Source of the DNA: Opitutales bacterium
GTDB taxonomy: Bacteria > Verrucomicrobiota > Verrucomicrobiia > Opitutales > UBA2987
Length of the DNA: 64,000 bases
NCBI GenBank assembly: GCA_965226885.1
Contig: CBDDEL010000016.1
Coordinates: forward strand, 32,001 to 96,000
Direction of reading: 5' to 3'
A program made the position numbers and the translations under genes. Numbering within the stretch: the stretch's first letter is position 1; each line of letters begins with the position of its first letter. Below, one piece after another: positions 1-64,000 of this stretch. The notes beneath the pieces are model-generated. The model saw only the letters and a list, made by a program, of their open reading frames with translations. It searched no databases and was not told where the DNA came from.

Positions 1-134
1 TCGAGGAGAATATTTGCCCCCCATGGGGGGCAACGAGAAAACAAAACCCTTTACCAAAACAAGCCGCCTGACACACTAATCAATAAACAATGAATATAAG
101 AGAATCCCGTGTCCAACAAATCCAGTACACGTCA
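1..134 (+). mobile_element. 3' end of IS3-family element type a (partial, window edge)
   Basis: Near-identical to the end of the copies at 26618-27945 and 51061-52390; ends ...CCAGTACACGTCA. Confidence 0.95.
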
Positions 135-496
135 TGCGGGATTTTGAGTTGCCGGGCATAAATGGGGGCAAGCTGCCCGCCACGGTCCTGAAAATTGAAA
201 AAGTGCCCCTTTCCACGAAAGCGGAGGGCAACACCGAAGCGATCCCGGGCTTGTTCGCCTACTGGTTCGTGAGTGGCGACTCCATCATGGCATCCACCTG
301 GGAGCGTCACATTAAATTGGCCAAGGACCGTCTTTTTGGTTTTAAAACTCACCGCTGGGCTTATGTGTTTGCGCAGACTACGACGGAGGATGGCGAAGAG
401 GCCGGTCTGGCCAGATTGCAAGAGGTGATTGCTCTGACGGTTCCGGAATTTCCAATTGTCGGTTTTGAAGATGGAAAGGCGAATCCCGACGATTAA
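135..496 (+). pseudogene. C-terminal fragment of probable EpsI-like / exosortase-associated protein, cut by IS3
   Basis: LFAYWFV...RWAYV pattern resembles EpsI-family proteins; the ORF start is created at the IS junction. Confidence 0.55.
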
Positions 497-606
497 TTAA
501 TGAGAAACATTTCTACCATCTGCCGCATATAAAATGGTTTGCCCCGGCCGGGCAACCGAGGTATTAAATTGAGCCCTTTTTACAATTCCATCAGTTTGAA
601 GTCGTA

Positions 607-1326
607 ATGAGAATTTTATCCGTATTCCTGTTTTTATTCGTTATTTTTGAATCCCCTATTGCCGCTGCTTCTCTTTTAAAAAAAAAGGATGCGGCTGAAA
701 AAGAGGCCAAACAAGATGCTCGCCTGGAAAAGCGAATGGAAAAAATCAGCGATTATTTTGAACAGGTCATGGATAGCCCGGAATCGAGAATACCGGCCGG
801 CCTTTTACGCAAAGCCAATGGCATCATCATCATGCGCCAATTCAAGGCCGGCCTCGGCATTGGGGTCAAGGGGGGCGGTGGGATCGCCATGGCACGAAAC
901 GGCAAGACCGGCCAGTGGAGCGCCCCGGCCTTCCTCAAAGCCGGGGAGGCCAGCATCGGTCTGCAAATAGGCGGCCAGGTGCTCGATTCGGTTTTTTTAC
1001 TTATGAATGAAGAAGGGATGAGTATTCTTTCCCAAACCCAGTTCCGCATCGGGGTGGACGCGGCGGCCACGGCGGGTCCGCACGGGGTTGAGGCGGAGGC
1101 CAAGTATTCCGGCGATGTGCCTATCCTTGTTTATTCCGATATCGGCGGTCTTTATGCGGGAGCTTCATTCGAAGGCGGTTTTCTACTCCCGGATAACAAA
1201 GCCAATGCCGCCTATTATAATGATGAGGCTATCCTCATGGGAGAAATTCTTTTTAAAAACAAAGTGAAAAAAACGGCTGAAGCTAATGAATTGATCGAGC
1301 TGATCGAGCGGCGCAGTGAAAAATAA
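607..1326 (+). CDS. Lipid-binding SYLF (Ysc84-like) domain protein, secreted
   Basis: Signal peptide; KAGLGIG..GGG, WSAPAF, SIGLQIGGQ, GLYAGASFEG, NAAYY motifs. Confidence 0.9.
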   Translation: MRILSVFLFLFVIFESPIAAASLLKKKDAAEKEAKQDARLEKRMEKISDYFEQVMDSPESRIPAGLLRKANGIIIMRQFKAGLGIGVKGGGGIAMARNGKTGQWSAPAFLKAGEASIGLQIGGQVLDSVFLLMNEEGMSILSQTQFRIGVDAAATAGPHGVEAEAKYSGDVPILVYSDIGGLYAGASFEGGFLLPDNKANAAYYNDEAILMGEILFKNKVKKTAEANELIELIERRSEK

Positions 1327-1361
1327 GCGATTGGGATTGGGTTAAAATAATAAACTCACGC

Positions 1362-1832
1362 ATGATTGAAACGAATTACGAAGGGCTCAATGCTGGCCAA
1401 AAAGAGTTGCTGGACGAGGCGGCCAGAGTCATGGAGACCGCTTATAACCCCTACTCCGGGTTTTTTGTGGGAGCGGCCCTGCGATTGGCGGACGGAAAGA
1501 TTATTAGCGGTTCCAATGTGGAAAACGCCGCTCATGGGTCCATTTGTGCGGAACGGTCGGCCATAGTCCGTGCCAATGCCAAAGGGTGCCGCCATTTTAC
1601 GGCTTTTGCGGTCATTGCCCGGGGAAGCGATTTTGACACGTCCGCGGTTACGGCTCCATGTGGAGCATGCCGGCAAATGCTTTATGAATTCGCTCAATTG
1701 GCTAGCGAAAACATGGAGGCGATCCTTTCCACGACGAAAAAGGACAAAATAATCCTCACCAATATCGAGGAATTGGTTCCACTCGGCTTCGGCCCGCGCG
1801 ACCTCGGCATCGACCTGGAAAAATTTCGCTAA
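1362..1832 (+). CDS. cdd: Cytidine deaminase
   Basis: AYNPYSGFFVGAA, NVENA, CAER, PCGACRQ zinc motifs. Confidence 0.95.
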   Translation: MIETNYEGLNAGQKELLDEAARVMETAYNPYSGFFVGAALRLADGKIISGSNVENAAHGSICAERSAIVRANAKGCRHFTAFAVIARGSDFDTSAVTAPCGACRQMLYEFAQLASENMEAILSTTKKDKIILTNIEELVPLGFGPRDLGIDLEKFR

Positions 1833-1837
1833 CCTAA

Positions 1838-3028
1838 TTAATAAACGAGGATTTCTTCGTTATCGAAATCCGCTTCTCTGGAAGCAGCCCCTTGGCCGGG
1901 TTTCAATGGGTAACGGTAGGTCTTGCCCTGGTAATTCCGCAGGATGATTTCCGTATCGGTGATTTTCTGAACGAATTCGGGATTGAGGGGAATTTTTCCA
2001 CCGCCGCCGGGAGCGTCGATGACTAGTTGAGGCAGTGCATAGCCGGTGGTGTGGCCGCGCAATCCCTGGATGATCTCAATGCCTTTGCTCACCGCTGTGC
2101 GAAGGTGGGCGCTCCCGGTTATGAGATCGCATTGATAGAGGTAATAAGGCTTCACCCGCATCAAAAGGAGCCGGTGCAGGAGCGAGCGCATCGTTTCCAC
2201 GTCGTCGTTAACGCCGCGCAGGAGCACAGACTGATTGCCCAAGGGAACTCCCGCAAAAGACAAGCTCTCACAGGCTTCCTTCAATTCCAGGGTGCATTCC
2301 TTGGGATGGTTGACGTGGATACTCATCCAGACAGGGCCATGTTTGCGAAAAATTTCGCATAATTGCGGAGTGATCCGTTGGGGCAGAAAAATCGGTATTC
2401 TGGAACCGATGCGGATAAATTCCACATGGGAAATAGCCCGCAGGCGTCCCAACAGATGGTCGATCTTGCGGTCGGAGAGCAGCAGGGGGTCGCCCCCGCT
2501 GATGAGGACGTCGCGGATTTCGGGGTGCTCCTCAATGTATTTGAGGCCGCTCTCGAACTCGGGATGAAAATTGTAATCCTGGGCATTGGAAACCAGGCGG
2601 CTGCGGGTGCAATAGCGGCAATAGGCGGCGCACCGGTCGGTCACCAGAAAGAGCACGCGATCGGGATAACGATGAACGAGGCCCTCCACCGGCATTGATC
2701 CCTCCTCACCCACAGGGTCGAGAAGCTCCTCCGGTGAAGTTGTGAGTTCCTCCCCTCTTGGTATTACCTGACGTCGAATGGGGCAATCGGGATCGTTGCC
2801 ATCAATAAGATTGAAGAAATACGGAGTTATTGCCAAAGCCAGTTTCTGATTGGCAAAGCGGCAGCCAGCGATTTCCTCGGGCGTTAAATCGATGAATTTT
2901 TCCAGTTGGCTAGCGCTGGTGATCCGGTTTTTCAACTGCCACCTCCAGTCGTTCCACTGTTCGGCCGGGGTATCGGCCCAAAGCCCCTGGCCTCGATGCC
3001 AATTTGAAATCTGATCTTGAGGATACAT
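1838..3028 (-). CDS. kamA: KamA-family radical SAM enzyme (lysine 2,3-aminomutase-like)
   Basis: HRYPDRVL, CAAYCRYCTR, SGGDPL, NQSVLLRGVND, DAPGGGGKIP. Confidence 0.9.
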   Translation of the reverse strand: MYPQDQISNWHRGQGLWADTPAEQWNDWRWQLKNRITSASQLEKFIDLTPEEIAGCRFANQKLALAITPYFFNLIDGNDPDCPIRRQVIPRGEELTTSPEELLDPVGEEGSMPVEGLVHRYPDRVLFLVTDRCAAYCRYCTRSRLVSNAQDYNFHPEFESGLKYIEEHPEIRDVLISGGDPLLLSDRKIDHLLGRLRAISHVEFIRIGSRIPIFLPQRITPQLCEIFRKHGPVWMSIHVNHPKECTLELKEACESLSFAGVPLGNQSVLLRGVNDDVETMRSLLHRLLLMRVKPYYLYQCDLITGSAHLRTAVSKGIEIIQGLRGHTTGYALPQLVIDAPGGGGKIPLNPEFVQKITDTEIILRNYQGKTYRYPLKPGQGAASREADFDNEEILVY

Positions 3029-3211
3029 AAATCGGGAAACGAAAAGAGCCCGCAGGCGCTCTCAATCCTTGAAATTAATAAACAACCTAAAGAATTGACA
3101 TATATAAAATTGTCAATACGTTTTTATGAAATAATAATCAATCAAAATAAGGTCAAAAGATTGACCCGATTCCATCTCGATTGTTATATTTCAATTAAAC
3201 CGAAAAATAAA

Positions 3212-3574
3212 ATGGCGGCAACGGATGAAGAACTGGCCAAGCAGCTTTGGGCGCTGGGGGATATCGCGCGCCTGAACATCCTGCGTCTGCTACCCCGCGC
3301 GACCAATTGCGAGCACGGCAACAATGTCTCCCAACTGGCGGAAAAGCTGGGTATGACCCAACCGACTGTTTCCCATCACCTGCGGGTTTTGCGCCAGGCC
3401 GGCTTGGTCGATAACAAGAAAATGTGCCGTGACGTGTTTTACTGGGTCGATCCCGAACAGGCCGAAATAGTCCTCACCCACCTGGCCTCGGTTTTCCAAA
3501 TCAGGGAAAGCGGTGGCAGCCAAGACCGGGCCGAGCCCCAACTATCCCAAAGCAAACCTGAGATTCGGTCTTAA
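3212..3574 (+). CDS. ArsR/SmtB-family transcriptional regulator
   Basis: ALGD..RL.IL, VSQLAEKLGMTQPTVSHHLRVLRQAGLV HTH; ATG at 3212 preferred over the ORF-track start at 3017. Confidence 0.9.
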   Translation: MAATDEELAKQLWALGDIARLNILRLLPRATNCEHGNNVSQLAEKLGMTQPTVSHHLRVLRQAGLVDNKKMCRDVFYWVDPEQAEIVLTHLASVFQIRESGGSQDRAEPQLSQSKPEIRS

Positions 3575-3652
3575 GCTGCGGCAAAAATACGCTCGCAGTA
3601 AACAAAAACGGTCCCCTGAGGCCCTTTCTTTATTTTTTTTAAATAAAAATCC

Positions 3653-3684
3653 TTGACCCTGTTGTAGGGTACGGGGGTTAAACT
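3653..3684 (+). promoter_or_regulatory. MerR-type promoter/operator
   Basis: TTGACC, 19-20 bp spacer containing imperfect dyad CCCTGT..ACGGGG, then (T)TAAACT, just upstream of merR. Confidence 0.7.
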
Positions 3685-3692
3685 TTGAGAAA

Positions 3693-4103
3693 ATGGAAAC
3701 AATGACCATAGGGAAAATGGCCTCTAGGGCGGGCGTAGGTATTGAAACGGTGCGGTATTACGAGCGTAAGGGTTTGTTAAATCAGCCAACCCGGTCATAT
3801 ACCGGCTACAGACAATATCGCCAGGAGGCAGTGCAACGCATCCGGTTCATCAAAAGAGCTCAGAAACTGGGCTTTACACTTCGGGAGATTTCCGGGCTAC
3901 TGTGCCTTAGCAGCGATTCCAAAACTACTTGCGAGGACCTGCGCCAGGAAGCTGAGGGAGAAATTAGGAATGTTGAGGAGAAAATCCGAGATTTGGTTAG
4001 GCTGCACGACACGCTTAAAAGTTTGGCCGAAGCATGCGCCTCCGCTGATGGAATTGGCGAATGCCCCATCCTGGATTTTCTGGAAGAAGAGGATATAAAT
4101 TGA
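3693..4103 (+). CDS. merR: Hg(II)-responsive MerR regulator
   Basis: TIG..A..AGVGIETVRYYER.GL HTH, IKRAQ.LGFTL.EI, three Cys (TC, AC, CPI). Confidence 0.88.
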   Translation: METMTIGKMASRAGVGIETVRYYERKGLLNQPTRSYTGYRQYRQEAVQRIRFIKRAQKLGFTLREISGLLCLSSDSKTTCEDLRQEAEGEIRNVEEKIRDLVRLHDTLKSLAEACASADGIGECPILDFLEEEDIN

Positions 4104-4828
4104 AAAAAGTAGAGCTAATATATGAATCTGGTTGCCCGAACGTATTAGAGGTACGGGTTCAATTAAGGAATGCCTTTAAGGAGGCTGGTGCTCCTGGGCA
4201 ATGGATTGAGTGGGAGCGCAGCGATCCCGATGCCCCAGCTTACGCAAAGGATTACGGATCGCCGACGGTTCTTGTGGACGGAAAGGATGTCGCCGGGGTA
4301 TCACCGGTGAAAGAAACCTCCTGCTGTCGTCTTTACGGCGATGGTTCGGGAGGCTTCCAAGGCATGCCCGCCGTATCCTTGATTGTATCCGCATTGCGGC
4401 AATTGGATCACGCGGGCATGGGACATAGGGGAGGTTTATGGGGAGCTTTAGCCAGTGGACCGGGAGCATTGGCCGCATTGGTTCCCGTTGGGTTTTGCCC
4501 ATTGTGCTTGCCCGCCTATGCGGGATTGGTCAGTTCCCTTGGAATCGGGTTCGTGGTAGAAAGCCGATATTTGCTGGCTGCCTTGATTGTGCTCCTGCTG
4601 CCAGCATTATTGATGCTGATATTTCGGGCTTCGTCGAGAAGGGGCTATGGCCCATTTTTTGTGGGAACTATAGGTATCTGCGGAATTTTTTTAGGGAAAT
4701 TTTATTTTCTAAATCCAATGGTGACAACTATCGGTGTTGCTGTGTTGGTTGCCGCCTCTCTCTGGAATGCATGGCCCCAGCGCAAAGATCGCTGCCCCAA
4801 TTGTTCCCCTTTAGAGAATATTCAATAG
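4100..4828 (+). CDS. Thioredoxin-like (DUF2703-like) domain fused to MerC/MerT-like metal transport domain
   Basis: TTG start overlaps the merR stop; GCPN, GSPTVLVDG, CCRLY, then about 4 TM segments with CPLC and a C-terminal CPNC. Confidence 0.75.
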   Translation: MKKVELIYESGCPNVLEVRVQLRNAFKEAGAPGQWIEWERSDPDAPAYAKDYGSPTVLVDGKDVAGVSPVKETSCCRLYGDGSGGFQGMPAVSLIVSALRQLDHAGMGHRGGLWGALASGPGALAALVPVGFCPLCLPAYAGLVSSLGIGFVVESRYLLAALIVLLLPALLMLIFRASSRRGYGPFFVGTIGICGIFLGKFYFLNPMVTTIGVAVLVAASLWNAWPQRKDRCPNCSPLENIQ

Positions 4829-4831
4829 ATC

Positions 4832-5798
4832 TATTAATCCGGCAATTGAATAGTAACAGTTAAGCGGCGTATTGAACATCCCGATGATGGAAGAGTTTTT
4901 TAATCAAAATTGGTTTTCGTTGCCTGCTGCGCAGGTGGGTTCGCAGACTTCCCTGCAACTCAATTTGGCTGCGCGGGGCCGGCAGGTTCTTCAAGTTCGC
5001 TTTGACCGTGTTATTCAAATACTCATCGGGGTTCAATTCGGGACTGTAAGATGGTAGATAAAAAATCCCGATCCTATCGCGGTGGGCTTCAATCCAACCG
5101 ATTACTTTTTTAGCATGATGCACTCTCAGATTGTCCACAATGAGAAAGATTTTCCGTTTGGCTCCTTTGATCAACTGGCGCAGAAATTTGATAAACAGTT
5201 CCACATTCAAGGCTCCCTTGTAAACCATGAAACGCAGCTTTCCACGGTTGGTTATAGTCGAGATCATGCTCGTGCTAAAACGACGCGCACTGCGTTTGGC
5301 AACTGGCGTTTTACCGCGCGGAGCATAACCTCTTCCCCGATGATCTTCGCTACTGATGCCGGTTTCATCTCCCCAGTGGATTTGGGCCTGTTGCGCTTTG
5401 GCTCTGGCTTCGATGGCCGGGTAAGTTTGATCAAGCCACTTCTTAATCGCCTCAGGCTGCTGCTCATAGGCTTGTCTTCGAGGTTTTTGTGGAGTGAAAC
5501 CCCAACGGCGAAGATACTCGCCCACCGTGCGGATCGGCATCTTCAAAGCAAACTGCCTTTCAATCAACTCTTGCACCGCTTGGCGCGTCCACAGGGCAAA
5601 GGGCATCTTAAGCTGGTCGGGTCTCTTATCGGTAATCATTCGGCACACCATGCGCTCTTGTTGGGAGCTCAATCTTCGACATTGGCCCTGCCGACGGCCC
5701 CGTTGTCCAAGCCGCAGGGCTTTTGGCCCTCCATTTCGGTAAAGGGCCCACCATTTGCGCACAGCGCTGATCGATACCTTTAAAACCACGGAAACCTC
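4832..5798 (-). mobile_element. IS630-family element, 5' truncated by IS1
   Basis: WGDETG, IVDNLRVHH, YLPSYSPELNPDE DDE motifs; N-terminus replaced by the IS1 end at 5799. Confidence 0.9.
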
Positions 5799-6032
5799 GG
5801 TAGTGTATAAAAAAAGAATGTTATTTTGTATTTTTAGCTGTACAAATAGCGTTAGGCAGTTTATTCTTAGTGCATGGTTACTAAAATTATTAATTGTCGG
5901 CACTGTGGAAGTGAAAATATCATTAAATTTGGCAAGACGCCCAACCATAAACAGCGCTACCGCTGCCATGATTGTGGTAAACAAAGCCGCGAAAACCCCA
6001 CAGTGAAATACACCGAAGAGCAAAAAGAAATG
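5799..6032 (+). mobile_element. IS1-family type A, left fragment only
   Basis: GGTAGTGTAT end and insA 5' part match the full copies; cut by IS1 type B. Confidence 0.93.
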
Positions 6033-6828
6033 GGTAGTGTTAACATTTTGAATGTTTAAGCTGTACTTTTTAGCGTGATTATGTTGTGAACTGGGAATGG
6101 TCCATATCACAGTAAAATGTCCTCAATGCGGAAGCGATCACATCATCAAGCACGGCAAGGATCCGAAAGGGGTTCAGAAGTATCGATGCAAGGGGTGTGG
6201 TTATCAGTTTCGGCTTCACCCCAAAAGTCGTGAGCATCCTCCGGCGCTGGTCAAGCAGGTGCTCCGTGCGCACCAAAACCGGATGAGCCTGCGTGCCATT
6301 TACCGTACCTTCGGGGTAGCCCCAAAGACGGTCATCGAATGGATTAAAAAAAAGTCCTGAGTTTGCCGAAGCTGGAGTCCACTCTGCTTGCCCGCCAGTG
6401 TAGTGATGTGCTGGAACTGGACGAGGTGTGGTCATTCTGGGGCGATAAGCGTTCGGGGCAGGTATGGCTATGGGTAGCCTTGTGTCGACGTACCCGACAG
6501 GTCGTCGGGTTTTCTCTGGGTGATCGTAGCGATCAAACGTGCTGGCAGTTGTATCACAACATCGCCCAGCCCTATCGCGACTGTGCCACCGTAAGCGATT
6601 ACTGGGAAAGCTACGACAAGGTTTTCCCTCACAACAGCGCCAGCGGGAAACAATCCGGCCAAACCGCCCATATCGAACGCTGGAACAATACCTTGCGACA
6701 GTCCCTGTCACGCTATGTGCGTAAAACGCTGTCATTCTCGAAGTCTTTGGTCATGCATTTTCGCGTCCTGTGCTTGTTCATCTGGGAATACAACAGCAAT
6801 ATCAAACATTCGTCATGTTAACACTACC
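6033..6828 (+). mobile_element. IS1-family type B (insA 6097-6360, insB in -1 frame to 6821)
   Basis: IRs GGTAGTGTTAACA / TGTTAACACTACC; zinc ribbon plus HTH; LDEVWSF, SDYW, HIERWNNTLRQ; A8 slippery run. Confidence 0.93.
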
Positions 6829-7112
6829 CGCTCGACCTCGGTGCCGGCAATATCAAATCCAATCTGACTCGGTGACCACCAAAGCCGCATGGGCTGGATT
6901 CCTCGAGCAGTTTGCGCTTCGAATTCCAAACCATTCAGTCCAATTTGCTTCTGCATTACACGGAAGGAAATACGGACCCGTTTACTCGCAGGAATGAGAC
7001 GCTCCACCTTGGCATAATCATAGGGTTCTTCATCCACGATTTGCAGGACCTGATTTTGGTCATCCCAAGGGTCGCTCACCAGAGATACAGGTGCCCATTG
7101 AGGCAAGTAGAG
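6829..7112 (-). pseudogene. Internal fragment of an unidentified gene stranded between two ISs
   Basis: Open frame (LYLPQWAPV...DEEPYDYAKVER) bounded at both ends by IS termini. Confidence 0.55.
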
Positions 7113-8397
7113 TGATGTGACCGCCGAAAACACTACCATTGCCAGTGAGAGTCTTTCTGGAGAAATTACCGGAAAGACCTATGAAGCAAAAAAGATACAC
7201 CCCTGAACAAATCATAACGATACTGCGCGAAGTAGACGCAGGCAAAGGCATTCAGGATGTCTGTCGGTCCCACAATATCAGTCCTCAAAGCTACCATCGT
7301 TGGCGTAAAAAGTATGGCCGCATGGAGCTGCGTGGCGCCAAGCGGCTGAAGGAGCTGGAGCGCGAAAACACGCAGCTTAAGAAGATAGTAGCCGAGCAGA
7401 TGCTGGAGAACCGTGTGCTCAAGGAGGTGAACGCAAAAAAATGGTAGGCCCGAAGCAGAAAAAGGAAGCGGTGAAGCATGTATTGGCCCAAGGGTCGTGC
7501 TCGCTGCGTCGGGCCTGTCAGTATTTTGGGTTGCACCGCTCAACCTACCTGTATGAACCCAAGAAAGCTACTGAGTATAGGCATAAACTGGTGGCACGCA
7601 TCATTGCCTTTTCGAAGAAGCATCCGCGCTATGGCTATCGTCGGATCCGCGCTTTGTTGGCCCATGAAGGTTGGCCCGTGAGTCGCAAATTCGTCCAAAA
7701 AGTGCGTCGTTTCGAAGGACTGGGTGTGCGCCCGTCTGGCAAGCGCCGTCGCCGGCAGGGCCAATCCACGGCTACCCCGACCCGAGCAGTGCAGCCCAAC
7801 CATGTGTGGAGTTGGGACTTCGTGGCGGATCGCACCGACCGGGGCGGTCCGCTCAGGCTCTTGACACTGATCGATGAACATACCCGTCAATGCCTGGCCA
7901 TTAAGGTTGCGCGCTCACTGAAAAGTGCCGATGTGGTAGAGGTATTGAACGATGCCATAAGAGAGAACGGCAAACCTCAGTGCATCCGCTCGGACAACGG
8001 ATCGGAGTTTATAGCCCACCAAGTCAAAGAAGAACTGCAGCGACAGGAAATTGCCATCGCATACATTGATCCAGGAAGCCCTTGGCAGAATGGACATATA
8101 GAATCCTTTCATAATCGTTTGCGCGATGAATGCCTTAACCAGGAACTGTTCCTGAGCGTGACCGAAGCGCGTGTGGTGGTCGAACAATGGCGACACAAAT
8201 ACAACGCGAAACACCCCCACAGCCGATTAGGCTTTCTCTCCCCAAATACATTTGCCAGACTCTGGCGAACAATCAACAAAGCAGCGGCTGGCTCCATTCG
8301 GCCTACGGCCTCATTGCGCCACCCGCTGCAAAACCTACAATACCAAACCTACGGAAATACTCTCACTTAAAGTGGTAGCAAAGATGGGGTCCGATCA
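7113..8397 (+). mobile_element. IS3-family type b (IS407-like), copy 1
   Basis: TGA..TCA ends; orfA 7181-7447, orfB to 8370 with WSWDF, SDNGSEF, NGHIESF; no matching target duplication. Confidence 0.95.
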
Positions 8398-8516
8398 GGT
8401 TCGGAAAGCAATTGAGTCGGGGGCAAAGCCAGGAATATCAAGGCGAATAGAATCATAGCGCCTCCAAACGGGCCTTCGTTGATGTTGGGCGGGTGGTATA
8501 CTTTTTTTTCACTCAT
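8398..8516 (-). pseudogene. N-terminal stub of a membrane-anchored (possibly TonB-like) protein truncated by IS3
   Basis: ATG at 8516 reads MSEKKVYHPP...ILFALIFLALPPTQLLSE up to the IS end. Confidence 0.4.
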
Positions 8517-8820
8517 GCTGGTTAATTCTCTAATTTTATCTCATCCCTGGGAAAATTCAGGATTTCGAGGTTTGGGTCTAAATCTAAAAAGATATCAAGA
8601 ATAGAATCTGTCAGGTGTTCGTCGGGGTTGTTTTCAATTAATACGGTTCACCCTCCGAAATATTAGAAAATATCGGATAATAGTTCAATTTTTGGCCTTA
8701 ATGCTTACGCTAACTCCAGGTTGATCGTTGCCCTTTTCAAGGATCAGCACCTAATGGAAAATCCTCGTCACACTGGGAAAACTACGCTTTTATCTATCAA
8801 ATCTAGCGGGACTCTTGTAA

Positions 8821-11192
8821 ATGGAAAGCGACCACCAGAGGCATATCGCCGTAATTATGTTCACGGACATCGTGGGCTACAGCGCGCTGGCTCAAAAGAA
8901 CGAAGCCCTCAGCCTTGAACTGCTGGAGGAACACCGGGGATTGCTGCGTCCAATATTCGGACGGTTCGGGGGTAAGGAAATCGAGACCATCGGCGATGCA
9001 TTTTTCCTGGAGTTCACCAGCGCCCTGGAGGCCGCGCCCTGGAGGCCGTAAAGTGCGCCTTCGAAATTCAAAATGCTCTTTTTGGCCGCAACTCCCTGGA
9101 ACCCGGGGAGCGAAAGATCATCCTTCGCATCGGCATCCATCTCGGGGATGTCATGCAAATGGGGGAAAAGGTGCTTGGCGATGGGGTCAACATTGCCTCC
9201 CGCATTCAAACCGCAGCCAGACCCGGTGGCATTTGCATCTCCGACCACGTTTACATGCAGGTGCGCGACAAACTGGAGATGCAGTGGCAATCGCGAGGCG
9301 AGTTGAAACTCAAAAACATCGAGAGACCCATGGAGGTTTTCGATATTATTTTCCCTTGGGAAAAGGAGCAGGCAGCACCACCCAAAAGCAGAGCGAAAAC
9401 AAAATTCGCAGCAGGCAAATACCTTTGGCCCATAATAGCCGTCGCGGCAGTAGTCCTCATAGTGGGTTATTTTTGGAAATTCCCTTCCCGCGAGAGCGCT
9501 CCAACTTACGTTTCCCCTCCCGTCACGGCGGCGCCCGAGTTGCCCCATTACGACTCCATCGCCGTGCTTCCCTTCGAGAACATGAGCAATGACCAGGAAA
9601 ATGTCTATTTCGCGCGAGGCATTCACGAGGATATTTTGACGAGTCTTGCCAAGGTCAAAGCCCTCAAGGTGATCTCCCGAACCTCCGTCATGGAATATGA
9701 GAACAAGACCCGCAATCTGCGAAAAATTGCAGAGGATCTGGGGGTTTCCACTATTCTCGAAGGTAGCGTGCGACGGTCCGGTATGCGTGTTAAAATTACG
9801 GCTCAGTTGATCGATGCGAAGACGGACGAACATCTTTGGGCGGAAAGTTACGACCGGGACTTGACGGATATTTTCGCCCTCCAATCCACCATCGCCGAGG
9901 AAATCACTGGCGCTTTGAAAGCGACTCTCAGCCCGGAAGAAAAAGAAAACCTGGAAAGGCTGCCGACCCAAAGCGGAGAGGCTTACGACATCTATTTGAG
10001 GGCGCGGGACTATCACCTCCAGGCCGTGGCGGATGAAAATGCTGCCGGACAGGCCGAGAGGCTCTATGGACAAGCTATTGGGCGAGATCCGAGTTTCGCG
10101 CTGGCTCATGCTTGGCTGGCCCATTTGCACAGCGAAATGTATTGGCAGTTATCTGTGGACCGCAGTGAGGAGCGATTGCAGAAATTGAAATCGTCGGCGG
10201 ACCGGGCGCTGCAATTGCAACCGGATCTTCCCGAGGGGCAGACGGCCCTGGCCAACTATTATTACTACGGGTTTCGCAATTATGGCCGTGCCCAGGGAAT
10301 TCTGGAGAGAGTACGTGAGTCTCTGCCCAACAACGCCGAAGTGCTTGCCATTCTCTCCTATATCGAGCGCCGCCAGGGCCAATGGGAATTGAGCACGAAC
10401 CATCTTGAAAAAGCGGTCGGCCTGGACCCGCGCAATGTGGATTACAAGTTGCAGTTGGCATTAAGTTACTACCAAATGCGTGACCTTGAGGCCGCCATAC
10501 CTTTATTGGATGAAGCGCTTGAAATACAGCCCGACGCCGTGGGTCTCGCCGTCATAAAGGGCCGTATTTATTTAGGTTTGACCGGGGATACATCTGTAAT
10601 GAAAAAAATCCTGGATGAGATTCCACCTAACCTGGATCCCTATGGCCGGATTAGTAATGGCCGCTTCGTTTTAGATATCTGGGAGCGGGATTTCGAGGGC
10701 GCCCTCCCCTTTATTGAGGCTTTTGCTCAACCTGTCGATGATGGGCAATCATTCGTCAGACATCGGGATCAATACAGGGGCATGCTTTACCACTACATGG
10801 GTGATAAAGAAAAATCCCGCCGGGCCCTGGAGTCGGCTCTGGCCTTTCTGGAACCCGCTTTGGCCGAACATCCAAAGGATGCCCGCTACCATGCATCTAT
10901 CGGGTCTACTTATGCTCTACTGGAACGCAAAGAAGAGGCCATAGAGGCGGGGATCGAAGCGGTGAAACTGATGCCCCAAACCAAAGACGCCTTGGTAGGA
11001 AATGATTACGAACGGAATTTAGCTGGCATTTATGCGAATGTTGGTGAGCCCGACAAAGCCATCGACCTGCTTGAGGATTTGCTCTCCAAACCTGGCAGGT
11101 TGGCCGTACCCGCGCTGCGAAATCTTTGTTATTGGGATCCACTACGCAGCCACCCAAGGTTTCAGGCATTGTTAGCCAAAGACGGCGGATAA
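8821..11192 (+). pseudogene. Class III nucleotide cyclase + TM + TolB-like + TPR protein, frameshifted
   Basis: [39 protein letters not shown], TPRs; 14-bp duplication at 9020-9047 breaks the frame. Confidence 0.9.
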
Positions 11193-11299
11193 ATTTTCTC
11201 CATTAAAAGAATGCTATAATCGAGATAAGTCGCACCGACCCATCGGTTGGGGCGGGATCCCCAAATGTTTTCACCCAAAATTAATCACACTGGAAGGTA

Positions 11300-11854
11300 T
11301 TGGTAATGAACTATAAGAGAAAATATCTATCGTTTTACGCAATAATTCTGGTAAGCGTTAGCTTGCACAATAATGTTTCCATTGCAGAAGAAGAGGCAAT
11401 GTCTGATTATAATCTAGACACCTCTATTAAGAAAACTGTCGAGAATGAATTGGGTAGTTTCAAAAATAAACTGCTTGAAAAGAGACATATTAACAAAAAA
11501 GCGGTCTATCCACTGCTTAAAAAATACCTCCGGGATAAACCTCGAATCTACGGCGCGGCTTTTGCTTTCGGGCCCGATATAAAAAATAAGCAGCAAATAA
11601 AATCTTCACCATACGTTTATAGGGACGGCAAAAAGTTGATCGAGAAAGATTTGCTTGATAGCTATGATTATACAACGCAGGGCTGGTACGCCATTCCTGC
11701 AAATTTAAAGAAACCTGTTTGGAGCAAACCCTATTTCGATGAAGGTGGAGGCGAAGCCTGGATGATAACTTATTCCATACCGTTATATTCCGACCGAAAC
11801 AAAACAAAACTCATTGGAGTTCTCACAAGCGACGTTTTAATACCCAAGGAATGA
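11300..11854 (+). CDS. Stand-alone secreted Cache-domain protein
   Basis: Signal-like N-terminus; SPYVYR, YDYTTQGWY, WSKPYFDEGGG..MITYSIP. Confidence 0.8.
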   Translation: MVMNYKRKYLSFYAIILVSVSLHNNVSIAEEEAMSDYNLDTSIKKTVENELGSFKNKLLEKRHINKKAVYPLLKKYLRDKPRIYGAAFAFGPDIKNKQQIKSSPYVYRDGKKLIEKDLLDSYDYTTQGWYAIPANLKKPVWSKPYFDEGGGEAWMITYSIPLYSDRNKTKLIGVLTSDVLIPKE

Positions 11855-11984
11855 TTACCTTACCGGTCTTTGACCATATACGACATGGGCATTGGGGGCA
11901 TCGATTCTGGGATTTCCGGCCTTGTAGCCAGAGGTGCGGGCAGGACTGCTCTTTGTTTTGACAGCAATGGATAATTCACATTGG

Positions 11985-12786
11985 GGTAGTGTATAAAAAA
12001 AGAATGTTATTTTGTATTTTTAGCTGTACAAATAGCGTTAGGCAGTTTATTCTTAGTGCATGGTTACTAAAATTATTAATTGTCGGCACTGTGGAAGTGA
12101 AAATATCATTAAATTTGGCAAGACGCCCAACCATAAGCAGCGCTACCGCTGCCATGATTGTGGTAAACAAAGCCGCGAAAACCCCACAGTGAAATACACC
12201 GAAGAGCAAAAAGAAATGATCCTTCGAGTCTATCAGGAACGCAGCAGTCTACGCGGTTTACAGCGCGCCTTCGGGGTGAGTCCCAACACCGTTTTGAGTT
12301 GGTTAAAAAAAACGACAATCGCTGCGACCGCTCAAAAGCACGATTCTTGCGGCCCGCCGCCATGATGTCATTGAACTGGACGAACTGTGGTCTTTTGTGG
12401 GGCGCAAGAGCGATGCCCAATGGGTTTGGATCGCTCTTTGCCGACGCACCCGTCAAATCCTCTCCTATGCCATTGGGCCTCGGGATTGGTATCGTTGCCG
12501 GGAACTTTACGAGCGTCTGCCACGGGCCTACAAAAGATGTGCCACCTACAGCGACTTTTGGAGCACTTATGATGAAGTCTTTCCTCATAACCGATCCGTG
12601 GGAAAAGAAACCGGTGAAACGGCCCATGTGGAACGATGGAACAATACCCTGCGCCAACGACTGGGTCGTTTCACACGCAAAACCCTCTCCTTTTCCAAGC
12701 TTAAGAGTATGCATGAAACCTGTCTGAGACTTTTCATTCATCAATATAATCAAGAATTAGCCACCATTCCTACTTAATACACTACC
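11985..12786 (+). mobile_element. IS1-family type A, full copy
   Basis: IRs GGTAGTGTAT / ATACACTACC; insA 12060-12365, insB to 12777; flanks do not match. Confidence 0.95.
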
Positions 12787-12963
12787 GCCAAGTGTTGGGT
12801 AGAAGCCCTGGAAAAAGGAGGTGCAAAGGTCGATATTTATGACTTTTCAGGACTGACCACCGACACAGGGGAACCGGTCAATGATTTCAGGGATTTCCTT
12901 CGGGTTTCAGTGGACGATTGGGAAGCAGACCTAGAGGTAAGGGAGGCCATCCCCTATGAGTAG
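12787..12963 (+). pseudogene. C-terminal remnant, possibly Toprim/primase-like, of a mobile element gene
   Basis: Reads AKCWVEALEKGGAKVDIYDFSGLTTDTGEPVNDFRDF... to a TAG; family is a tentative resemblance only. Confidence 0.3.
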
Positions 12964-13004
12964 AATCAAAACGAATATTAAAGATCATAGCCTCGCCCAC
13001 AAGT

Positions 13005-15523
13005 TGTAAACGCCGGGATGAAACCGGTACGGGGGTCGGGGTAAAACCGGTACGCTTGGAATAAGGTTTAGGTTAGTAATTGCAGGTACGTCAAGGTTTA
13101 GGGTTTGGGAGTTGGTTTTGGGGATTGGCTTGGGGTCGGTGAGGAGGCCGGAGGCCGACGAGCCGGGCCCAAGGCGTTTATTGTTTTGTGCCACGGCGAC
13201 GGCGTCGAGCATCGCGCAAGCGGTAGCTTTGCCCGTTGGCTTCGAGGATATGCACCCGATGGGTGAGTCGGTCCAGCAGAGCTCCGGTGAGCCGTTCGGA
13301 ACCGAGCACTTCGATCCAGTTCTCAAAGGGCAGGTTGGTGGTGACGATGAGACTGGTGCGCTCGTAAGCGCGGCTGACCACGTCGAAGAGCAGTTCGGAA
13401 CCGGTCTTGGAAAAAGGGACGTAACCGAGTTCGTCGAGGATGAGTAGGTCGAGCCTTTCGAGTTGCTTCATGAAGCGCTGCAGGTCGTGGTTGTCGCGTT
13501 GCTCGAGCATATGGGTAACCAGGGCGGTGACCCCGAAGAAACGGATCCGCCGGCCCTGGGCACAGGCGGCAAAGCCCAGGGCGGTGGCCAGGTGCGTTTT
13601 ACCGGTACCGGCGTTACCGAGGAGCAGCACGTTTTCGCGCTGGTCGACATACTCCCCGCGCATGAGCTCTCGGATGAGCGCTTCGCTGATCGAGGGCTGC
13701 GCTTCAAAGGCGAAGCTCTCGAGGGTCTTGAGCACGGGGAAACGGGCGTTTTTGATCCGCCGCTGGGCGGCCCGCTGTTCGCGTTCAATGAGCTCCCGTT
13801 CGACCAGATGCAACAAAAAGGCGGCGTAATCGAGCCGGTCCCGGGAACAAGCCGCGGCCACCGCCGGCCATTCGCGCAGGATGGTGGGCAACTTCAGTTT
13901 CTTGAGGTGATGGTGTAACAGCAGCTGGTTTTTTTCTTCCTTCATAAAGCCCCTCCTGGAATCTTGAGCAGTTCGCTGTAGGCACCGAGGTCAGGGGCGG
14001 CCACACGGACGTGACGCAGGTGTGGATGGCCGTCCAGCCGGAAGGTTCTGCTCCCGTAGTCTTCCTGAGGATAGAGATACTGGGCGATGGCCTCACGAGT
14101 CAGTCCCCCCCCACCCGCAGGGCCGAGACGACGGCCTGCTGCAAGGCCGCCATGGGGTGTTTCTCCAACAGCCGCAGCACCCGGATATACTCCCGGGTGC
14201 CTTCGCCCCCGCATTGGCTTTCGAGCCGGCGTCTGAGGACCTGCAGGCACTGCGGCAACTGCCAGCCCGAGAGTGGGCGGGCGAAGTCCAAAGCGCCCGG
14301 TTTTTTCTCCAGCAAAGCCAGGTAGTGCACCGGCTCGAAAGAGACTTGCTCTTTATCCCAAATGCGGCGGTGCCGGGCCACCTCTTGGCCCCCACAGAAG
14401 ATCACCACCTGCCGACAGGACCCTTCCACCACCACCGGATGGTGGGCGCAGCGCACCGGCACCGAATAGTCGTTGCACTCGAAGCGCACCAGCGAGAGGC
14501 TGCTGACGCAGGTCGAGCGTTTGCGGCTCGCTTCAAAGGGTATGGGCGGCAACGCCAGCATGACGGCGCGCTCCTCGGCCAGCAGTTCCTTTTTCACCGC
14601 CCTTTTCCCGCGTAATTTACGCTCCATGTCCCGCTCACATGCCTCCAACAGCTTTGCGTTGAGTTCCTCCAGGTCCCGAACCTGCGGTACCGGTACCAGG
14701 AAGTTGGCCCGGGCATAACGCACGATCCCCTCGACCACGCCCTTCTCGTTGGGCCGGGCGGGCAGACAGAAGTGTTCCTCGAACAGGTAATGGCTCTGTA
14801 GCTGCAGAAACCCGTCGGTCAGCTTGCGTTCACGCGAACCGATAATCTTACCCACCGCCACCTTCGAGTTGTCATAGCTGATGCGCCGGGGCACCGCCCC
14901 GAAAAACTCAAAAGCTCGCAGGTGCCCCTCCCAGAAGCTCTCCGTGCACTCCCGTTCGAACACCTGCACGAAAAAGGCATCGCTGTAGGGCAGGCTCATG
15001 GCAAAAAATGGCCGCCTACGCAATTGCCCCGCCTCCTTCACCAGGGCATGACCGAAGTCCACCTGTCCCTCCCCGGGGCGGTGCTCCAGCGGCACGAACA
15101 CTTCCCGCCGCCTCGCTCGCAGCTCGGCCACCACCTCCTTGACCGCCGTGTAGCCCCCTTGGTAGCCCTTCTCCCGACCCAAACGCTGGTAGATCCGTTT
15201 GGCCGTATGGCGCTGCTTCTTGGGCACGTTCCGGTCCGCTTTGAGCACCTCCTCGATCCAGCCCACATACGGATCGATCTTGCGCTCTCGCCTCTTCTTG
15301 CGCCGGTATCCCGGCGGCTGGGAATAGGCCAGCATCTTTCCCAGGGTCTCCCAGTGCAGTCCCTCTTCTCGCATTACAGAGCGCTTGCTCTGCTTGTCCC
15401 GCAGCACTTTGTGCCGCACTCTTGTCCATTGCTTCATATCTCGATACACTCCTCCTTTCTAGGATAAGCGTACCGGTTTTAAAGCGCCCTCTTTACCGTA
15501 CCGGTTTTTCCCCGGCGTTTACA
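13005..15523 (-). mobile_element. IS21-family element copy 1 (istA frameshifted at the C-run near 14105; istB 13178-13945)
   Basis: TGTAAACGCCGGG ends, internal ACCGGTAC repeats; QVDFG, YDN, NEKG.VE; istB GNAGTGKT and LILDELGY. Confidence 0.95.
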
Positions 15524-15857
15524 GCCCGACCATCAACAACGCTCCCAACAATGAAAAAACCGGCGCTCGATTAATCTTTGGCGCCTGGTAGGAACGGTGG
15601 AAGTGCTTCTCCTCTGTCTTCTTGCCTGGCAATCTCGCCGATCCTTCTTCTTGATTTTGAAAATGCTGTGGTTTCTCACCTTCAATCTCGAAGGATTCGA
15701 TATCGCCAATTCCGTTGAAGTCTCTGTTTCGACCCACAGACCCCAACCCAAATGCCTGTTTCTCATTACCGGGGTTCCAAAAAGTGGCGAACTGCCTCAC
15801 CCCAGTATGTTCGAATGAATCCTTATTATTTGGTAGATAATCTTTTTTGATGTGCAT
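15524..15857 (-). pseudogene. 5' part of a hypothetical gene truncated by IS21
   Basis: AGGAGG RBS upstream of the ATG; the frame ends in the IS21 terminus. Confidence 0.5.
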
Positions 15858-16351
15858 TTCAGCCTCCTATTGAAGATTTCAAATATACTATAAACCAGGA
15901 TTGCCAGTTTATCAACTAATCTAATAATATAATTATTTATTATTAGATATATTTATCTATTAATTGAGTTTTGAATTGCAGTGATAATCAGCGAATTTCT
16001 ACTGCGCCTTCTATTATTTTCTGTTCTGATTTACAAATTTAGTGATTCAGAAAGAGACAACCGACATGGTGTCAACCATCCATCAATGGAAAGCATTTCA
16101 TCGGTGAATGTATCAATAAATTTTTACTTATTAGTATTTCTTAAAAAATAAATTCGTAAAAATAGTAATTCTTATTAGATATTTCCTCATAACTGTGTAG
16201 TCTTACAACAAATGAGCAATGGAAGCCGGTCACATCAGTCATAACGCGATTATCGGATGGCCCGAACACTGAAATATTGAGCAATTGGCAATATGAAATT
16301 TGAAAGTTGATTCCCTTTTTCTTTACGATTAGACGAAAATCGCTTGCTGAG

Positions 16352-16368
16352 TGTGACAAAATTGCACA
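16352..16368. promoter_or_regulatory. Candidate binding site for an enhancer-binding protein
   Basis: 17-bp dyad TGTGACAAAATTGCACA upstream of a sigma54 activator gene. Confidence 0.3.
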
Positions 16369-16414
16369 ACATAAGAAGATATGTGGGAATTCTGTCTATG
16401 ATCCACAATATTTC

Positions 16415-16517
16415 TTTTAACCGCAGTTTACGCAGATAAGCGCATATGGATGTTTGATTAAGTGCAGATTAATGTTTACGAGAAATCTGTGCCCATCTGT
16501 CTAATCCGTGGTTAAAA
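16415..16517. repeat. Degenerate REP-like inverted repeat with 10-bp periodicity
   Basis: AACCGCAGTTTACGCAGATAAGCGCATAT ... ATCTGTGCCCATCTGTCTAATCCGTGGTT. Confidence 0.55.
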
Positions 16518-16560
16518 AATTAGGGAATTGAAGGATTTTTTCCTGGAATCTTTAAAGATA

Positions 16561-17964
16561 ATGCCGGCCTCTATTTTAATTGTCGATGATGAGAAGCATA
16601 CCCGTGACGGCCTCATGCAAGCGCTCATGGATGATTATGAGGTCTATCCGGCGGCCAATGCCGAAGAGGCTTTCAACCTGATGGAGTCGGAGGATTTCGA
16701 CGTCATCCTGACCGACCTCAGAATGGCCGGCAAAAGCGGCATGAAAGTCATCGATAAATCCATTTCCATGCCACGCCAGCCCATCACCTTGATGATGACT
16801 GCCTACGGCAACGTGGAAACCGCGGTCGAGGCCATGAAACGAGGCGCCCACGATTTTCTAACCAAACCGGTCAATTTGGAAAAGCTGGAAATTCTAATCA
16901 AACGGGCCCTGCAAACCCGCCGCATCGAGACCGAAAACGCAACTTTGCATAAGCGGCTGGACCGCAAGTTCAGTTTCGAGGGAATTGTCGGCAACTCTTC
17001 CGCCCTGCACGAAGTGATCGATGTTATCAAGAGGGTAGCCCCATCGAAGGCCACGGTTTTGCTGGAGGGCGACACCGGCACTGGAAAGGAACTGTTCGCC
17101 CAGGCAATTCATCAAAACAGCGACCGGGCCCGCGGGCCGTTTATCGTCGTGCATTGCGCCGCCCTCCCATCCAATCTTCTCGAAAGCGAATTATTCGGGC
17201 ATGAAAAAGGCGCCTTTACCGGCGCTATGGAACGCAGAATAGGCCGGTTCGAAGCGGCCGATGGCGGAACCCTTTTCATTGACGAGATCGGTGAAATAGA
17301 TTCCTCCACCCAGGTTAAATTACTGCGGTTCCTGGAGTCCCGTGATTTCGAGCGTTTAGGCAGCCATAAAACGATCAAAGTCGATGTGCGGTTGGTGGCG
17401 GCGACTAACAAACCGTTGGAGGGACTTGTCAAGAAAGGTAAATTCCGGGAAGATCTTTTTTACCGCCTCAATGTGGTGCCCATTCAACTGCCCTCCTTGA
17501 GCCAGCGACCCGACGATATTCCCCTGCTGCTGGATCACTTTATCGCCCAATTTACGGAGGAAAACGGAACCGACCCGATAGAGTTAAACCCGGATGCTCT
17601 AAATATCCTGAAACGTTACCGATGGCCGGGAAACATACGCGAATTACGCAATTTCGCTGAAAAGATTGTCGTGCTTAACCGCGGCGGCCTGATAACCGCC
17701 TATGACTTGGACCAGCGGTTCCTGCAATCGCGGTCCGACTTCGGAGGCGAGAGCCCGGAACCATCCGCCAATCCCCTTTCGGTGGAAGAAAATGAAAAAC
17801 GGCTCCTGCGCGGAGCCCTCACCGAAACCGACGGCAACCGCACCCGGGCCGCTCAAATCCTGGGCATCAGCCGGCGCACCCTGCACCGAAAATTACAATT
17901 ATGGCCCGAATTGGATGTACCTCCCGGCAACGCCCCCAGAACCCGTTTGGGAGACAGGAGCTAA
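16561..17964 (+). CDS. Sigma54-dependent response regulator (NtrC/AtoC family)
   Basis: REC (IVDDE, TDLRM, KP), GDTGTGKE, ESELFGHEKGAFTGA, Fis-type HTH. Confidence 0.96.
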   Translation: MPASILIVDDEKHTRDGLMQALMDDYEVYPAANAEEAFNLMESEDFDVILTDLRMAGKSGMKVIDKSISMPRQPITLMMTAYGNVETAVEAMKRGAHDFLTKPVNLEKLEILIKRALQTRRIETENATLHKRLDRKFSFEGIVGNSSALHEVIDVIKRVAPSKATVLLEGDTGTGKELFAQAIHQNSDRARGPFIVVHCAALPSNLLESELFGHEKGAFTGAMERRIGRFEAADGGTLFIDEIGEIDSSTQVKLLRFLESRDFERLGSHKTIKVDVRLVAATNKPLEGLVKKGKFREDLFYRLNVVPIQLPSLSQRPDDIPLLLDHFIAQFTEENGTDPIELNPDALNILKRYRWPGNIRELRNFAEKIVVLNRGGLITAYDLDQRFLQSRSDFGGESPEPSANPLSVEENEKRLLRGALTETDGNRTRAAQILGISRRTLHRKLQLWPELDVPPGNAPRTRLGDRS

Positions 17965-18934
17965 AAAGCGGAACAATTTATTCTCATGGGATCATTCAGG
18001 TTACAGCGGCTGGTTCATTGGCTGGAATTCGGACAGGGGAAACGAGGCATCCTGTTCATTGGCCTGCTCGTTTTCATCGGCCTTTTCACCTGGTATCACG
18101 GTTATAAAAGATTCGCCGGGCCCTCCTCCGAGAATGTCATCGAGTATGCCCTGATCGGAAAAAATTTGTCCGAAGGGAAAGGGTTCACCACGCCGGTCAT
18201 CTACCCCCAAACACTCGCCTTCCTCGAAAATCGGGAGGAAGGGTATGTATTCTCTGCCGACACACCCTTGCCCGATCTTTATCATGCCCCATTATATCCA
18301 ATGGTGTTGGGTGGCGTTTTAAAGATATTACCCAAAAGCGTCAGGGAACTGGTCTGGTCCGATCCCGTTTCCGAGCCAGGGCTGCCCTACCCGGCCTTCA
18401 ACGGCGATTACTTCCTCCTGGCCGTCAACGTGTTCTTTTTTCTCCTTAGCTGCCTCATGACCTACTGGTTGGGCCGATTCATTTTCTCCCCCATTGCCGG
18501 TTTGATCGCCATGTTGGGAGTATTGTTTTCGGTCGCCCTATGGGACAGCGTGCTCGCCCTCAACGGCATTTCCCTTCTCCTTTTTCTAACCCTTCTCCTG
18601 TTTCAACTCTGGTCCGTGCTGGAACGATGGTTCCTGCAAAACCCATTGCTGCGGGAGACAGGCGCTCGCTCTATCCTCCTGTGCCTGATTACCGGCGTCA
18701 TCGGGGGTCTCCTTTTTTTAACAGAATATACGGCCGGTTTTATATTTCTGGTTTTTGCAGGTTACCTCGTGGTTCGCTTTCGCGGGTCTTATTGGTTAAA
18801 AATGCTCAGCCCTGCATTGCTGGGGTTTCTATTTGTAACCTCTCCCTGGTGTTGGCGAAATATCACCTGGACCGGCCACCCCCTGGCCCTGGCCAGCCAG
18901 AACCTCGCCTTGAAAGCGGGCGATAGCACGGCCG

Positions 18935-19739
18935 GGTAGTGTATAAAAAAAGAATGTTATTTTGTATTTTTAGCTGTACAAATAGCGTTAGGCAGTTTAT
19001 TCTTAGTGCATGGTTACTAAAATTATTAATTGTCGGCACTGTGGAAGTGAAAATATCATTAAATTTGGCAAGACGCCCAACCATAAACAGCGCTACCGCT
19101 GCCATGATTGTGGTAAACAAAGCCGCGAAAACCCCACAGTGAAATACACCGAAGAGCAAAAAGAAATGATCCTTCGAGTCTATCAGGAACGCAGCAGTCT
19201 ACGCGGTTTACAGCGCGCCTTCGGGGTGAGTCCCAACACCGTTTTGAGTTGGTTAAAAAAAACGACAATCGCTGCGACCGCTCAAAAGCACGATTCTTGC
19301 GGCCCGCCCGCCATGATGTCATTGAACTGGACGAACTGTGGTCTTTTGTGGGGCGCAAGAGCGATGCCCAATGGGTTTGGATCGCTCTCTTTGCCGACGC
19401 ACCCGTCAAATCCTCTCCTATGCCATTGGGCCTCGGGATTGGTATCGTTGCCGGGAACTTTACGAGCGTCTGCCACGGGCCTACAAAAGATGTGCCACCT
19501 ACAGCGACTTTTGGAGCACTTATGATGAAGTCTTTCCTCATAACCGATCCGTGGGAAAAGAAACCGGTGAAACGGCCCATGTGGAACGATGGAACAATAC
19601 CCTGCGCCAACGACTGGGTCGTTTCACACGCAAAACCCTCTCCTTTTCCAAGCTTAAGAGTATGCATGAAACCTGTCTGAGACTTTTCATTCATCAATAT
19701 AATCAAGAATTAGCCACCATTCCTACTTAATACACTACC
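18935..19739 (+). mobile_element. IS1-family type A copy with 8-bp TSD CACGGCCG
   Basis: TSD at 18927-18934 and 19740-19747; +1 and +2 nt insertions relative to sister copies. Confidence 0.96.
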
Positions 19740-19826
19740 CACGGCCGAACCGGAAACCTTTAAAAAGAGCCTCCAAGCAGCCGGCCCCGAAACCAGCATC
19801 CGCAAAATCGCTAACAAGGGCCTTAA

Positions 19827-21589
19827 CCCGGATATTTCATGAAGGGTAAAGTTTGGCTCGTTATTGCTATTGGAGATGGATTTCTTTGTATTTTGAGCAG
19901 ATCGTCTTGATTTTTAGGTGTTTTTCAGGGTGTAGAGACACTGCCCCCTTTCCCCCATTGGTTCGGTAGTGCCGGGGGCAGCACCAATGCACCCTTTAGC
20001 CCGGATATTTCATGAAGGGTAAAGTTTGGCTTGCTATTGCTATTGGAGATGGATTTCTTTGTATTTTGAGCAGATCGTCTTGATTTTTAGGTGTTTTTCA
20101 GGGTGTAGAGACACTGCCCCCTTTCCCCCATTGGTTCGGTAGTGCCGGGGGCAGCACCAATGCACCCTTTAGGTTGGCACCAATCGGCGGGCCGCATGGT
20201 TGAAAAGACTGGCCCAAGGATAACTCTCACTTAGGTGAAAGTGAATCGTTCGGGTGTTGCGCACGATGACCGCTCCGATCTTGATTAATTTGAGCCGCAG
20301 GGTGTGGCATTGGGCCCGCGCCCACTTCGTCCCTTTTAAGGCTAACCGGCGCATGGCTTCCATCAAGGTGTAGGCCAGCGCCGACAAGAGCAATCGCCAC
20401 TGATTGGCCCACCATTGATGGGCGCTGGTGCGCTCGCTGAACAATTGCATCTGTTCCTTGATTCGGTTCTCCATTTCACCGCGGCCACAGTATACCTTGT
20501 CGTAAAGCTCCTGGGGATCGCCCGGCAGGTTCGTCACCACGAAGCGCGGGTTGGACCCCTGTGCGGTGTGTTCGGCTTTATGGATGACCAACCGCAGCCA
20601 TCGCCACGAATCGGCAGCATAGACGAAGTCCTGGAATAACCGTTGTTTTTTACCCCTTAGTTCGAACCATTCTTTGGCCTGCTTTTGCAACTGCTGGGCG
20701 TCTTGCTGCAAGCGTGCATTGCGAGCCATCCCCACGATGTAACTAACTTCGTTGCGGTCGCACCAAGAGAGTATCCGGTCTCGACAAAATCCACTGTCGG
20801 CGCGCCAAATAATCCGCGTACGGGGCCAGCTTTGGCGAATCCGTTTAACCAGCAATTTGAGGATGGCCCCGGCATGCTTGCTGGCATCGATCTTGCTCGG
20901 CCGCAGGTAGGCCACCAGCAGCTGATCACCGCAAAAAACATATAGCGGCAGAAAACAGTAATGATCATAATAACCGTGGAAAAAACGTCCCTCCTGGAGC
21001 CCGTGCACCGGATTGTCGGTGGCGTCAAAGTCCAGGATGATCTCTTCGGGTTCCTCGGCAAAGGAGCCCATGAACTGTTCGACCAACAGCTCGTTTACCG
21101 CAAAGGCCGCCCGCCGATCCTGCCCGTTTTCAAAACGACACAAAGTCGGCGCGCTGGCCAACGTTTCAATGCGCCCCGTTACCGTTTGCAACAATGGATC
21201 GTGGCGCAGGGTATCAAAGTCGTTCAAATCCTCATAGCCCGCCACCAGCCCGTAAACGCGCTGCCGCAGCATCCCCAAGACCTCATGGCTTACTTTGCCC
21301 TTCTGCCGTTTGTCCACTAACTGTCGGGCCGCTCGTTCGGTCAAGCCCAACTGCCGATCCACTTCCCGGATCAAAAGCAGTCCGGCATCCGAAGTAACCT
21401 CTCCGCCCTTGAAATCAACCCGCACACGGCGGCCTTTTACCCTTGTCAACTGTAGCTTTAATTGTTTACCTTTTGTCATCTTTTGTCATCGCTGATATTG
21501 CTTTAATTATTGATCTATCCTGCTGTATATCACTGCTGTATATCAGCAGTTAAGCATATCAACGATACTTTTTTTACGAAATATCCGGG
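19827..21589 (-). mobile_element. IS1380-family element (tnp 20169-21479) with doubled 173-bp 3' end
   Basis: CCCGGATATTTC IRs; TTAA on both flanks; ILDFDATD, RADSGF, YCGRGEMENRIKE. Confidence 0.94.
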
Positions 21590-22449
21590 TTAAGGGGCTG
21601 GAAATCAACTTGAAGGAGCGTCTGTGGTCGGGCGGGGCCTACATATTCACCGCCTTTTTACTGGTCGGCTGCCTTTACCGTTTTCGCAACAACCTGGCTG
21701 CAACAACCTGGCTAACAGCATGCGTTGGTGCGCTGTTTTAACCATACTCATCGTTCTGGTCCTGCAGCCATTTTTCAACAGCGGCCTATCGCAAAGACTG
21801 CCCGCCATTTATCTGGCACCCCTCATCATCTTATTTGGGGCCGGCTTTGTCATCATCATGCTGGAGAGCACCGGCCGGCGATTGCAAATGGAACGTATGG
21901 TCTGGATTTCGGCCTTGCTGCTATTCCAGGCCATACCGATGGTCCACAATTTGATGGAGCCCAAAAGAAATCCATTTACATATCCACCCTATATCCCCTC
22001 TCTGCTGGCCCGCACACGCACCCACCTGTCCGATCGGTTTTACCCCGGTTATGGGTTCATGTCGGATGTGCCCGCCGGGATGGCCTGGTATTCCCAGCAA
22101 CCGGTGTGGGCACAACCCGGCGAATATTCCGATTTTGTGGAGACCCTCCTACGTCAGGAAATCGGGGCTCTCTTTCTTTCCCCAAAAGTGCTCGACCGCC
22201 CTTATTTTTCCCAACTGCTGCAAGCGGACCTGGAACTGGGAGACGATTATAAAAAGAAAAGATATTGGGGCGCTGTCTACGGTAGCCTGCAGCAGGGCTC
22301 TCTACCGCGGTTTTTTCCCTTGAGTCAGGTCCAGCAAATTTCCACCAACATGTATGTGCTTTCCAATCCCCTTGCCTGGCGTCAGGAATAAAAAAAATTG
22401 TATTGACCCTGGTAGGTTTTGCCTGCACCTTTACCGGCGCTTAATACAG

Positions 22450-24543
22450 ATGAATAAAGCCACACCACTACTCCTGCTTGTTGCATTGCAAACCACGCTA
22501 TTTTCGGCGTTTACGCTCCCATCCCGGAGCAGGAACAAGGAAAGGCGATCGTTTTGAGCCTCGAAGGCGGCTACCATTACGACAGTAACATTCTGGGCAG
22601 CCCCAGTAACGACCCGGACAGACCGGTTCAGGACAGTTCCGTCTTCACCGTTACCCCCGGCATCAAGTACAACGCCTCCATTGAGGAACAAAGCTTTATC
22701 CAGGCCTCCTACCTGCTGAACGCCCTCCTTTATTCGGAACGACCCACCGAGGACAAGCTCTACAACCATTTTTTCAACGTCAGGTTTTCGCACACCTTTA
22801 CGCCCACTCTAATTTTGGAAGTGTCCGACGCTTATTCATTAATCGACAGCCCGGAATCTTCTTTAGATCTTCCTTTTAATGAAGGACAATTGCAGACCAA
22901 TCAGTCCAACAACATTAATCAATTCGATTTCAGTTAATCAATTCGATTTCAGCCTGGCTGCGGAATTGAGCCCAAAAACCAGCATGGTCTTTAAATACCG
23001 CAATTTTAACTTTGCTTACGATGATACCCCAGTAGCGTTTCAATTGGATCGCAATGACAATCTCTTTGGCATCCAGGCAGGCTACAACTGGACTCCGGAA
23101 GCTTCATTGGTCTTCGAATATCGATCCCAGGACCGCGCCTACGCCTTCGACGGTGGTGCGAAGAACAGCGATTCCAGCTTTTTTCTATTCGGGGTGGACT
23201 GCGGGGTGGACGGGGTGGACTGCGGGGTGGACTGGATTCCAAGCCCCACCTTTCAGATAAATGGGCGCCTTGGCGTGGACGACCGTGAACGGGAAATCGG
23301 CGCAGGCGACACCAATTTTTGGTAGTGTATAAAAAAAGAATGTTATTTTGTATTTTTAGCTGTACAAATAGCGTTAGGCAGTTTATTCTTAGTGCATGGT
23401 TACTAAAATTATTAATTGTCGGCACTGTGGAAGTGAAAATATCATTAAATTTGGCAAGACGCCCAACCATAAACAGCGCTACCGCTGCCATGATTGTGGT
23501 AAACAAAGCCGCGAAAACCCCACAGTGAAATACACCGAAGAGCAAAAAGAAATGATCCTTCGAGTCTATCAGGAACGCAGCAGTCTACGCGGTTTACAGC
23601 GCGCCTTCGGGGTGAGTCCCAACACCGTTTTGAGTTGGTTAAAAAAAACGACAATCGCTGCGACCGCTCAAAAGCACGATTCTTGCGGCCCGCCGCCATG
23701 ATGTCATTGAACTGGACGAACTGTGGTCTTTTGTGGGGCGCAAGAGCGATGCCCAATGGGTTTGGATCGCTCTTTGCCGACGCACCCGTCAAATCCTCTC
23801 CTATGCCATTGGGCCTCGGGATTGGTATCGTTGCCGGGAACTTTACGAGCGTCTGCCACGGGCCTACAAAAGATGTGCCACCTACAGCGACTTTTGGAGC
23901 ACTTATGATGAAGTCTTTCCTCATAACCGATCCGTGGGAAAAGAAACCGGTGAAACGGCCCATGTGGAACGATGGAACAATACCCTGCGCCAACGACTGG
24001 GTCGTTTCACACGCAAAACCCTCTCCTTTTCCAAGCTTAAGAGTATGCATGAAACCTGTCTGAGACTTTTCATTCATCAATATAATCAAGAATTAGCCAC
24101 CATTCCTACTTAATACACTACCCAATTTTTATGGCCAGCTAACCGGAATTTACCAGTACCATCCCGATTCGTTTATGGCTTTCAGCATCACTTACGAAAC
24201 GGTCGAAACCTCGGCTCCCGTTGCCTTTTCCGGTGAGGAAACCTTCTCCTTATTGCTCAATGTTCAACATGCCCTCACGAGCAAGATATTCCTGGCCGGT
24301 TCCATTTATTACGATACGGCGGACCTAATTAAACAAAATGCTCTAGCAAATATTAGCGACAATACCGTTCGCCTCGGTTTAAGCGCCATCTACCAGCCTA
24401 CACAAAACTGGTCGATCATCTTCAGCTACGATTTTGACGACACCGATTCGGATGATCCCTCTTTAGCCCCGGGGGCCATTAATTCTCGCACGGAAACCCG
24501 GTCCCGGGTAGGAATCAGCGCCCGTTACACCTTTGGTCTGTAA
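22450..24543 (+). pseudogene. Outer-membrane beta-barrel associated with polysaccharide export, multiply disrupted
   Basis: Signal peptide, YDSN motif, ends ARYTFGL; frameshift near 22502, 19-bp duplication, nested 12/21-bp duplications, IS1. Confidence 0.8.
23321..24122 (+). mobile_element. IS1-family type A copy with 8-bp TSD CAATTTTT
   Basis: TSD at 23313-23320 and 24123-24130. Confidence 0.96.
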
Positions 24544-25993
24544 GCCTGGAAAATATTTTTATCCGGTCGTCCAGTCGACAATCACAAATTTGAACTGGAG
24601 AATCTTGGCGCGGCTAACAGATTTATCCTCGTTCCACCTCAATTGAAGCAATAATTGCTCACCCATGGAATCCAATCTAAAAAAGACGGCTGCCGGCTTT
24701 TCACTCGGCGACTTCCTTAAAGTCCTCAAAACCCGTTGGCCCCTGATTACGCTTTTACTCCTTCTGGTGCTCAGTTCCACAGTTCTTTTTACCTATTTCA
24801 TGCCCAGATGGTACCTGTCCATAGCCGGGATACGGGTGGAAAAAGCTGAAGGGCAAGTTTCAGTTTTCGAACGCCAGAGGACCGGTAGTTTCGATCCCTA
24901 CTTCAACAAAGAGCAGTTCGAGATTATTCAGAGCAAAAAAATACTCCGTCAGGTGATCCGGAATCTCGACCTCGTCAATTATATCAGTCGAGACCTCGGC
25001 GCGCCCATAGACGAGGAATATGCTTACCAGTATATGGTTAAACAAATGCTCCTGGTAGAGTCCCGACCCGGCACCTCCCTTATCGACATCGGCGTGATGG
25101 TTAAAGGAAACCGCGATAAAGCCGCCGAAATTGCCCACGAAATTGCCCGTGTTTATGCCGAAGACCGCATTAAATTCGCTACCTCTGCCCAAACCGAGGG
25201 CATCGTGAGACTCAAGCAGGAACTTTTGCGGCAGGAAGTTTCCGTCTCTCAGGAACGCGACAAGGTGGAAAAATTGCGTCAGGAACTAGGGATCTCCGGA
25301 GTGGACCTAAATGCCCAGACGACACAACTGGATATCGACAACCTGCGGCAACTCGAACGCACCTACATCGCCGTAAAAGTCGATTCCATTGCTCGAAAAA
25401 CCCGCTGGGAGCAATTTAAAGCCGTTCCGGTCGAAGAGCGAATCCGGTTGATCAATTCCGAACTCATTCCAGACGTTAACCTGCAAAACCTCATGCAGGC
25501 CTACATGGTAGCCGAGCAGCAGCATGTCCGCGCCAAAGGGCGCCTGGGCCAAGCCCATCCCGATTTCTTGGCGGTGGAAAATACCCTCAAAAAAATCCAC
25601 GAACAATTGCTGAACCAATTGCTGAACCAGTTGATCGGATTCGAAAAATCCCTCGAAATATCCTATATCGAATCCAGGGCGCGAACCGATGAAATGAAAA
25701 ACCAGCTCAAGCTAGCCCGGGTCGATCAGATTCTGGATGCCCAAAGCAAAATGCGACCCTTTGAGGAAGCCGTGGATCGTTTGAGGGATGAGGAAAACCT
25801 CCTGCAAACCTTTCGATTGACCCTGCGCCAAAGGGAGATCGATTTCCAGGCCCCCAAACGAACCATTGAAATGCTCAACCAAGCGGTACCCTCGCTACGC
25901 CCGCACAAACCAAACTGGCTCCTCAATCTGTTTCTGGCCATCTTTGGAGGAATCCTTCTGGGCGTGGGGGCGGCTTTTATGGTCGAATTTTTC

Positions 25994-26617
25994 GACACCA
26001 GTTTTTGTTCCATCGAAGAGACACCAGTTTTTGTTCCATCGAAGAGACACCAGTTTTTGTTCCATCGAAGAGACACCAGTTTTTGTTCCATCGAAGAGAC
26101 ACCAGTTTTTGTTCCATCGAAGAGACACCAGTTTTTGTTCCATCGAAGAGACACCAGTTTTTGTTCCATCGAAGAGACACCAGTTTTTGTTCCATCGAAG
26201 AGACACCAGTTTTTGTTCCATCGAAGAGACACCAGTTTTTGTTCCATCGAAGAGACACCAGTTTTTGTTCCATCGAAGAGACACCAGTTTTTGTTCCATC
26301 GAAGAGACACCAGTTTTTGTTCCATCGAAGAGACACCAGTTTTTGTTCCATCGAAGAGACACCAGTTTTTGTTCCATCGAAGAGACACCAGTTTTTGTTC
26401 CATCGAAGAGACACCAGTTTTTGTTCCATCGAAGAGACACCAGTTTTTGTTCCATCGAAGAGACACCAGTTTTTGTTCCATCGAAGAGACACCAGTTTTT
26501 GTTCCATCGAAGAGACACCAGTTTTTGTTCCATCGAAGAGACACCAGTTTTTGTTCCATCGAAGAGACACCAGTTTTTGTTCCATCGAAGAGACACCAGT
26601 TTTTGTTCCATCGAAGA
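25994..26617. repeat. Perfect tandem array, 24 x 26 bp GACACCAGTTTTTGTTCCATCGAAGA
   Basis: 624 bp equals 24 units, with no spacers. Confidence 0.97.
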
Positions 26618-27945
26618 TGACGTGTACTGGATTTGTTGGACACGGGATTCTCTTATATTCATTGTTTATTGATTAGTGTGTCAGGCGGCTTGTTTTGGTA
26701 AAGGGTTTTGTTTTCTCGTTGCCCCCCATGGGGGGCAAATATTTTCCTCGAATTGGACTGGGCTTTGGTAACTCAGAGAGGAATGTTTGCGATATCGGTT
26801 GTAGAAGATTTCCACGTATTCGAAGACAGTTGATCGCAGTTCGCGCTCGTCGGCAAAGTGGCGGCCTCGAATCGTGCTGGTCTTGAAGCGGCCGTAGAAC
26901 GATTCCATGGCCGCGTTGTCGTAGCAGTTGCCTTGGGCGCTCATGCTCGGCTTCATGCCTAGTTCAGAGACCAGCCTCTGATAGTCGTCGCTGGCGTAGG
27001 GGCTGCCCCGATCGCTGTGATGAATAATCCCGGTGCGCAGTGTGCCGCGGGTCATGGCCGCGGCTTTGAGGGCCTTGCCAACCAGCTTCGCGTCGTTGTG
27101 GTTGGAAACGCTCCAGCCCAGCAGGCGTCGGCTGAACAGGTCCATCACCGTGGCCAAGTACATCCAACCGGCCAGGGTCCGTAGGTAGGTCGTGTCCGCC
27201 ACCCAGACCTCGTCGATATGGGTCGGCTGGCCATGCTTTTTAAGCACATTGGGGCTGTAACCATAGGGATGGTTACTGTTGGTTTTTAATGGCTTAAAGC
27301 GTTTACTCTGGGTGCTTTTGATTCCCATTTCACGCATCAGACGCAGAGCCCGGTCACGGCCGCAATCGATGCCCTCATCATCCTTCAGATGGCGGTGCAT
27401 TGGCCGATGCCCATAGCGGCCCTTGGCCTCTTTGTGTACCTTCAGGATCGCCCCCTTGATTCCCTCGTCCTCGATCCGCCGGGCCGAGGGCGCTCGGTGC
27501 CTCCAGCAGTAATAGCCACTGCGACAAATCCCCATCGCCGAGCATATTTCCTCGATCTTGAAGCGCCCCTCGTTGTCTTTGACAAACTGGTACTTCATTG
27601 TTCGTCCTTGGCAAAGTAGCCCACCGTTTTTTTTAGTATCTGGTTGATCCGCTCCGAGCGGCGCAGCTCTTTGCGAAGACGATCTATCTCGGCCGCCATC
27701 TCCTTCGGACTGCTCTGTCGCTTTGAGGTGGCTTCGCCCTGCTGATCGTCCAGATAGAGCCTCTTCCACCTATACAATTGGTTGGTGTTGACCCCAAGTT
27801 TGGTCGATACCTCGGTGGCGCTCAGACCATCGAGTATCATCAGTTGAACTGCCTCATTTTTGAACTCTATACTAAAGCGTCTTCTTCCCATGCTTCGATT
27901 CTCCATTTAGGAGAATCTCGTGTCCACTTTTTCCAGTGCACATCA
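26618..27945 (-). mobile_element. IS3-family type a inserted in the array, 3-bp TSD AGA
   Basis: TGACGTGTACTGG / CCAGTGCACATCA ends; orfA 27595-27906; orfB WVADTTY, HSDRGS, DNAAMESF. Confidence 0.96.
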
Positions 27946-27948
27946 AGA

Positions 27949-28000
27949 GACACCAGTTTTTGTTCCATCGAAGAGACACCAGTTTTCGTTCCATCGAAGA
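27949..28000. repeat. Last two units of the 26-bp array (final unit is the C variant)
   Basis: 27949-27974 has TTTTTGTT; 27975-28000 has TTTTCGTT. Confidence 0.95.
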
Positions 28001-28248
28001 TATGGAACGAATACTCCAACTGCCTATTCTGGGAGTTATATCACGCAAACTAATATTGCTCGAGAAAAACAATTTTTCTAGTTTCGAGGCAGAACCCTAC
28101 CGCGTCATCCAGACAAACATGGAATTGGCCCGGGAAGGCAAAAAAGGCGGGGTGCTGGTTGTGCAATCCGCCGGCCCGGGAGAGGGGAAATCAACTACCC
28201 TCTACAACCTGGCTGTAGCCATGGCATTAACCGGCCAAAAAGTGCTAG

Positions 28249-29799
28249 CCCGGAAATTTCATAAAAAAAGTATCGCTGATATACAGCAGGATAGATTAAA
28301 CATTAAAGCAATATCAGCGATGACAAAAAGTAAACAATTAGAACTACAGTTGACAAGGGTAAAAGGCCGCCGTGTGCGGGTTGATTTTAAGGGCGGTGAG
28401 GTTACTTCGGATGCCGGGCTGCTTTTGATCCGGGAAGTGGATCGGCGGTTGGGCTTGACCGAGCAAGCGGCCCGGCAATTAGTAGACAAACGGCAGAAGG
28501 GCAAAGTGCGCCATGAGATGCTGGCCATGATCCGGCAGCGCGTTTACGGGCTGGGGGCGGGCTATGAGGATTTGAACGACTTTGACACCCTGCGCCGCGA
28601 TCCTTTGTTGCAAACGGTAACGGGGCGCACTGAAGCGTTGGCCAGCGCGCCGACTTTGTGTCGTTTTGAAAACGGGCAGGATCGGCGGGCAGCCTTTGCC
28701 CTGAACGAGTTGCTGGTCGAACAGTTCATGGGATCCTTTGCCGAGGAACCCGAAGAGATCATCCTGGACTTTGACGCCACCGACAATCCGGTGCACGGGC
28801 TCCAGGAGGGACGTTTTTTCCACGGTTATTATGATCATTACTGTTTTTTGCCGCTGTATGTTTTTTGCGGCGATCAGCTTCTGGTGGCCTACCTGCGGCC
28901 CAGCAAGATCGATGCGAGCAAGCATGCCGGGGCCATCCTCAAATTGCTGGTTAAACGGATTCGCCAAAGCTGGCCCCATACGCGGATTATTTGGCGTGCC
29001 GACAGCGGATTCTGCCGGGATCGGATTCTCTCGTGGTGCGAGCGCAACGAGGTTTATTTTATAGTGGGAACGGCCCGCCATGCACGCTTGCAGCAAGCGG
29101 CCCGGCAGTTGCAGGAGCAAGCCAAACAATGGTTCGAGGGTAGCGGCAAAAAGCAACGGCTGTTTCAGCACTTCGAGTATGGGGCAAAATCGTGGCGGCG
29201 CCAACGCCTTATCATCCACAAAGCCGAACACACCGCACAGGGGTCCAACCCGCGCTTCGTGGTGACGAACCTGCCGGGCGATCCCCAAGAGCTTTACGAC
29301 AAAGTATACTGTGGCCGCGGTGAGATGGAGAACCGGATCAAGGAACAGATGCAATTGTTCAGCGAACGCACCAGCGCGCATAAATGGTGGGCCAACCAGT
29401 GGCGATTGCTCTTGTCGGGGCTGGCCTACACCTTGATGGAAGCCTTGCGCCGGTTCGCATTAAAAGGGACGAAGTGGGCGCGGCTCCAATGCCACAGTCT
29501 ACGGCTAAAATTAATCAAGATCGGAGCGGTCATCGTGCGCAACACCCGAACGATTCACTTTCATCTAAGTGAAAGTTATCCATGGGCCAGTCTTTTCAAC
29601 CATGCGGCCCGCCGGTTGGTGCCAACCTAAAGGGCGCATTGGCGCTGCCCCCGGCGCTACCGAACCAATGGGGGAAAGGGGGAAGTGTCTCTACACCCTG
29701 AAAAACACCTCAAAATCAAGACGATCCGCCCAAAATACAAAGAAATCCATCTCCAATAGCAATAACGAGCCAAACTTTACCCTTCATGAAATATCCGGG
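28249..29799 (+). mobile_element. IS1380-family element copy 2 (diverged variant; tnp 28320-29630)
   Basis: CCCGGAAATTTC / GAAATATCCGGG ends; CTAG on both sides. Confidence 0.94.
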
Positions 29800-31421
29800 C
29801 TAGGCCGCCGCTTTGGTTTTTAGTTCGTCTTGCTGGGCCAGCATCTTGGCTACTTTCCATAGGTTGTGCGAGAGTACCGACCAGGCTACGCTGATCGAGC
29901 GGTTGGCAAAGCCTTTGCTGCGCAACCGCCCGGCCTGCCAGCGATTCTTCAATACCCCGATCCGCCCTTCGGTGCTGGCCCGGCGCTTTTGCAATTGTCT
30001 GAACAGTGGTTCCTCCATCCGTTTTTTCAACTGCTTCGGATCGCGTGGACAGAGCGCGTCGTAGATTCCCTCCTGGGCTAACTGCCGGCGGGCCCGCTGG
30101 GAGGCAAATCCCCGGTCCGCGCACATGGCCGCTATGGGTTCTTCCAGGTTGAAGCGGTTCTGTCTTTGCAAACTCTCTTGCATTTGTTCATTTTCGCTTG
30201 GAGTTCGGCTGCCGTAGAGTTTCCAGTCCAGCAGGTACCCTTCAACGCTTTCTCCCAAAAAAAGGGTGTTGCCGAACTCGACCTCTTGGCCCGCTTTACC
30301 TCGCACAATCACCTGCCCATCGAGTTCGTAAACACTCAAGACTTTCTCTGCGTTTTTCACCTGGCGGCCGCCAATGATCCGCTCGTGCGCCTGTTTGATG
30401 ACCACCGGGATTTGCTCGCTCATGCGCTCCATCCGGGCGAGGATCTGTTGGACCTGTTTTTCGCTGTAATCGCTTTGCTCCCAGCAGGCTTGCAATAATT
30501 CCCGGTGACTGCGGGCATGCTCCCCGATCCGTTTGAGCAGCTTTTTCATCTGCCTCAAGATACCCTTGCGCTGCCGCGCGCTGTCCTTTCGCCGCCGGCT
30601 GTGGGTCATCTGTATGCACAGCCGATTCATCTGCCGAGCCAAGGGCTCCGGTTCGATCGGCATGCGATGGCGCAAACCGGCCTTCTCGCGGATCAGCCGG
30701 ATCGCTTTGAGCAACGTGCCGGCTACATCCTTGAGTAATACCCAGTCCGTCGGCCAATGAATGTTAGCCTCCAAACAGGTGCCGTCGATCAGGCAAATGG
30801 TGGGGTCAATCGGCTTGTCCAATCCCACCTGCCGGGCCAGAAGGGCATCGGCCACCACCTCAGTCAAGGTCCGGTGCAAGGCCCTCAACTGCTCTTCGCT
30901 GAAAAACTTCGAGGCCCGCTCCAGGGTGCTTTTGGAGATGCCCCTGATGCCATCGATCTGCCGGACACGGCAAAAGTCGGCCAACAGATCGCTGCTGCCC
31001 AGAGCCCGCGACAAATGCCGAAACGAAATCCCTCCGAGCAGACGGCCCAGCGTATCCATGCGCAGTGCCTTGATGGCAAAACTGGCCCGCTGCCGCCGGG
31101 CCTTTAGACCCATTGGCGGCCACCCCTCCAAGGCCAGCTCAATGGCCTGCGATTCAACCTCCGAGTCGATCAGCAGCCGATCGATTCGATCAATGGTGGC
31201 GCGGAAGTTATCGTAATCGAGGCACCGGTCGACCACAGTTAAAGCTGGACGCAGGAGGCATTGGATGGCTATATTTTTCATAGAAAGGGCTATATTGATT
31301 TTCGCTAACTCAATTATAGAACCCTTTTTTGGCCGGATCGAGCAAAAACTTGCTCTTTCCGGCTCTTTTTATCAACGTCATCCAGTTGACTATAAAATCT
31401 TTATATTTTTGGGACAGCCTC
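29800..31421 (-). mobile_element. IS5/ISNCY-like DDE element copy 1, 3' end lost
   Basis: DGTCLEANIHWPTD, EFG, ADRGF, TEGRIG; TTTTGGGACAGCCTC end at 31421. Confidence 0.85.
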
Positions 31422-32813
31422 TAGGTAAAACCAGGGGAAGGTCTTTCCTTCTGTTGGAGGTTTCCACAGCACTGATTCCTTTTGTATCGAAAAATCTTCT
31501 TACTCACCCCGTATCAGGTGCGAGTCGCAGTCGCTCTACTCGCTTCAGCATGGTTCGAAACATTTCTCTTGGGATGGCCACCTCAGCCATCTGGAAAGTG
31601 ATATACTTGGCATGGTGGATCACCTTTGCTCCGATTTTGATGAGTTTCTCCCGTAAAGAGCTCAGCATCCAGTGCTTCACCTTTGGGGGAAGGATCAACC
31701 GGCGCATGAAGTTACCCAGATTGTAGGCTAAGCCGAAGAGTTGAAGCCGAACGGCGTTGTCCTCAAAGTCATGGCAGGACAAGCGGGTCCAGTGGATGGC
31801 ATGTTTGCCCTCTTTGATCCACTGCTCTGCGGTGCTCCGGTGGTTGTAAAATTTCACTACCTTCCTGGGTGGCCAGTTCAGATTTGTCACGATGAAACCG
31901 ACCCGCGCAAATAACTCTCCGGCCTGCCACTCGACCTTGGCCACCACCCGGCGAGCTCTCTGCCAACTGGCGGCTTGATACTAAAAGCTCGCATAAAACA
32001 CCTTGGGTGCCCGCGAGGGTCGCCCTACCGGCCGAGTGAGTAAAGGAGCGATATGTTTTTGTAAAATTGTGTTGCTCTTCAGCCTGATGGCGTAGGAAAA
32101 GTTCTCTTCCTCAAGGTAACTGTAGAGGCCGGGATCGGCGAAGGCGGCGTCACCTCGGAAAAATCGTTTCAGGGGACAGTCACGATAGCGGGCAACGACC
32201 GGGTTGAGCACCGACAACCAATCGTCGGCACTGTGCACATTGCCTTTACGCAGGTTGGCCCGTTCCAGATCACCAGACTGGTTGAAACAGAACAGGGGAT
32301 GGTAGCAGGTGCAGCCAAAATGACCGTTGAAGGCCGAGCCTTCCTGCTTTCGGTAAGTCGGGCTCTCCGAACTATCCATATCGAGAATCAGTTTCTTCAT
32401 CCTCACTCGCCTATTCACCTGATCTATCCATTGACCGCTCATGTCCGTCAGTGCGCTCAGATTCGCAGGCTTGGTTAACATCTGTGTTTCAAAGCGGCTC
32501 ATTTCACTGGGCGAAGCCGCCGGTTGCCAATCGGCACGACCCCCCACAATCTGCCTCATGACCGGATCAAAGCGCAGTCAGTCCCAAAACTTCATCGAGT
32601 TCCCGGTAGAGTAACAATCCTGCATCACTGGGAACCTTCGCACCGTGGAACTCCAACTTGATTCGCCGGTTAAATTGAACCCGAAAACTGCTCTTTTTTG
32701 CGTCATCCATAGGATTGTAATTTGCTCGCTATAAGTATATTTAAGTAACTTATTATTAACCACATAGCGATTATTTCAAGCAAATTTTCTTATGATGAAA
32801 TGGGAAATATGGG
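31422..32813 (-). mobile_element. Degenerate IS1380-family element of a second type (pseudogene)
   Basis: ILDMDSSESPT, RGDAAFA, VGFIVTNL, AEQWIKEGK with internal stops; GGG end followed by TTAA. Confidence 0.85.
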
Positions 32814-32858
32814 TTAAAATCCAATAAACAATAAACCCAAAAAAGAAGGATACGCTCA

Positions 32859-32976
32859 TGAATGAAACAAGCATTGAACAAGACCTCAGTCCAGTCTTCA
32901 TTCATGTAAAACCAATCCGCTGGAGAAAATTATCCGGCAAGGCGCCTGTCGGTTGCTGCAAATAGCTTTGGATGCG
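32859..32976 (+). pseudogene. Possible IS256-like transposase N-terminal relic
   Basis: Reads NPLEKIIRQGACRLLQIALDA. Confidence 0.3.
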
Positions 32977-33235
32977 TGGAGCAATAAGGACTCGATGTTC
33001 ATATTTCATATTTGCCTCTTGGGCAAAAATTTACTTTCAAGGAGATGCGAAAACACGTAGCAGGGTAAGAGGTTTTTGCAATTTTATCGACAAGTGGGGG
33101 GGTTTTCTTATGCTTGAGGGCTGAGAGTTGAGGGTTTCCGGCAGGGATCGGGAGCTTTCATTTATTGAGTTGGGGAATGTCGTTTTTCTATCTATCTTAA
33201 ATAATGACGGTCTTGTTCCGTTATAGTATGGAGGA

Positions 33236-36200
33236 TTGTTGAGGAGGGAAATGACTTATTGGGAACACGGCCAGGCTCGCAAGCTGCTTTCGACTGTTGT
33301 CGGGGTCTTTGTTCTATTATTTGTGAGTCCCCTGCCGGGGCAGAAAGCGCCGGTTGCGGCCGCGGTTGCTAAAGGATCGACTTCGACCAGCATCTTGCTG
33401 ACGGTTGAAAATGAGGTGCAGGTGGCCCTGGGCAAAGGGGCGTGGCTGAGCGGCAAGGTCGGGCAGGCGCTCAATTATGGGGATCGGGTGCGAACGGGCG
33501 AATACAGCCGGGCGGCCATCAAGCTGCCCAACGGCAGCATCCTGCGTATCGACGAATTGACCACCATCCGCTTGAAACCGCCCTCCGGTCCCCAGCCCAA
33601 ACCGGCAACGGAACTGGAAAAGGGCCGCCTTTATTTTTTCGGAAGATCGAAAGAGGATGAAACGCAATTCGTCACCCCGACGGCCAACGGAGCCATCCGG
33701 GGCACTGAATTCGAGTTGAGGGTAGCCGACAACGGCACAACGGTGCTGACGATGTTCGATGGATCGGTGCACCTCTCCAATGCATTGGGGTCGATAGACC
33801 TGGAAAGCGGCCAGCAGGGCACCGTCGAACGCAGCCTGCCACCGCGCAAAACGGCCGTCATCGACGCCATCAATATCATACAGTGGTGCCTCTATTATCC
33901 AGGGTTGCTCGATCCGGAGGAGTTGACCTGGAGCGCAACGGAAAGAGATTTGCACGGCGCTTCCCTGCAATCTTACGAGAAGGGCAGTCTGCTTGAGGCA
34001 TTGAGGCTATTTTCACTGCCGAAGAACCGCCCTCCGGGCGTCACCGAAAAAATTTATCTGGCCGGACTTTTGCTGGCCACCGGCCAGGTCGAGGAGTCGG
34101 CCCGGCTTTTATCCACCTTCGGACCGGAGGGAAAACTCTCCCTGGCTTTGAAGGAAGTGGTGGCAGCGGTGAAAGGAACGGCGGTGGATGTTTCCCGGAC
34201 CCCGCAGGGACCAACCCAATTGCTGGCCAGGTCTTACTATTTGCAATCACGCTACGATCTGGAAAGGGCTTTGCGAGCAGCCGAACAGGCCGTGGAGCTA
34301 TCGCCGCGATTCGGGTTTGGCTGGGCGCGGGTGGCCGAGCTGGAATTTGGTTTCGGGAGAAGCCGCTCCGTAAAAAGCGCCCTGGAAAACGCCCGCCAAT
34401 TTTCGCCTCAAAATCCTCAGATGATCGCCCTGGAAGGATTTATTTTGGCCAATGACAACGAGCTGGCGCAGGCTTCGGAAAAATTCCAGGAGGCCATCGA
34501 TCTGGACGGCGCATTGGGGAATGCCTGGCTGGGACTCGGGCTGACCCGCATCGCTCTCAACGAAACAGACGCCGGACGGCAGTTATTACAGAATGCGGCC
34601 GCGCTGGAACCCAACCGGTCATTATTGCGCAGTTATTTGGCAAAAGCTTTTACCATGAAACCGGATTTTTCCCTGGCCGAAAATGAACTTCGCCTGGCCA
34701 AAAAGATCGATCCGGCGGACCCCACGCCCGATCTTTACAGCGCCTTGTCCAGGCGGGCTCAAAATCGTTTCAACGAGGCGGTCCACGACCTGGAAAACTC
34801 CCTCCAACTGAACGACAACCGGCGGCTTTACCGGTCGCGTTTTCTGCTCGACCAGGACCGGGCTGTGCGTGGAGCCAATCTGGCCGAGATTTTGCAGCGA
34901 ACCGGTTTGGAGGAACTGGCGTTAAGCGCCGCGGGGCAAGTCATAACGGCCGATTACGCCAATTTTTCCGCCCACCGGTTTTTATCCAATGCCTACAACG
35001 AGTTGCGCGATCCCCTTCGCATCAATTTGCGGTTTGAGGTAGCCTGGGCGAACGAACTTTTTCTGGCCAACATCCTGTCGCCGCTGGGGGCCGGGAACCT
35101 GTCCCCGGCCATCACCCAACAGGAATACTCGAGGCTGTTTACGAGGCTGCGGCCGGAGCTCAGTTTGAGCGCCGCATACAGAAGCAATGGCCAGCGCGAA
35201 TACCTTCTTTCCAGTTCCATCCCGATGAAGAAAACGGCCCTCTACCTGGATGCCGAGCATACCGAGTTCGATGAATTCTTTTTTAATGACGATTTGCAAC
35301 GAACCGTCGTTTACGGAAGCCTGAAACATCAAATAAATGACCGGGATTCCCTTTACGCGCTCCTCATTTACAAGGACTCCGAAAATGGGGACGTTTTTTT
35401 GCGTTACGATGCCGATACGCCGATCGCGGAAAGCCCCCAGGGGCGGGACCCGGATTTTCGATTCCGCGAACGGCAGGAGCCCTTGGCCTTTTTGGCTTTT
35501 CACCGCCAGTGGTCGCCGGGAAACCATACCGTTCTGATGGCGGCGAGGTTGGATAACCGGCAAAACCTGCAAGATCAAAATCGGGCGGTCCTTTTTTTCC
35601 GGTCGATTGATGGAACGCCTGCGGCACAAATCACTCCGCCGCTCGATTGGACATTTGAATCCAGGCTGGAAATCTATTCGGGGGAATTTCAGCAGATTTA
35701 TTCAAGGGGTTCGTCCAGCATCACCATGGGAGGAAGAATCCAGGCGGGCAACTTCACAAATTCCTCGACCCTGGGCACGGCAAGCTCGATTTTTGCCGAT
35801 TTCCTGGAACAGCAACTGACGGAGGATTTTTCCCGGCATACGATCTACGGGTATTTCAACCACTCACTGTCGATTCAGGCGCAAAGATTGGATTTCACAC
35901 TCGGCCTGACCTACGACCGGGTTGAATTTCCGGCCAACCTGGCCGAAGCGCCGCTGATTGCCGGCCGGAAAACAAGCGCCCAGGTGGGGCCGAAAGCGGG
36001 TTTGTCCTGGAGCCCGATGGCTGGCTGGATGATTCGTGCATCCTACAGCAAAACCCAGACCGGGTTTTCCATTGATGAACCCGTCAGGCTGGAACCCAAC
36101 CAGGTTTCCGGCTTCATCCAGGCCTTTCGTTCCGTAATTCCAGAGAACCTGACGGGAACCATCCCCGCCGCCAACATCGAGACGGCCAATTTTTCCGTGG

Positions 36201-36816
36201 ATGGCAAACTGGGACCGGAAACCTATTTAGGATTGAGCATTTTTCACGGCAATTCGGATGTAAAGCGAAACCGGAACGCCTTCGAGGCCGCATTTTTCCC
36301 CTTTCCCCCCACCGACGTCAACGCGTTCTCCTTCGAGGAGACATTCGACTACGAAGAAACCCACATTGCCCTGCGATTGGACCAGCTTTTGGGCAATTCG
36401 TGGTCAATGGGGCTGCGGTTTTCCTGGAACAATGCCCAAATTGACAAATCGACCCCCGGTTTTCCGCAAACCGTCGCCCCTTTCCCCGTCCTGCCAAACC
36501 TGGCCGCCGACTTAATCAATGCATCCTGGAAAATTCGCTACCATTCGGCCAACGGCATTTTCGCCCGCGCCGAATACAGTTACTGGTGGCAGGTTACTGG
36601 TGGCAGGACAATCGCAATTATCAACCGGAACTGCCGGGGGACACTTTTCGCATGATCAATCTGGAAGTGGGCTTTCGCCTCAAAAGCGATCGCGGTGAAT
36701 TTTTGATCGGTTTGTTGAACATGACCGACGAGGATTACCGTATAAATCCGCTCAACAATTTTAACCAACTGCCTCGAAAGCGCACCTTCATCGCAACGGG
36801 CAGGATCAGTTTTTGA
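33236..36816 (+). pseudogene. FecR + TPR + TonB-receptor-like beta-barrel protein, frameshifted near the C-terminus
   Basis: GDRVRTG..SRA, TPTANGAIRGTEF, TPRs, barrel ending TGRISF; 14-bp duplication at 36579-36606. Confidence 0.88.
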
Positions 36817-36877
36817 TCCAGATCGTGGTTAATTTATATAATTGTGTCGGCAAAATTTGAATTTACTATCTGAGAAA

Positions 36878-39800
36878 ATGGCAAACAAACCCTTCCAGAA
36901 GGCGCGGGCCGTGATCATTGGCCTGGCAGGTTATCTGCTATGCGGCCTCTTGCCGTTAAGTGCGCTCAATCCGGGGGACGTGGCCCTGACGCGCATCACC
37001 CAGGAGAGCGTCATTTTGTTGGCCCTGGTCGATATTCCGGCCGGTGAACGCATTATCTTTACCGATATTAGATGGACCGCCAGGGGATTTGACACCGCCA
37101 ACGCGGATCCGGAAGACGGGTTTTATGTGTGGTTCGCCTCGGACGCGGATGGCGTCGGTTCCAACGACCCGGGTCTGAAAGCGGGTGAGCAGGTAGAAAT
37201 AGTTTTTCCCGACAACACGGTTTTTCTGCAATGGCAAGAATACCTGTTTTTATTTCAGGGTACTGTGGGTATACCGACCTTTCTTTATTCCGTCTTTGCC
37301 GATGTTGACTGGAACCTCTGGGACAATCCGGCGCGGGGGCTGACCAATGATATAACGTCCACCACCATAGGGACGATTTCCGGAGCGCCGAAGGATGTGA
37401 TGTGACCGCCGAAAACACTACCATTGCCAGTGAGAGTCTTTCTGGAGAAATTACCGGAAAGACCTATGAAGCAAAAAAGATACACCCCTGAACAAATCAT
37501 AACGATACTGCGCGAAGTAGACGCAGGCAAAGGCATTCAGGATGTCTGTCGGTCCCACAATATCAGTCCTCAAAGCTACCATCGTTGGCGTAAAAAGTAT
37601 GGCCGCATGGAGCTGCGTGGCGCCAAGCGGCTGAAGGAGCTGGAGCGCGAAAACACGCAGCTTAAGAAGATAGTAGCCGAGCAGATGCTGGAGAACCGTG
37701 TGCTCAAGGAGGTGAACGCAAAAAAATGGTAGGCCCGAAGCAGAAAAAGGAAGCGGTGAAGCATGTATTGGCCCAAGGGTCGTGCTCGCTGCGTCGGGCC
37801 TGTCAGTATTTTGGGTTGCACCGCTCAACCTACCTGTATGAACCCAAGAAAGCTACTGAGTATAGGCATAAACTGGTGGCACGCATCATTGCCTTTTCGA
37901 AGAAGCATCCGCGCTATGGCTATCGTCGGATCCGCGCTTTGTTGGCCCATGAAGGTTGGCCCGTGAGTCGCAAATTCGTCCAAAAAGTGCGTCGTTTCGA
38001 AGGACTGGGTGTGCGCCCGTCTGGCAAGCGCCGTCGCCGGCAGGGCCAATCCACGGCTACCCCGACCCGAGCAGTGCAGCCCAACCATGTGTGGAGTTGG
38101 GACTTCGTGGCGGATCGCACCGACCGGGGCGGTCCGCTCAGGCTCTTGACACTGATCGATGAACATACCCGTCAATGCCTGGCCATTAAGGTTGCGCGCT
38201 CACTGAAAAGTGCCGATGTGGTAGAGGTATTGAACGATGCCATAAGAGAGAACGGCAAACCTCAGTGCATCCGCTCGGACAACGGATCGGAGTTTATAGC
38301 CCACCAAGTCAAAGAAGAACTGCAGCGACAGGAAATTGCCATCGCATACATTGATCCAGGAAGCCCTTGGCAGAATGGACATATAGAATCCTTTCATAAT
38401 CGTTTGCGCGATGAATGCCTTAACCAGGAACTGTTCCTGAGCGTGACCGAAGCGCGTGTGGTGGTCGAACAATGGCGACACAAATACAACGCGAAACACC
38501 CCCACAGCCGATTAGGCTTTCTCTCCCCAAATACATTTGCCAGACTCTGGCGAACAATCAACAAAGCAGCGGCTGGCTCCATTCGGCCTACGGCCTCATT
38601 GCGCCACCCGCTGCAAAACCTACAATACCAAACCTACGGAAATACTCTCACTTAAAGTGGTAGCAAAGATGGGGTCCGATCAGATGAGAGAGGGGCCGCC
38701 ATAATCAACCATGAAATAAAATCGGAGCGGCGGGACAAGTTCAGCGACGACTTGGATCAACTAGGCTGGTTGCGGCTGTTTACCAACATCTCGTCCTGGA
38801 CATGGGTGGAAAACAACACCGATGCCATCGACAACCAGGATTTCGTAATTGCCGCCAGCCAGGGTCTCATCGAATTTGCCTCCGAGCGGCATCTGATCAG
38901 GGATGACAAGGGCGCTTTTTCAGTCATCCTACGGCGGCTTTACGGCAGTGAGGGGGCCGTATCGGTGAGGGTCAGCACAACGACGCGCATCTCCGATTAC
39001 TCGGGACTGAAACCGAGAACTTCAGGCACATTCGATGACCTAACAGGAATCGCTCACGGCAACGGCACATTCGTCATCGTAAGCTCGGGAGAAGGGACGC
39101 TGACCTCTCCCGACGGCTTCACCTGGACTTTGCATTCAACACCCTTTGACAATTTACACGGGATCGCTTTTGGCTTGAACCGGTTCGTGGCGGTAGGCGG
39201 CGACGGATTGATCATCGTATCCGCCGATGGAGCCACATGGACGAGCCAAACCTCTCCCACAGGCGCGTCGCTCTTTGGTGTAGAATTCATCAACGAAGCA
39301 TTTTATGCGGTGGGCGAAGAAAATATCATCCTGTCTTCACCAGACGCCCAAATCTGGACTCGCGTCAACGGGGGCAATACTTCCGGCGCCCTTTACGGAA
39401 TCGCATTCGGTAGCGAAATCGGGGAAATTGCCGACAACAACCTCTTTGCGGCGGTGGGCAAAGAAGGCGCTATTTTCACATCGACAGACGGCGAGAACTG
39501 GTCGCCTTCAGCCACCGACTTCACCGAGCAAACGCTCTGGGAAGTCATCTATTCCTCAACCGGCTTTACGGCCGTGGCGGATGAGGGGCGAGTCCTCGTT
39601 TCCACCGACGGCCTCAACTGGGAGGAAAAACGCTCCGGGGCGCGCCTCTCGCTTTTTGCCATCACGGCCGCTGGGTCCACCCGGGTTGCGGTGGGCAGCG
39701 AAGGGCTTATCATTTCGACCGAAGACGATTCGGTTTTCAAACCCACCCGGCGCCGGGTGCGGGCCACTTCTCTTTACGACATCATTTTTGCCTCCGGGAC

Positions 39801-41324
39801 CGCCGTCGTGGTCGGTGAATACGGCCGCATTCTATCGACTTAGGTGACAGGCGGAAGGGATCTCTCGGCATCCTCGGCAATTGATTTCACGCCGGTTACC
39901 AATGCGGGTGTTTTCTGGTCCGATGGCGACAGCGAACCGAAAACCCAAACTATCAGTTTTACTAGGGATTTGAGTACAAGTCTGGCCCGTAAGCGCTTCG
40001 ATTTGCGTATTTTTCAAGGGTTCAACGATCCCGATCTGGGCGTCTCAACAACCGAGATTTCCCTTTTCAGCACAAACCCATTGAGAAACCGGATTATCGA
40101 TAATTATGGGGCGTTTCTCACTTTTAAAAATGTCGATCTGTCGCGCAATGAAGCGGATGCCACCGAACCGCACCGGTTGAGTTTCCAGATTCAAAACACT
40201 TCCGCGACGGCTTCAAAATCGCTCCGGGTTCAATTCGACGGCTCCAACCTGCCGGACCTCGACCTGGGCTTCACGGTGCCGGCTGAAAGCGTTTCCGAAG
40301 TGGTGCAAATAGACCTTTCGGAAATTGTGCAAGCCATCAGTCTGTTTGAATTGTTGACCGATGACGACGAACCGGTATTCAAGCACATAAGATTCATCAA
40401 CAGTGTATTCATTGTCGATGAACGGGTTGGAAACGGAATCAAATCGGGGACCCTGGGCCGGGGGGTTTTGTGACAGATCTGACGCCCCTGCCAGGTGAAT
40501 CCGGGGGAATCAGTTCGTCCTCCAAAGATAAAGGCGGCGGCGTTGTAAAACCAAAATTCAGCGGGGGCACGCCTCCGCCTCCGCCAGGAGAAGGCGGGGG
40601 GGAGGGATTCGGGCTCGTCCTGACGGAAATCGAACTAACGGGGAATGCTTCCATCGAAACCAGCGGTTCGGCCGACTTTACGGCCATCGGAACTTTCCTC
40701 GACCCTTTTACTTTTGAGGAATTCGAGGAGGAGTTGACGGACCCCCAGCCCGACTGGGACCTGAACCTGCAAAGTTTTCCTGTAAACGAGAATGGATTAA
40801 TAACGGCAAATCCCAACCCAGTCCTCATTTACCCGCAGGCGGCTGCATTATCGGCATCCTCCATCAACGGTGCCCCGGTGGACGAACAAGGAGACCCGAT
40901 ACCGGTGGTCGGAAATGTGAATGTGTCCATTGATGAGCCGGAGGGAAACCAGGATTACCCGGCATGGGTAATTGCCCACGAACTGACTGGCGGGGCAAGC
41001 GGTGAAAAAGAGGATTTCGAGGGCGACGGGCTGGCCAACTTATTGGAATTTTCCCTCGGTACCGATCCAACCGTAGCAAATCCCGAAGGCCTCACATTTA
41101 ATATGGTCGATCAGGGCGGGGGCAGTTATACAATCCAATACACCCGCCCCAAGGATCGAAAAGGCGTAATTTACAAACTGCAAAAATCAACCGCCTTCCA
41201 CCCCTGGAGCGACCTTGGGCAGACTTTGTTCGGGCAAGATGAATTTACGGAGACATGGGAAGCTTCCACAACGGAAGATTCACCGGCAAATTTCAGGCTG
41301 GTGATTGAACGCTTCGACCAATAA
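36878..41324 (+). pseudogene. Large secreted protein (Calx-beta-like, BNR/beta-propeller repeats, C-terminal D.EGDG..NLLE..LGTDP domain), disrupted
   Basis: Repeated S.DG.TW / FVAVG motifs; IS3 at 37398, in-frame TAG at 39841, 5-nt insertion near 40441. Confidence 0.8.
37398..38682 (+). mobile_element. IS3-family type b copy 2 with 4-bp TSD GATG
   Basis: Same length and same ORF translations as 7113-8397; GATG at 37394-37397 and 38683-38686. Confidence 0.97.
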
Positions 41325-41349
41325 GATTCCGAAAATCTCTTGTCGGGAA

Positions 41350-43449
41350 ATGCGGAATTCGCCAACCAAAAGCTTGTCCCAGTATATCGCCGGATTGCTC
41401 ATCGTTTGCGGCATTGGCTTGATGGTCATGTGGCATCCCTATGGGATGGGATTGCGGAGGCTTGGTTTCGATCTTCTCTTTCATAGCCCTCTGCACCTTC
41501 ATCAGGTCAACCGGTTAAGCCGGGATTTCGTAATCGTATATCTTGACGATTTATCTCACCGGGCGCTCGGACAACCCTACGACCGTATTTGGAATCGGAG
41601 CCTGCATGCCCATCTGCTCAACAGATTGACCGAGGAAGGCGCCCGTTTGGTTTTTTACGACATTGTATTTGACCTGGAAAGCTCGAATGAAGAAAGCGAC
41701 CTGGCGTTCGAGACTGCCATTGCCGAAAACGGGAAAGTGATCATGGGAGCCGGATTGGACAGACAAGAGGGTTTTGACACCGATTATGAGGAGATCATCA
41801 TCGCGCCGAACAGCAGATTCCGTAGAAAAGCTTTAGCCTGGGGCATGATTAACAGTCCCCTCGATCCCGATCAGGGAATCCGCATATTGGCCACCGGTAA
41901 CGAAAATATCCCCACGGCCACCTGGAAAACGGCGCTCCTCCTGGAGCCGGATGTGGAAAAAAGCCTCGGCTCCAGATTGCAGGAACGTTGGATTAATTAC
42001 ACGGGTTATCCCGACTCGATCCCGTCTGTCAGTTTTATGCGGGCTTTGCAGGCTGACGGTTTGAAACCGGGATTTTTTAAAAACAAAATCGTTTTTATCG
42101 GGGCCAAGGGTTCGGTTGGTTTTTCGGGTAGCGCCAAAGACACTTTCCGATCCCCCTACCGCGATGCCGGGCGTAACTTGTTTTACAACGGAGTGGAAAT
42201 CCACGTTATGGCCCTCGAAAATCTTCTCAATTTGAATTGGTTCACCCTCCTGACAGCAAAGCGCGAAGCCATGATTGTGGCCGGATTGGGTGTCATTTTT
42301 GTTCTCTTATTAACCCCATTGCGGCCCCTCGTATCCTTCCTCGGGGCCTTCGCGGGGTCCATCGGGCTGGCCGTAGCATCTGTTTATATCTGCCGCAGCA
42401 CGGGCTATTTTTACAGTTGGATTGTCCCGTCGTTCATTATGGCACCGACGGCTTTTTTGTGGTCGGCGGGATGCCATTATTACATCGAGGTGCGGCGGCG
42501 AAACCGATTGAAGAAGACATTCTCCGCCTACTTGTCTCCCATCATGGTAAAGCGGCTGGCGGAAGCCGACGAGGAACCTCAACTGGGCGGTTACGAAGAA
42601 AACATTACGGTGTTTTTCAGCGATGTGGCAAATTTTTCATCTTTTTCCGAACGGCTCTTCCCTCCCCAATTGACCGATGTCATGAATCTCTACCTGACGG
42701 AAATGACGGAAATCCTGCGCGAACAAGGCGGAACCCTGGACAAATATATCGGGGACGCCATCGTGGCCATGTTCGGGGCGCCTTTGGAAATGAAAGATCA
42801 CTCCTATCGAGCTTGTTGCACAGCAGCCAAAATGCAGGAGTGTCTCGGCCGATTGAGAAGCGAGTGGTCGCATAAAAATGGAAATCAGGCCGCAGCTTTG
42901 CGAGAGTTGAAAGCTCGAATCGGAATCAACACGGGAATCGCCACTGTGGGGAATTTCGGGTCCAAATATCGTTTGAACTACACCATGATGGGCGACATGG
43001 TGAACCTGGCCGCCCGATGCGAAAGCGGGGCAAAAGCATACGGCGTTTACATCATGCTGACGGAAGATACAAAAGCGGCGGTGGAAGAGGATTCTTCCGA
43101 GTTTGTATTCCGGTTTCTGGACAAAGTCCGGGTCAAGGGCCGCCAGAAACCGGCCAACCTCTATGAGCTGTTAGGTTTCCGGGCCGGTCAACCGGAGTCG
43201 GCTCTGGAATGTATCCATGCCTACCAACAAGCCCTCGATAAATATTTCGAGAGGGACTGGGATGGCGCCGTTTCCCTTTTGCAACATGCCGCTCTATGGG
43301 AACCCAACAGACCTGCCGAAGCCAAGGCCGAGGAGGGAGATAACCAGAAAGTAACTCCATCGATTCTTCTCCGCAACCGCTGCCTGCAAATGAAGGAAAA
43401 CCCACCCAACAAGGATTGGGACGGCGTTTACACCATGTCATCAAAATAA
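41350..43449 (+). CDS. CHASE2-domain adenylate cyclase
   Basis: CHASE2 (DPDQGIR, GVEIH), 3 TM segments, FSDVANFS, DKYIGDA, NYTMMGD.VNLAAR.E; start uncertain. Confidence 0.92.
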   Translation: MRNSPTKSLSQYIAGLLIVCGIGLMVMWHPYGMGLRRLGFDLLFHSPLHLHQVNRLSRDFVIVYLDDLSHRALGQPYDRIWNRSLHAHLLNRLTEEGARLVFYDIVFDLESSNEESDLAFETAIAENGKVIMGAGLDRQEGFDTDYEEIIIAPNSRFRRKALAWGMINSPLDPDQGIRILATGNENIPTATWKTALLLEPDVEKSLGSRLQERWINYTGYPDSIPSVSFMRALQADGLKPGFFKNKIVFIGAKGSVGFSGSAKDTFRSPYRDAGRNLFYNGVEIHVMALENLLNLNWFTLLTAKREAMIVAGLGVIFVLLLTPLRPLVSFLGAFAGSIGLAVASVYICRSTGYFYSWIVPSFIMAPTAFLWSAGCHYYIEVRRRNRLKKTFSAYLSPIMVKRLAEADEEPQLGGYEENITVFFSDVANFSSFSERLFPPQLTDVMNLYLTEMTEILREQGGTLDKYIGDAIVAMFGAPLEMKDHSYRACCTAAKMQECLGRLRSEWSHKNGNQAAALRELKARIGINTGIATVGNFGSKYRLNYTMMGDMVNLAARCESGAKAYGVYIMLTEDTKAAVEEDSSEFVFRFLDKVRVKGRQKPANLYELLGFRAGQPESALECIHAYQQALDKYFERDWDGAVSLLQHAALWEPNRPAEAKAEEGDNQKVTPSILLRNRCLQMKENPPNKDWDGVYTMSSK

Positions 43450-43473
43450 CGGAAGCGCCCACCTGACCGTACC

Positions 43474-43500
43474 CCAGAATCCAGAATCCTGCATCCTGAA
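43474..43500. repeat. Short degenerate heptamer tandem repeat between convergent genes
   Basis: CCAGAAT CCAGAAT CCTGCAT CCTGAA. Confidence 0.45.
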
Positions 43501-43507
43501 ACTCCGC

Positions 43508-43819
43508 TCACTCAGGCTCACCTTCACTCTCGAATCGGTAAATGGTCTCATCCGGCCGGGCGTAACCCAGTTTTTGTCGAACCACCCGTTCCAGAAAATC
43601 AGGTTCATGCAGTACAAGGTCCAGGTATTTCTCCTTTTGAGATATTTTCACTTTCAAGTGACTCAACTGTTTTTCCAACTCCATCTCCTTCGATTTGAAA
43701 TACTCAAATTCCCGGTAACTTTGCAGAAAAAGGGCGCTGAATGACAATACCGTAAGCGCCAATAAGGCGCTCAGCAATCCCAATACGATTTGAGCCAATG
43801 ATGCAATTCTTCCTGCCAT
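43508..43819 (-). CDS. Septum formation initiator (FtsB/DivIC-like)
   Basis: TM segment, coiled coil, ERVVRQKLGYARPDETIYRF. Confidence 0.85.
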   Translation of the reverse strand: MAGRIASLAQIVLGLLSALLALTVLSFSALFLQSYREFEYFKSKEMELEKQLSHLKVKISQKEKYLDLVLHEPDFLERVVRQKLGYARPDETIYRFESEGEPE

Positions 43820-43943
43820 TTCAATTACTACGGATTAATCCTAGGAAGCGATTCAACCCCTGAAAAGAAAAATCGTTTGCGACTTTTAAAGTCATAAATT
43901 TTTTGTTATGAAAGAGAAAAGAAGAAAAGAATCTAAACACCCT

Positions 43944-44756
43944 ATGTACGAAAGCTATTTCGGCTTCCGGGAGATGCCTTTCAACATCACTCCCGATCCT
44001 AAATTTCTTTTCCTCAGCCCAACCCATATGAATGCGCTGCAATACCTGCGCTACGGGATCAAGGAAAGAAAGGGTTTTATTGTACTGACCGGGGAAGTCG
44101 GCTGCGGCAAAACCACGCTCTGCCGGAAACTACTGGATGAACTGGATTCGAAGCACTATCAAACCGCCCTTATCCTCAATCCCCGGCTTTCGGAAACCCA
44201 GCTGCTCAAGGCCATCCTTACGGAAATGGGAGAAAATGCCAAAGCGCGAAGCCGCAACGACCTGCTCAACCAGCTCAACAGCGCCCTCTTGGACCGTATT
44301 CACGCCGGCAAAGACATTGTCCTCATCATCGATGAATCGCAAAACCTGTCGTTCGATGCCCTCGAACACATAAGACTCCTATCCAACCTGGAAACGGACA
44401 AGCAGAAGCTGCTGCAAATTATTTTAATCGGACAACCGGAACTGAAGGAAAAACTGGCGGAAAAGCGTTTGCGCCAGCTAAAGCAGAGGATTCTGGTCCA
44501 GTTCGACCTCTCTCCCCTCACACAGGAGCAGGTAATTCATTACATCCAGCACCGCCTCTCCATGGTCGGAGGCATGGGCCGTCCCAGCTTTACCCCTTAT
44601 GCCTACAAAAAAATATTCAAGATCAGCCGGGGCATTCCAAGAATGATAAATAATTTATGTGACAAAGCCCTGCTCTCCGCATTTACCAGGTCTTCGGACA
44701 ACGTCAACTATTGGGATATCAGGCGCGCGCAAAAAGATCTGAGCCTCTTCGACTAA
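43944..44756 (+). CDS. ExeA/GspA-family AAA ATPase
   Basis: MYESYFGF.E.PF.ITPDP, GEVGCGKTT, IIDESQ, LIGQPEL, GIPR.IN. Confidence 0.93.
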   Translation: MYESYFGFREMPFNITPDPKFLFLSPTHMNALQYLRYGIKERKGFIVLTGEVGCGKTTLCRKLLDELDSKHYQTALILNPRLSETQLLKAILTEMGENAKARSRNDLLNQLNSALLDRIHAGKDIVLIIDESQNLSFDALEHIRLLSNLETDKQKLLQIILIGQPELKEKLAEKRLRQLKQRILVQFDLSPLTQEQVIHYIQHRLSMVGGMGRPSFTPYAYKKIFKISRGIPRMINNLCDKALLSAFTRSSDNVNYWDIRRAQKDLSLFD

Positions 44757-45081
44757 AGCCGAACATGACCTTCCGACCCCCATTCACTCCTGTAAAACAC
44801 CGATTAGCTCCAGTTATTGTGGCTTAAATTGGCACCTGATACTTGGTAGGTTTCCCTTACTTGCAAAATTCAAACTCCCCCATACACCATAACTTGAGAG
44901 ATTCTTGAGACATAAAATTCAAAGGAATCTTTTTTCGATGAGAGAACTCAATTATTCCAATAATCTTTCTACCATAATAACTGAAAATGGCATAAATCTG
45001 CCATAAAAAATAATTTCAATACTATAACTCGTTAATTTCAATACTATAACTCGTTATATATCAATTATATAAAAGCATCTA

Positions 45082-45167
45082 GCCCGGGTGGCGGAATGGT
45101 AGACGCTGCGGACTTAAAATCCGCTGTCCGAAAGGACGTGAGGGTTCGACTCCCTCCCCGGGCACCA
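45082..45167 (+). tRNA. tRNA-Leu (anticodon TAA)
   Basis: GCCCGGG acceptor stem, GCGGA-CTTAAAA-TCCGC anticodon arm, long variable arm, GGTTCGACTCC, CCA. Confidence 0.97.
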
Positions 45168-45299
45168 CATTTAATCAGTTGATAATCAACGATCTTTAAT
45201 ATTAAAGACTTTAAAATAAAATAGAGCCGAGGCGAATAGAAACGAAGCAAATACCCCCTAAATACCCGAAAAAGTAGCAACATAATAGCAACGAACGGT

Positions 45300-45600
45300 T
45301 TTAGTTTTACGTCGTTTGGACTTGCTGAACCAAGCGAGGAGGGGAAAACAGGTCGTGGGCTCTCATAAAAAGGAGGCAAAGCCCGATTTCCTTCCATTCC
45401 TTTAGGCATACCGCAACCAGCCTCTTGAAAAACGCCGGAGTCTCCGAAACAGTAGCAATGGACATTATCGGACATAGCTCAAAGGCAATCAGCCGGGTCT
45501 ACACTCACATTGATGATGCCGCCAAGCGAAAAGCTCTGGATTCCCTACCAGATATTACCCTAAAGTATTACCCTAAAGTGAATTCTAATAGATTTTGGGC
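45300..45600 (+). pseudogene. C-terminal remnant of a second tyrosine recombinase
   Basis: FHSFRHTATSLL.NAGV, IIGH, YTH. Confidence 0.8.
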
Positions 45601-45665
45601 CATCTTTAATGTTAAAGACTTGCTCGAAGACATGGCCCATTTCCATAAAGAAACCCCACCATCCC

Positions 45666-45742
45666 CTGCAAAGCCTACAATACCAAACCTTACCTACGGA
45701 AATACTCTCACTTAAATTGGTATTAAAGATGGGGTCCGATCA
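45666..45742 (+). mobile_element. Diverged right-end relic of IS3 type b
   Basis: Matches the last ~70 bp of 7113-8397, ending GGGGTCCGATCA. Confidence 0.8.
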
Positions 45743-46077
45743 AAGGAGCCATCTTTAATATTAAAGATTCTGTAAATCCCTACTCAACCGGCAACCCCGC
45801 CGGGACGTTGAAAAGGCTACCATCGTCAAACCTTTGGAAAAACCGACGATCCAGTTTGCCTTCAATATTGAGCTACCAACTCAATCGCCATCTACTGTAT
45901 GGAGGTCCAGGCATCCGATTCCTATCCGGGTTTACCGGACATTCATTTACAGAAAACCAAAATCTTTAATATTAAAGATTTCTTGCAAAATTTGGCCGAA
46001 TTTTTAAGGTGCCCCAAAATAGGCTGTGTAGACGCTGCCTACAATATGTTGGATGTGGATCGAGAATAAAGAAACCG

Positions 46078-46824
46078 ATGAGTGAATGGCAGACCAAGGA
46101 ACTCACGGACGCTTTTTTGGATGGTATTCGTGGGGCTATCCCCGGGGCCGATATGCAATTAGCCGTTCTGGGCAAAGTTGCAAGGCTGTGGTGCCCCCAT
46201 TCCTCCGAAATTCTCGACGTGGGGTGCGGTGACGGCCTCCTGGGGCATTTTCTCCTCGATATTTTTCCCAAAGCTCATGCCACCTTTGTCGATTTCTCTG
46301 ATCCCATGCTCGACGCAGCTCGCACGCGTCTAACGGAGACATCACGGGCAACGGTGGTCAAAGCGGATTTCTCAAATCCGCAGTGGCGTAGCATCCTTCC
46401 CGCAGAGAATACATTCGATATTGTTGTTTCAGGTTTTGCGATCCATCATCAGCATGATGACAGGAAAAAGGCGCTTTACTCCGAAATCTACGACCTCCTT
46501 ACCCCTGGCGGCATTTTTCTGAACCTGGAACATGTCGCCTCCATTACACACGCAGGAGAGCAGCTCTCCGACGAGTTTTTTATTGACCACCTCTACGACT
46601 TTCACACTTCATTGAACCCCGGAAAGACGAAGGAGGAAATCGCTGACATTTATTATAACCGACCGGATAAGAAGGAGAACATACTCGCCCCGATCGAGGA
46701 TCAATGCTCTTGGCTTCGCGAAATCGGATTCCAAGACGTTGATTGCTTCTTCAAGATCTTTGAACTGGCCTTGTTTGCAGGACGAAAAGCATCCAACAAG
46801 CCGAATGCAGGCGACGGCAAATAG
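46078..46824 (+). CDS. Class I SAM-dependent methyltransferase (gene cassette)
   Basis: ILDVGCGDG, VDFS..ML, FDIVVSGFAIHH, L.PGG.F. Confidence 0.92.
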   Translation: MSEWQTKELTDAFLDGIRGAIPGADMQLAVLGKVARLWCPHSSEILDVGCGDGLLGHFLLDIFPKAHATFVDFSDPMLDAARTRLTETSRATVVKADFSNPQWRSILPAENTFDIVVSGFAIHHQHDDRKKALYSEIYDLLTPGGIFLNLEHVASITHAGEQLSDEFFIDHLYDFHTSLNPGKTKEEIADIYYNRPDKKENILAPIEDQCSWLREIGFQDVDCFFKIFELALFAGRKASNKPNAGDGK

Positions 46825-46849
46825 CCACGCCTAATCCGTAACGTTAGAC
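46791..46849 (+). other. Integron attC site (59 bp)
   Basis: R'' ATCCAAC ... R' GTTAGAC; imperfect hairpin with two extra bases; the cassette 5' core GTTGGAT (46048) is the exact complement of R''. Confidence 0.85.
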
Positions 46850-46890
46850 GTCATTAATACAATGCTCCCCAACGCTCTTACTCCAACGCG

Positions 46891-49407
46891 TGTAAACGCC
46901 GGGGAAAAACCGGTACGGTAAAGAGGGCGCTTTAAAACCGGTACGCTTATCCTAGAAAGGAGGAGTGTATCGAGATATGAAGCAATGGACAAGAGTGCGG
47001 CACAAAGTGCTGCGGGACAAGCAGAGCAAGCGCTCTGTAATGCGAGAAGAGGGACTGCACTGGGAGACCCTGGGAAAGATGCTGGCCTATTCCCAGCCGC
47101 CGGGATACCGGCGCAAGAAGAGGCGAGAGCGCAAGATCGATCCGTATGTGGGCTGGATCGAGGAGGTGCTCAAAGCGGACCGGAACGTGCCCAAGAAGCA
47201 GCGCCATACGGCCAAACGGATCTACCAGCGTTTGGGTCGGGAGAAGGGCTACCAAGGGGGCTACACGGCGGTCAAGGAGGTGGTGGCCGAGCTGCGAGCG
47301 AGGCGGCGGGAAGTGTTCGTGCCGCTGGAGCACCGCCCCGGGGAGGGACAGGTGGACTTCGGTCATGCCCTGGTGAAGGAGGCGGGGCAATTGCGTAGGC
47401 GGCCATTTTTTGCCATGAGCCTGCCCTACAGCGATGCCTTTTTCGTGCAGGTGTTCGAACGGGAGTGCACGGAGAGCTTCTGGGAGGGGCACCTGCGAGC
47501 TTTTGAGTTTTTCGGGGCGGTGCCCCGGCGCATCAGCTATGACAACTCGAAGGTGGCGGTGGGTAAGATTATCGGTTCGCGTGAACGCAAGCTGACCGAC
47601 GGGTTTCTGCAGCTACAGAGCCATTACCTGTTCGAGGAACACTTCTGTCTGCCCGCCCGGCCCAACGAGAAGGGCGTGGTCGAGGGGATCGTGCGTTATG
47701 CCCGGGCCAACTTCCTGGTACCGGTACCGCAGGTTCGGGACCTGGAGGAACTCAACGCAAAGCTGTTGGAGGCATGTGAGCGGGACATGGAGCGTAAATT
47801 ACGCGGGAAAAGGGCGGTGAAAAAGGAACTGCTGGCCGAGGAGCGCGCCGTCATGCTGGCGTTGCCGCCCATACCCTTTGAAGCGAGCCGCAAACGCTCG
47901 ACCTGCGTCAGCAGCCTCTCGCTGGTGCGCTTCGAGTGCAACGACTATTCGGTGCCGGTGCGCTGCGCCCACCATCCGGTGGTGGTGGAAGGGTCCTGTC
48001 GGCAGGTGGTGATCTTCTGTGGGGGCCAAGAGGTGGCCCGGCACCGCCGCATTTGGGATAAAGAGCAAGTCTCTTTCGAGCCGGTGCACTACCTGGCTTT
48101 GCTGGAGAAAAAACCGGGCGCTTTGGACTTCGCCCGCCCACTCTCGGGCTGGCAGTTGCCGCAGTGCCTGCAGGTCCTCAGACGCCGGCTCGAAAGCCAA
48201 TGCGGGGGCGAAGGCACCCGGGAGTATATCCGGGTGCTGCGGCTGTTGGAGAAACACCCCATGGCGGCCTTGCAGCAGGCCGTCGTCTCGGCCCTGCGGG
48301 TGGGGGGACTGACTCGTGAGGCCATCGCCCAGTATCTCTATCCTCAGGAAGACTACGGGAGCAGAACCTTCCGGCTGGACGGCCATCCACACCTGCGTCA
48401 CGTCCGTGTGGCCGCCCCTGACCTCGGTGCCTACAGCGAACTGCTCAAGATTCCAGGAGGGGCTTTATGAAGGAAGAAAAAAACCAGCTGCTGTTACACC
48501 ATCACCTCAAGAAACTGAAGTTGCCCACCATCCTGCGCGAATGGCCGGCGGTGGCCGCGGCTTGTTCCCGGGACCGGCTCGATTACGCCGCCTTTTTGTT
48601 GCATCTGGTCGAACGGGAGCTCATTGAACGCGAACAGCGGGCCGCCCAGCGGCGGATCAAAAACGCCCGTTTCCCCGTGCTCAAGACCCTCGAGAGCTTC
48701 GCCTTTGAAGCGCAGCCCTCGATCAACGAAGCGCTCATCCGAGAGCTCATGCGCGGGGAGTATGTCGACCAGCGCGAAAACGTGCTGCTCCTCGGTAACG
48801 CCGGTACCGGTAAAACGCACCTGGCCACCGCCCTGGGCTTTGCCGCCTGTGCCCAGGGCCGGCGGATCCGTTTCTTCGGGGTCACCGCCCTGGTTACCCA
48901 TATGCTCGAGCAACGCGACAACCACGACCTGCAGCGCTTCATGAAGCAACTCGAAAGGCTCGACCTACTCATCCTCGACGAACTCGGTTACGTCCCTTTT
49001 TCCAAGACCGGTTCCGAACTGCTCTTCGACGTGGTCAGCCGCGCTTACGAGCGCACCAGTCTCATCGTCACCACCAACCTGCCCTTTGAGAACTGGATCG
49101 AAGTGCTCGGTTCCGAACGGCTCACCGGAGCTCTGCTGGACCGACTCACCCATCGGGTGCATATCCTCGAAGCCAACGGGCAAAGCTACCGCTTGCGCGA
49201 TGCTCGACGCCGTCGCCGTGGCCCAAAACAATAAACGCCTTGGGCCCGGCTCGTCGGCCTCCGGCCTCCTCACCGACCCCAAGCCAATCCCCAAAACCAA
49301 CTCCCAAACCCTAAACCTTGACGTACCTGCAATTACTAACCTAAACCTTATTCCAAGCGTACCGGTTTTACCCCGACCCCCGTACCGGTTTCATCCCGGC
49401 GTTTACA
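46891..49407 (+). mobile_element. IS21-family element copy 2, intact (istA 46965-48470, istB 48467-49234)
   Basis: Same IRs as copy 1; flanks do not match. Confidence 0.96.
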
Positions 49408-49726
49408 TTTACCTGTATTCCTTTCCTTGATGGGGTCTATTGTTGGCACAGCAACCGAATATGAGCTTCAAAAGGAGCTGATTCGGAAGGATTCATCTCG
49501 AAAAAGTAAAAAAAGCGTCCTGGATAGCTGTCGTGATATCGATTTTTTTGCCCAATTTGAAAAGCTTCTTGACCCAACGTCTGATGAAATCAAAGCGATG
49601 AAAAAGATGGAAACAGATTCGTCTGAATTCACACCCGATGAGATCAAAAAAAGGAAAGCTGGGTACGAAGTCTTCAAAAAGGAAATAAAAAAAGAGCTAG
49701 AAAACCCGGACAAAGTGACTGATTAA
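49408..49726 (+). pseudogene. 3' fragment of a hypothetical gene cut by IS21
   Basis: Frame open from the IS end to the stop at 49726. Confidence 0.45.
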
Positions 49727-50865
49727 GGTTTCATTTCGACAACCTTCTCTCCCGTCTCCGGAAAAATATTCCAATAATCCTCAGCTTCATCGGGTGTGAC
49801 CAATTCGCGGTAGTTTTTGAAGATCAAATGTGTATTTGCGTGGCCTAATTCCAGAGCCAAGCGAGGAGCGTCTGGAAATTTCGCCAAAAAATAACTGGCA
49901 AAGGAGTGCCTGAGACCGTTTTTCTTCCACTCCACACCTGACCGGGCAATTTCCTCTGTTAGCCACTTTCGAAAGTTCGGGGGGCATATTTTTCCCTTTT
50001 GAGAGGCAAAGGGTGTAAGCCAAGCGTGAAGATTGGGTTGGATTTCAACCAGGCGTCGCTGTGCAGTCTTTGCTTTTTTAGCAGGGATTTCTATAAAGCT
50101 CCTATCTAGCCTCACATTCTCCCAGGTAAGACGATTTATCTCAGCGCTCCGAAGACCCGCGAATGCCCCAATAGCTAGATAGGGAAGCACTTTTGTATCG
50201 CAGTGAATGAGTAAAGATTGAATTTCCTTTGGACTGAATATTTCTGTGGCTCCGGCAATCTCCTTGGCCTGATCAATCTGCCGGATTGGATTTGATGAAG
50301 CATATCCACCTTTGATAGCATATTCAAAAAATACACCTAGAATCCGGCGATAATTATTGCGGGTGACGGGAGCAACTGAAAGGCTTCGAAGCCATTCGCC
50401 GACTTGGAGGGCGGTTATCTCGGAGATGATTTTCTCCCCAAAATCTTCTGTGAACCGCCCTATGCGACTGCTCAGGTCAAGCAGGTACCGCTTTGATGCT
50501 CCATCCGACCTCTTTACCTCAATAAACTTCTCAAGCAATTCTTGAACGGTACAGCTCTTCTGAGTGATTTCCAAATGCTCCAGGTAGAAATCGACCGCAT
50601 TTGAAAGGGTTTTTCCATAAGGAGAAAGTCGCTTGAGACATTTGGCAGCATCAAGCTTTGCTTCATCGGGCAACTCGAAAGCCTTTTGACCCAGATTGTG
50701 GGCCTCAATACGCTTTTGGGTCAAAAAAGTCTCCGCCGTCCCTTTTGTTCTAAAGAATTTTCTCTTGGGTTTGCCACCCTCCCCTTTTAATCCTGTGACC
50801 ACCCATTTCAGGTGGGGCTTCTTCGTGTCATTGTATTCGAGTAGTGAAAATTTATGCAGTTTCAT
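49723..50865 (-). CDS. Tyrosine recombinase / phage-type integrase
   Basis: AGLRSAE, KAK, NGLRHS, LGH, NYRE catalytic pattern; N-terminal arm-binding-like region. Confidence 0.93.
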   Translation of the reverse strand: MKLHKFSLLEYNDTKKPHLKWVVTGLKGEGGKPKRKFFRTKGTAETFLTQKRIEAHNLGQKAFELPDEAKLDAAKCLKRLSPYGKTLSNAVDFYLEHLEITQKSCTVQELLEKFIEVKRSDGASKRYLLDLSSRIGRFTEDFGEKIISEITALQVGEWLRSLSVAPVTRNNYRRILGVFFEYAIKGGYASSNPIRQIDQAKEIAGATEIFSPKEIQSLLIHCDTKVLPYLAIGAFAGLRSAEINRLTWENVRLDRSFIEIPAKKAKTAQRRLVEIQPNLHAWLTPFASQKGKICPPNFRKWLTEEIARSGVEWKKNGLRHSFASYFLAKFPDAPRLALELGHANTHLIFKNYRELVTPDEAEDYWNIFPETGEKVVEMKP

Positions 50866-51060
50866 CCCTTAGAGGCTAAATAGAGACCCCAAAAGATAGC
50901 AACATAATAGCAACAAAAAATCATTTTTATTGATAATCAACAAGTTATGACATATTTTATCGAACTTAAAATCCGCTGTCCGAAAGGACGTGAGGGTTCG
51001 ACTCCCTCCCCGGGCACCACATTGATGATCAATGAGTTAAGAAACTTTTTAAGGTCAAAT

Positions 51061-52390
51061 TGATGTGCACTGGAAAAAGTGGACACGAGATTCTCCTAAA
51101 TGGAGAATCGAAGCATGGGAAGAAGACGCTTTAGTATAGAGTTCAAAAATGAGGCAGTTCAACTGATGATACTCGATGGTCTGAGCGCCACCGAGGTATC
51201 GACCAAACTTGGGGTCAACACCAACCAATTGTATAGGTGGAAGAGGCTCTATCTGGACGATCAGCAGGGCGAAGCCACCTCAAAGCGACAGAGCAGTCCG
51301 AAGGAGATGGCGGCCGAGATAGATCGTCTTCGCAAAGAGCTGCGCCGCTCGGAGCGGATCAACCAGATACTAAAAAAAACGGTGGGCTACTTTGCCAAGG
51401 ACGAACAATGAAGTACCAGTTTGTCAAAGACAACGAGGGGCGCTTCAAGATCGAGGAAATATGCTCGGCGATGGGGATTTGTCGCAGTGGCTATTACTGC
51501 TGGAGGCACCGAGCGCCCTCGGCCCGGCGGATCGAGGACGAGGGAATCAAGGGGGCGATCCTGAAGGTACACAAAGAGGCCAAGGGCCGCTATGGGCATC
51601 GGCCAATGCACCGCCATCTGAAGGATGATGAGGGCATCGATTGCGGCCGTGACCGGGCTCTGCGTCTGATGCGTGAAATGGGAATCAAAAGCACCCAGAG
51701 TAAACGCTTTAAGCCATTAAAAACCAACAGTAACCATCCCTATGGTTACAGCCCCAATGTGCTTAAAAAGCATGGCCAGCCGACCCATATCGACGAGGTC
51801 TGGGTGGCGGACACGACCTACCTACGGACCCTGGCCGGTTGGATGTACTTGGCCACGGTGATGGACCTGTTCAGCCGACGCCTGCTGGGCTGGAGCGTTT
51901 CCAACCACAACGACGCGAAGCTGGTTGGCAAGGCCCTCAAAGCCGCGGCCATGACCCGCGGCACACTGCGCACCGGGGGATTATTCATCACAGCGATCGG
52001 GGCAGCCCCTACGCCAGCGACGACTATCAGAGGCTGGTCTCTGAACTAGGCATGAAGCCGAGCATGAGCGCCCAAGGCAACTGCTACGACAACGCGGCCA
52101 TGGAATCGTTCTACGGCCGCTTCAAGACCAGCACGATTCGAGGCCGCCACTTTGCCGACGAGCGCGAACTGCGATCAACTGTCTTCGAATACGTGGAAAT
52201 CTTCTACAACCGATATCGCAAACATTCCTCTCTGAGTTACCAAAGCCCAGTCCAATTCGAGGAAAATATTTGCCCCCCATGGGGGGCAACGAGAAAACAA
52301 AACCCTTTACCAAAACAAGCCGCCTGACACACTAATCAATAAACAATGAATATAAGAGAATCCCGTGTCCAACAAATCCAGTACACGTCA
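51061..52390 (+). mobile_element. IS3-family type a copy, orfB frameshifted at the G-run near 51975
   Basis: 2 nt longer than 26618-27945 (G5 versus G3). Confidence 0.95.
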
Positions 52391-52463
52391 ATATTGTTAA
52401 AGATCATGACATTAATGCCGGTGGTCTCTTTACCTCATGGAACCCACTGAGTCATCTTAAATA

Positions 52464-54244
52464 GAGGCTGTCCCAAAAGGGTGATTTTTGCGAGGGCTTT
52501 TGATAGGCGCTCATTTTAGAGGTATTTGCATTTGGGAGAGTATCAACTTTGCTCTCCTATGACGTTAGGATACTGGTTTTGGGGTCCGGTTGCCTGGTTT
52601 TCTTTGTATGAGCCGACAGTAAGGCTGTGAAAAAGTATTGTCCTTGCTTTTCCGCTCTCTAGGCCGCCGCTTTGGTTTTTAGTTCGTCTTGCTGGGCCAG
52701 CATCTTGGCTACTTTCCATAGGTTGTGCGAGAGTACCGACCAGGCTACGCTGATCGAGCGGTTGGCAAAGCCTTTGCTGCGCAACCGCCTGGCCCGGCGC
52801 TTTTGCAATTGCCTGAACAGTGGTTCCTCCATCCGTTTTTTCAACTGCTTCGGATCGCGTGGACAGAGCGCGTCGTAGATTCCCTCCTGGGCTAACTGCC
52901 GGCGGGCCCGCTGGGAGGCAAATCCCCGGTCCGCGCACATGGCCGCTATGGGTTCTTCCAGGTTGAAGCGGTTCTGTCTTTGCAAACTCTCTAGCATTTG
53001 TTCATTTTCGCTTGGAGTTCGGCTGCCGTAGAGTTTCCAGTCCAGCAGGTACCCTTCAACGCTTTCTCCCAAAAACAGGGTGTTGCCGAACTCGACCTCT
53101 TGGCCCGCTTTACCTCGCACAATCACCTGCCCATCGAGTTCGTAAACACTCAAGACTTTCTCTGCGTTTTTCACCTGCCGGCCGCCAATGATCCGCTCGT
53201 GCGCCTGTTTGATGACCACCGGGATTTGCTCGCTCATGCGCTCCATCCGGGCGAGGATCTGTTGGACCTGTTTTTCGCTGTAATCGCTTTGCTCCCAGCA
53301 GGCTTGCAATAATTCCCGGTGACTGCGGGCATGCTCCCCGATCCGTTTGAGCAGCTTTTTCATCTGCCTCAAGATACCCTTGCGCTGCCGCGCGCTGTCC
53401 TTTCGCCGCCGGCTGTGGGTCATCTGTATGCACAGCCGATTCATCTGCCGAGCCAAGGGCTCCGGTTCGATCGGCATGCGATGGCGCAAACCGGCCTTCT
53501 CGCGGATCAGCCGGATCGCTTTGAGCAACGTGCCGGCTACATCCTTGAGTAATACCCAGTCCGTCGGCCAATGAATGTTAGCCTCCAAACAGGTGCCGTC
53601 GATCAGGCAAATGGTGGTGTCAATCGGCTTGTCCAATCCCACCTGCCGGGCCAGAAGGGCATCGCCCACCACCTCAGTCAAGGTCCGGTGCAAGGCCCTC
53701 AACTGCTCTTCGCTGAAAAACTTCGAGGCCCGCTCCAGGGTGCTTTTGGAGATGCCCCTGATGCCATCGATCTGCCGGACACGGCAAAAGTCGGCCAACA
53801 GATCGCTGCTGCCCAGAGCCCGCGACAAATGCCGAAACGAAATCCCTCCGAGCAGACGGCCCAGCGTATCCATGCGCAGTGCCTTGATGGCAAAACTGGC
53901 CCGCTGCCGCCGGGCCTTTAGACCCATTGGCGGCCACCCCTCCAAGGCCAGCTCAATGGCCTGCGATTCCACCTCCGAGTCGATCAGCAGCCGATCGATT
54001 CGATCAATGGTGGCGCGGAAGTTATCGTAATCGAGGCACCGGTCGACCACAGTTAAAGCTGGACGCAGGAGGCATTGGATGGCTATATTTTTCATAGAAA
54101 GGGCTATATTGATTTTCGCTAACTCAATTATAGAACCCATAGAACCCTTTTTTGGCCGGATCGAGCAAAAACTTGCTCTTTCCGGCTCTTTTTATCAACG
54201 TCATCCAGTTGACTATAAAATCTTTATATTTTTGGGACAGCCTC
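52464..54244 (-). mobile_element. IS5/ISNCY-like element copy 2, both ends present, 6-bp TSD TAAATA
   Basis: IRs GAGGCTGTCCCAAAA; 45-bp in-frame deletion removes STEGRIG; 9-bp duplication at 54130-54147. Confidence 0.9.
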
Positions 54245-54508
54245 TAAATATTGGTCTGATAAGGATGTGATTAATCCTCTTGCGGATATCCTAAAGAATC
54301 TTTTACCGTAGGACATTTCCACAGGGGCACAGGGGTATTGAAAAGAAGTCAGCGTTCATATTTTCAGTTGAACATAAGAATTGGAAAACTCACGAGGTTC
54401 CCAAGAGGCGATGAAGGTTCAAATTAAACATCCGTGCCTTTACGTGTAATCTGTGGTCGAATTTTTTTGGTTTTATTCCGCCGCAGCCATTGACGTCTTT
54501 ATCTTTCT

Positions 54509-56578
54509 TTAACGACGCTCGCCGCCCTTCCACCGATACTTCTCCACCAGCGCTTGAAATCTCGGATGGTCGCGTAGAGGGTCCATTCTTGGATCCAGTT
54601 TCAGCAGTTCAACCGGTGTGTAATTCGGGACTGCATAGAAAAGCTCAAGCTGTGAGATTGCTTCCTCCGGTTGTCCGACCATTGTGTATATCATTGCGAG
54701 TTCTCGGACGAAACCCGGACCTTCCATGGCATCCTTTGTTACCGGTTGGAGGCGAACTGCCATGATGCCTACCCTCACGGCGTCCTCCTTCCTGTTAAGA
54801 CCTGCGTAGGCGAATCCGAGAGCGCTATGTACGATTGCGTCATTAGGGCTTTTGATGATTTCGCTCTCGAGAATCACTCTGGCCGAATCAAACGCTTTCG
54901 TCGCCCGCTGCATATCGCCGGCAGATTGTGCGGTTATACCGATCAGGACCGATTTTGGCAGAGAAGTAGTCCATAGGGGCGAAAGCGTCTTTTTACCCAT
55001 CCTCGAAAGAAATTCATTTGCGGCTTCGTAGTCGCGATCATGAAATGCAATCCACCAGCGTTCTCGGTTTAAATCGGGATGTTTTTCAATAGCAGACCTG
55101 TAGGGGCCTAAGCGCCCCTCTCGGATAAAACAAATAGATGCTTTAAAGAATACCGCAGCGGAACTCTCGGGAGCGAGCGAAAGGGTCTTATTGACATAGG
55201 ATTCTGATTCATCGATTCGACGCAGAGTAAAGAAAAGCCAAGCCAACCCATCAGTGTGTTGGGGATCATTCGGGTTCAGGATGAAGGCTTTTTCAAGAAG
55301 CGCAATCGCTTCCTCGTGGCGGCCGGATTGCCAATACATCCACGCTTGGTGCTCCAGCAATTCGTCGCTACCCGGCAGCCCCTTTTCCGCTTTGGCAAAC
55401 TCCGTCAGCGCACGCTCGAAATCACTATAGGCGTCATAGTAGTACCAGCCCATCGCGAAATGCCCCTGGGGAAGATCGGGGTCCAGCTCGAGGGCTCGTT
55501 TCGCCCCCGGCAGGACTTTCTCCAAGCGCTCATCGGTTGTCTCATAGTTGTCCCAAATTAGGCTATGTGCCATCGATAGACGGGCATGGGCCAGGGCAAA
55601 GTCGGGATCCAGTTCAACCGCTCGTGAGAAAAAATTCTGCGCGCGCTTTAGATCTTTCTCCAGCCAGCCGGGACGTCCGAAAGACTCCAACCCGCGCAAG
55701 TAGAAATCATAAGCTTGCAGGTTTTCGGTTGGCTTTTTCGCGATTCGCGCGGCTGCCTCCGGTGAAATTTCAGCCTCCAGAGCTGCCGCGATCTCCTGAG
55801 CGATTTCGCTCTGAATCAAAATAATGTTCTCCATCGTCAGCTCACGGGCGAAATTGGCTGTCCACAAATTCTCGTCGGTGTGAACATCTGTCAACTGGGC
55901 AGATACCCGTACGCGGTTACCGAAACGGCGCACCGAGCCTTCCACGATGTGACTGACGCCGAGTTCCTCTGCGACCTCACGCAAGTTTTTGGGATTTTCA
56001 CCATAGATCAATACAGAGGTTCGAGATATGACTTTTAAATTCCCGATCTTAGCTAGATTATTCAGAATCTCCCCGTGCACTCCACTGGCGAAAAAGGCAT
56101 TCTCCTGGTCAGGGCTCAAATTGGCAAAGGGCAGCACCGCCACGCCGAGGGCCAGCGCAGTCTCAGCTGGCGTAACGGCTTCGGCCACCACAGCGCCAAC
56201 GACCTCTTCAGCAGGTGCAGCCTCCGGGGCCGGATCCAGAACGAATCTATCAATCGCAAACAGCCCGATCGCGCCTACCAGCAGCACAATGACCGCAATA
56301 TCGAGTTTCCTCGCCGTATGTGTGGTCACGGAGTCCTCGCTCTGGACATCGGATTCCTTCTTCAGACCTTCAGGGGTCAACTCGTAAACCCAGGAGAACA
56401 CCATCACCGGGATAAAGCCAATGACGAGGATCGCAACGACCGTTTTGCTCCAGAGCGTTGGCAACTCCAACGTGTCCACCAGCACGGCTGCAACCTGGAG
56501 CAGCAACCACGACAACACAAAGTAAGCCACCGCCACCCGAAGGACGTTCCGACGCTTAAGTTCACCCAAGAAACTCAT
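54509..56578 (-). CDS. Membrane-anchored TolB-like/TPR protein, paralogue 3
   Basis: MSFLGELKRRNV, WVYELTPEG, VAVLPF.N, VEGSVRR, TPRs, DPLR.HPRF. Confidence 0.88.
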   Translation of the reverse strand: MSFLGELKRRNVLRVAVAYFVLSWLLLQVAAVLVDTLELPTLWSKTVVAILVIGFIPVMVFSWVYELTPEGLKKESDVQSEDSVTTHTARKLDIAVIVLLVGAIGLFAIDRFVLDPAPEAAPAEEVVGAVVAEAVTPAETALALGVAVLPFANLSPDQENAFFASGVHGEILNNLAKIGNLKVISRTSVLIYGENPKNLREVAEELGVSHIVEGSVRRFGNRVRVSAQLTDVHTDENLWTANFARELTMENIILIQSEIAQEIAAALEAEISPEAAARIAKKPTENLQAYDFYLRGLESFGRPGWLEKDLKRAQNFFSRAVELDPDFALAHARLSMAHSLIWDNYETTDERLEKVLPGAKRALELDPDLPQGHFAMGWYYYDAYSDFERALTEFAKAEKGLPGSDELLEHQAWMYWQSGRHEEAIALLEKAFILNPNDPQHTDGLAWLFFTLRRIDESESYVNKTLSLAPESSAAVFFKASICFIREGRLGPYRSAIEKHPDLNRERWWIAFHDRDYEAANEFLSRMGKKTLSPLWTTSLPKSVLIGITAQSAGDMQRATKAFDSARVILESEIIKSPNDAIVHSALGFAYAGLNRKEDAVRVGIMAVRLQPVTKDAMEGPGFVRELAMIYTMVGQPEEAISQLELFYAVPNYTPVELLKLDPRMDPLRDHPRFQALVEKYRWKGGERR

Positions 56579-58655
56579 TTCCGCGCCTTCAGCTGGGCCA
56601 CCCTCGCCTGGTAGCCCTTGGAATCCGCGAAGAAGTGCGAGAAGTCGATTCGGAGGAACAGATCCCATTCCGTGAGGCCGCGGGGCTCACCTATGAGTGG
56701 TTCAAACTCGCGCCAAGCTTCATCGACATCACCGAGGACAGCGAGCGTTAACGCTGCATTCCTACGTGTGTTATTCGCAGTTAATACATCGTCTGTCGTA
56801 GCTGCGTGAGCCAACGCGATCTCACGGTACTCCAGCGCCGCCTCCTGCTCACCCGCCAGTGCTGCTAAGAGGCTGAGAAACCCCACAAAATACAGTCGTT
56901 GCGCCTCATCCCTCGCTTCTAACCTGGCAGAATATGCGCCATAGGCAGCCTTGAATCGAAGATGTGCACCCTCCGTGTCACCCCCCACCAATAGATGGAT
57001 ACCGGCATTAAAATTCACTCTATAGTAGGCCGTCGCATAAGAATGAGCAGCCGGATCTGCCGCTTCGATCCAGGCAACGGCCTCGTTGGTATCAGCAAAA
57101 ACACCACGGTATAGCAACAAGGAGGCCATTGGCCAACTCAACCGATCCGTTGGCGGAACATCGTTCATCACCCGCCTAAAGAGAGTGACATCGCCGGATT
57201 GCCTCGCCACCCGCACCGCGTGGTCGACACGGAAACTGACATCCTCCGGGAATCTTTCAATCGCCTCCGCCGCTGCAGTTATCGCCGCGTCGTAGTCCGC
57301 GCTATCGGAGAGGTGTTTGATCAGCACTCGGTGACTCCGCGGGTTTGCGGGATCGAGCTGGACCAAGCGCCGGACCGCTGTCACCATAGTATCCCAAAGC
57401 TCTAACCGACGCGCCACCTTTGCCAAAAACAGCAGTGCTTGTGTGTCGTTCGGTCTCGCGGCGGTTGCGCGCTCGAATGCGCCCAAAGCAGCCCTACGAT
57501 CAAGCGTGACATAATAATGGTAGATACCGATCGCGAAATTGCTCTCAGGGCTGTCGGGCGCGCGCGCCTGAATCTTCGCGAGAGCAGAGCGCAAACGCTG
57601 CAGGTGCCGCCCGTCAGGATCCGGGGTGAACCAAATCGCCAGACCGCTGATCTCCATCATCATCAGCCAGGCGGCGAGGAAGTCGGGGTCCAGTTCCGTT
57701 GCTCGTAGGAAATGCTCGCTGATGCCGTCGGAGTCGGACAAACTCACACCGATGGGTTCAGCGTTTCGCCGCTCAAGGCCACGCAGGTACTCGTCATAGG
57801 CCTCGATGCTGGTGGTTGGGATCTCGGCCAGGCCCACGGCCTCCTGCGGGGTGAGTTCGGCCTCGACCTGCGCGACCACAGCCTGAGCAATCTCGCTCTG
57901 GATGGCGAAAATGTTCTCCAGCGTGCGTTCATATTTATCGGCCCAGACGTGGTCGTCGGTCGCGGAGTCTATTAACTGCACTGTCACCAGGACGCTCCCG
58001 CCCGCCGCACGCTGCCTTCCAGGACATGTGAGACTCCCAGCTCACGACCGATCTCCGGCAGGCTCAGATCGCTGACCGCGTAACGTATGACCGACGTACG
58101 GGAAATCACCCGCAGATCGGCGACGCGCGACAGGTAGGTCAGCACATCCTCGTGAACACCAGCGGCGAAAAACGCGTTATCAGGGTCGGGGGAGAGGTTA
58201 GTGAAGGGAAGCACCGCGACCCCGAGGGCAAGCGCGGTCTCAACTGGCGAAACGGCTTCGGCCACCTCAGCGCTGACCACCTCTTCAGTATAAACAGGCT
58301 CCGAGCCCCGATCTATCAGAAATCTATCAATCGCAAACAGCCCGATTGCAGCTACCAACAGCACAATGACCGCAATATCGAGCTTCCTCGCCGTTTGTGT
58401 GGTCACGGAGTCTTCGGCTCGGACATTGGATTCCTTTTTCAGGCCTTCAGGCGTGAGCTCGTAAACCCAAGATATAAACAGCGTCGGCACGAGGCCAATT
58501 GCCAACAGGGTGATAAGCATCTTCATAACCCAGCCCGGCGCGCCAAAGGCATCTGCCCCCACTGCCGCGATCTGCGCCAGCACCCAGGCCGCGACAAAGT
58601 AAGCCACCGCCACCCGAATGACGTTCCGACGCTTGAGTTCACCCAAGAAACTCAT
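56575..58655 (-). pseudogene. TolB-like/TPR paralogue 2, frameshifted near 57995
   Basis: About 4 nt missing after RRAG compared with paralogue 1 (RRAGNRVRV). Confidence 0.85.
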
Positions 58656-60739
58656 TTCCGTTCCTCCAGTTGGGCCACCCTCGCCTGGTAGCCCTCGGAA
58701 TCCGCGAAGAAGTAGTGGATGTCGATTCGGAGGATTAGATCCCACTCCGTGGGGCCTCGGGGCTTACCGATGAGTGGTTCCAACTCGCGCCAGGCCTCTT
58801 CGGCCTCACCGAGGACAGCGAGCGTAAACGCTGCTTCCCGACGCAACTCATTCGCCGTCAATACATCGTCTATTGCAGCGGCGTAATCGCGCGCGCGCTG
58901 ACGTTGCTCCTGGGCCGCCTCCTGCTCACCCGCCAGCGCTGCCAAGAGGCTGAGCCGCCCCAACCTAATCAGTTGGTACGCCTCACCCCCCCCTGCGTCT
59001 AACCTAGCAGAATATCGGGCATAGGCAGCCTTGAATCGAAGGCGTGCGCCCTCCGCATTACCCCCAACCAGTAGATGGATACCTGCGGCATAGTTCATAG
59101 TACTGGGGGCCGTTGTATAAGAATGAGAAGCCGGATCTGCAGCTTCGATCCAGTCAACGGCCTGCTCGGTATCAGTAAAAACGCCACGGAACAGCAACCC
59201 GGGTCTGTACCGCCAATACAACCAAACCCATGGCGGTACCTCGTCCCTCACCCGCCTGCAGAGGGTGACATCACCTGTGTGGTGCGCCACGAGTACCGCG
59301 TGGTGGACACGGAATCTGACTTCCTCCGGGAATCTCTGAATCGCCTCCGCCGCGGCAGTTATCGCCGCGCCGTAGTCCGTGCTATCAGCGATGTGGTTAA
59401 TCAGAGGAAAGCGAAGCTTCGGGTTGGCGGGATCGAGCAGGACCGCGCGACGTATCGCTGTCACATTAGTATTCCAATGCTCTAACCGACGCGCGACCCT
59501 TGCCAAAAACAGCAGTGCTTGTGTGTCGTTCGGTCTCGCGGCGGTGGCGCGCTTTAGCGCGGCCAGGGCAGCTTTAAGATTACTCTCAATATAATACTCG
59601 TAGATACCGATCGCTAGATCGCTCTCAGGGCTGTCAGGTGCGAGCGCCTGAATCCTCGCGAGAGCAGAGAGCACACGCCGTAGGTGCAGACCGTCGGGAT
59701 CCGGGGTTAATAAAACCGCACCACCGCTAATCTCCATCATCATCAGCCAAGCGGCGAGAAAGTCCGGGTCCAGTTCCGTGGCTCGAAGGAAATGATTGCT
59801 GATGCCGTCGTAGTCGGCCCATGTATCACCAACGGCTTCAGTGTTTCGCCGCTCAAGGCCACGCAGGTATTCGTCATAAGCCTCGATGCTGGAGGTCGGG
59901 ATCTCGGCCAAGCCCGCTGCCTCCTGCGGGGTGAGTTCGGCCTCGACCCGCGCGACCACAGCCTGAGCGATCTCGGTCTGGATGGCGAAGATGTCCTCCA
60001 GCGTGCGGTCATAGTTCTCAGCCCAGACATGGGCACCGGTCGCGGAATCTATCAGTTGAAAGGTCACACGGACGCGATTTCCCGCGCGCCGCACACTGCC
60101 TCCCATGATATTTGATACACCCAAAACACGACCGATCTCCGGCAGACTCAGATCGCTGTTTGCGTAACGTTCGACCGACGGTCGGGCAATCACCCGCAGG
60201 GCCGCGACGCCCGACAGGTAGGTTAGCAGGTCCTCATGTACACCCGCGGCGAAAAACGCGTTATCAGGGTCGGGGGATAGGTTAGTGAAGGGAAGCACCG
60301 CGACGCCGAGGGCGAGCGCGGCCTCAGCTGGCGAAACGGCTTCGGCCACCTCAGCGCCGACCATTTCTTCAGTTGGTGCAGCCTCCGAACCCCAATCCAA
60401 AAGGAATCTATCAATCGCAAACAGCCCAATCGCGGCTACCAGCAGCACAATGACCGCAATATCGAGCTTCCTCGCCATATGTGTGGTGATGGAGTCTTCG
60501 GCTCGGACATTGGATTCCTTTTTTAGGCCTTCAGGCGTGAGCTCGTAAACCCAGGAAATAAACAGTGTCGGCACGAGGCCAATTGCCAACAGGGTGATAA
60601 GCATCTTCATAACCCAGCCCGGCGCGCCAAAGGCATCTGCCCCCACTGCCGCGATCTGCGCCAGCACCCAGGCCGCGACAAGGTAAGCCACCGCCACCCG
60701 AATGACGTTGCGGCGCTTGAGTTCGGCAAAGAAACTCAT
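58652..60739 (-). CDS. Membrane-anchored TolB-like/TPR protein, paralogue 1
   Basis: GAAGGA RBS, MSFFAELKRRNV start, same domain order as the other two. Confidence 0.88.
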   Translation of the reverse strand: MSFFAELKRRNVIRVAVAYLVAAWVLAQIAAVGADAFGAPGWVMKMLITLLAIGLVPTLFISWVYELTPEGLKKESNVRAEDSITTHMARKLDIAVIVLLVAAIGLFAIDRFLLDWGSEAAPTEEMVGAEVAEAVSPAEAALALGVAVLPFTNLSPDPDNAFFAAGVHEDLLTYLSGVAALRVIARPSVERYANSDLSLPEIGRVLGVSNIMGGSVRRAGNRVRVTFQLIDSATGAHVWAENYDRTLEDIFAIQTEIAQAVVARVEAELTPQEAAGLAEIPTSSIEAYDEYLRGLERRNTEAVGDTWADYDGISNHFLRATELDPDFLAAWLMMMEISGGAVLLTPDPDGLHLRRVLSALARIQALAPDSPESDLAIGIYEYYIESNLKAALAALKRATAARPNDTQALLFLARVARRLEHWNTNVTAIRRAVLLDPANPKLRFPLINHIADSTDYGAAITAAAEAIQRFPEEVRFRVHHAVLVAHHTGDVTLCRRVRDEVPPWVWLYWRYRPGLLFRGVFTDTEQAVDWIEAADPASHSYTTAPSTMNYAAGIHLLVGGNAEGARLRFKAAYARYSARLDAGGGEAYQLIRLGRLSLLAALAGEQEAAQEQRQRARDYAAAIDDVLTANELRREAAFTLAVLGEAEEAWRELEPLIGKPRGPTEWDLILRIDIHYFFADSEGYQARVAQLEERK

Positions 60740-61041
60740 CAGTCCTTCTCTTTCACCGCGAACCTTCCCCAAGAGGATCGCCCAAACATTCCCGGATCAC
60801 TCATAAGAATTCGCTTCACGGGCGGTACGGGCACTTGTCGGCGAGTTCCTCCCTGAAGCACGTTTATATGGGGAAAAAGATGCAGGAACGAGTGCCGGAA
60901 CTCAAGCACGAAGATAACTGCTGTCCAAAATAACTCAAACCGGCAGTAATGACCTGTTTAAAGCAAACATTATGGACCGTTTGGGCCGTTGATCTCGTTG
61001 GGTTAGTTCCCAAGTTTGCTTTCGGCAGTGCAGGTAGTTCT

Positions 61042-61069
61042 TTGACAGTTGAACGCCAAGGGCTATAAA
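61042..61069 (+). promoter_or_regulatory. Probable sigma70 promoter facing glnD
   Basis: TTGACA-N16-TATAAA. Confidence 0.55.
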
Positions 61070-61101
61070 ACTGCCAATTGCCATAATGGATTAAAATTAT
61101 T

Positions 61102-61903
61102 GGTAGTGTATTAAGTAGGAATGGTGGCTAATTCTTGATTATATTGATGAATGAAAAGTCTCAGACAGGTTTCATGCATACTCTTAAGCTTGGAAAAGGA
61201 GAGGGTTTTGCGTGTGAAACGACCCAGTCGTTGGCGCAGGGTATTGTTCCATCGTTCCACATGGGCCGTTTCACCGGTTTCTTTTCCCACGGATCGGTTA
61301 TGAGGAAAGACTTCATCATAAGTGCTCCAAAAGTCGCTGAAGGTGGCACATCTTTTGTAGGCCCGTGGCAGACGCTCGTAAAGTTCCCGGCAACGATACC
61401 AATCCCGAGGCCCAATGGCATAGGAGAGGATTTGACGGGTGCGTCGGCAAAGAGCGATCCAAACCCATTGGGCATCGCTCTTGCGCCCCACAAAAGACCA
61501 CAGTTCGTCCAGTTCAATGACATCATGGCGGCGGGCCGCAAGAATCGTGCTTTTGAGCGGTCGCAGCGATTGTCGTTTTTTTTAACCAACTCAAAACGGT
61601 GTTGGGACTCACCCCGAAGGCGCGCTGTAAACCGCGTAGACTGCTGCGTTCCTGATAGACTCGAAGGATCATTTCTTTTTGCTCTGCGGTGTATTTCACT
61701 GTGGGGTTTTCGCGGCTTTGTTTACCACAATCATGGCAGCGGTAGCGCTGTTTATGGTTGGGCGTCTTGCCAAATTTAATGATATTTTCACTTCCACAGT
61801 GCCGACAATTAATAATTTTAGTAACCATGCACTAAGAATAAACTGCCTAACGCTATTTATACAGCTAAAAATACAAAATAACATTCTTTTTTTATACACT
61901 ACC
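61102..61903 (-). mobile_element. IS1-family type A copy with 8-bp TSD AAATTATT
   Basis: TSD at 61094-61101 and 61904-61911. Confidence 0.96.
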
Positions 61904-61947
61904 AAATTATTGATGTGATTTAAAGTGACCGGACTGGATTGATTCCG

Positions 61948-64000
61948 ATGGAAGACCCGCTATTCAAACGTCTGAGACTGCATGCGAAGAAAAAGCTGTG
62001 CTTTACGCCCGGCAGCGACCTCGCACTCATTTTGAGCGACTGCCAAGACTACCTGCGCCTGGAAAACCAGATGATCCTGCGCTACCACCGCAAAGGAGAC
62101 AGCGGCAGGCGGGTCGCTTTTGCCCGGGCCTGCATGATCGATGTGCTCATCGAGAATCTTTTCAACCATGTTTTGAAAACCTGCCAAGGACAAACGGAAT
62201 CTGCCTGCGAAGCGATTTCTGTGGTCGCTATAGGCGGTTACGGACGGGCCGAGCTTTGCCCCTTCAGCGATATCGATTTGATGTTCCTGCATGCCGACGA
62301 CCAATCCGAGGAGCGTTTTGAGCCTATCCAAAAAGCCCTTTCCGAAACCCTCCTCTATGTGCTCTGGGACCTCGGCCTCAACCTGGGCCATTCCATCCGC
62401 ACGATCGATGAATCGATGGAAGAGGCAAAAAGCAGCATCAAGTCGAAAAACGCCATGCTCGAATCCAGGCTGGTTACCGGCTCGAAGGAGCTTTTTGCGA
62501 CCTTTCAAAAAAAATACCAGGATTTCTGCGCCGGGGATGAACCGGACAAGTATTTCGATGACCGCATCAAAGACCAGAAGGCGCGCCGCAAGAGTCAAGG
62601 TGACACCGTTTTTCTACAGGAACCCAATATTAAAAACGGGGTGGGCGGATTGCGCGATTTCCAGAATGTCCTCTGGATGGGCAGCATAAAACTGGGAGCG
62701 GGAAATCTGGAAGTTCTGGAAAAGAACCATTACCTGAGAAAAAATGATCTACGGGACTTCGAGCAAGCTTACGATTTTCTCCTGCGGGTGCGTCATGAAA
62801 TTCATTTTCAAAGCAAGAGGCGGGGCGATATCCTCAGCCTGGAAAGACAGCCCACGGTAGCCCTCAAGCTCGGTTATCGAGATAAAAATATTTTTCGGCG
62901 GGTCGAATCCTTCATGCGGGACTACTATAGCGCCACCCGCAAAATTCAACAAATCTCCGTTATCCTGGAACAACTTCTGACGCGGTCGAATGTCAAACCG
63001 GGCGAAAAGAAACCCCCAAAACGGGCTGTGGAAAAAGGCTACCCGGTGGATGGTTTTCTTTTGCATGAAGGGTTCATGTCTTTCCAGAACGAAATGGTAT
63101 TTTCCGAAGATGCCGAGAGGCTGGTGCGGGTTTTCCGGCACAGCCAACAATTTCAAGTCGATCTCGATTTCGACTTGCGAAACCTCGTTACCGAATCGCT
63201 CCCTTTATTAACGGGGAAAGTCATCCACTCGCCAAGCGCCAATCGCAGCTTCCGCTCTCTTTTACTGACTCCGGGAGAGGCCTTTAAACCGCTCAGCCTG
63301 ATGCACGAGCTCGGAGTATTGGGCCGCTTTGTGCCGGAATTCGACGCCCTCAACTGCCTTGTGCAGCACGAGTATTACCATCGCTACACGGCCGATATTC
63401 ATACCCTGGAAACGATCCACCATCTTGACCGGATTATTGACGGGCAATCTCATTATACTAATAAATATCATCGGGAGATCCACCAATTACAGACACCCGG
63501 CCTTCTTTATATCATCTTGCTGCTGCACGATATCGGCAAAGGGATCGGCATCGAAGGTCATGCCGTTCAAGGCGCCAAGCTGGCTGCTGGCGTCATCGAC
63601 CGGCTGCAATTAAGCAAGAGGCAAAAGGAGCAAGCCCTCTTCATAATCGAAAATCACCTCGAAATGTCCCGTTTCTGGCGAAAGCACGACGTGGACGATC
63701 CGGCCGCGGCCGAACAATTTGCCGAAATAATCGGAGACCGGGAAACCCTGCGTTTGCTCTATGTGCATACCTACTGCGACACGCGGGGAACGGCCGAGCA
63801 AATGTGGAACGGCTTCAAGGACATGCTCCACACAACCCTTTTCGATAACACCCTGGCCGTGTTGGGCGAGGCGCCCGAAGTTCTCCGGCCAGCCGAACCG
63901 ACTTTGCAATCGCTGGCAAATCTGATTCCGGAAATCCCCCTTGAAGAGGTCGAGGCCCACTGCCGGAACCTCCCGGAACGTTATTTTTCAAGTAACGATA
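61948..64000 (+). CDS. glnD: [Protein-PII] uridylyltransferase (partial, runs off the window)
   Basis: AIGGYGR.EL.PFSDIDL, EPNIKNG.GGLRD, QHEYYHRYTAD.H, LLHDIGKG. Confidence 0.95.
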   Translation, partial: MEDPLFKRLRLHAKKKLCFTPGSDLALILSDCQDYLRLENQMILRYHRKGDSGRRVAFARACMIDVLIENLFNHVLKTCQGQTESACEAISVVAIGGYGRAELCPFSDIDLMFLHADDQSEERFEPIQKALSETLLYVLWDLGLNLGHSIRTIDESMEEAKSSIKSKNAMLESRLVTGSKELFATFQKKYQDFCAGDEPDKYFDDRIKDQKARRKSQGDTVFLQEPNIKNGVGGLRDFQNVLWMGSIKLGAGNLEVLEKNHYLRKNDLRDFEQAYDFLLRVRHEIHFQSKRRGDILSLERQPTVALKLGYRDKNIFRRVESFMRDYYSATRKIQQISVILEQLLTRSNVKPGEKKPPKRAVEKGYPVDGFLLHEGFMSFQNEMVFSEDAERLVRVFRHSQQFQVDLDFDLRNLVTESLPLLTGKVIHSPSANRSFRSLLLTPGEAFKPLSLMHELGVLGRFVPEFDALNCLVQHEYYHRYTADIHTLETIHHLDRIIDGQSHYTNKYHREIHQLQTPGLLYIILLLHDIGKGIGIEGHAVQGAKLAAGVIDRLQLSKRQKEQALFIIENHLEMSRFWRKHDVDDPAAAEQFAEIIGDRETLRLLYVHTYCDTRGTAEQMWNGFKDMLHTTLFDNTLAVLGEAPEVLRPAEPTLQSLANLIPEIPLEEVEAHCRNLPERYFSSND

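Follow-up and report, generated by a model that had tools for sequence, protein, structure and literature searches.

Short tandem duplications with an oriented junction mark in an IS-laden Opitutales bacterium, and a type IA topoisomerase as their candidate source

How tandem repeats are born from sequence that is not yet repeated is an open question. According to the available part of recent surveys (this and the other cited sources are drawn on in part), microhomology-mediated events dominate across life (bioRxiv 10.64898/2026.02.28.708716). The question is raised here by a stretch of 64,000 nucleotides (hereafter, the window) from the genome of an uncultured, transposon-laden Opitutales bacterium (G000), in which a first-pass annotation had listed 12 short head-to-tail duplications and attributed them to a dedicated mutational process. 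Using TRF, all 12 were recovered as exact head-to-tail repeats with the positions and unit lengths originally listed, and two additional dimers were identified. The loci are as follows (no strand is assigned to any of them):

1292..1309, exact dimer of 9 bp, additional to the earlier 12; this length may be chance
9020..9047, exact duplication of 14 bp (two copies), frameshifting a cyclase/TPR-type gene; slide ambiguity 1 nt
21470..21490, duplication of 10 bp (two copies) near the end of an IS1380-family copy (consensus position 1476-1485)
21520..21545, duplication of 13 bp (two copies) in the same IS1380-family copy; slide ambiguity 0
21686..21713, duplication of 14 bp (two copies) in a degraded unique gene; spanned by an X1 contig
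22915..22952, duplication of 19 bp (two copies) in the same degraded gene as 21686; spanned by an X1 contig
23190..23234, nested duplication, first of 12 bp and then of 21 bp over it, adding 33 bp; spanned by an X1 contig
25604..25629, in-frame duplication of 12 bp (two copies) in a Wzz-domain gene (Pfam Wzz); slide ambiguity 2 nt; spanned by an X1 contig
25994..26617, perfect array of 24 copies of a 26-bp unit (TRF: 24.0 copies, 100% matches)
36579..36606, duplication of 14 bp (two copies) near the 3' end of a FecR/TonB-receptor-like gene
42695..42713, exact dimer of 9 bp (TRF), additional to the earlier 12
45011..45072, exact duplication of 22 bp with part of a degenerate third copy (2.8 copies, 90% matches), not within long open reading frames
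45553..45578, exact duplication of 13 bp (two copies)
54130..54147, duplication of 9 bp (two copies) near the end of a 1.8-kb IS copy

The window thus contains 14 loci of period at least 9, compared with about 0.3 per 64 kb expected by chance under a Markov-3 model. The nested structure at 23190 was as first described, whereas two entries needed amendment. At 25994 the 26-bp unit was correct but the locus is not a dimer; the array is a duplication that expanded further, and an IS3-family insertion (26618-27945) splits it, with a further 2.3 copies at 27941-28000. At 45011 the exact 22-bp duplication stood, but the third copy had gone unlisted. Slide ambiguity, that is, junction microhomology, was 0-2 nt at the listed junctions, as had been reported. 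The units have no common motif, which was also reported, but their flanks do share one (see below).

These duplications exist, are derived and are young. Logan contigs of 1782 and 1926 nt, taken from an independent k-mer assembly of the public run X1 (possibly the source sample), reproduced positions 21565-23346 and 24098-25993, respectively, with 0 differences and 0 gaps, covering four of the window sites; three other runs had no or very low cover of the tested unique stretches. The two sites in unique DNA at 9020 and 36579 have a single unit in three congeners (G001, G002 and G004), and collapse extends the open frame at both, from 738 to 785 codons at the former and from 1142 to 1191 codons at the latter; at 22915, collapse gains 369 nt of open frame. 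Identical duplications occur in 2-6 IS copies at separate loci, with 100-270 sister copies being single-unit. The earlier suggestion that three IS-borne duplications are derived was borne out: the 21470 unit is doubled in 1 IS1380-family copy and single in 277, and the 21520 unit is doubled in 1 and single in 284 when counted with 20-nt flanks (2 of 230 full-length IS1380-family copies in the consensus analysis). The 54130 duplication is present in 4 of 114 full-length IS copies and was therefore inherited by transposition. Among units of 16-40 bp, 267 pairs were exact, 19 had one mismatch and 10 had two mismatches, compared with 0, 1 and 0 in shuffled sequence.

The first-pass annotation had also proposed a genome-wide scan for exact dimers, a comparison of their density with that in relatives and an inventory of Ku/LigD. 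The scan revealed a large excess: 579 exact dimers of at least 10 bp were found (5-7 in simulated genomes), as well as 605 exact repeats of period at least 10 (again 5-7) and 125 dimers of period 9 (21-24), and the Markov-3 simulation yielded 26-31 exact repeats of period at least 9 per 5.48 Mb. Lengths form a continuum of about 6-50 bp, with no fixed target-site sizes. The density in G000, 11.0 per 100 kb, was higher than in the sister species G004, which shows the same signature in weaker form (5.3; 80 in 1.505 Mb), and in G008 (1.75), G002 (1.35), G001 (0.5) and G019 (0). The claim that such events are a major route of gene inactivation was upheld in part. Of 397 sites with a unit length not divisible by 3, 60 regain at least 300 nt of open frame when one unit is collapsed, so some duplications do break genes; as a major route, however, IS insertion is probably larger, and IS copies make up 35% of the genome. 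Duplications sit in shorter open frames (median 453-632 nt) than random sites do (∼1100 nt).

Junction microhomology was at chance level. In the 579 dimers, slide ambiguities of 0, 1, 2, 3 and 4 nt were observed 324, 142, 68, 20 and 6 times, compared with 326, 163, 61, 20 and 6 by chance, and at least 3 nt was found in only 45 dimers (8%), whereas among the 23 deletions found in these IS copies, 18 carried at least 3 nt. Both observations agree with the proposal of a dedicated process distinct from repeat-mediated slippage. Across 741 IS copies, which are mutually 99.5-99.8% identical, we counted 975 substitution variants, 80 clean duplications of at least 4 bp, 33 other insertions (mostly compound duplications) and 23 deletions. 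Insertions were thus commoner than deletions; duplications (∼80-113) stood to substitution variants as about 1 to 9-12 and to deletions as about 4 to 1. Hotspots were evident in IS consensus coordinates, with one boundary common to duplications of 6, 7, 9, 11 and 14 bp and another to those of 20 and 24 bp, and duplication density was 3.4 times higher in the non-ORF ends of IS copies. The duplications are best explained as genuine mutations of recent origin. The process behind them is specific to the lineage, copies stretches of about 6-50 bp in head-to-tail order and does not need a flanking repeat.

The new element of these results is that the junctions are oriented, both join partners carrying a C at -5 on one and the same strand. 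C was found 5 nt upstream of the join at 274 of 580 boundaries (47% vs a background of 26%), followed by A/T, both in unique DNA (204/436, P=2e-20) and in repeats (70/144, P=7e-9); T at -2 was found in 42% of pooled boundaries and 51% in oriented events. Dimers of 7-8 bp, which are mostly chance, lacked the mark (29-30%). At least one flank carried C(-5) in 230 of 290 events, compared with about 45% by chance, and neither flank did in the other 60 (∼21%). Left and right flank marks were mutually exclusive (odds ratio 0.31, P=1e-6). In oriented events, C occupied the unit's own fifth-from-last base in 52%, and same-strand mark pairs were present in 122 of 290 events, compared with 38 expected. 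The C(-5) mark was replicated in G004 (29/74, 39%, P=0.009). Neither a sense-strand bias (56/106) nor a bias with GC skew was detected, and the events could therefore not be tied to either transcription or the lagging strand.

The available literature describes type IA topoisomerase cleavage sites in similar terms: a single C predominates on the cut strand at a constant spacing upstream of the break, and the positions next to it show weak A/T preferences. Human TOP3B prefers C-5, T-2, T+2 and T+3, and replacement of C-5 suppresses its cleavage (PMC9363430). The same C-5/T-2 register is found here, although ours is a preference read from mutation junctions and not measured in cleavage assays, and the oriented events show no counterpart to T+2/T+3. 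It is this resemblance in junction anatomy that leads us to name such an enzyme as the candidate. The C-4 rule of bacterial topo I (PMC3467081) was rejected as the register of these junctions, as C occurs in only 16% at -4. Bacterial topo III is described, in the portions of two reports available, as having no C-4 rule and a weak sequence preference (PMC11999072, PMC13476441). Counting against the link to the enzyme, it is human TOP3B for which the C-5 preference has been published.

A single locus in the genome matched PF01131, making its product the sole type IA topoisomerase. It is of topoisomerase III type: it scored 1072.3 bits against the NCBIfam model 'DNA topoisomerase III' (NF006032, cut-off 1058) but only 237 against topA_bact (TIGR01051, cut-off 456), among solved structures it is closest to E. 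coli topo III (5e-86; topo I, 4e-35), and its catalytic Tyr aligns with Y328 of E. coli topo III. The same topo III-type enzyme is also the only type IA enzyme of G001 and G019, which have few duplications, and thus its presence alone fails to explain why G000 and G004 are affected. At otherwise conserved columns, A14T, K95E and E768Q were found in G000 only, and A18T, K772N, L800V and K801N were common to G000 and G004.

On this evidence we lean slightly towards the view that the sole type IA topoisomerase initiates the duplications by cutting, extension and resealing; we infer both the identity of the enzyme and the steps. The enzyme would nick one strand 5 nt downstream of C, in the context C-(A/T)-A-T-N, and would stay covalently on the 5' end, the held 5' end being the unit's first base. 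A polymerase would then extend the free 3' end through the downstream sequence until the growing 3' end refits the binding groove of the enzyme (with C five bases back) and is resealed to the held 5' end. A second copy would thus be written in one strand, and the next replication would fix it.

Among published cases, the E. coli laboratory mutator topA R168C comes nearest; its repeat-independent tandem duplications are 2-19 bp long and arise at hotspots (Bachar et al., Nucleic Acids Res 2020, PMC6954433). Both systems show short head-to-tail duplications that are independent of existing repeats and cluster at hotspots, and a type IA topoisomerase is implicated in both. On the other hand, that mutator was engineered or evolved in the laboratory and has a defined topo I substitution, whereas the present case is a natural lineage of two species in which the sole type IA enzyme is topo III-type. 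No R168C-like change was found here, and the DNA-binding segment around the aligned residue is identical in G000 and its relatives. Furthermore, the lengths here extend to about 50 bp and the junctions carry a clear oriented C(-5) mark, whereas no motif was found according to the available part of that study (PMC6954433).

Other explanations have to be weighed against the topoisomerase reading. It is unlikely, though far from negligible, that relaxed selection in a small population undergoing an IS burst merely exposes ordinary low-rate duplications, the mutation process being unchanged. The duplications do appear to be as young as the IS burst, given that units with one mismatch amount to about 7% (19 vs 267 exact) and IS copies are nearly identical, and their location in shorter open frames also fits. 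However, the near-neutral IS copies themselves show the high ratio of duplications to substitution variants as well as the fourfold excess over deletions, most microbial tandem duplications in published surveys carry microhomology, as far as those sources are available, and relaxed selection cannot create an oriented junction motif.

A defect in Okazaki-fragment or flap processing is quite unlikely. Here, over-extension would be followed by occasional ligation of the displaced 5' flap, such that the displaced stretch is duplicated. The gene inventory is suggestive in this respect: a search for the polymerase domain of Pol I (DNA_pol_A, PF00476) found it in 8 of 21 genomes but in neither G000 nor its 4 congeners, and only a stand-alone 5' nuclease is kept, a 290-aa protein with the two 5'-3' exonuclease domains. 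RNase HI (PF00075) was also not found in 9 of 9 genomes. In yeast, loss of the flap endonuclease raises tandem duplications (PMC13167724), and microhomology-mediated tandem duplication (MTD) has been linked to Rad27/flap processing (PMC13167724; bioRxiv 10.64898/2026.02.28.708716). The events described here resemble MTD, as described in the available parts of these sources: both are short tandem duplications that act as seeds of tandem repeats, both are under-represented in coding DNA and both are able to revert. However, MTD needs microhomology arms and is reported to be dominant across microbes, with arms of at least 3 bp in about 70% of de novo microbial events of the flap type (bioRxiv 10.64898/2026.02.28.708716), compared with a chance-level 8% here; membership in this class was rejected on that basis. 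Moreover, G001 and G019 also have no polymerase domain yet show hardly any or no duplications, and the flap model gives no reason to expect C(-5) at the unit's distal end.

The model of the first-pass annotation, in which transposases or other nickases make staggered nicks on opposite strands and the resulting double-strand break with 5' overhangs is filled in and joined, is improbable. Bacterial Ku/LigD carry out end joining after fill-in of paired nicks or staggered breaks, which gives duplications as free of microhomology as those observed here, their length being the distance between the two cuts. Many transposases are encoded in this IS-rich genome, and the greater density of duplications in the non-ORF ends of IS copies would also suit such a process. 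Nevertheless, neither Ku (PF02735) nor an ATP-dependent ligase (PF01068), and hence neither Ku nor LigD of the proposed inventory, was matched in the 96%-complete genome, whereas control genomes matched. A site-specific nickase predicts marks on opposite strands, but the flank marks exclude each other and the pairing is on the same strand. Abortive transposase cuts are likewise not favoured: a transposon target-site duplication or excision footprint was rejected, as the lengths are continuous and not fixed for each element family, and the junction motif was absent from the termini of all six IS families examined. Plant paired nicks do yield tandem duplications, according to work cited in PMC6954433. 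Finally, an assembly, polishing or library artefact is very improbable: almost all units are exact and only X1 covers the tested unique sites, but its independent assembly reproduced four of them without gaps, the same duplications recur among IS copies and the signature and motif in the assembly of another species (G004), long ORFs are depleted of duplications, and the motif is oriented and enzyme-like.

The dominance of microhomology clearly does not extend to this lineage, in which about 580 events are fixed. The oriented junction mark, of which the available part of the E. coli topA study reports no equivalent, points to a candidate enzyme and to a specific reaction, and turns a descriptive mutator spectrum into one that can be tested at the bench and also across genomes, by comparing the register of the junction C with the type IA repertoire. 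The finding has a bearing on genome decay in IS-laden bacteria, and also on annotation, because many of the frameshifted genes here were broken by duplications. A broader reading is tentative and, in our judgement, falls a little short of an even chance: the sole, topo III-type type IA enzyme of a natural lineage may write new tandem repeats through an error of cutting, extension and resealing, in which case the fixed junctions would be an in vivo map of its cleavage and religation specificity (C at -5), and short-indel gene decay and the origin of repeat arrays in the clade would be driven by this class of event and not by slippage. This uncultured bacterium thereby provides a testable route to the birth of tandem repeats.

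Across the whole genome of this Opitutales bacterium (G000; 5.48 Mb in 17 contigs, 52% G+C), we identified 730 exact tandem repeats with a period of at least 9 bp and 605 with a period of at least 10 bp, whereas the corresponding counts in two Markov-3 simulated genomes were 26 and 31 (period of at least 9 bp) and 5 and 7 (at least 10 bp). There were 579 simple dimers (exact head-to-tail duplications of two units) of at least 10 bp, and 29 loci carried at least three copies. A small class of older events could also be recognized: for units of 16–40 bp, 267 repeats were exact, 19 had one mismatch and 10 had two, against 0, 1 and 0 in shuffled sequence. The first-pass annotation had described duplications with almost no microhomology throughout the window, and this description proved exact for the whole genome. 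Slide ambiguity (that is, junction microhomology) of 0, 1, 2, 3 and 4 nt was observed at 324, 142, 68, 20 and 6 dimers, compared with 326, 163, 61, 20 and 6 for random flanks (n=579), so that the distribution equals the random-flank expectation. Among de novo tandem duplications across microbes, 13% are reported to lack microhomology and ∼70% to have arms of at least 3 bp (bioRxiv 10.64898/2026.02.28.708716); this genome is an exception to such microbe-wide prevalence.

Within the 64-kb window (contig C16, 32001–96000), which holds 11 dimers of at least 10 bp, all 12 sites listed previously were recovered as exact head-to-tail repeats at their coordinates, with slide ambiguity of 0–2 nt. Analysis with TRF confirmed the nesting at 23190. 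The repeat at 25994 was also exact, but it is not the two-unit duplication it had been taken for; TRF resolved it as a long perfect array. Since 26 is not divisible by 3, coding of this repeat cycles through three frames. The array is interrupted by an IS3-family element, and the copies past it differ slightly. Repeats added or redefined in the window were as follows:

1292: 9-bp dimer, absent from the previous list
42695: 9-bp dimer, absent from the previous list
25994–26617: perfect array of 24 copies of a 26-bp unit within a Wzz-domain gene (TRF)
27941–28000: another 2.3 copies of the 26-bp unit, past the IS3-family insertion (TRF)
45011: degenerate partial third copy at this site (TRF)

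A 173-bp unit present twice (98% matches) at 19823–20172, at the edge of an IS1380-family copy, is far longer than the 6–50 bp class.

Repeats of at least 300 bp at ≥90% identity make up 35% of the genome, and repeated DNA accounts for 38% of the window, with the following examples:

11984–12786, 13005–15523, 19995–21593 and 26618–27945: repeated (IS) DNA
28275–31423, 46891–49407, 51060–54247 and 61102–61905: repeated (IS) DNA

Six IS families have 30–230 full-length copies each, mostly ∼99.5–99.8% identical, which points to a very recent burst. Taking the consensus sequences of the six families (741 full-length copies in total) as ancestral and counting unique variants, we identified 975 substitutions and 23 deletions of at least 4 bp. 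Insertions comprised 80 clean tandem duplications of at least 4 bp and 33 others, mostly visibly compound or nested duplications. Microhomology of 3–8 nt was found at 18 of the 23 deletions, and the remaining 5 had at most 1 nt. Thus, ordinary microhomology-mediated deletions coexist with microhomology-free duplications in the same DNA. Duplications of 4–5 bp were few and those of at least 6 bp were many, suggestive of a minimum size of ∼6 bp.

Several observations bear on whether these duplications are real mutations. Window positions 38700–46800 are present in six public sequencing runs from three studies. Independently assembled contigs from one run (X1) match 21565–23346 and 24098–25993 with no differences or gaps, and span the duplications at 21686, 22915, 23190 and 25604. 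These contigs rule out an assembler or polisher artefact, yet not a sample-specific one, X1 being possibly the source sample of the genome. In three other runs (X3, X6 and X4), the unique DNA within 21400–25993 was covered very thinly or not at all, and these runs are uninformative for sites there. It should be noted that the IS-flanked unique stretches 21594–23318 and 24126–25993 had depth in X1 only; X3 and X6 contain 98% and 64%, respectively, of the sampled words from 38700–46800, yet show no depth over these two stretches, which may reflect between-strain variation or cover that was filtered out. Some duplications are common to 2–6 IS copies at separate loci, with 100–270 sister copies being single-unit; for example, one 14-bp duplication occurs in 4 copies on four contigs versus 151 single-unit copies. 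Random errors would not produce such a pattern. In addition, three congeners have one unit where this genome has two at 9020 and 36579. The duplication signature also recurs in a sister species (G004, below).

With regard to location, 189 of the 579 dimers lie in repeats (again 35% of the genome), showing no enrichment in IS copies. Open frames at duplication sites had a median length of 453–632 nt, compared with ∼1100 nt at random sites. Removal of one unit restored an open frame of at least 300 nt at 60 of the 397 sites with a length not divisible by 3. In the window, the duplications at 9020 and 36579 change two genes, and those at 21686, 22915 and 23190 fall within one gene that is already degraded; when all four duplications in 21594–23318 were collapsed, the gene still consisted of two open frames, of 287 and 271 codons, implying at least one additional lesion in it. 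Within IS copies, duplication density was 3.4 times higher outside ORFs than inside. Duplications piled up at non-coding IS ends, and compound and nested events were among those at one hotspot; the consensus regions concerned were:

∼1627–1677: family represented at window 52462–54247
∼25–58: family represented at window 19995–21593

At such hotspots, duplications have a common boundary and differing lengths (6, 7, 9, 11 and 14 bp at one; 20 and 24 bp at another).

The boundaries carry a sequence mark. In 290 unique dimers of at least 10 bp with unambiguous boundaries, C was found five nucleotides outside the unit, read towards it (C(-5)), in 47–48% of boundaries against a background of 26%. 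It was followed by A at -4 and -3 (37–41%) and T at -2 (42%); at -8 and -7, T was overrepresented as well, and G reached 31% at +1. The C(-5) excess was seen both outside repeats (unique DNA; 204/436, p=2e-20) and within them (70/144, p=7e-9), and was missing from 7–8-bp dimers (29–30%), which are mostly chance repeats. Exactly one flank carried the mark in 186 events, both in 44 and none in 60, and the mutual exclusion of the two flank marks (odds ratio 0.31, p=1e-6, n=290) indicates that the events are oriented. In the 186 oriented events, the unit's own fifth-from-end base was C on the same strand in 52%, and same-strand C pairs occurred in 122 of the 290 events versus 38 expected. Orientation had no link with the sense strand (56/106; 41/79 in unique DNA) or with the sign of GC skew (Fisher p=0.14).

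The density of exact repeats was also measured in relatives.

Exact repeats of period at least 10 per 100 kb
G000 (this genome): 11.0; 11.4 in unique DNA (whole genome)
G004 (same genus): 5.3 (80 in 1.505 Mb)
G002 (same genus): 1.35 (3 in 223 kb)
G001 (same genus): 0.5 (1 in 200 kb)
G008 (same family): 1.75 (400 kb sampled)
G019 (same order): 0 (200 kb sampled)

In G004, the slide distribution (37/22/10/5/3) was again near chance, and the junctions carried C(-5) in 29 of 74 cases (39%, p=0.009) and the in-unit G(+5) in 41%.

The form of the mark draws attention to topoisomerases. For bacterial topo I, the preferred base is C at -4; human TOP3B favours C-5, T-2, T+2 and T+3, and replacement of C-5 suppresses its cleavage (PMC9363430; PMC11999072). 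The E. coli topo III enzyme has been described as weakly selective, and an arginine in it reads the base at -5 (PMC13476441). The C-5 and T-2 of the junctions match the topo III-beta register, not that of topo I. A type IA topoisomerase domain was found at a single locus in this genome (contig C16, ∼753.0–755.6 kb), as in 20 of 21 relatives searched. Its 830-aa protein passes the NCBIfam 'DNA topoisomerase III' equivalog (1072 bits; cut-off 1058) and fails topA_bact (237; cut-off 456), and among solved relatives it comes closest to E. coli topo III (5e-86; 4e-35 for topo I), to which its catalytic tyrosine aligns. In all 12 sequences of the alignment (contig C16, 753531–754865, and relatives), D-A-G-R-E takes the place of the TOPRIM acidic motif D-x-D-x-E of E. 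coli topo III. One point that does not fit is that an enzyme of the topo III type is likewise the sole type IA enzyme in low-duplication relatives. At otherwise invariant columns, A14T (five residues past the TOPRIM glutamate), K95E and E768Q are found only in G000, and A18T, K772N, L800V and K801N are common to the G000 and G004 enzymes. An E. coli topA R168C mutant has been reported to form repeat-independent duplications of 2–19 bp at hotspots (PMC6954433); no R168-like change was found in the G000 enzyme.

We propose a mechanism in which the enzyme would cut the proximal site and retain the 5' end, which would become the first base of the unit; a polymerase would then lengthen the freed 3' end until its terminus, again with C five bases back, refits the groove and is resealed by the enzyme to the retained 5' end. 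Such a single cut would account for a mark on the same strand at both partners of the join, for boundaries shared by duplications of different length, for junctions without microhomology, for a minimum size and for duplications being more numerous than deletions. An exchange between sister strands with two cuts would also fit the junction motif, but it should leave deletions free of microhomology in equal number, and just 5 of the 23 deletions in IS copies had at most 1 nt.

Loss of repair genes as the cause was rejected. MutS (892 aa), MutL (598 aa), RecA (360 aa) and RecQ (797 aa) are intact, as is the one GyrA-type subunit. No Pol I polymerase domain was detected in this genome or its four congeners (13 of the 21 genomes searched gave no match); a stand-alone 290-aa 5'–3' exonuclease (contig C8, 34002–34508) is all that is present here. 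Likewise, none of nine genomes yielded a match to RNase HI (PF00075). These absences extend to low-duplication relatives. No item of the inventory (Ku, ligase, MutS/L, RecA, RecQ, Pol I or RNase HI) sets G000 and G004 apart from G001. A palindromic site with a type II-like double cut at each boundary was also rejected, as C(-5) and G(+5) at the same boundary showed no positive association (odds ratios 0.62 and 0.75). Of the chemistries suggested previously for fill-in and ligation of staggered breaks, end joining found no support, Ku and an ATP-dependent ligase not being found in G000, nor did transposase cuts, and IS termini were rejected as the motif source, since none of the six IS consensus ends carries the junction motif.

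Full-text search of the literature retrieved no natural lineage with this duplication signature and no reported junction motif. Among the reports found, only PMC6954433 ties bacterial tandem duplications to a topoisomerase, and its authors found no motif; the C(-5) mark is new here. The duplication signature seen in the window is confirmed and extends over the whole genome, and the suggestion of a dedicated mutational process was correct. An error of the topo III-type enzyme would be its best-supported mechanism, judging from a strong and replicated junction footprint in the sequence. As both signature and motif also occur in G004, this is a trait of at least two species.
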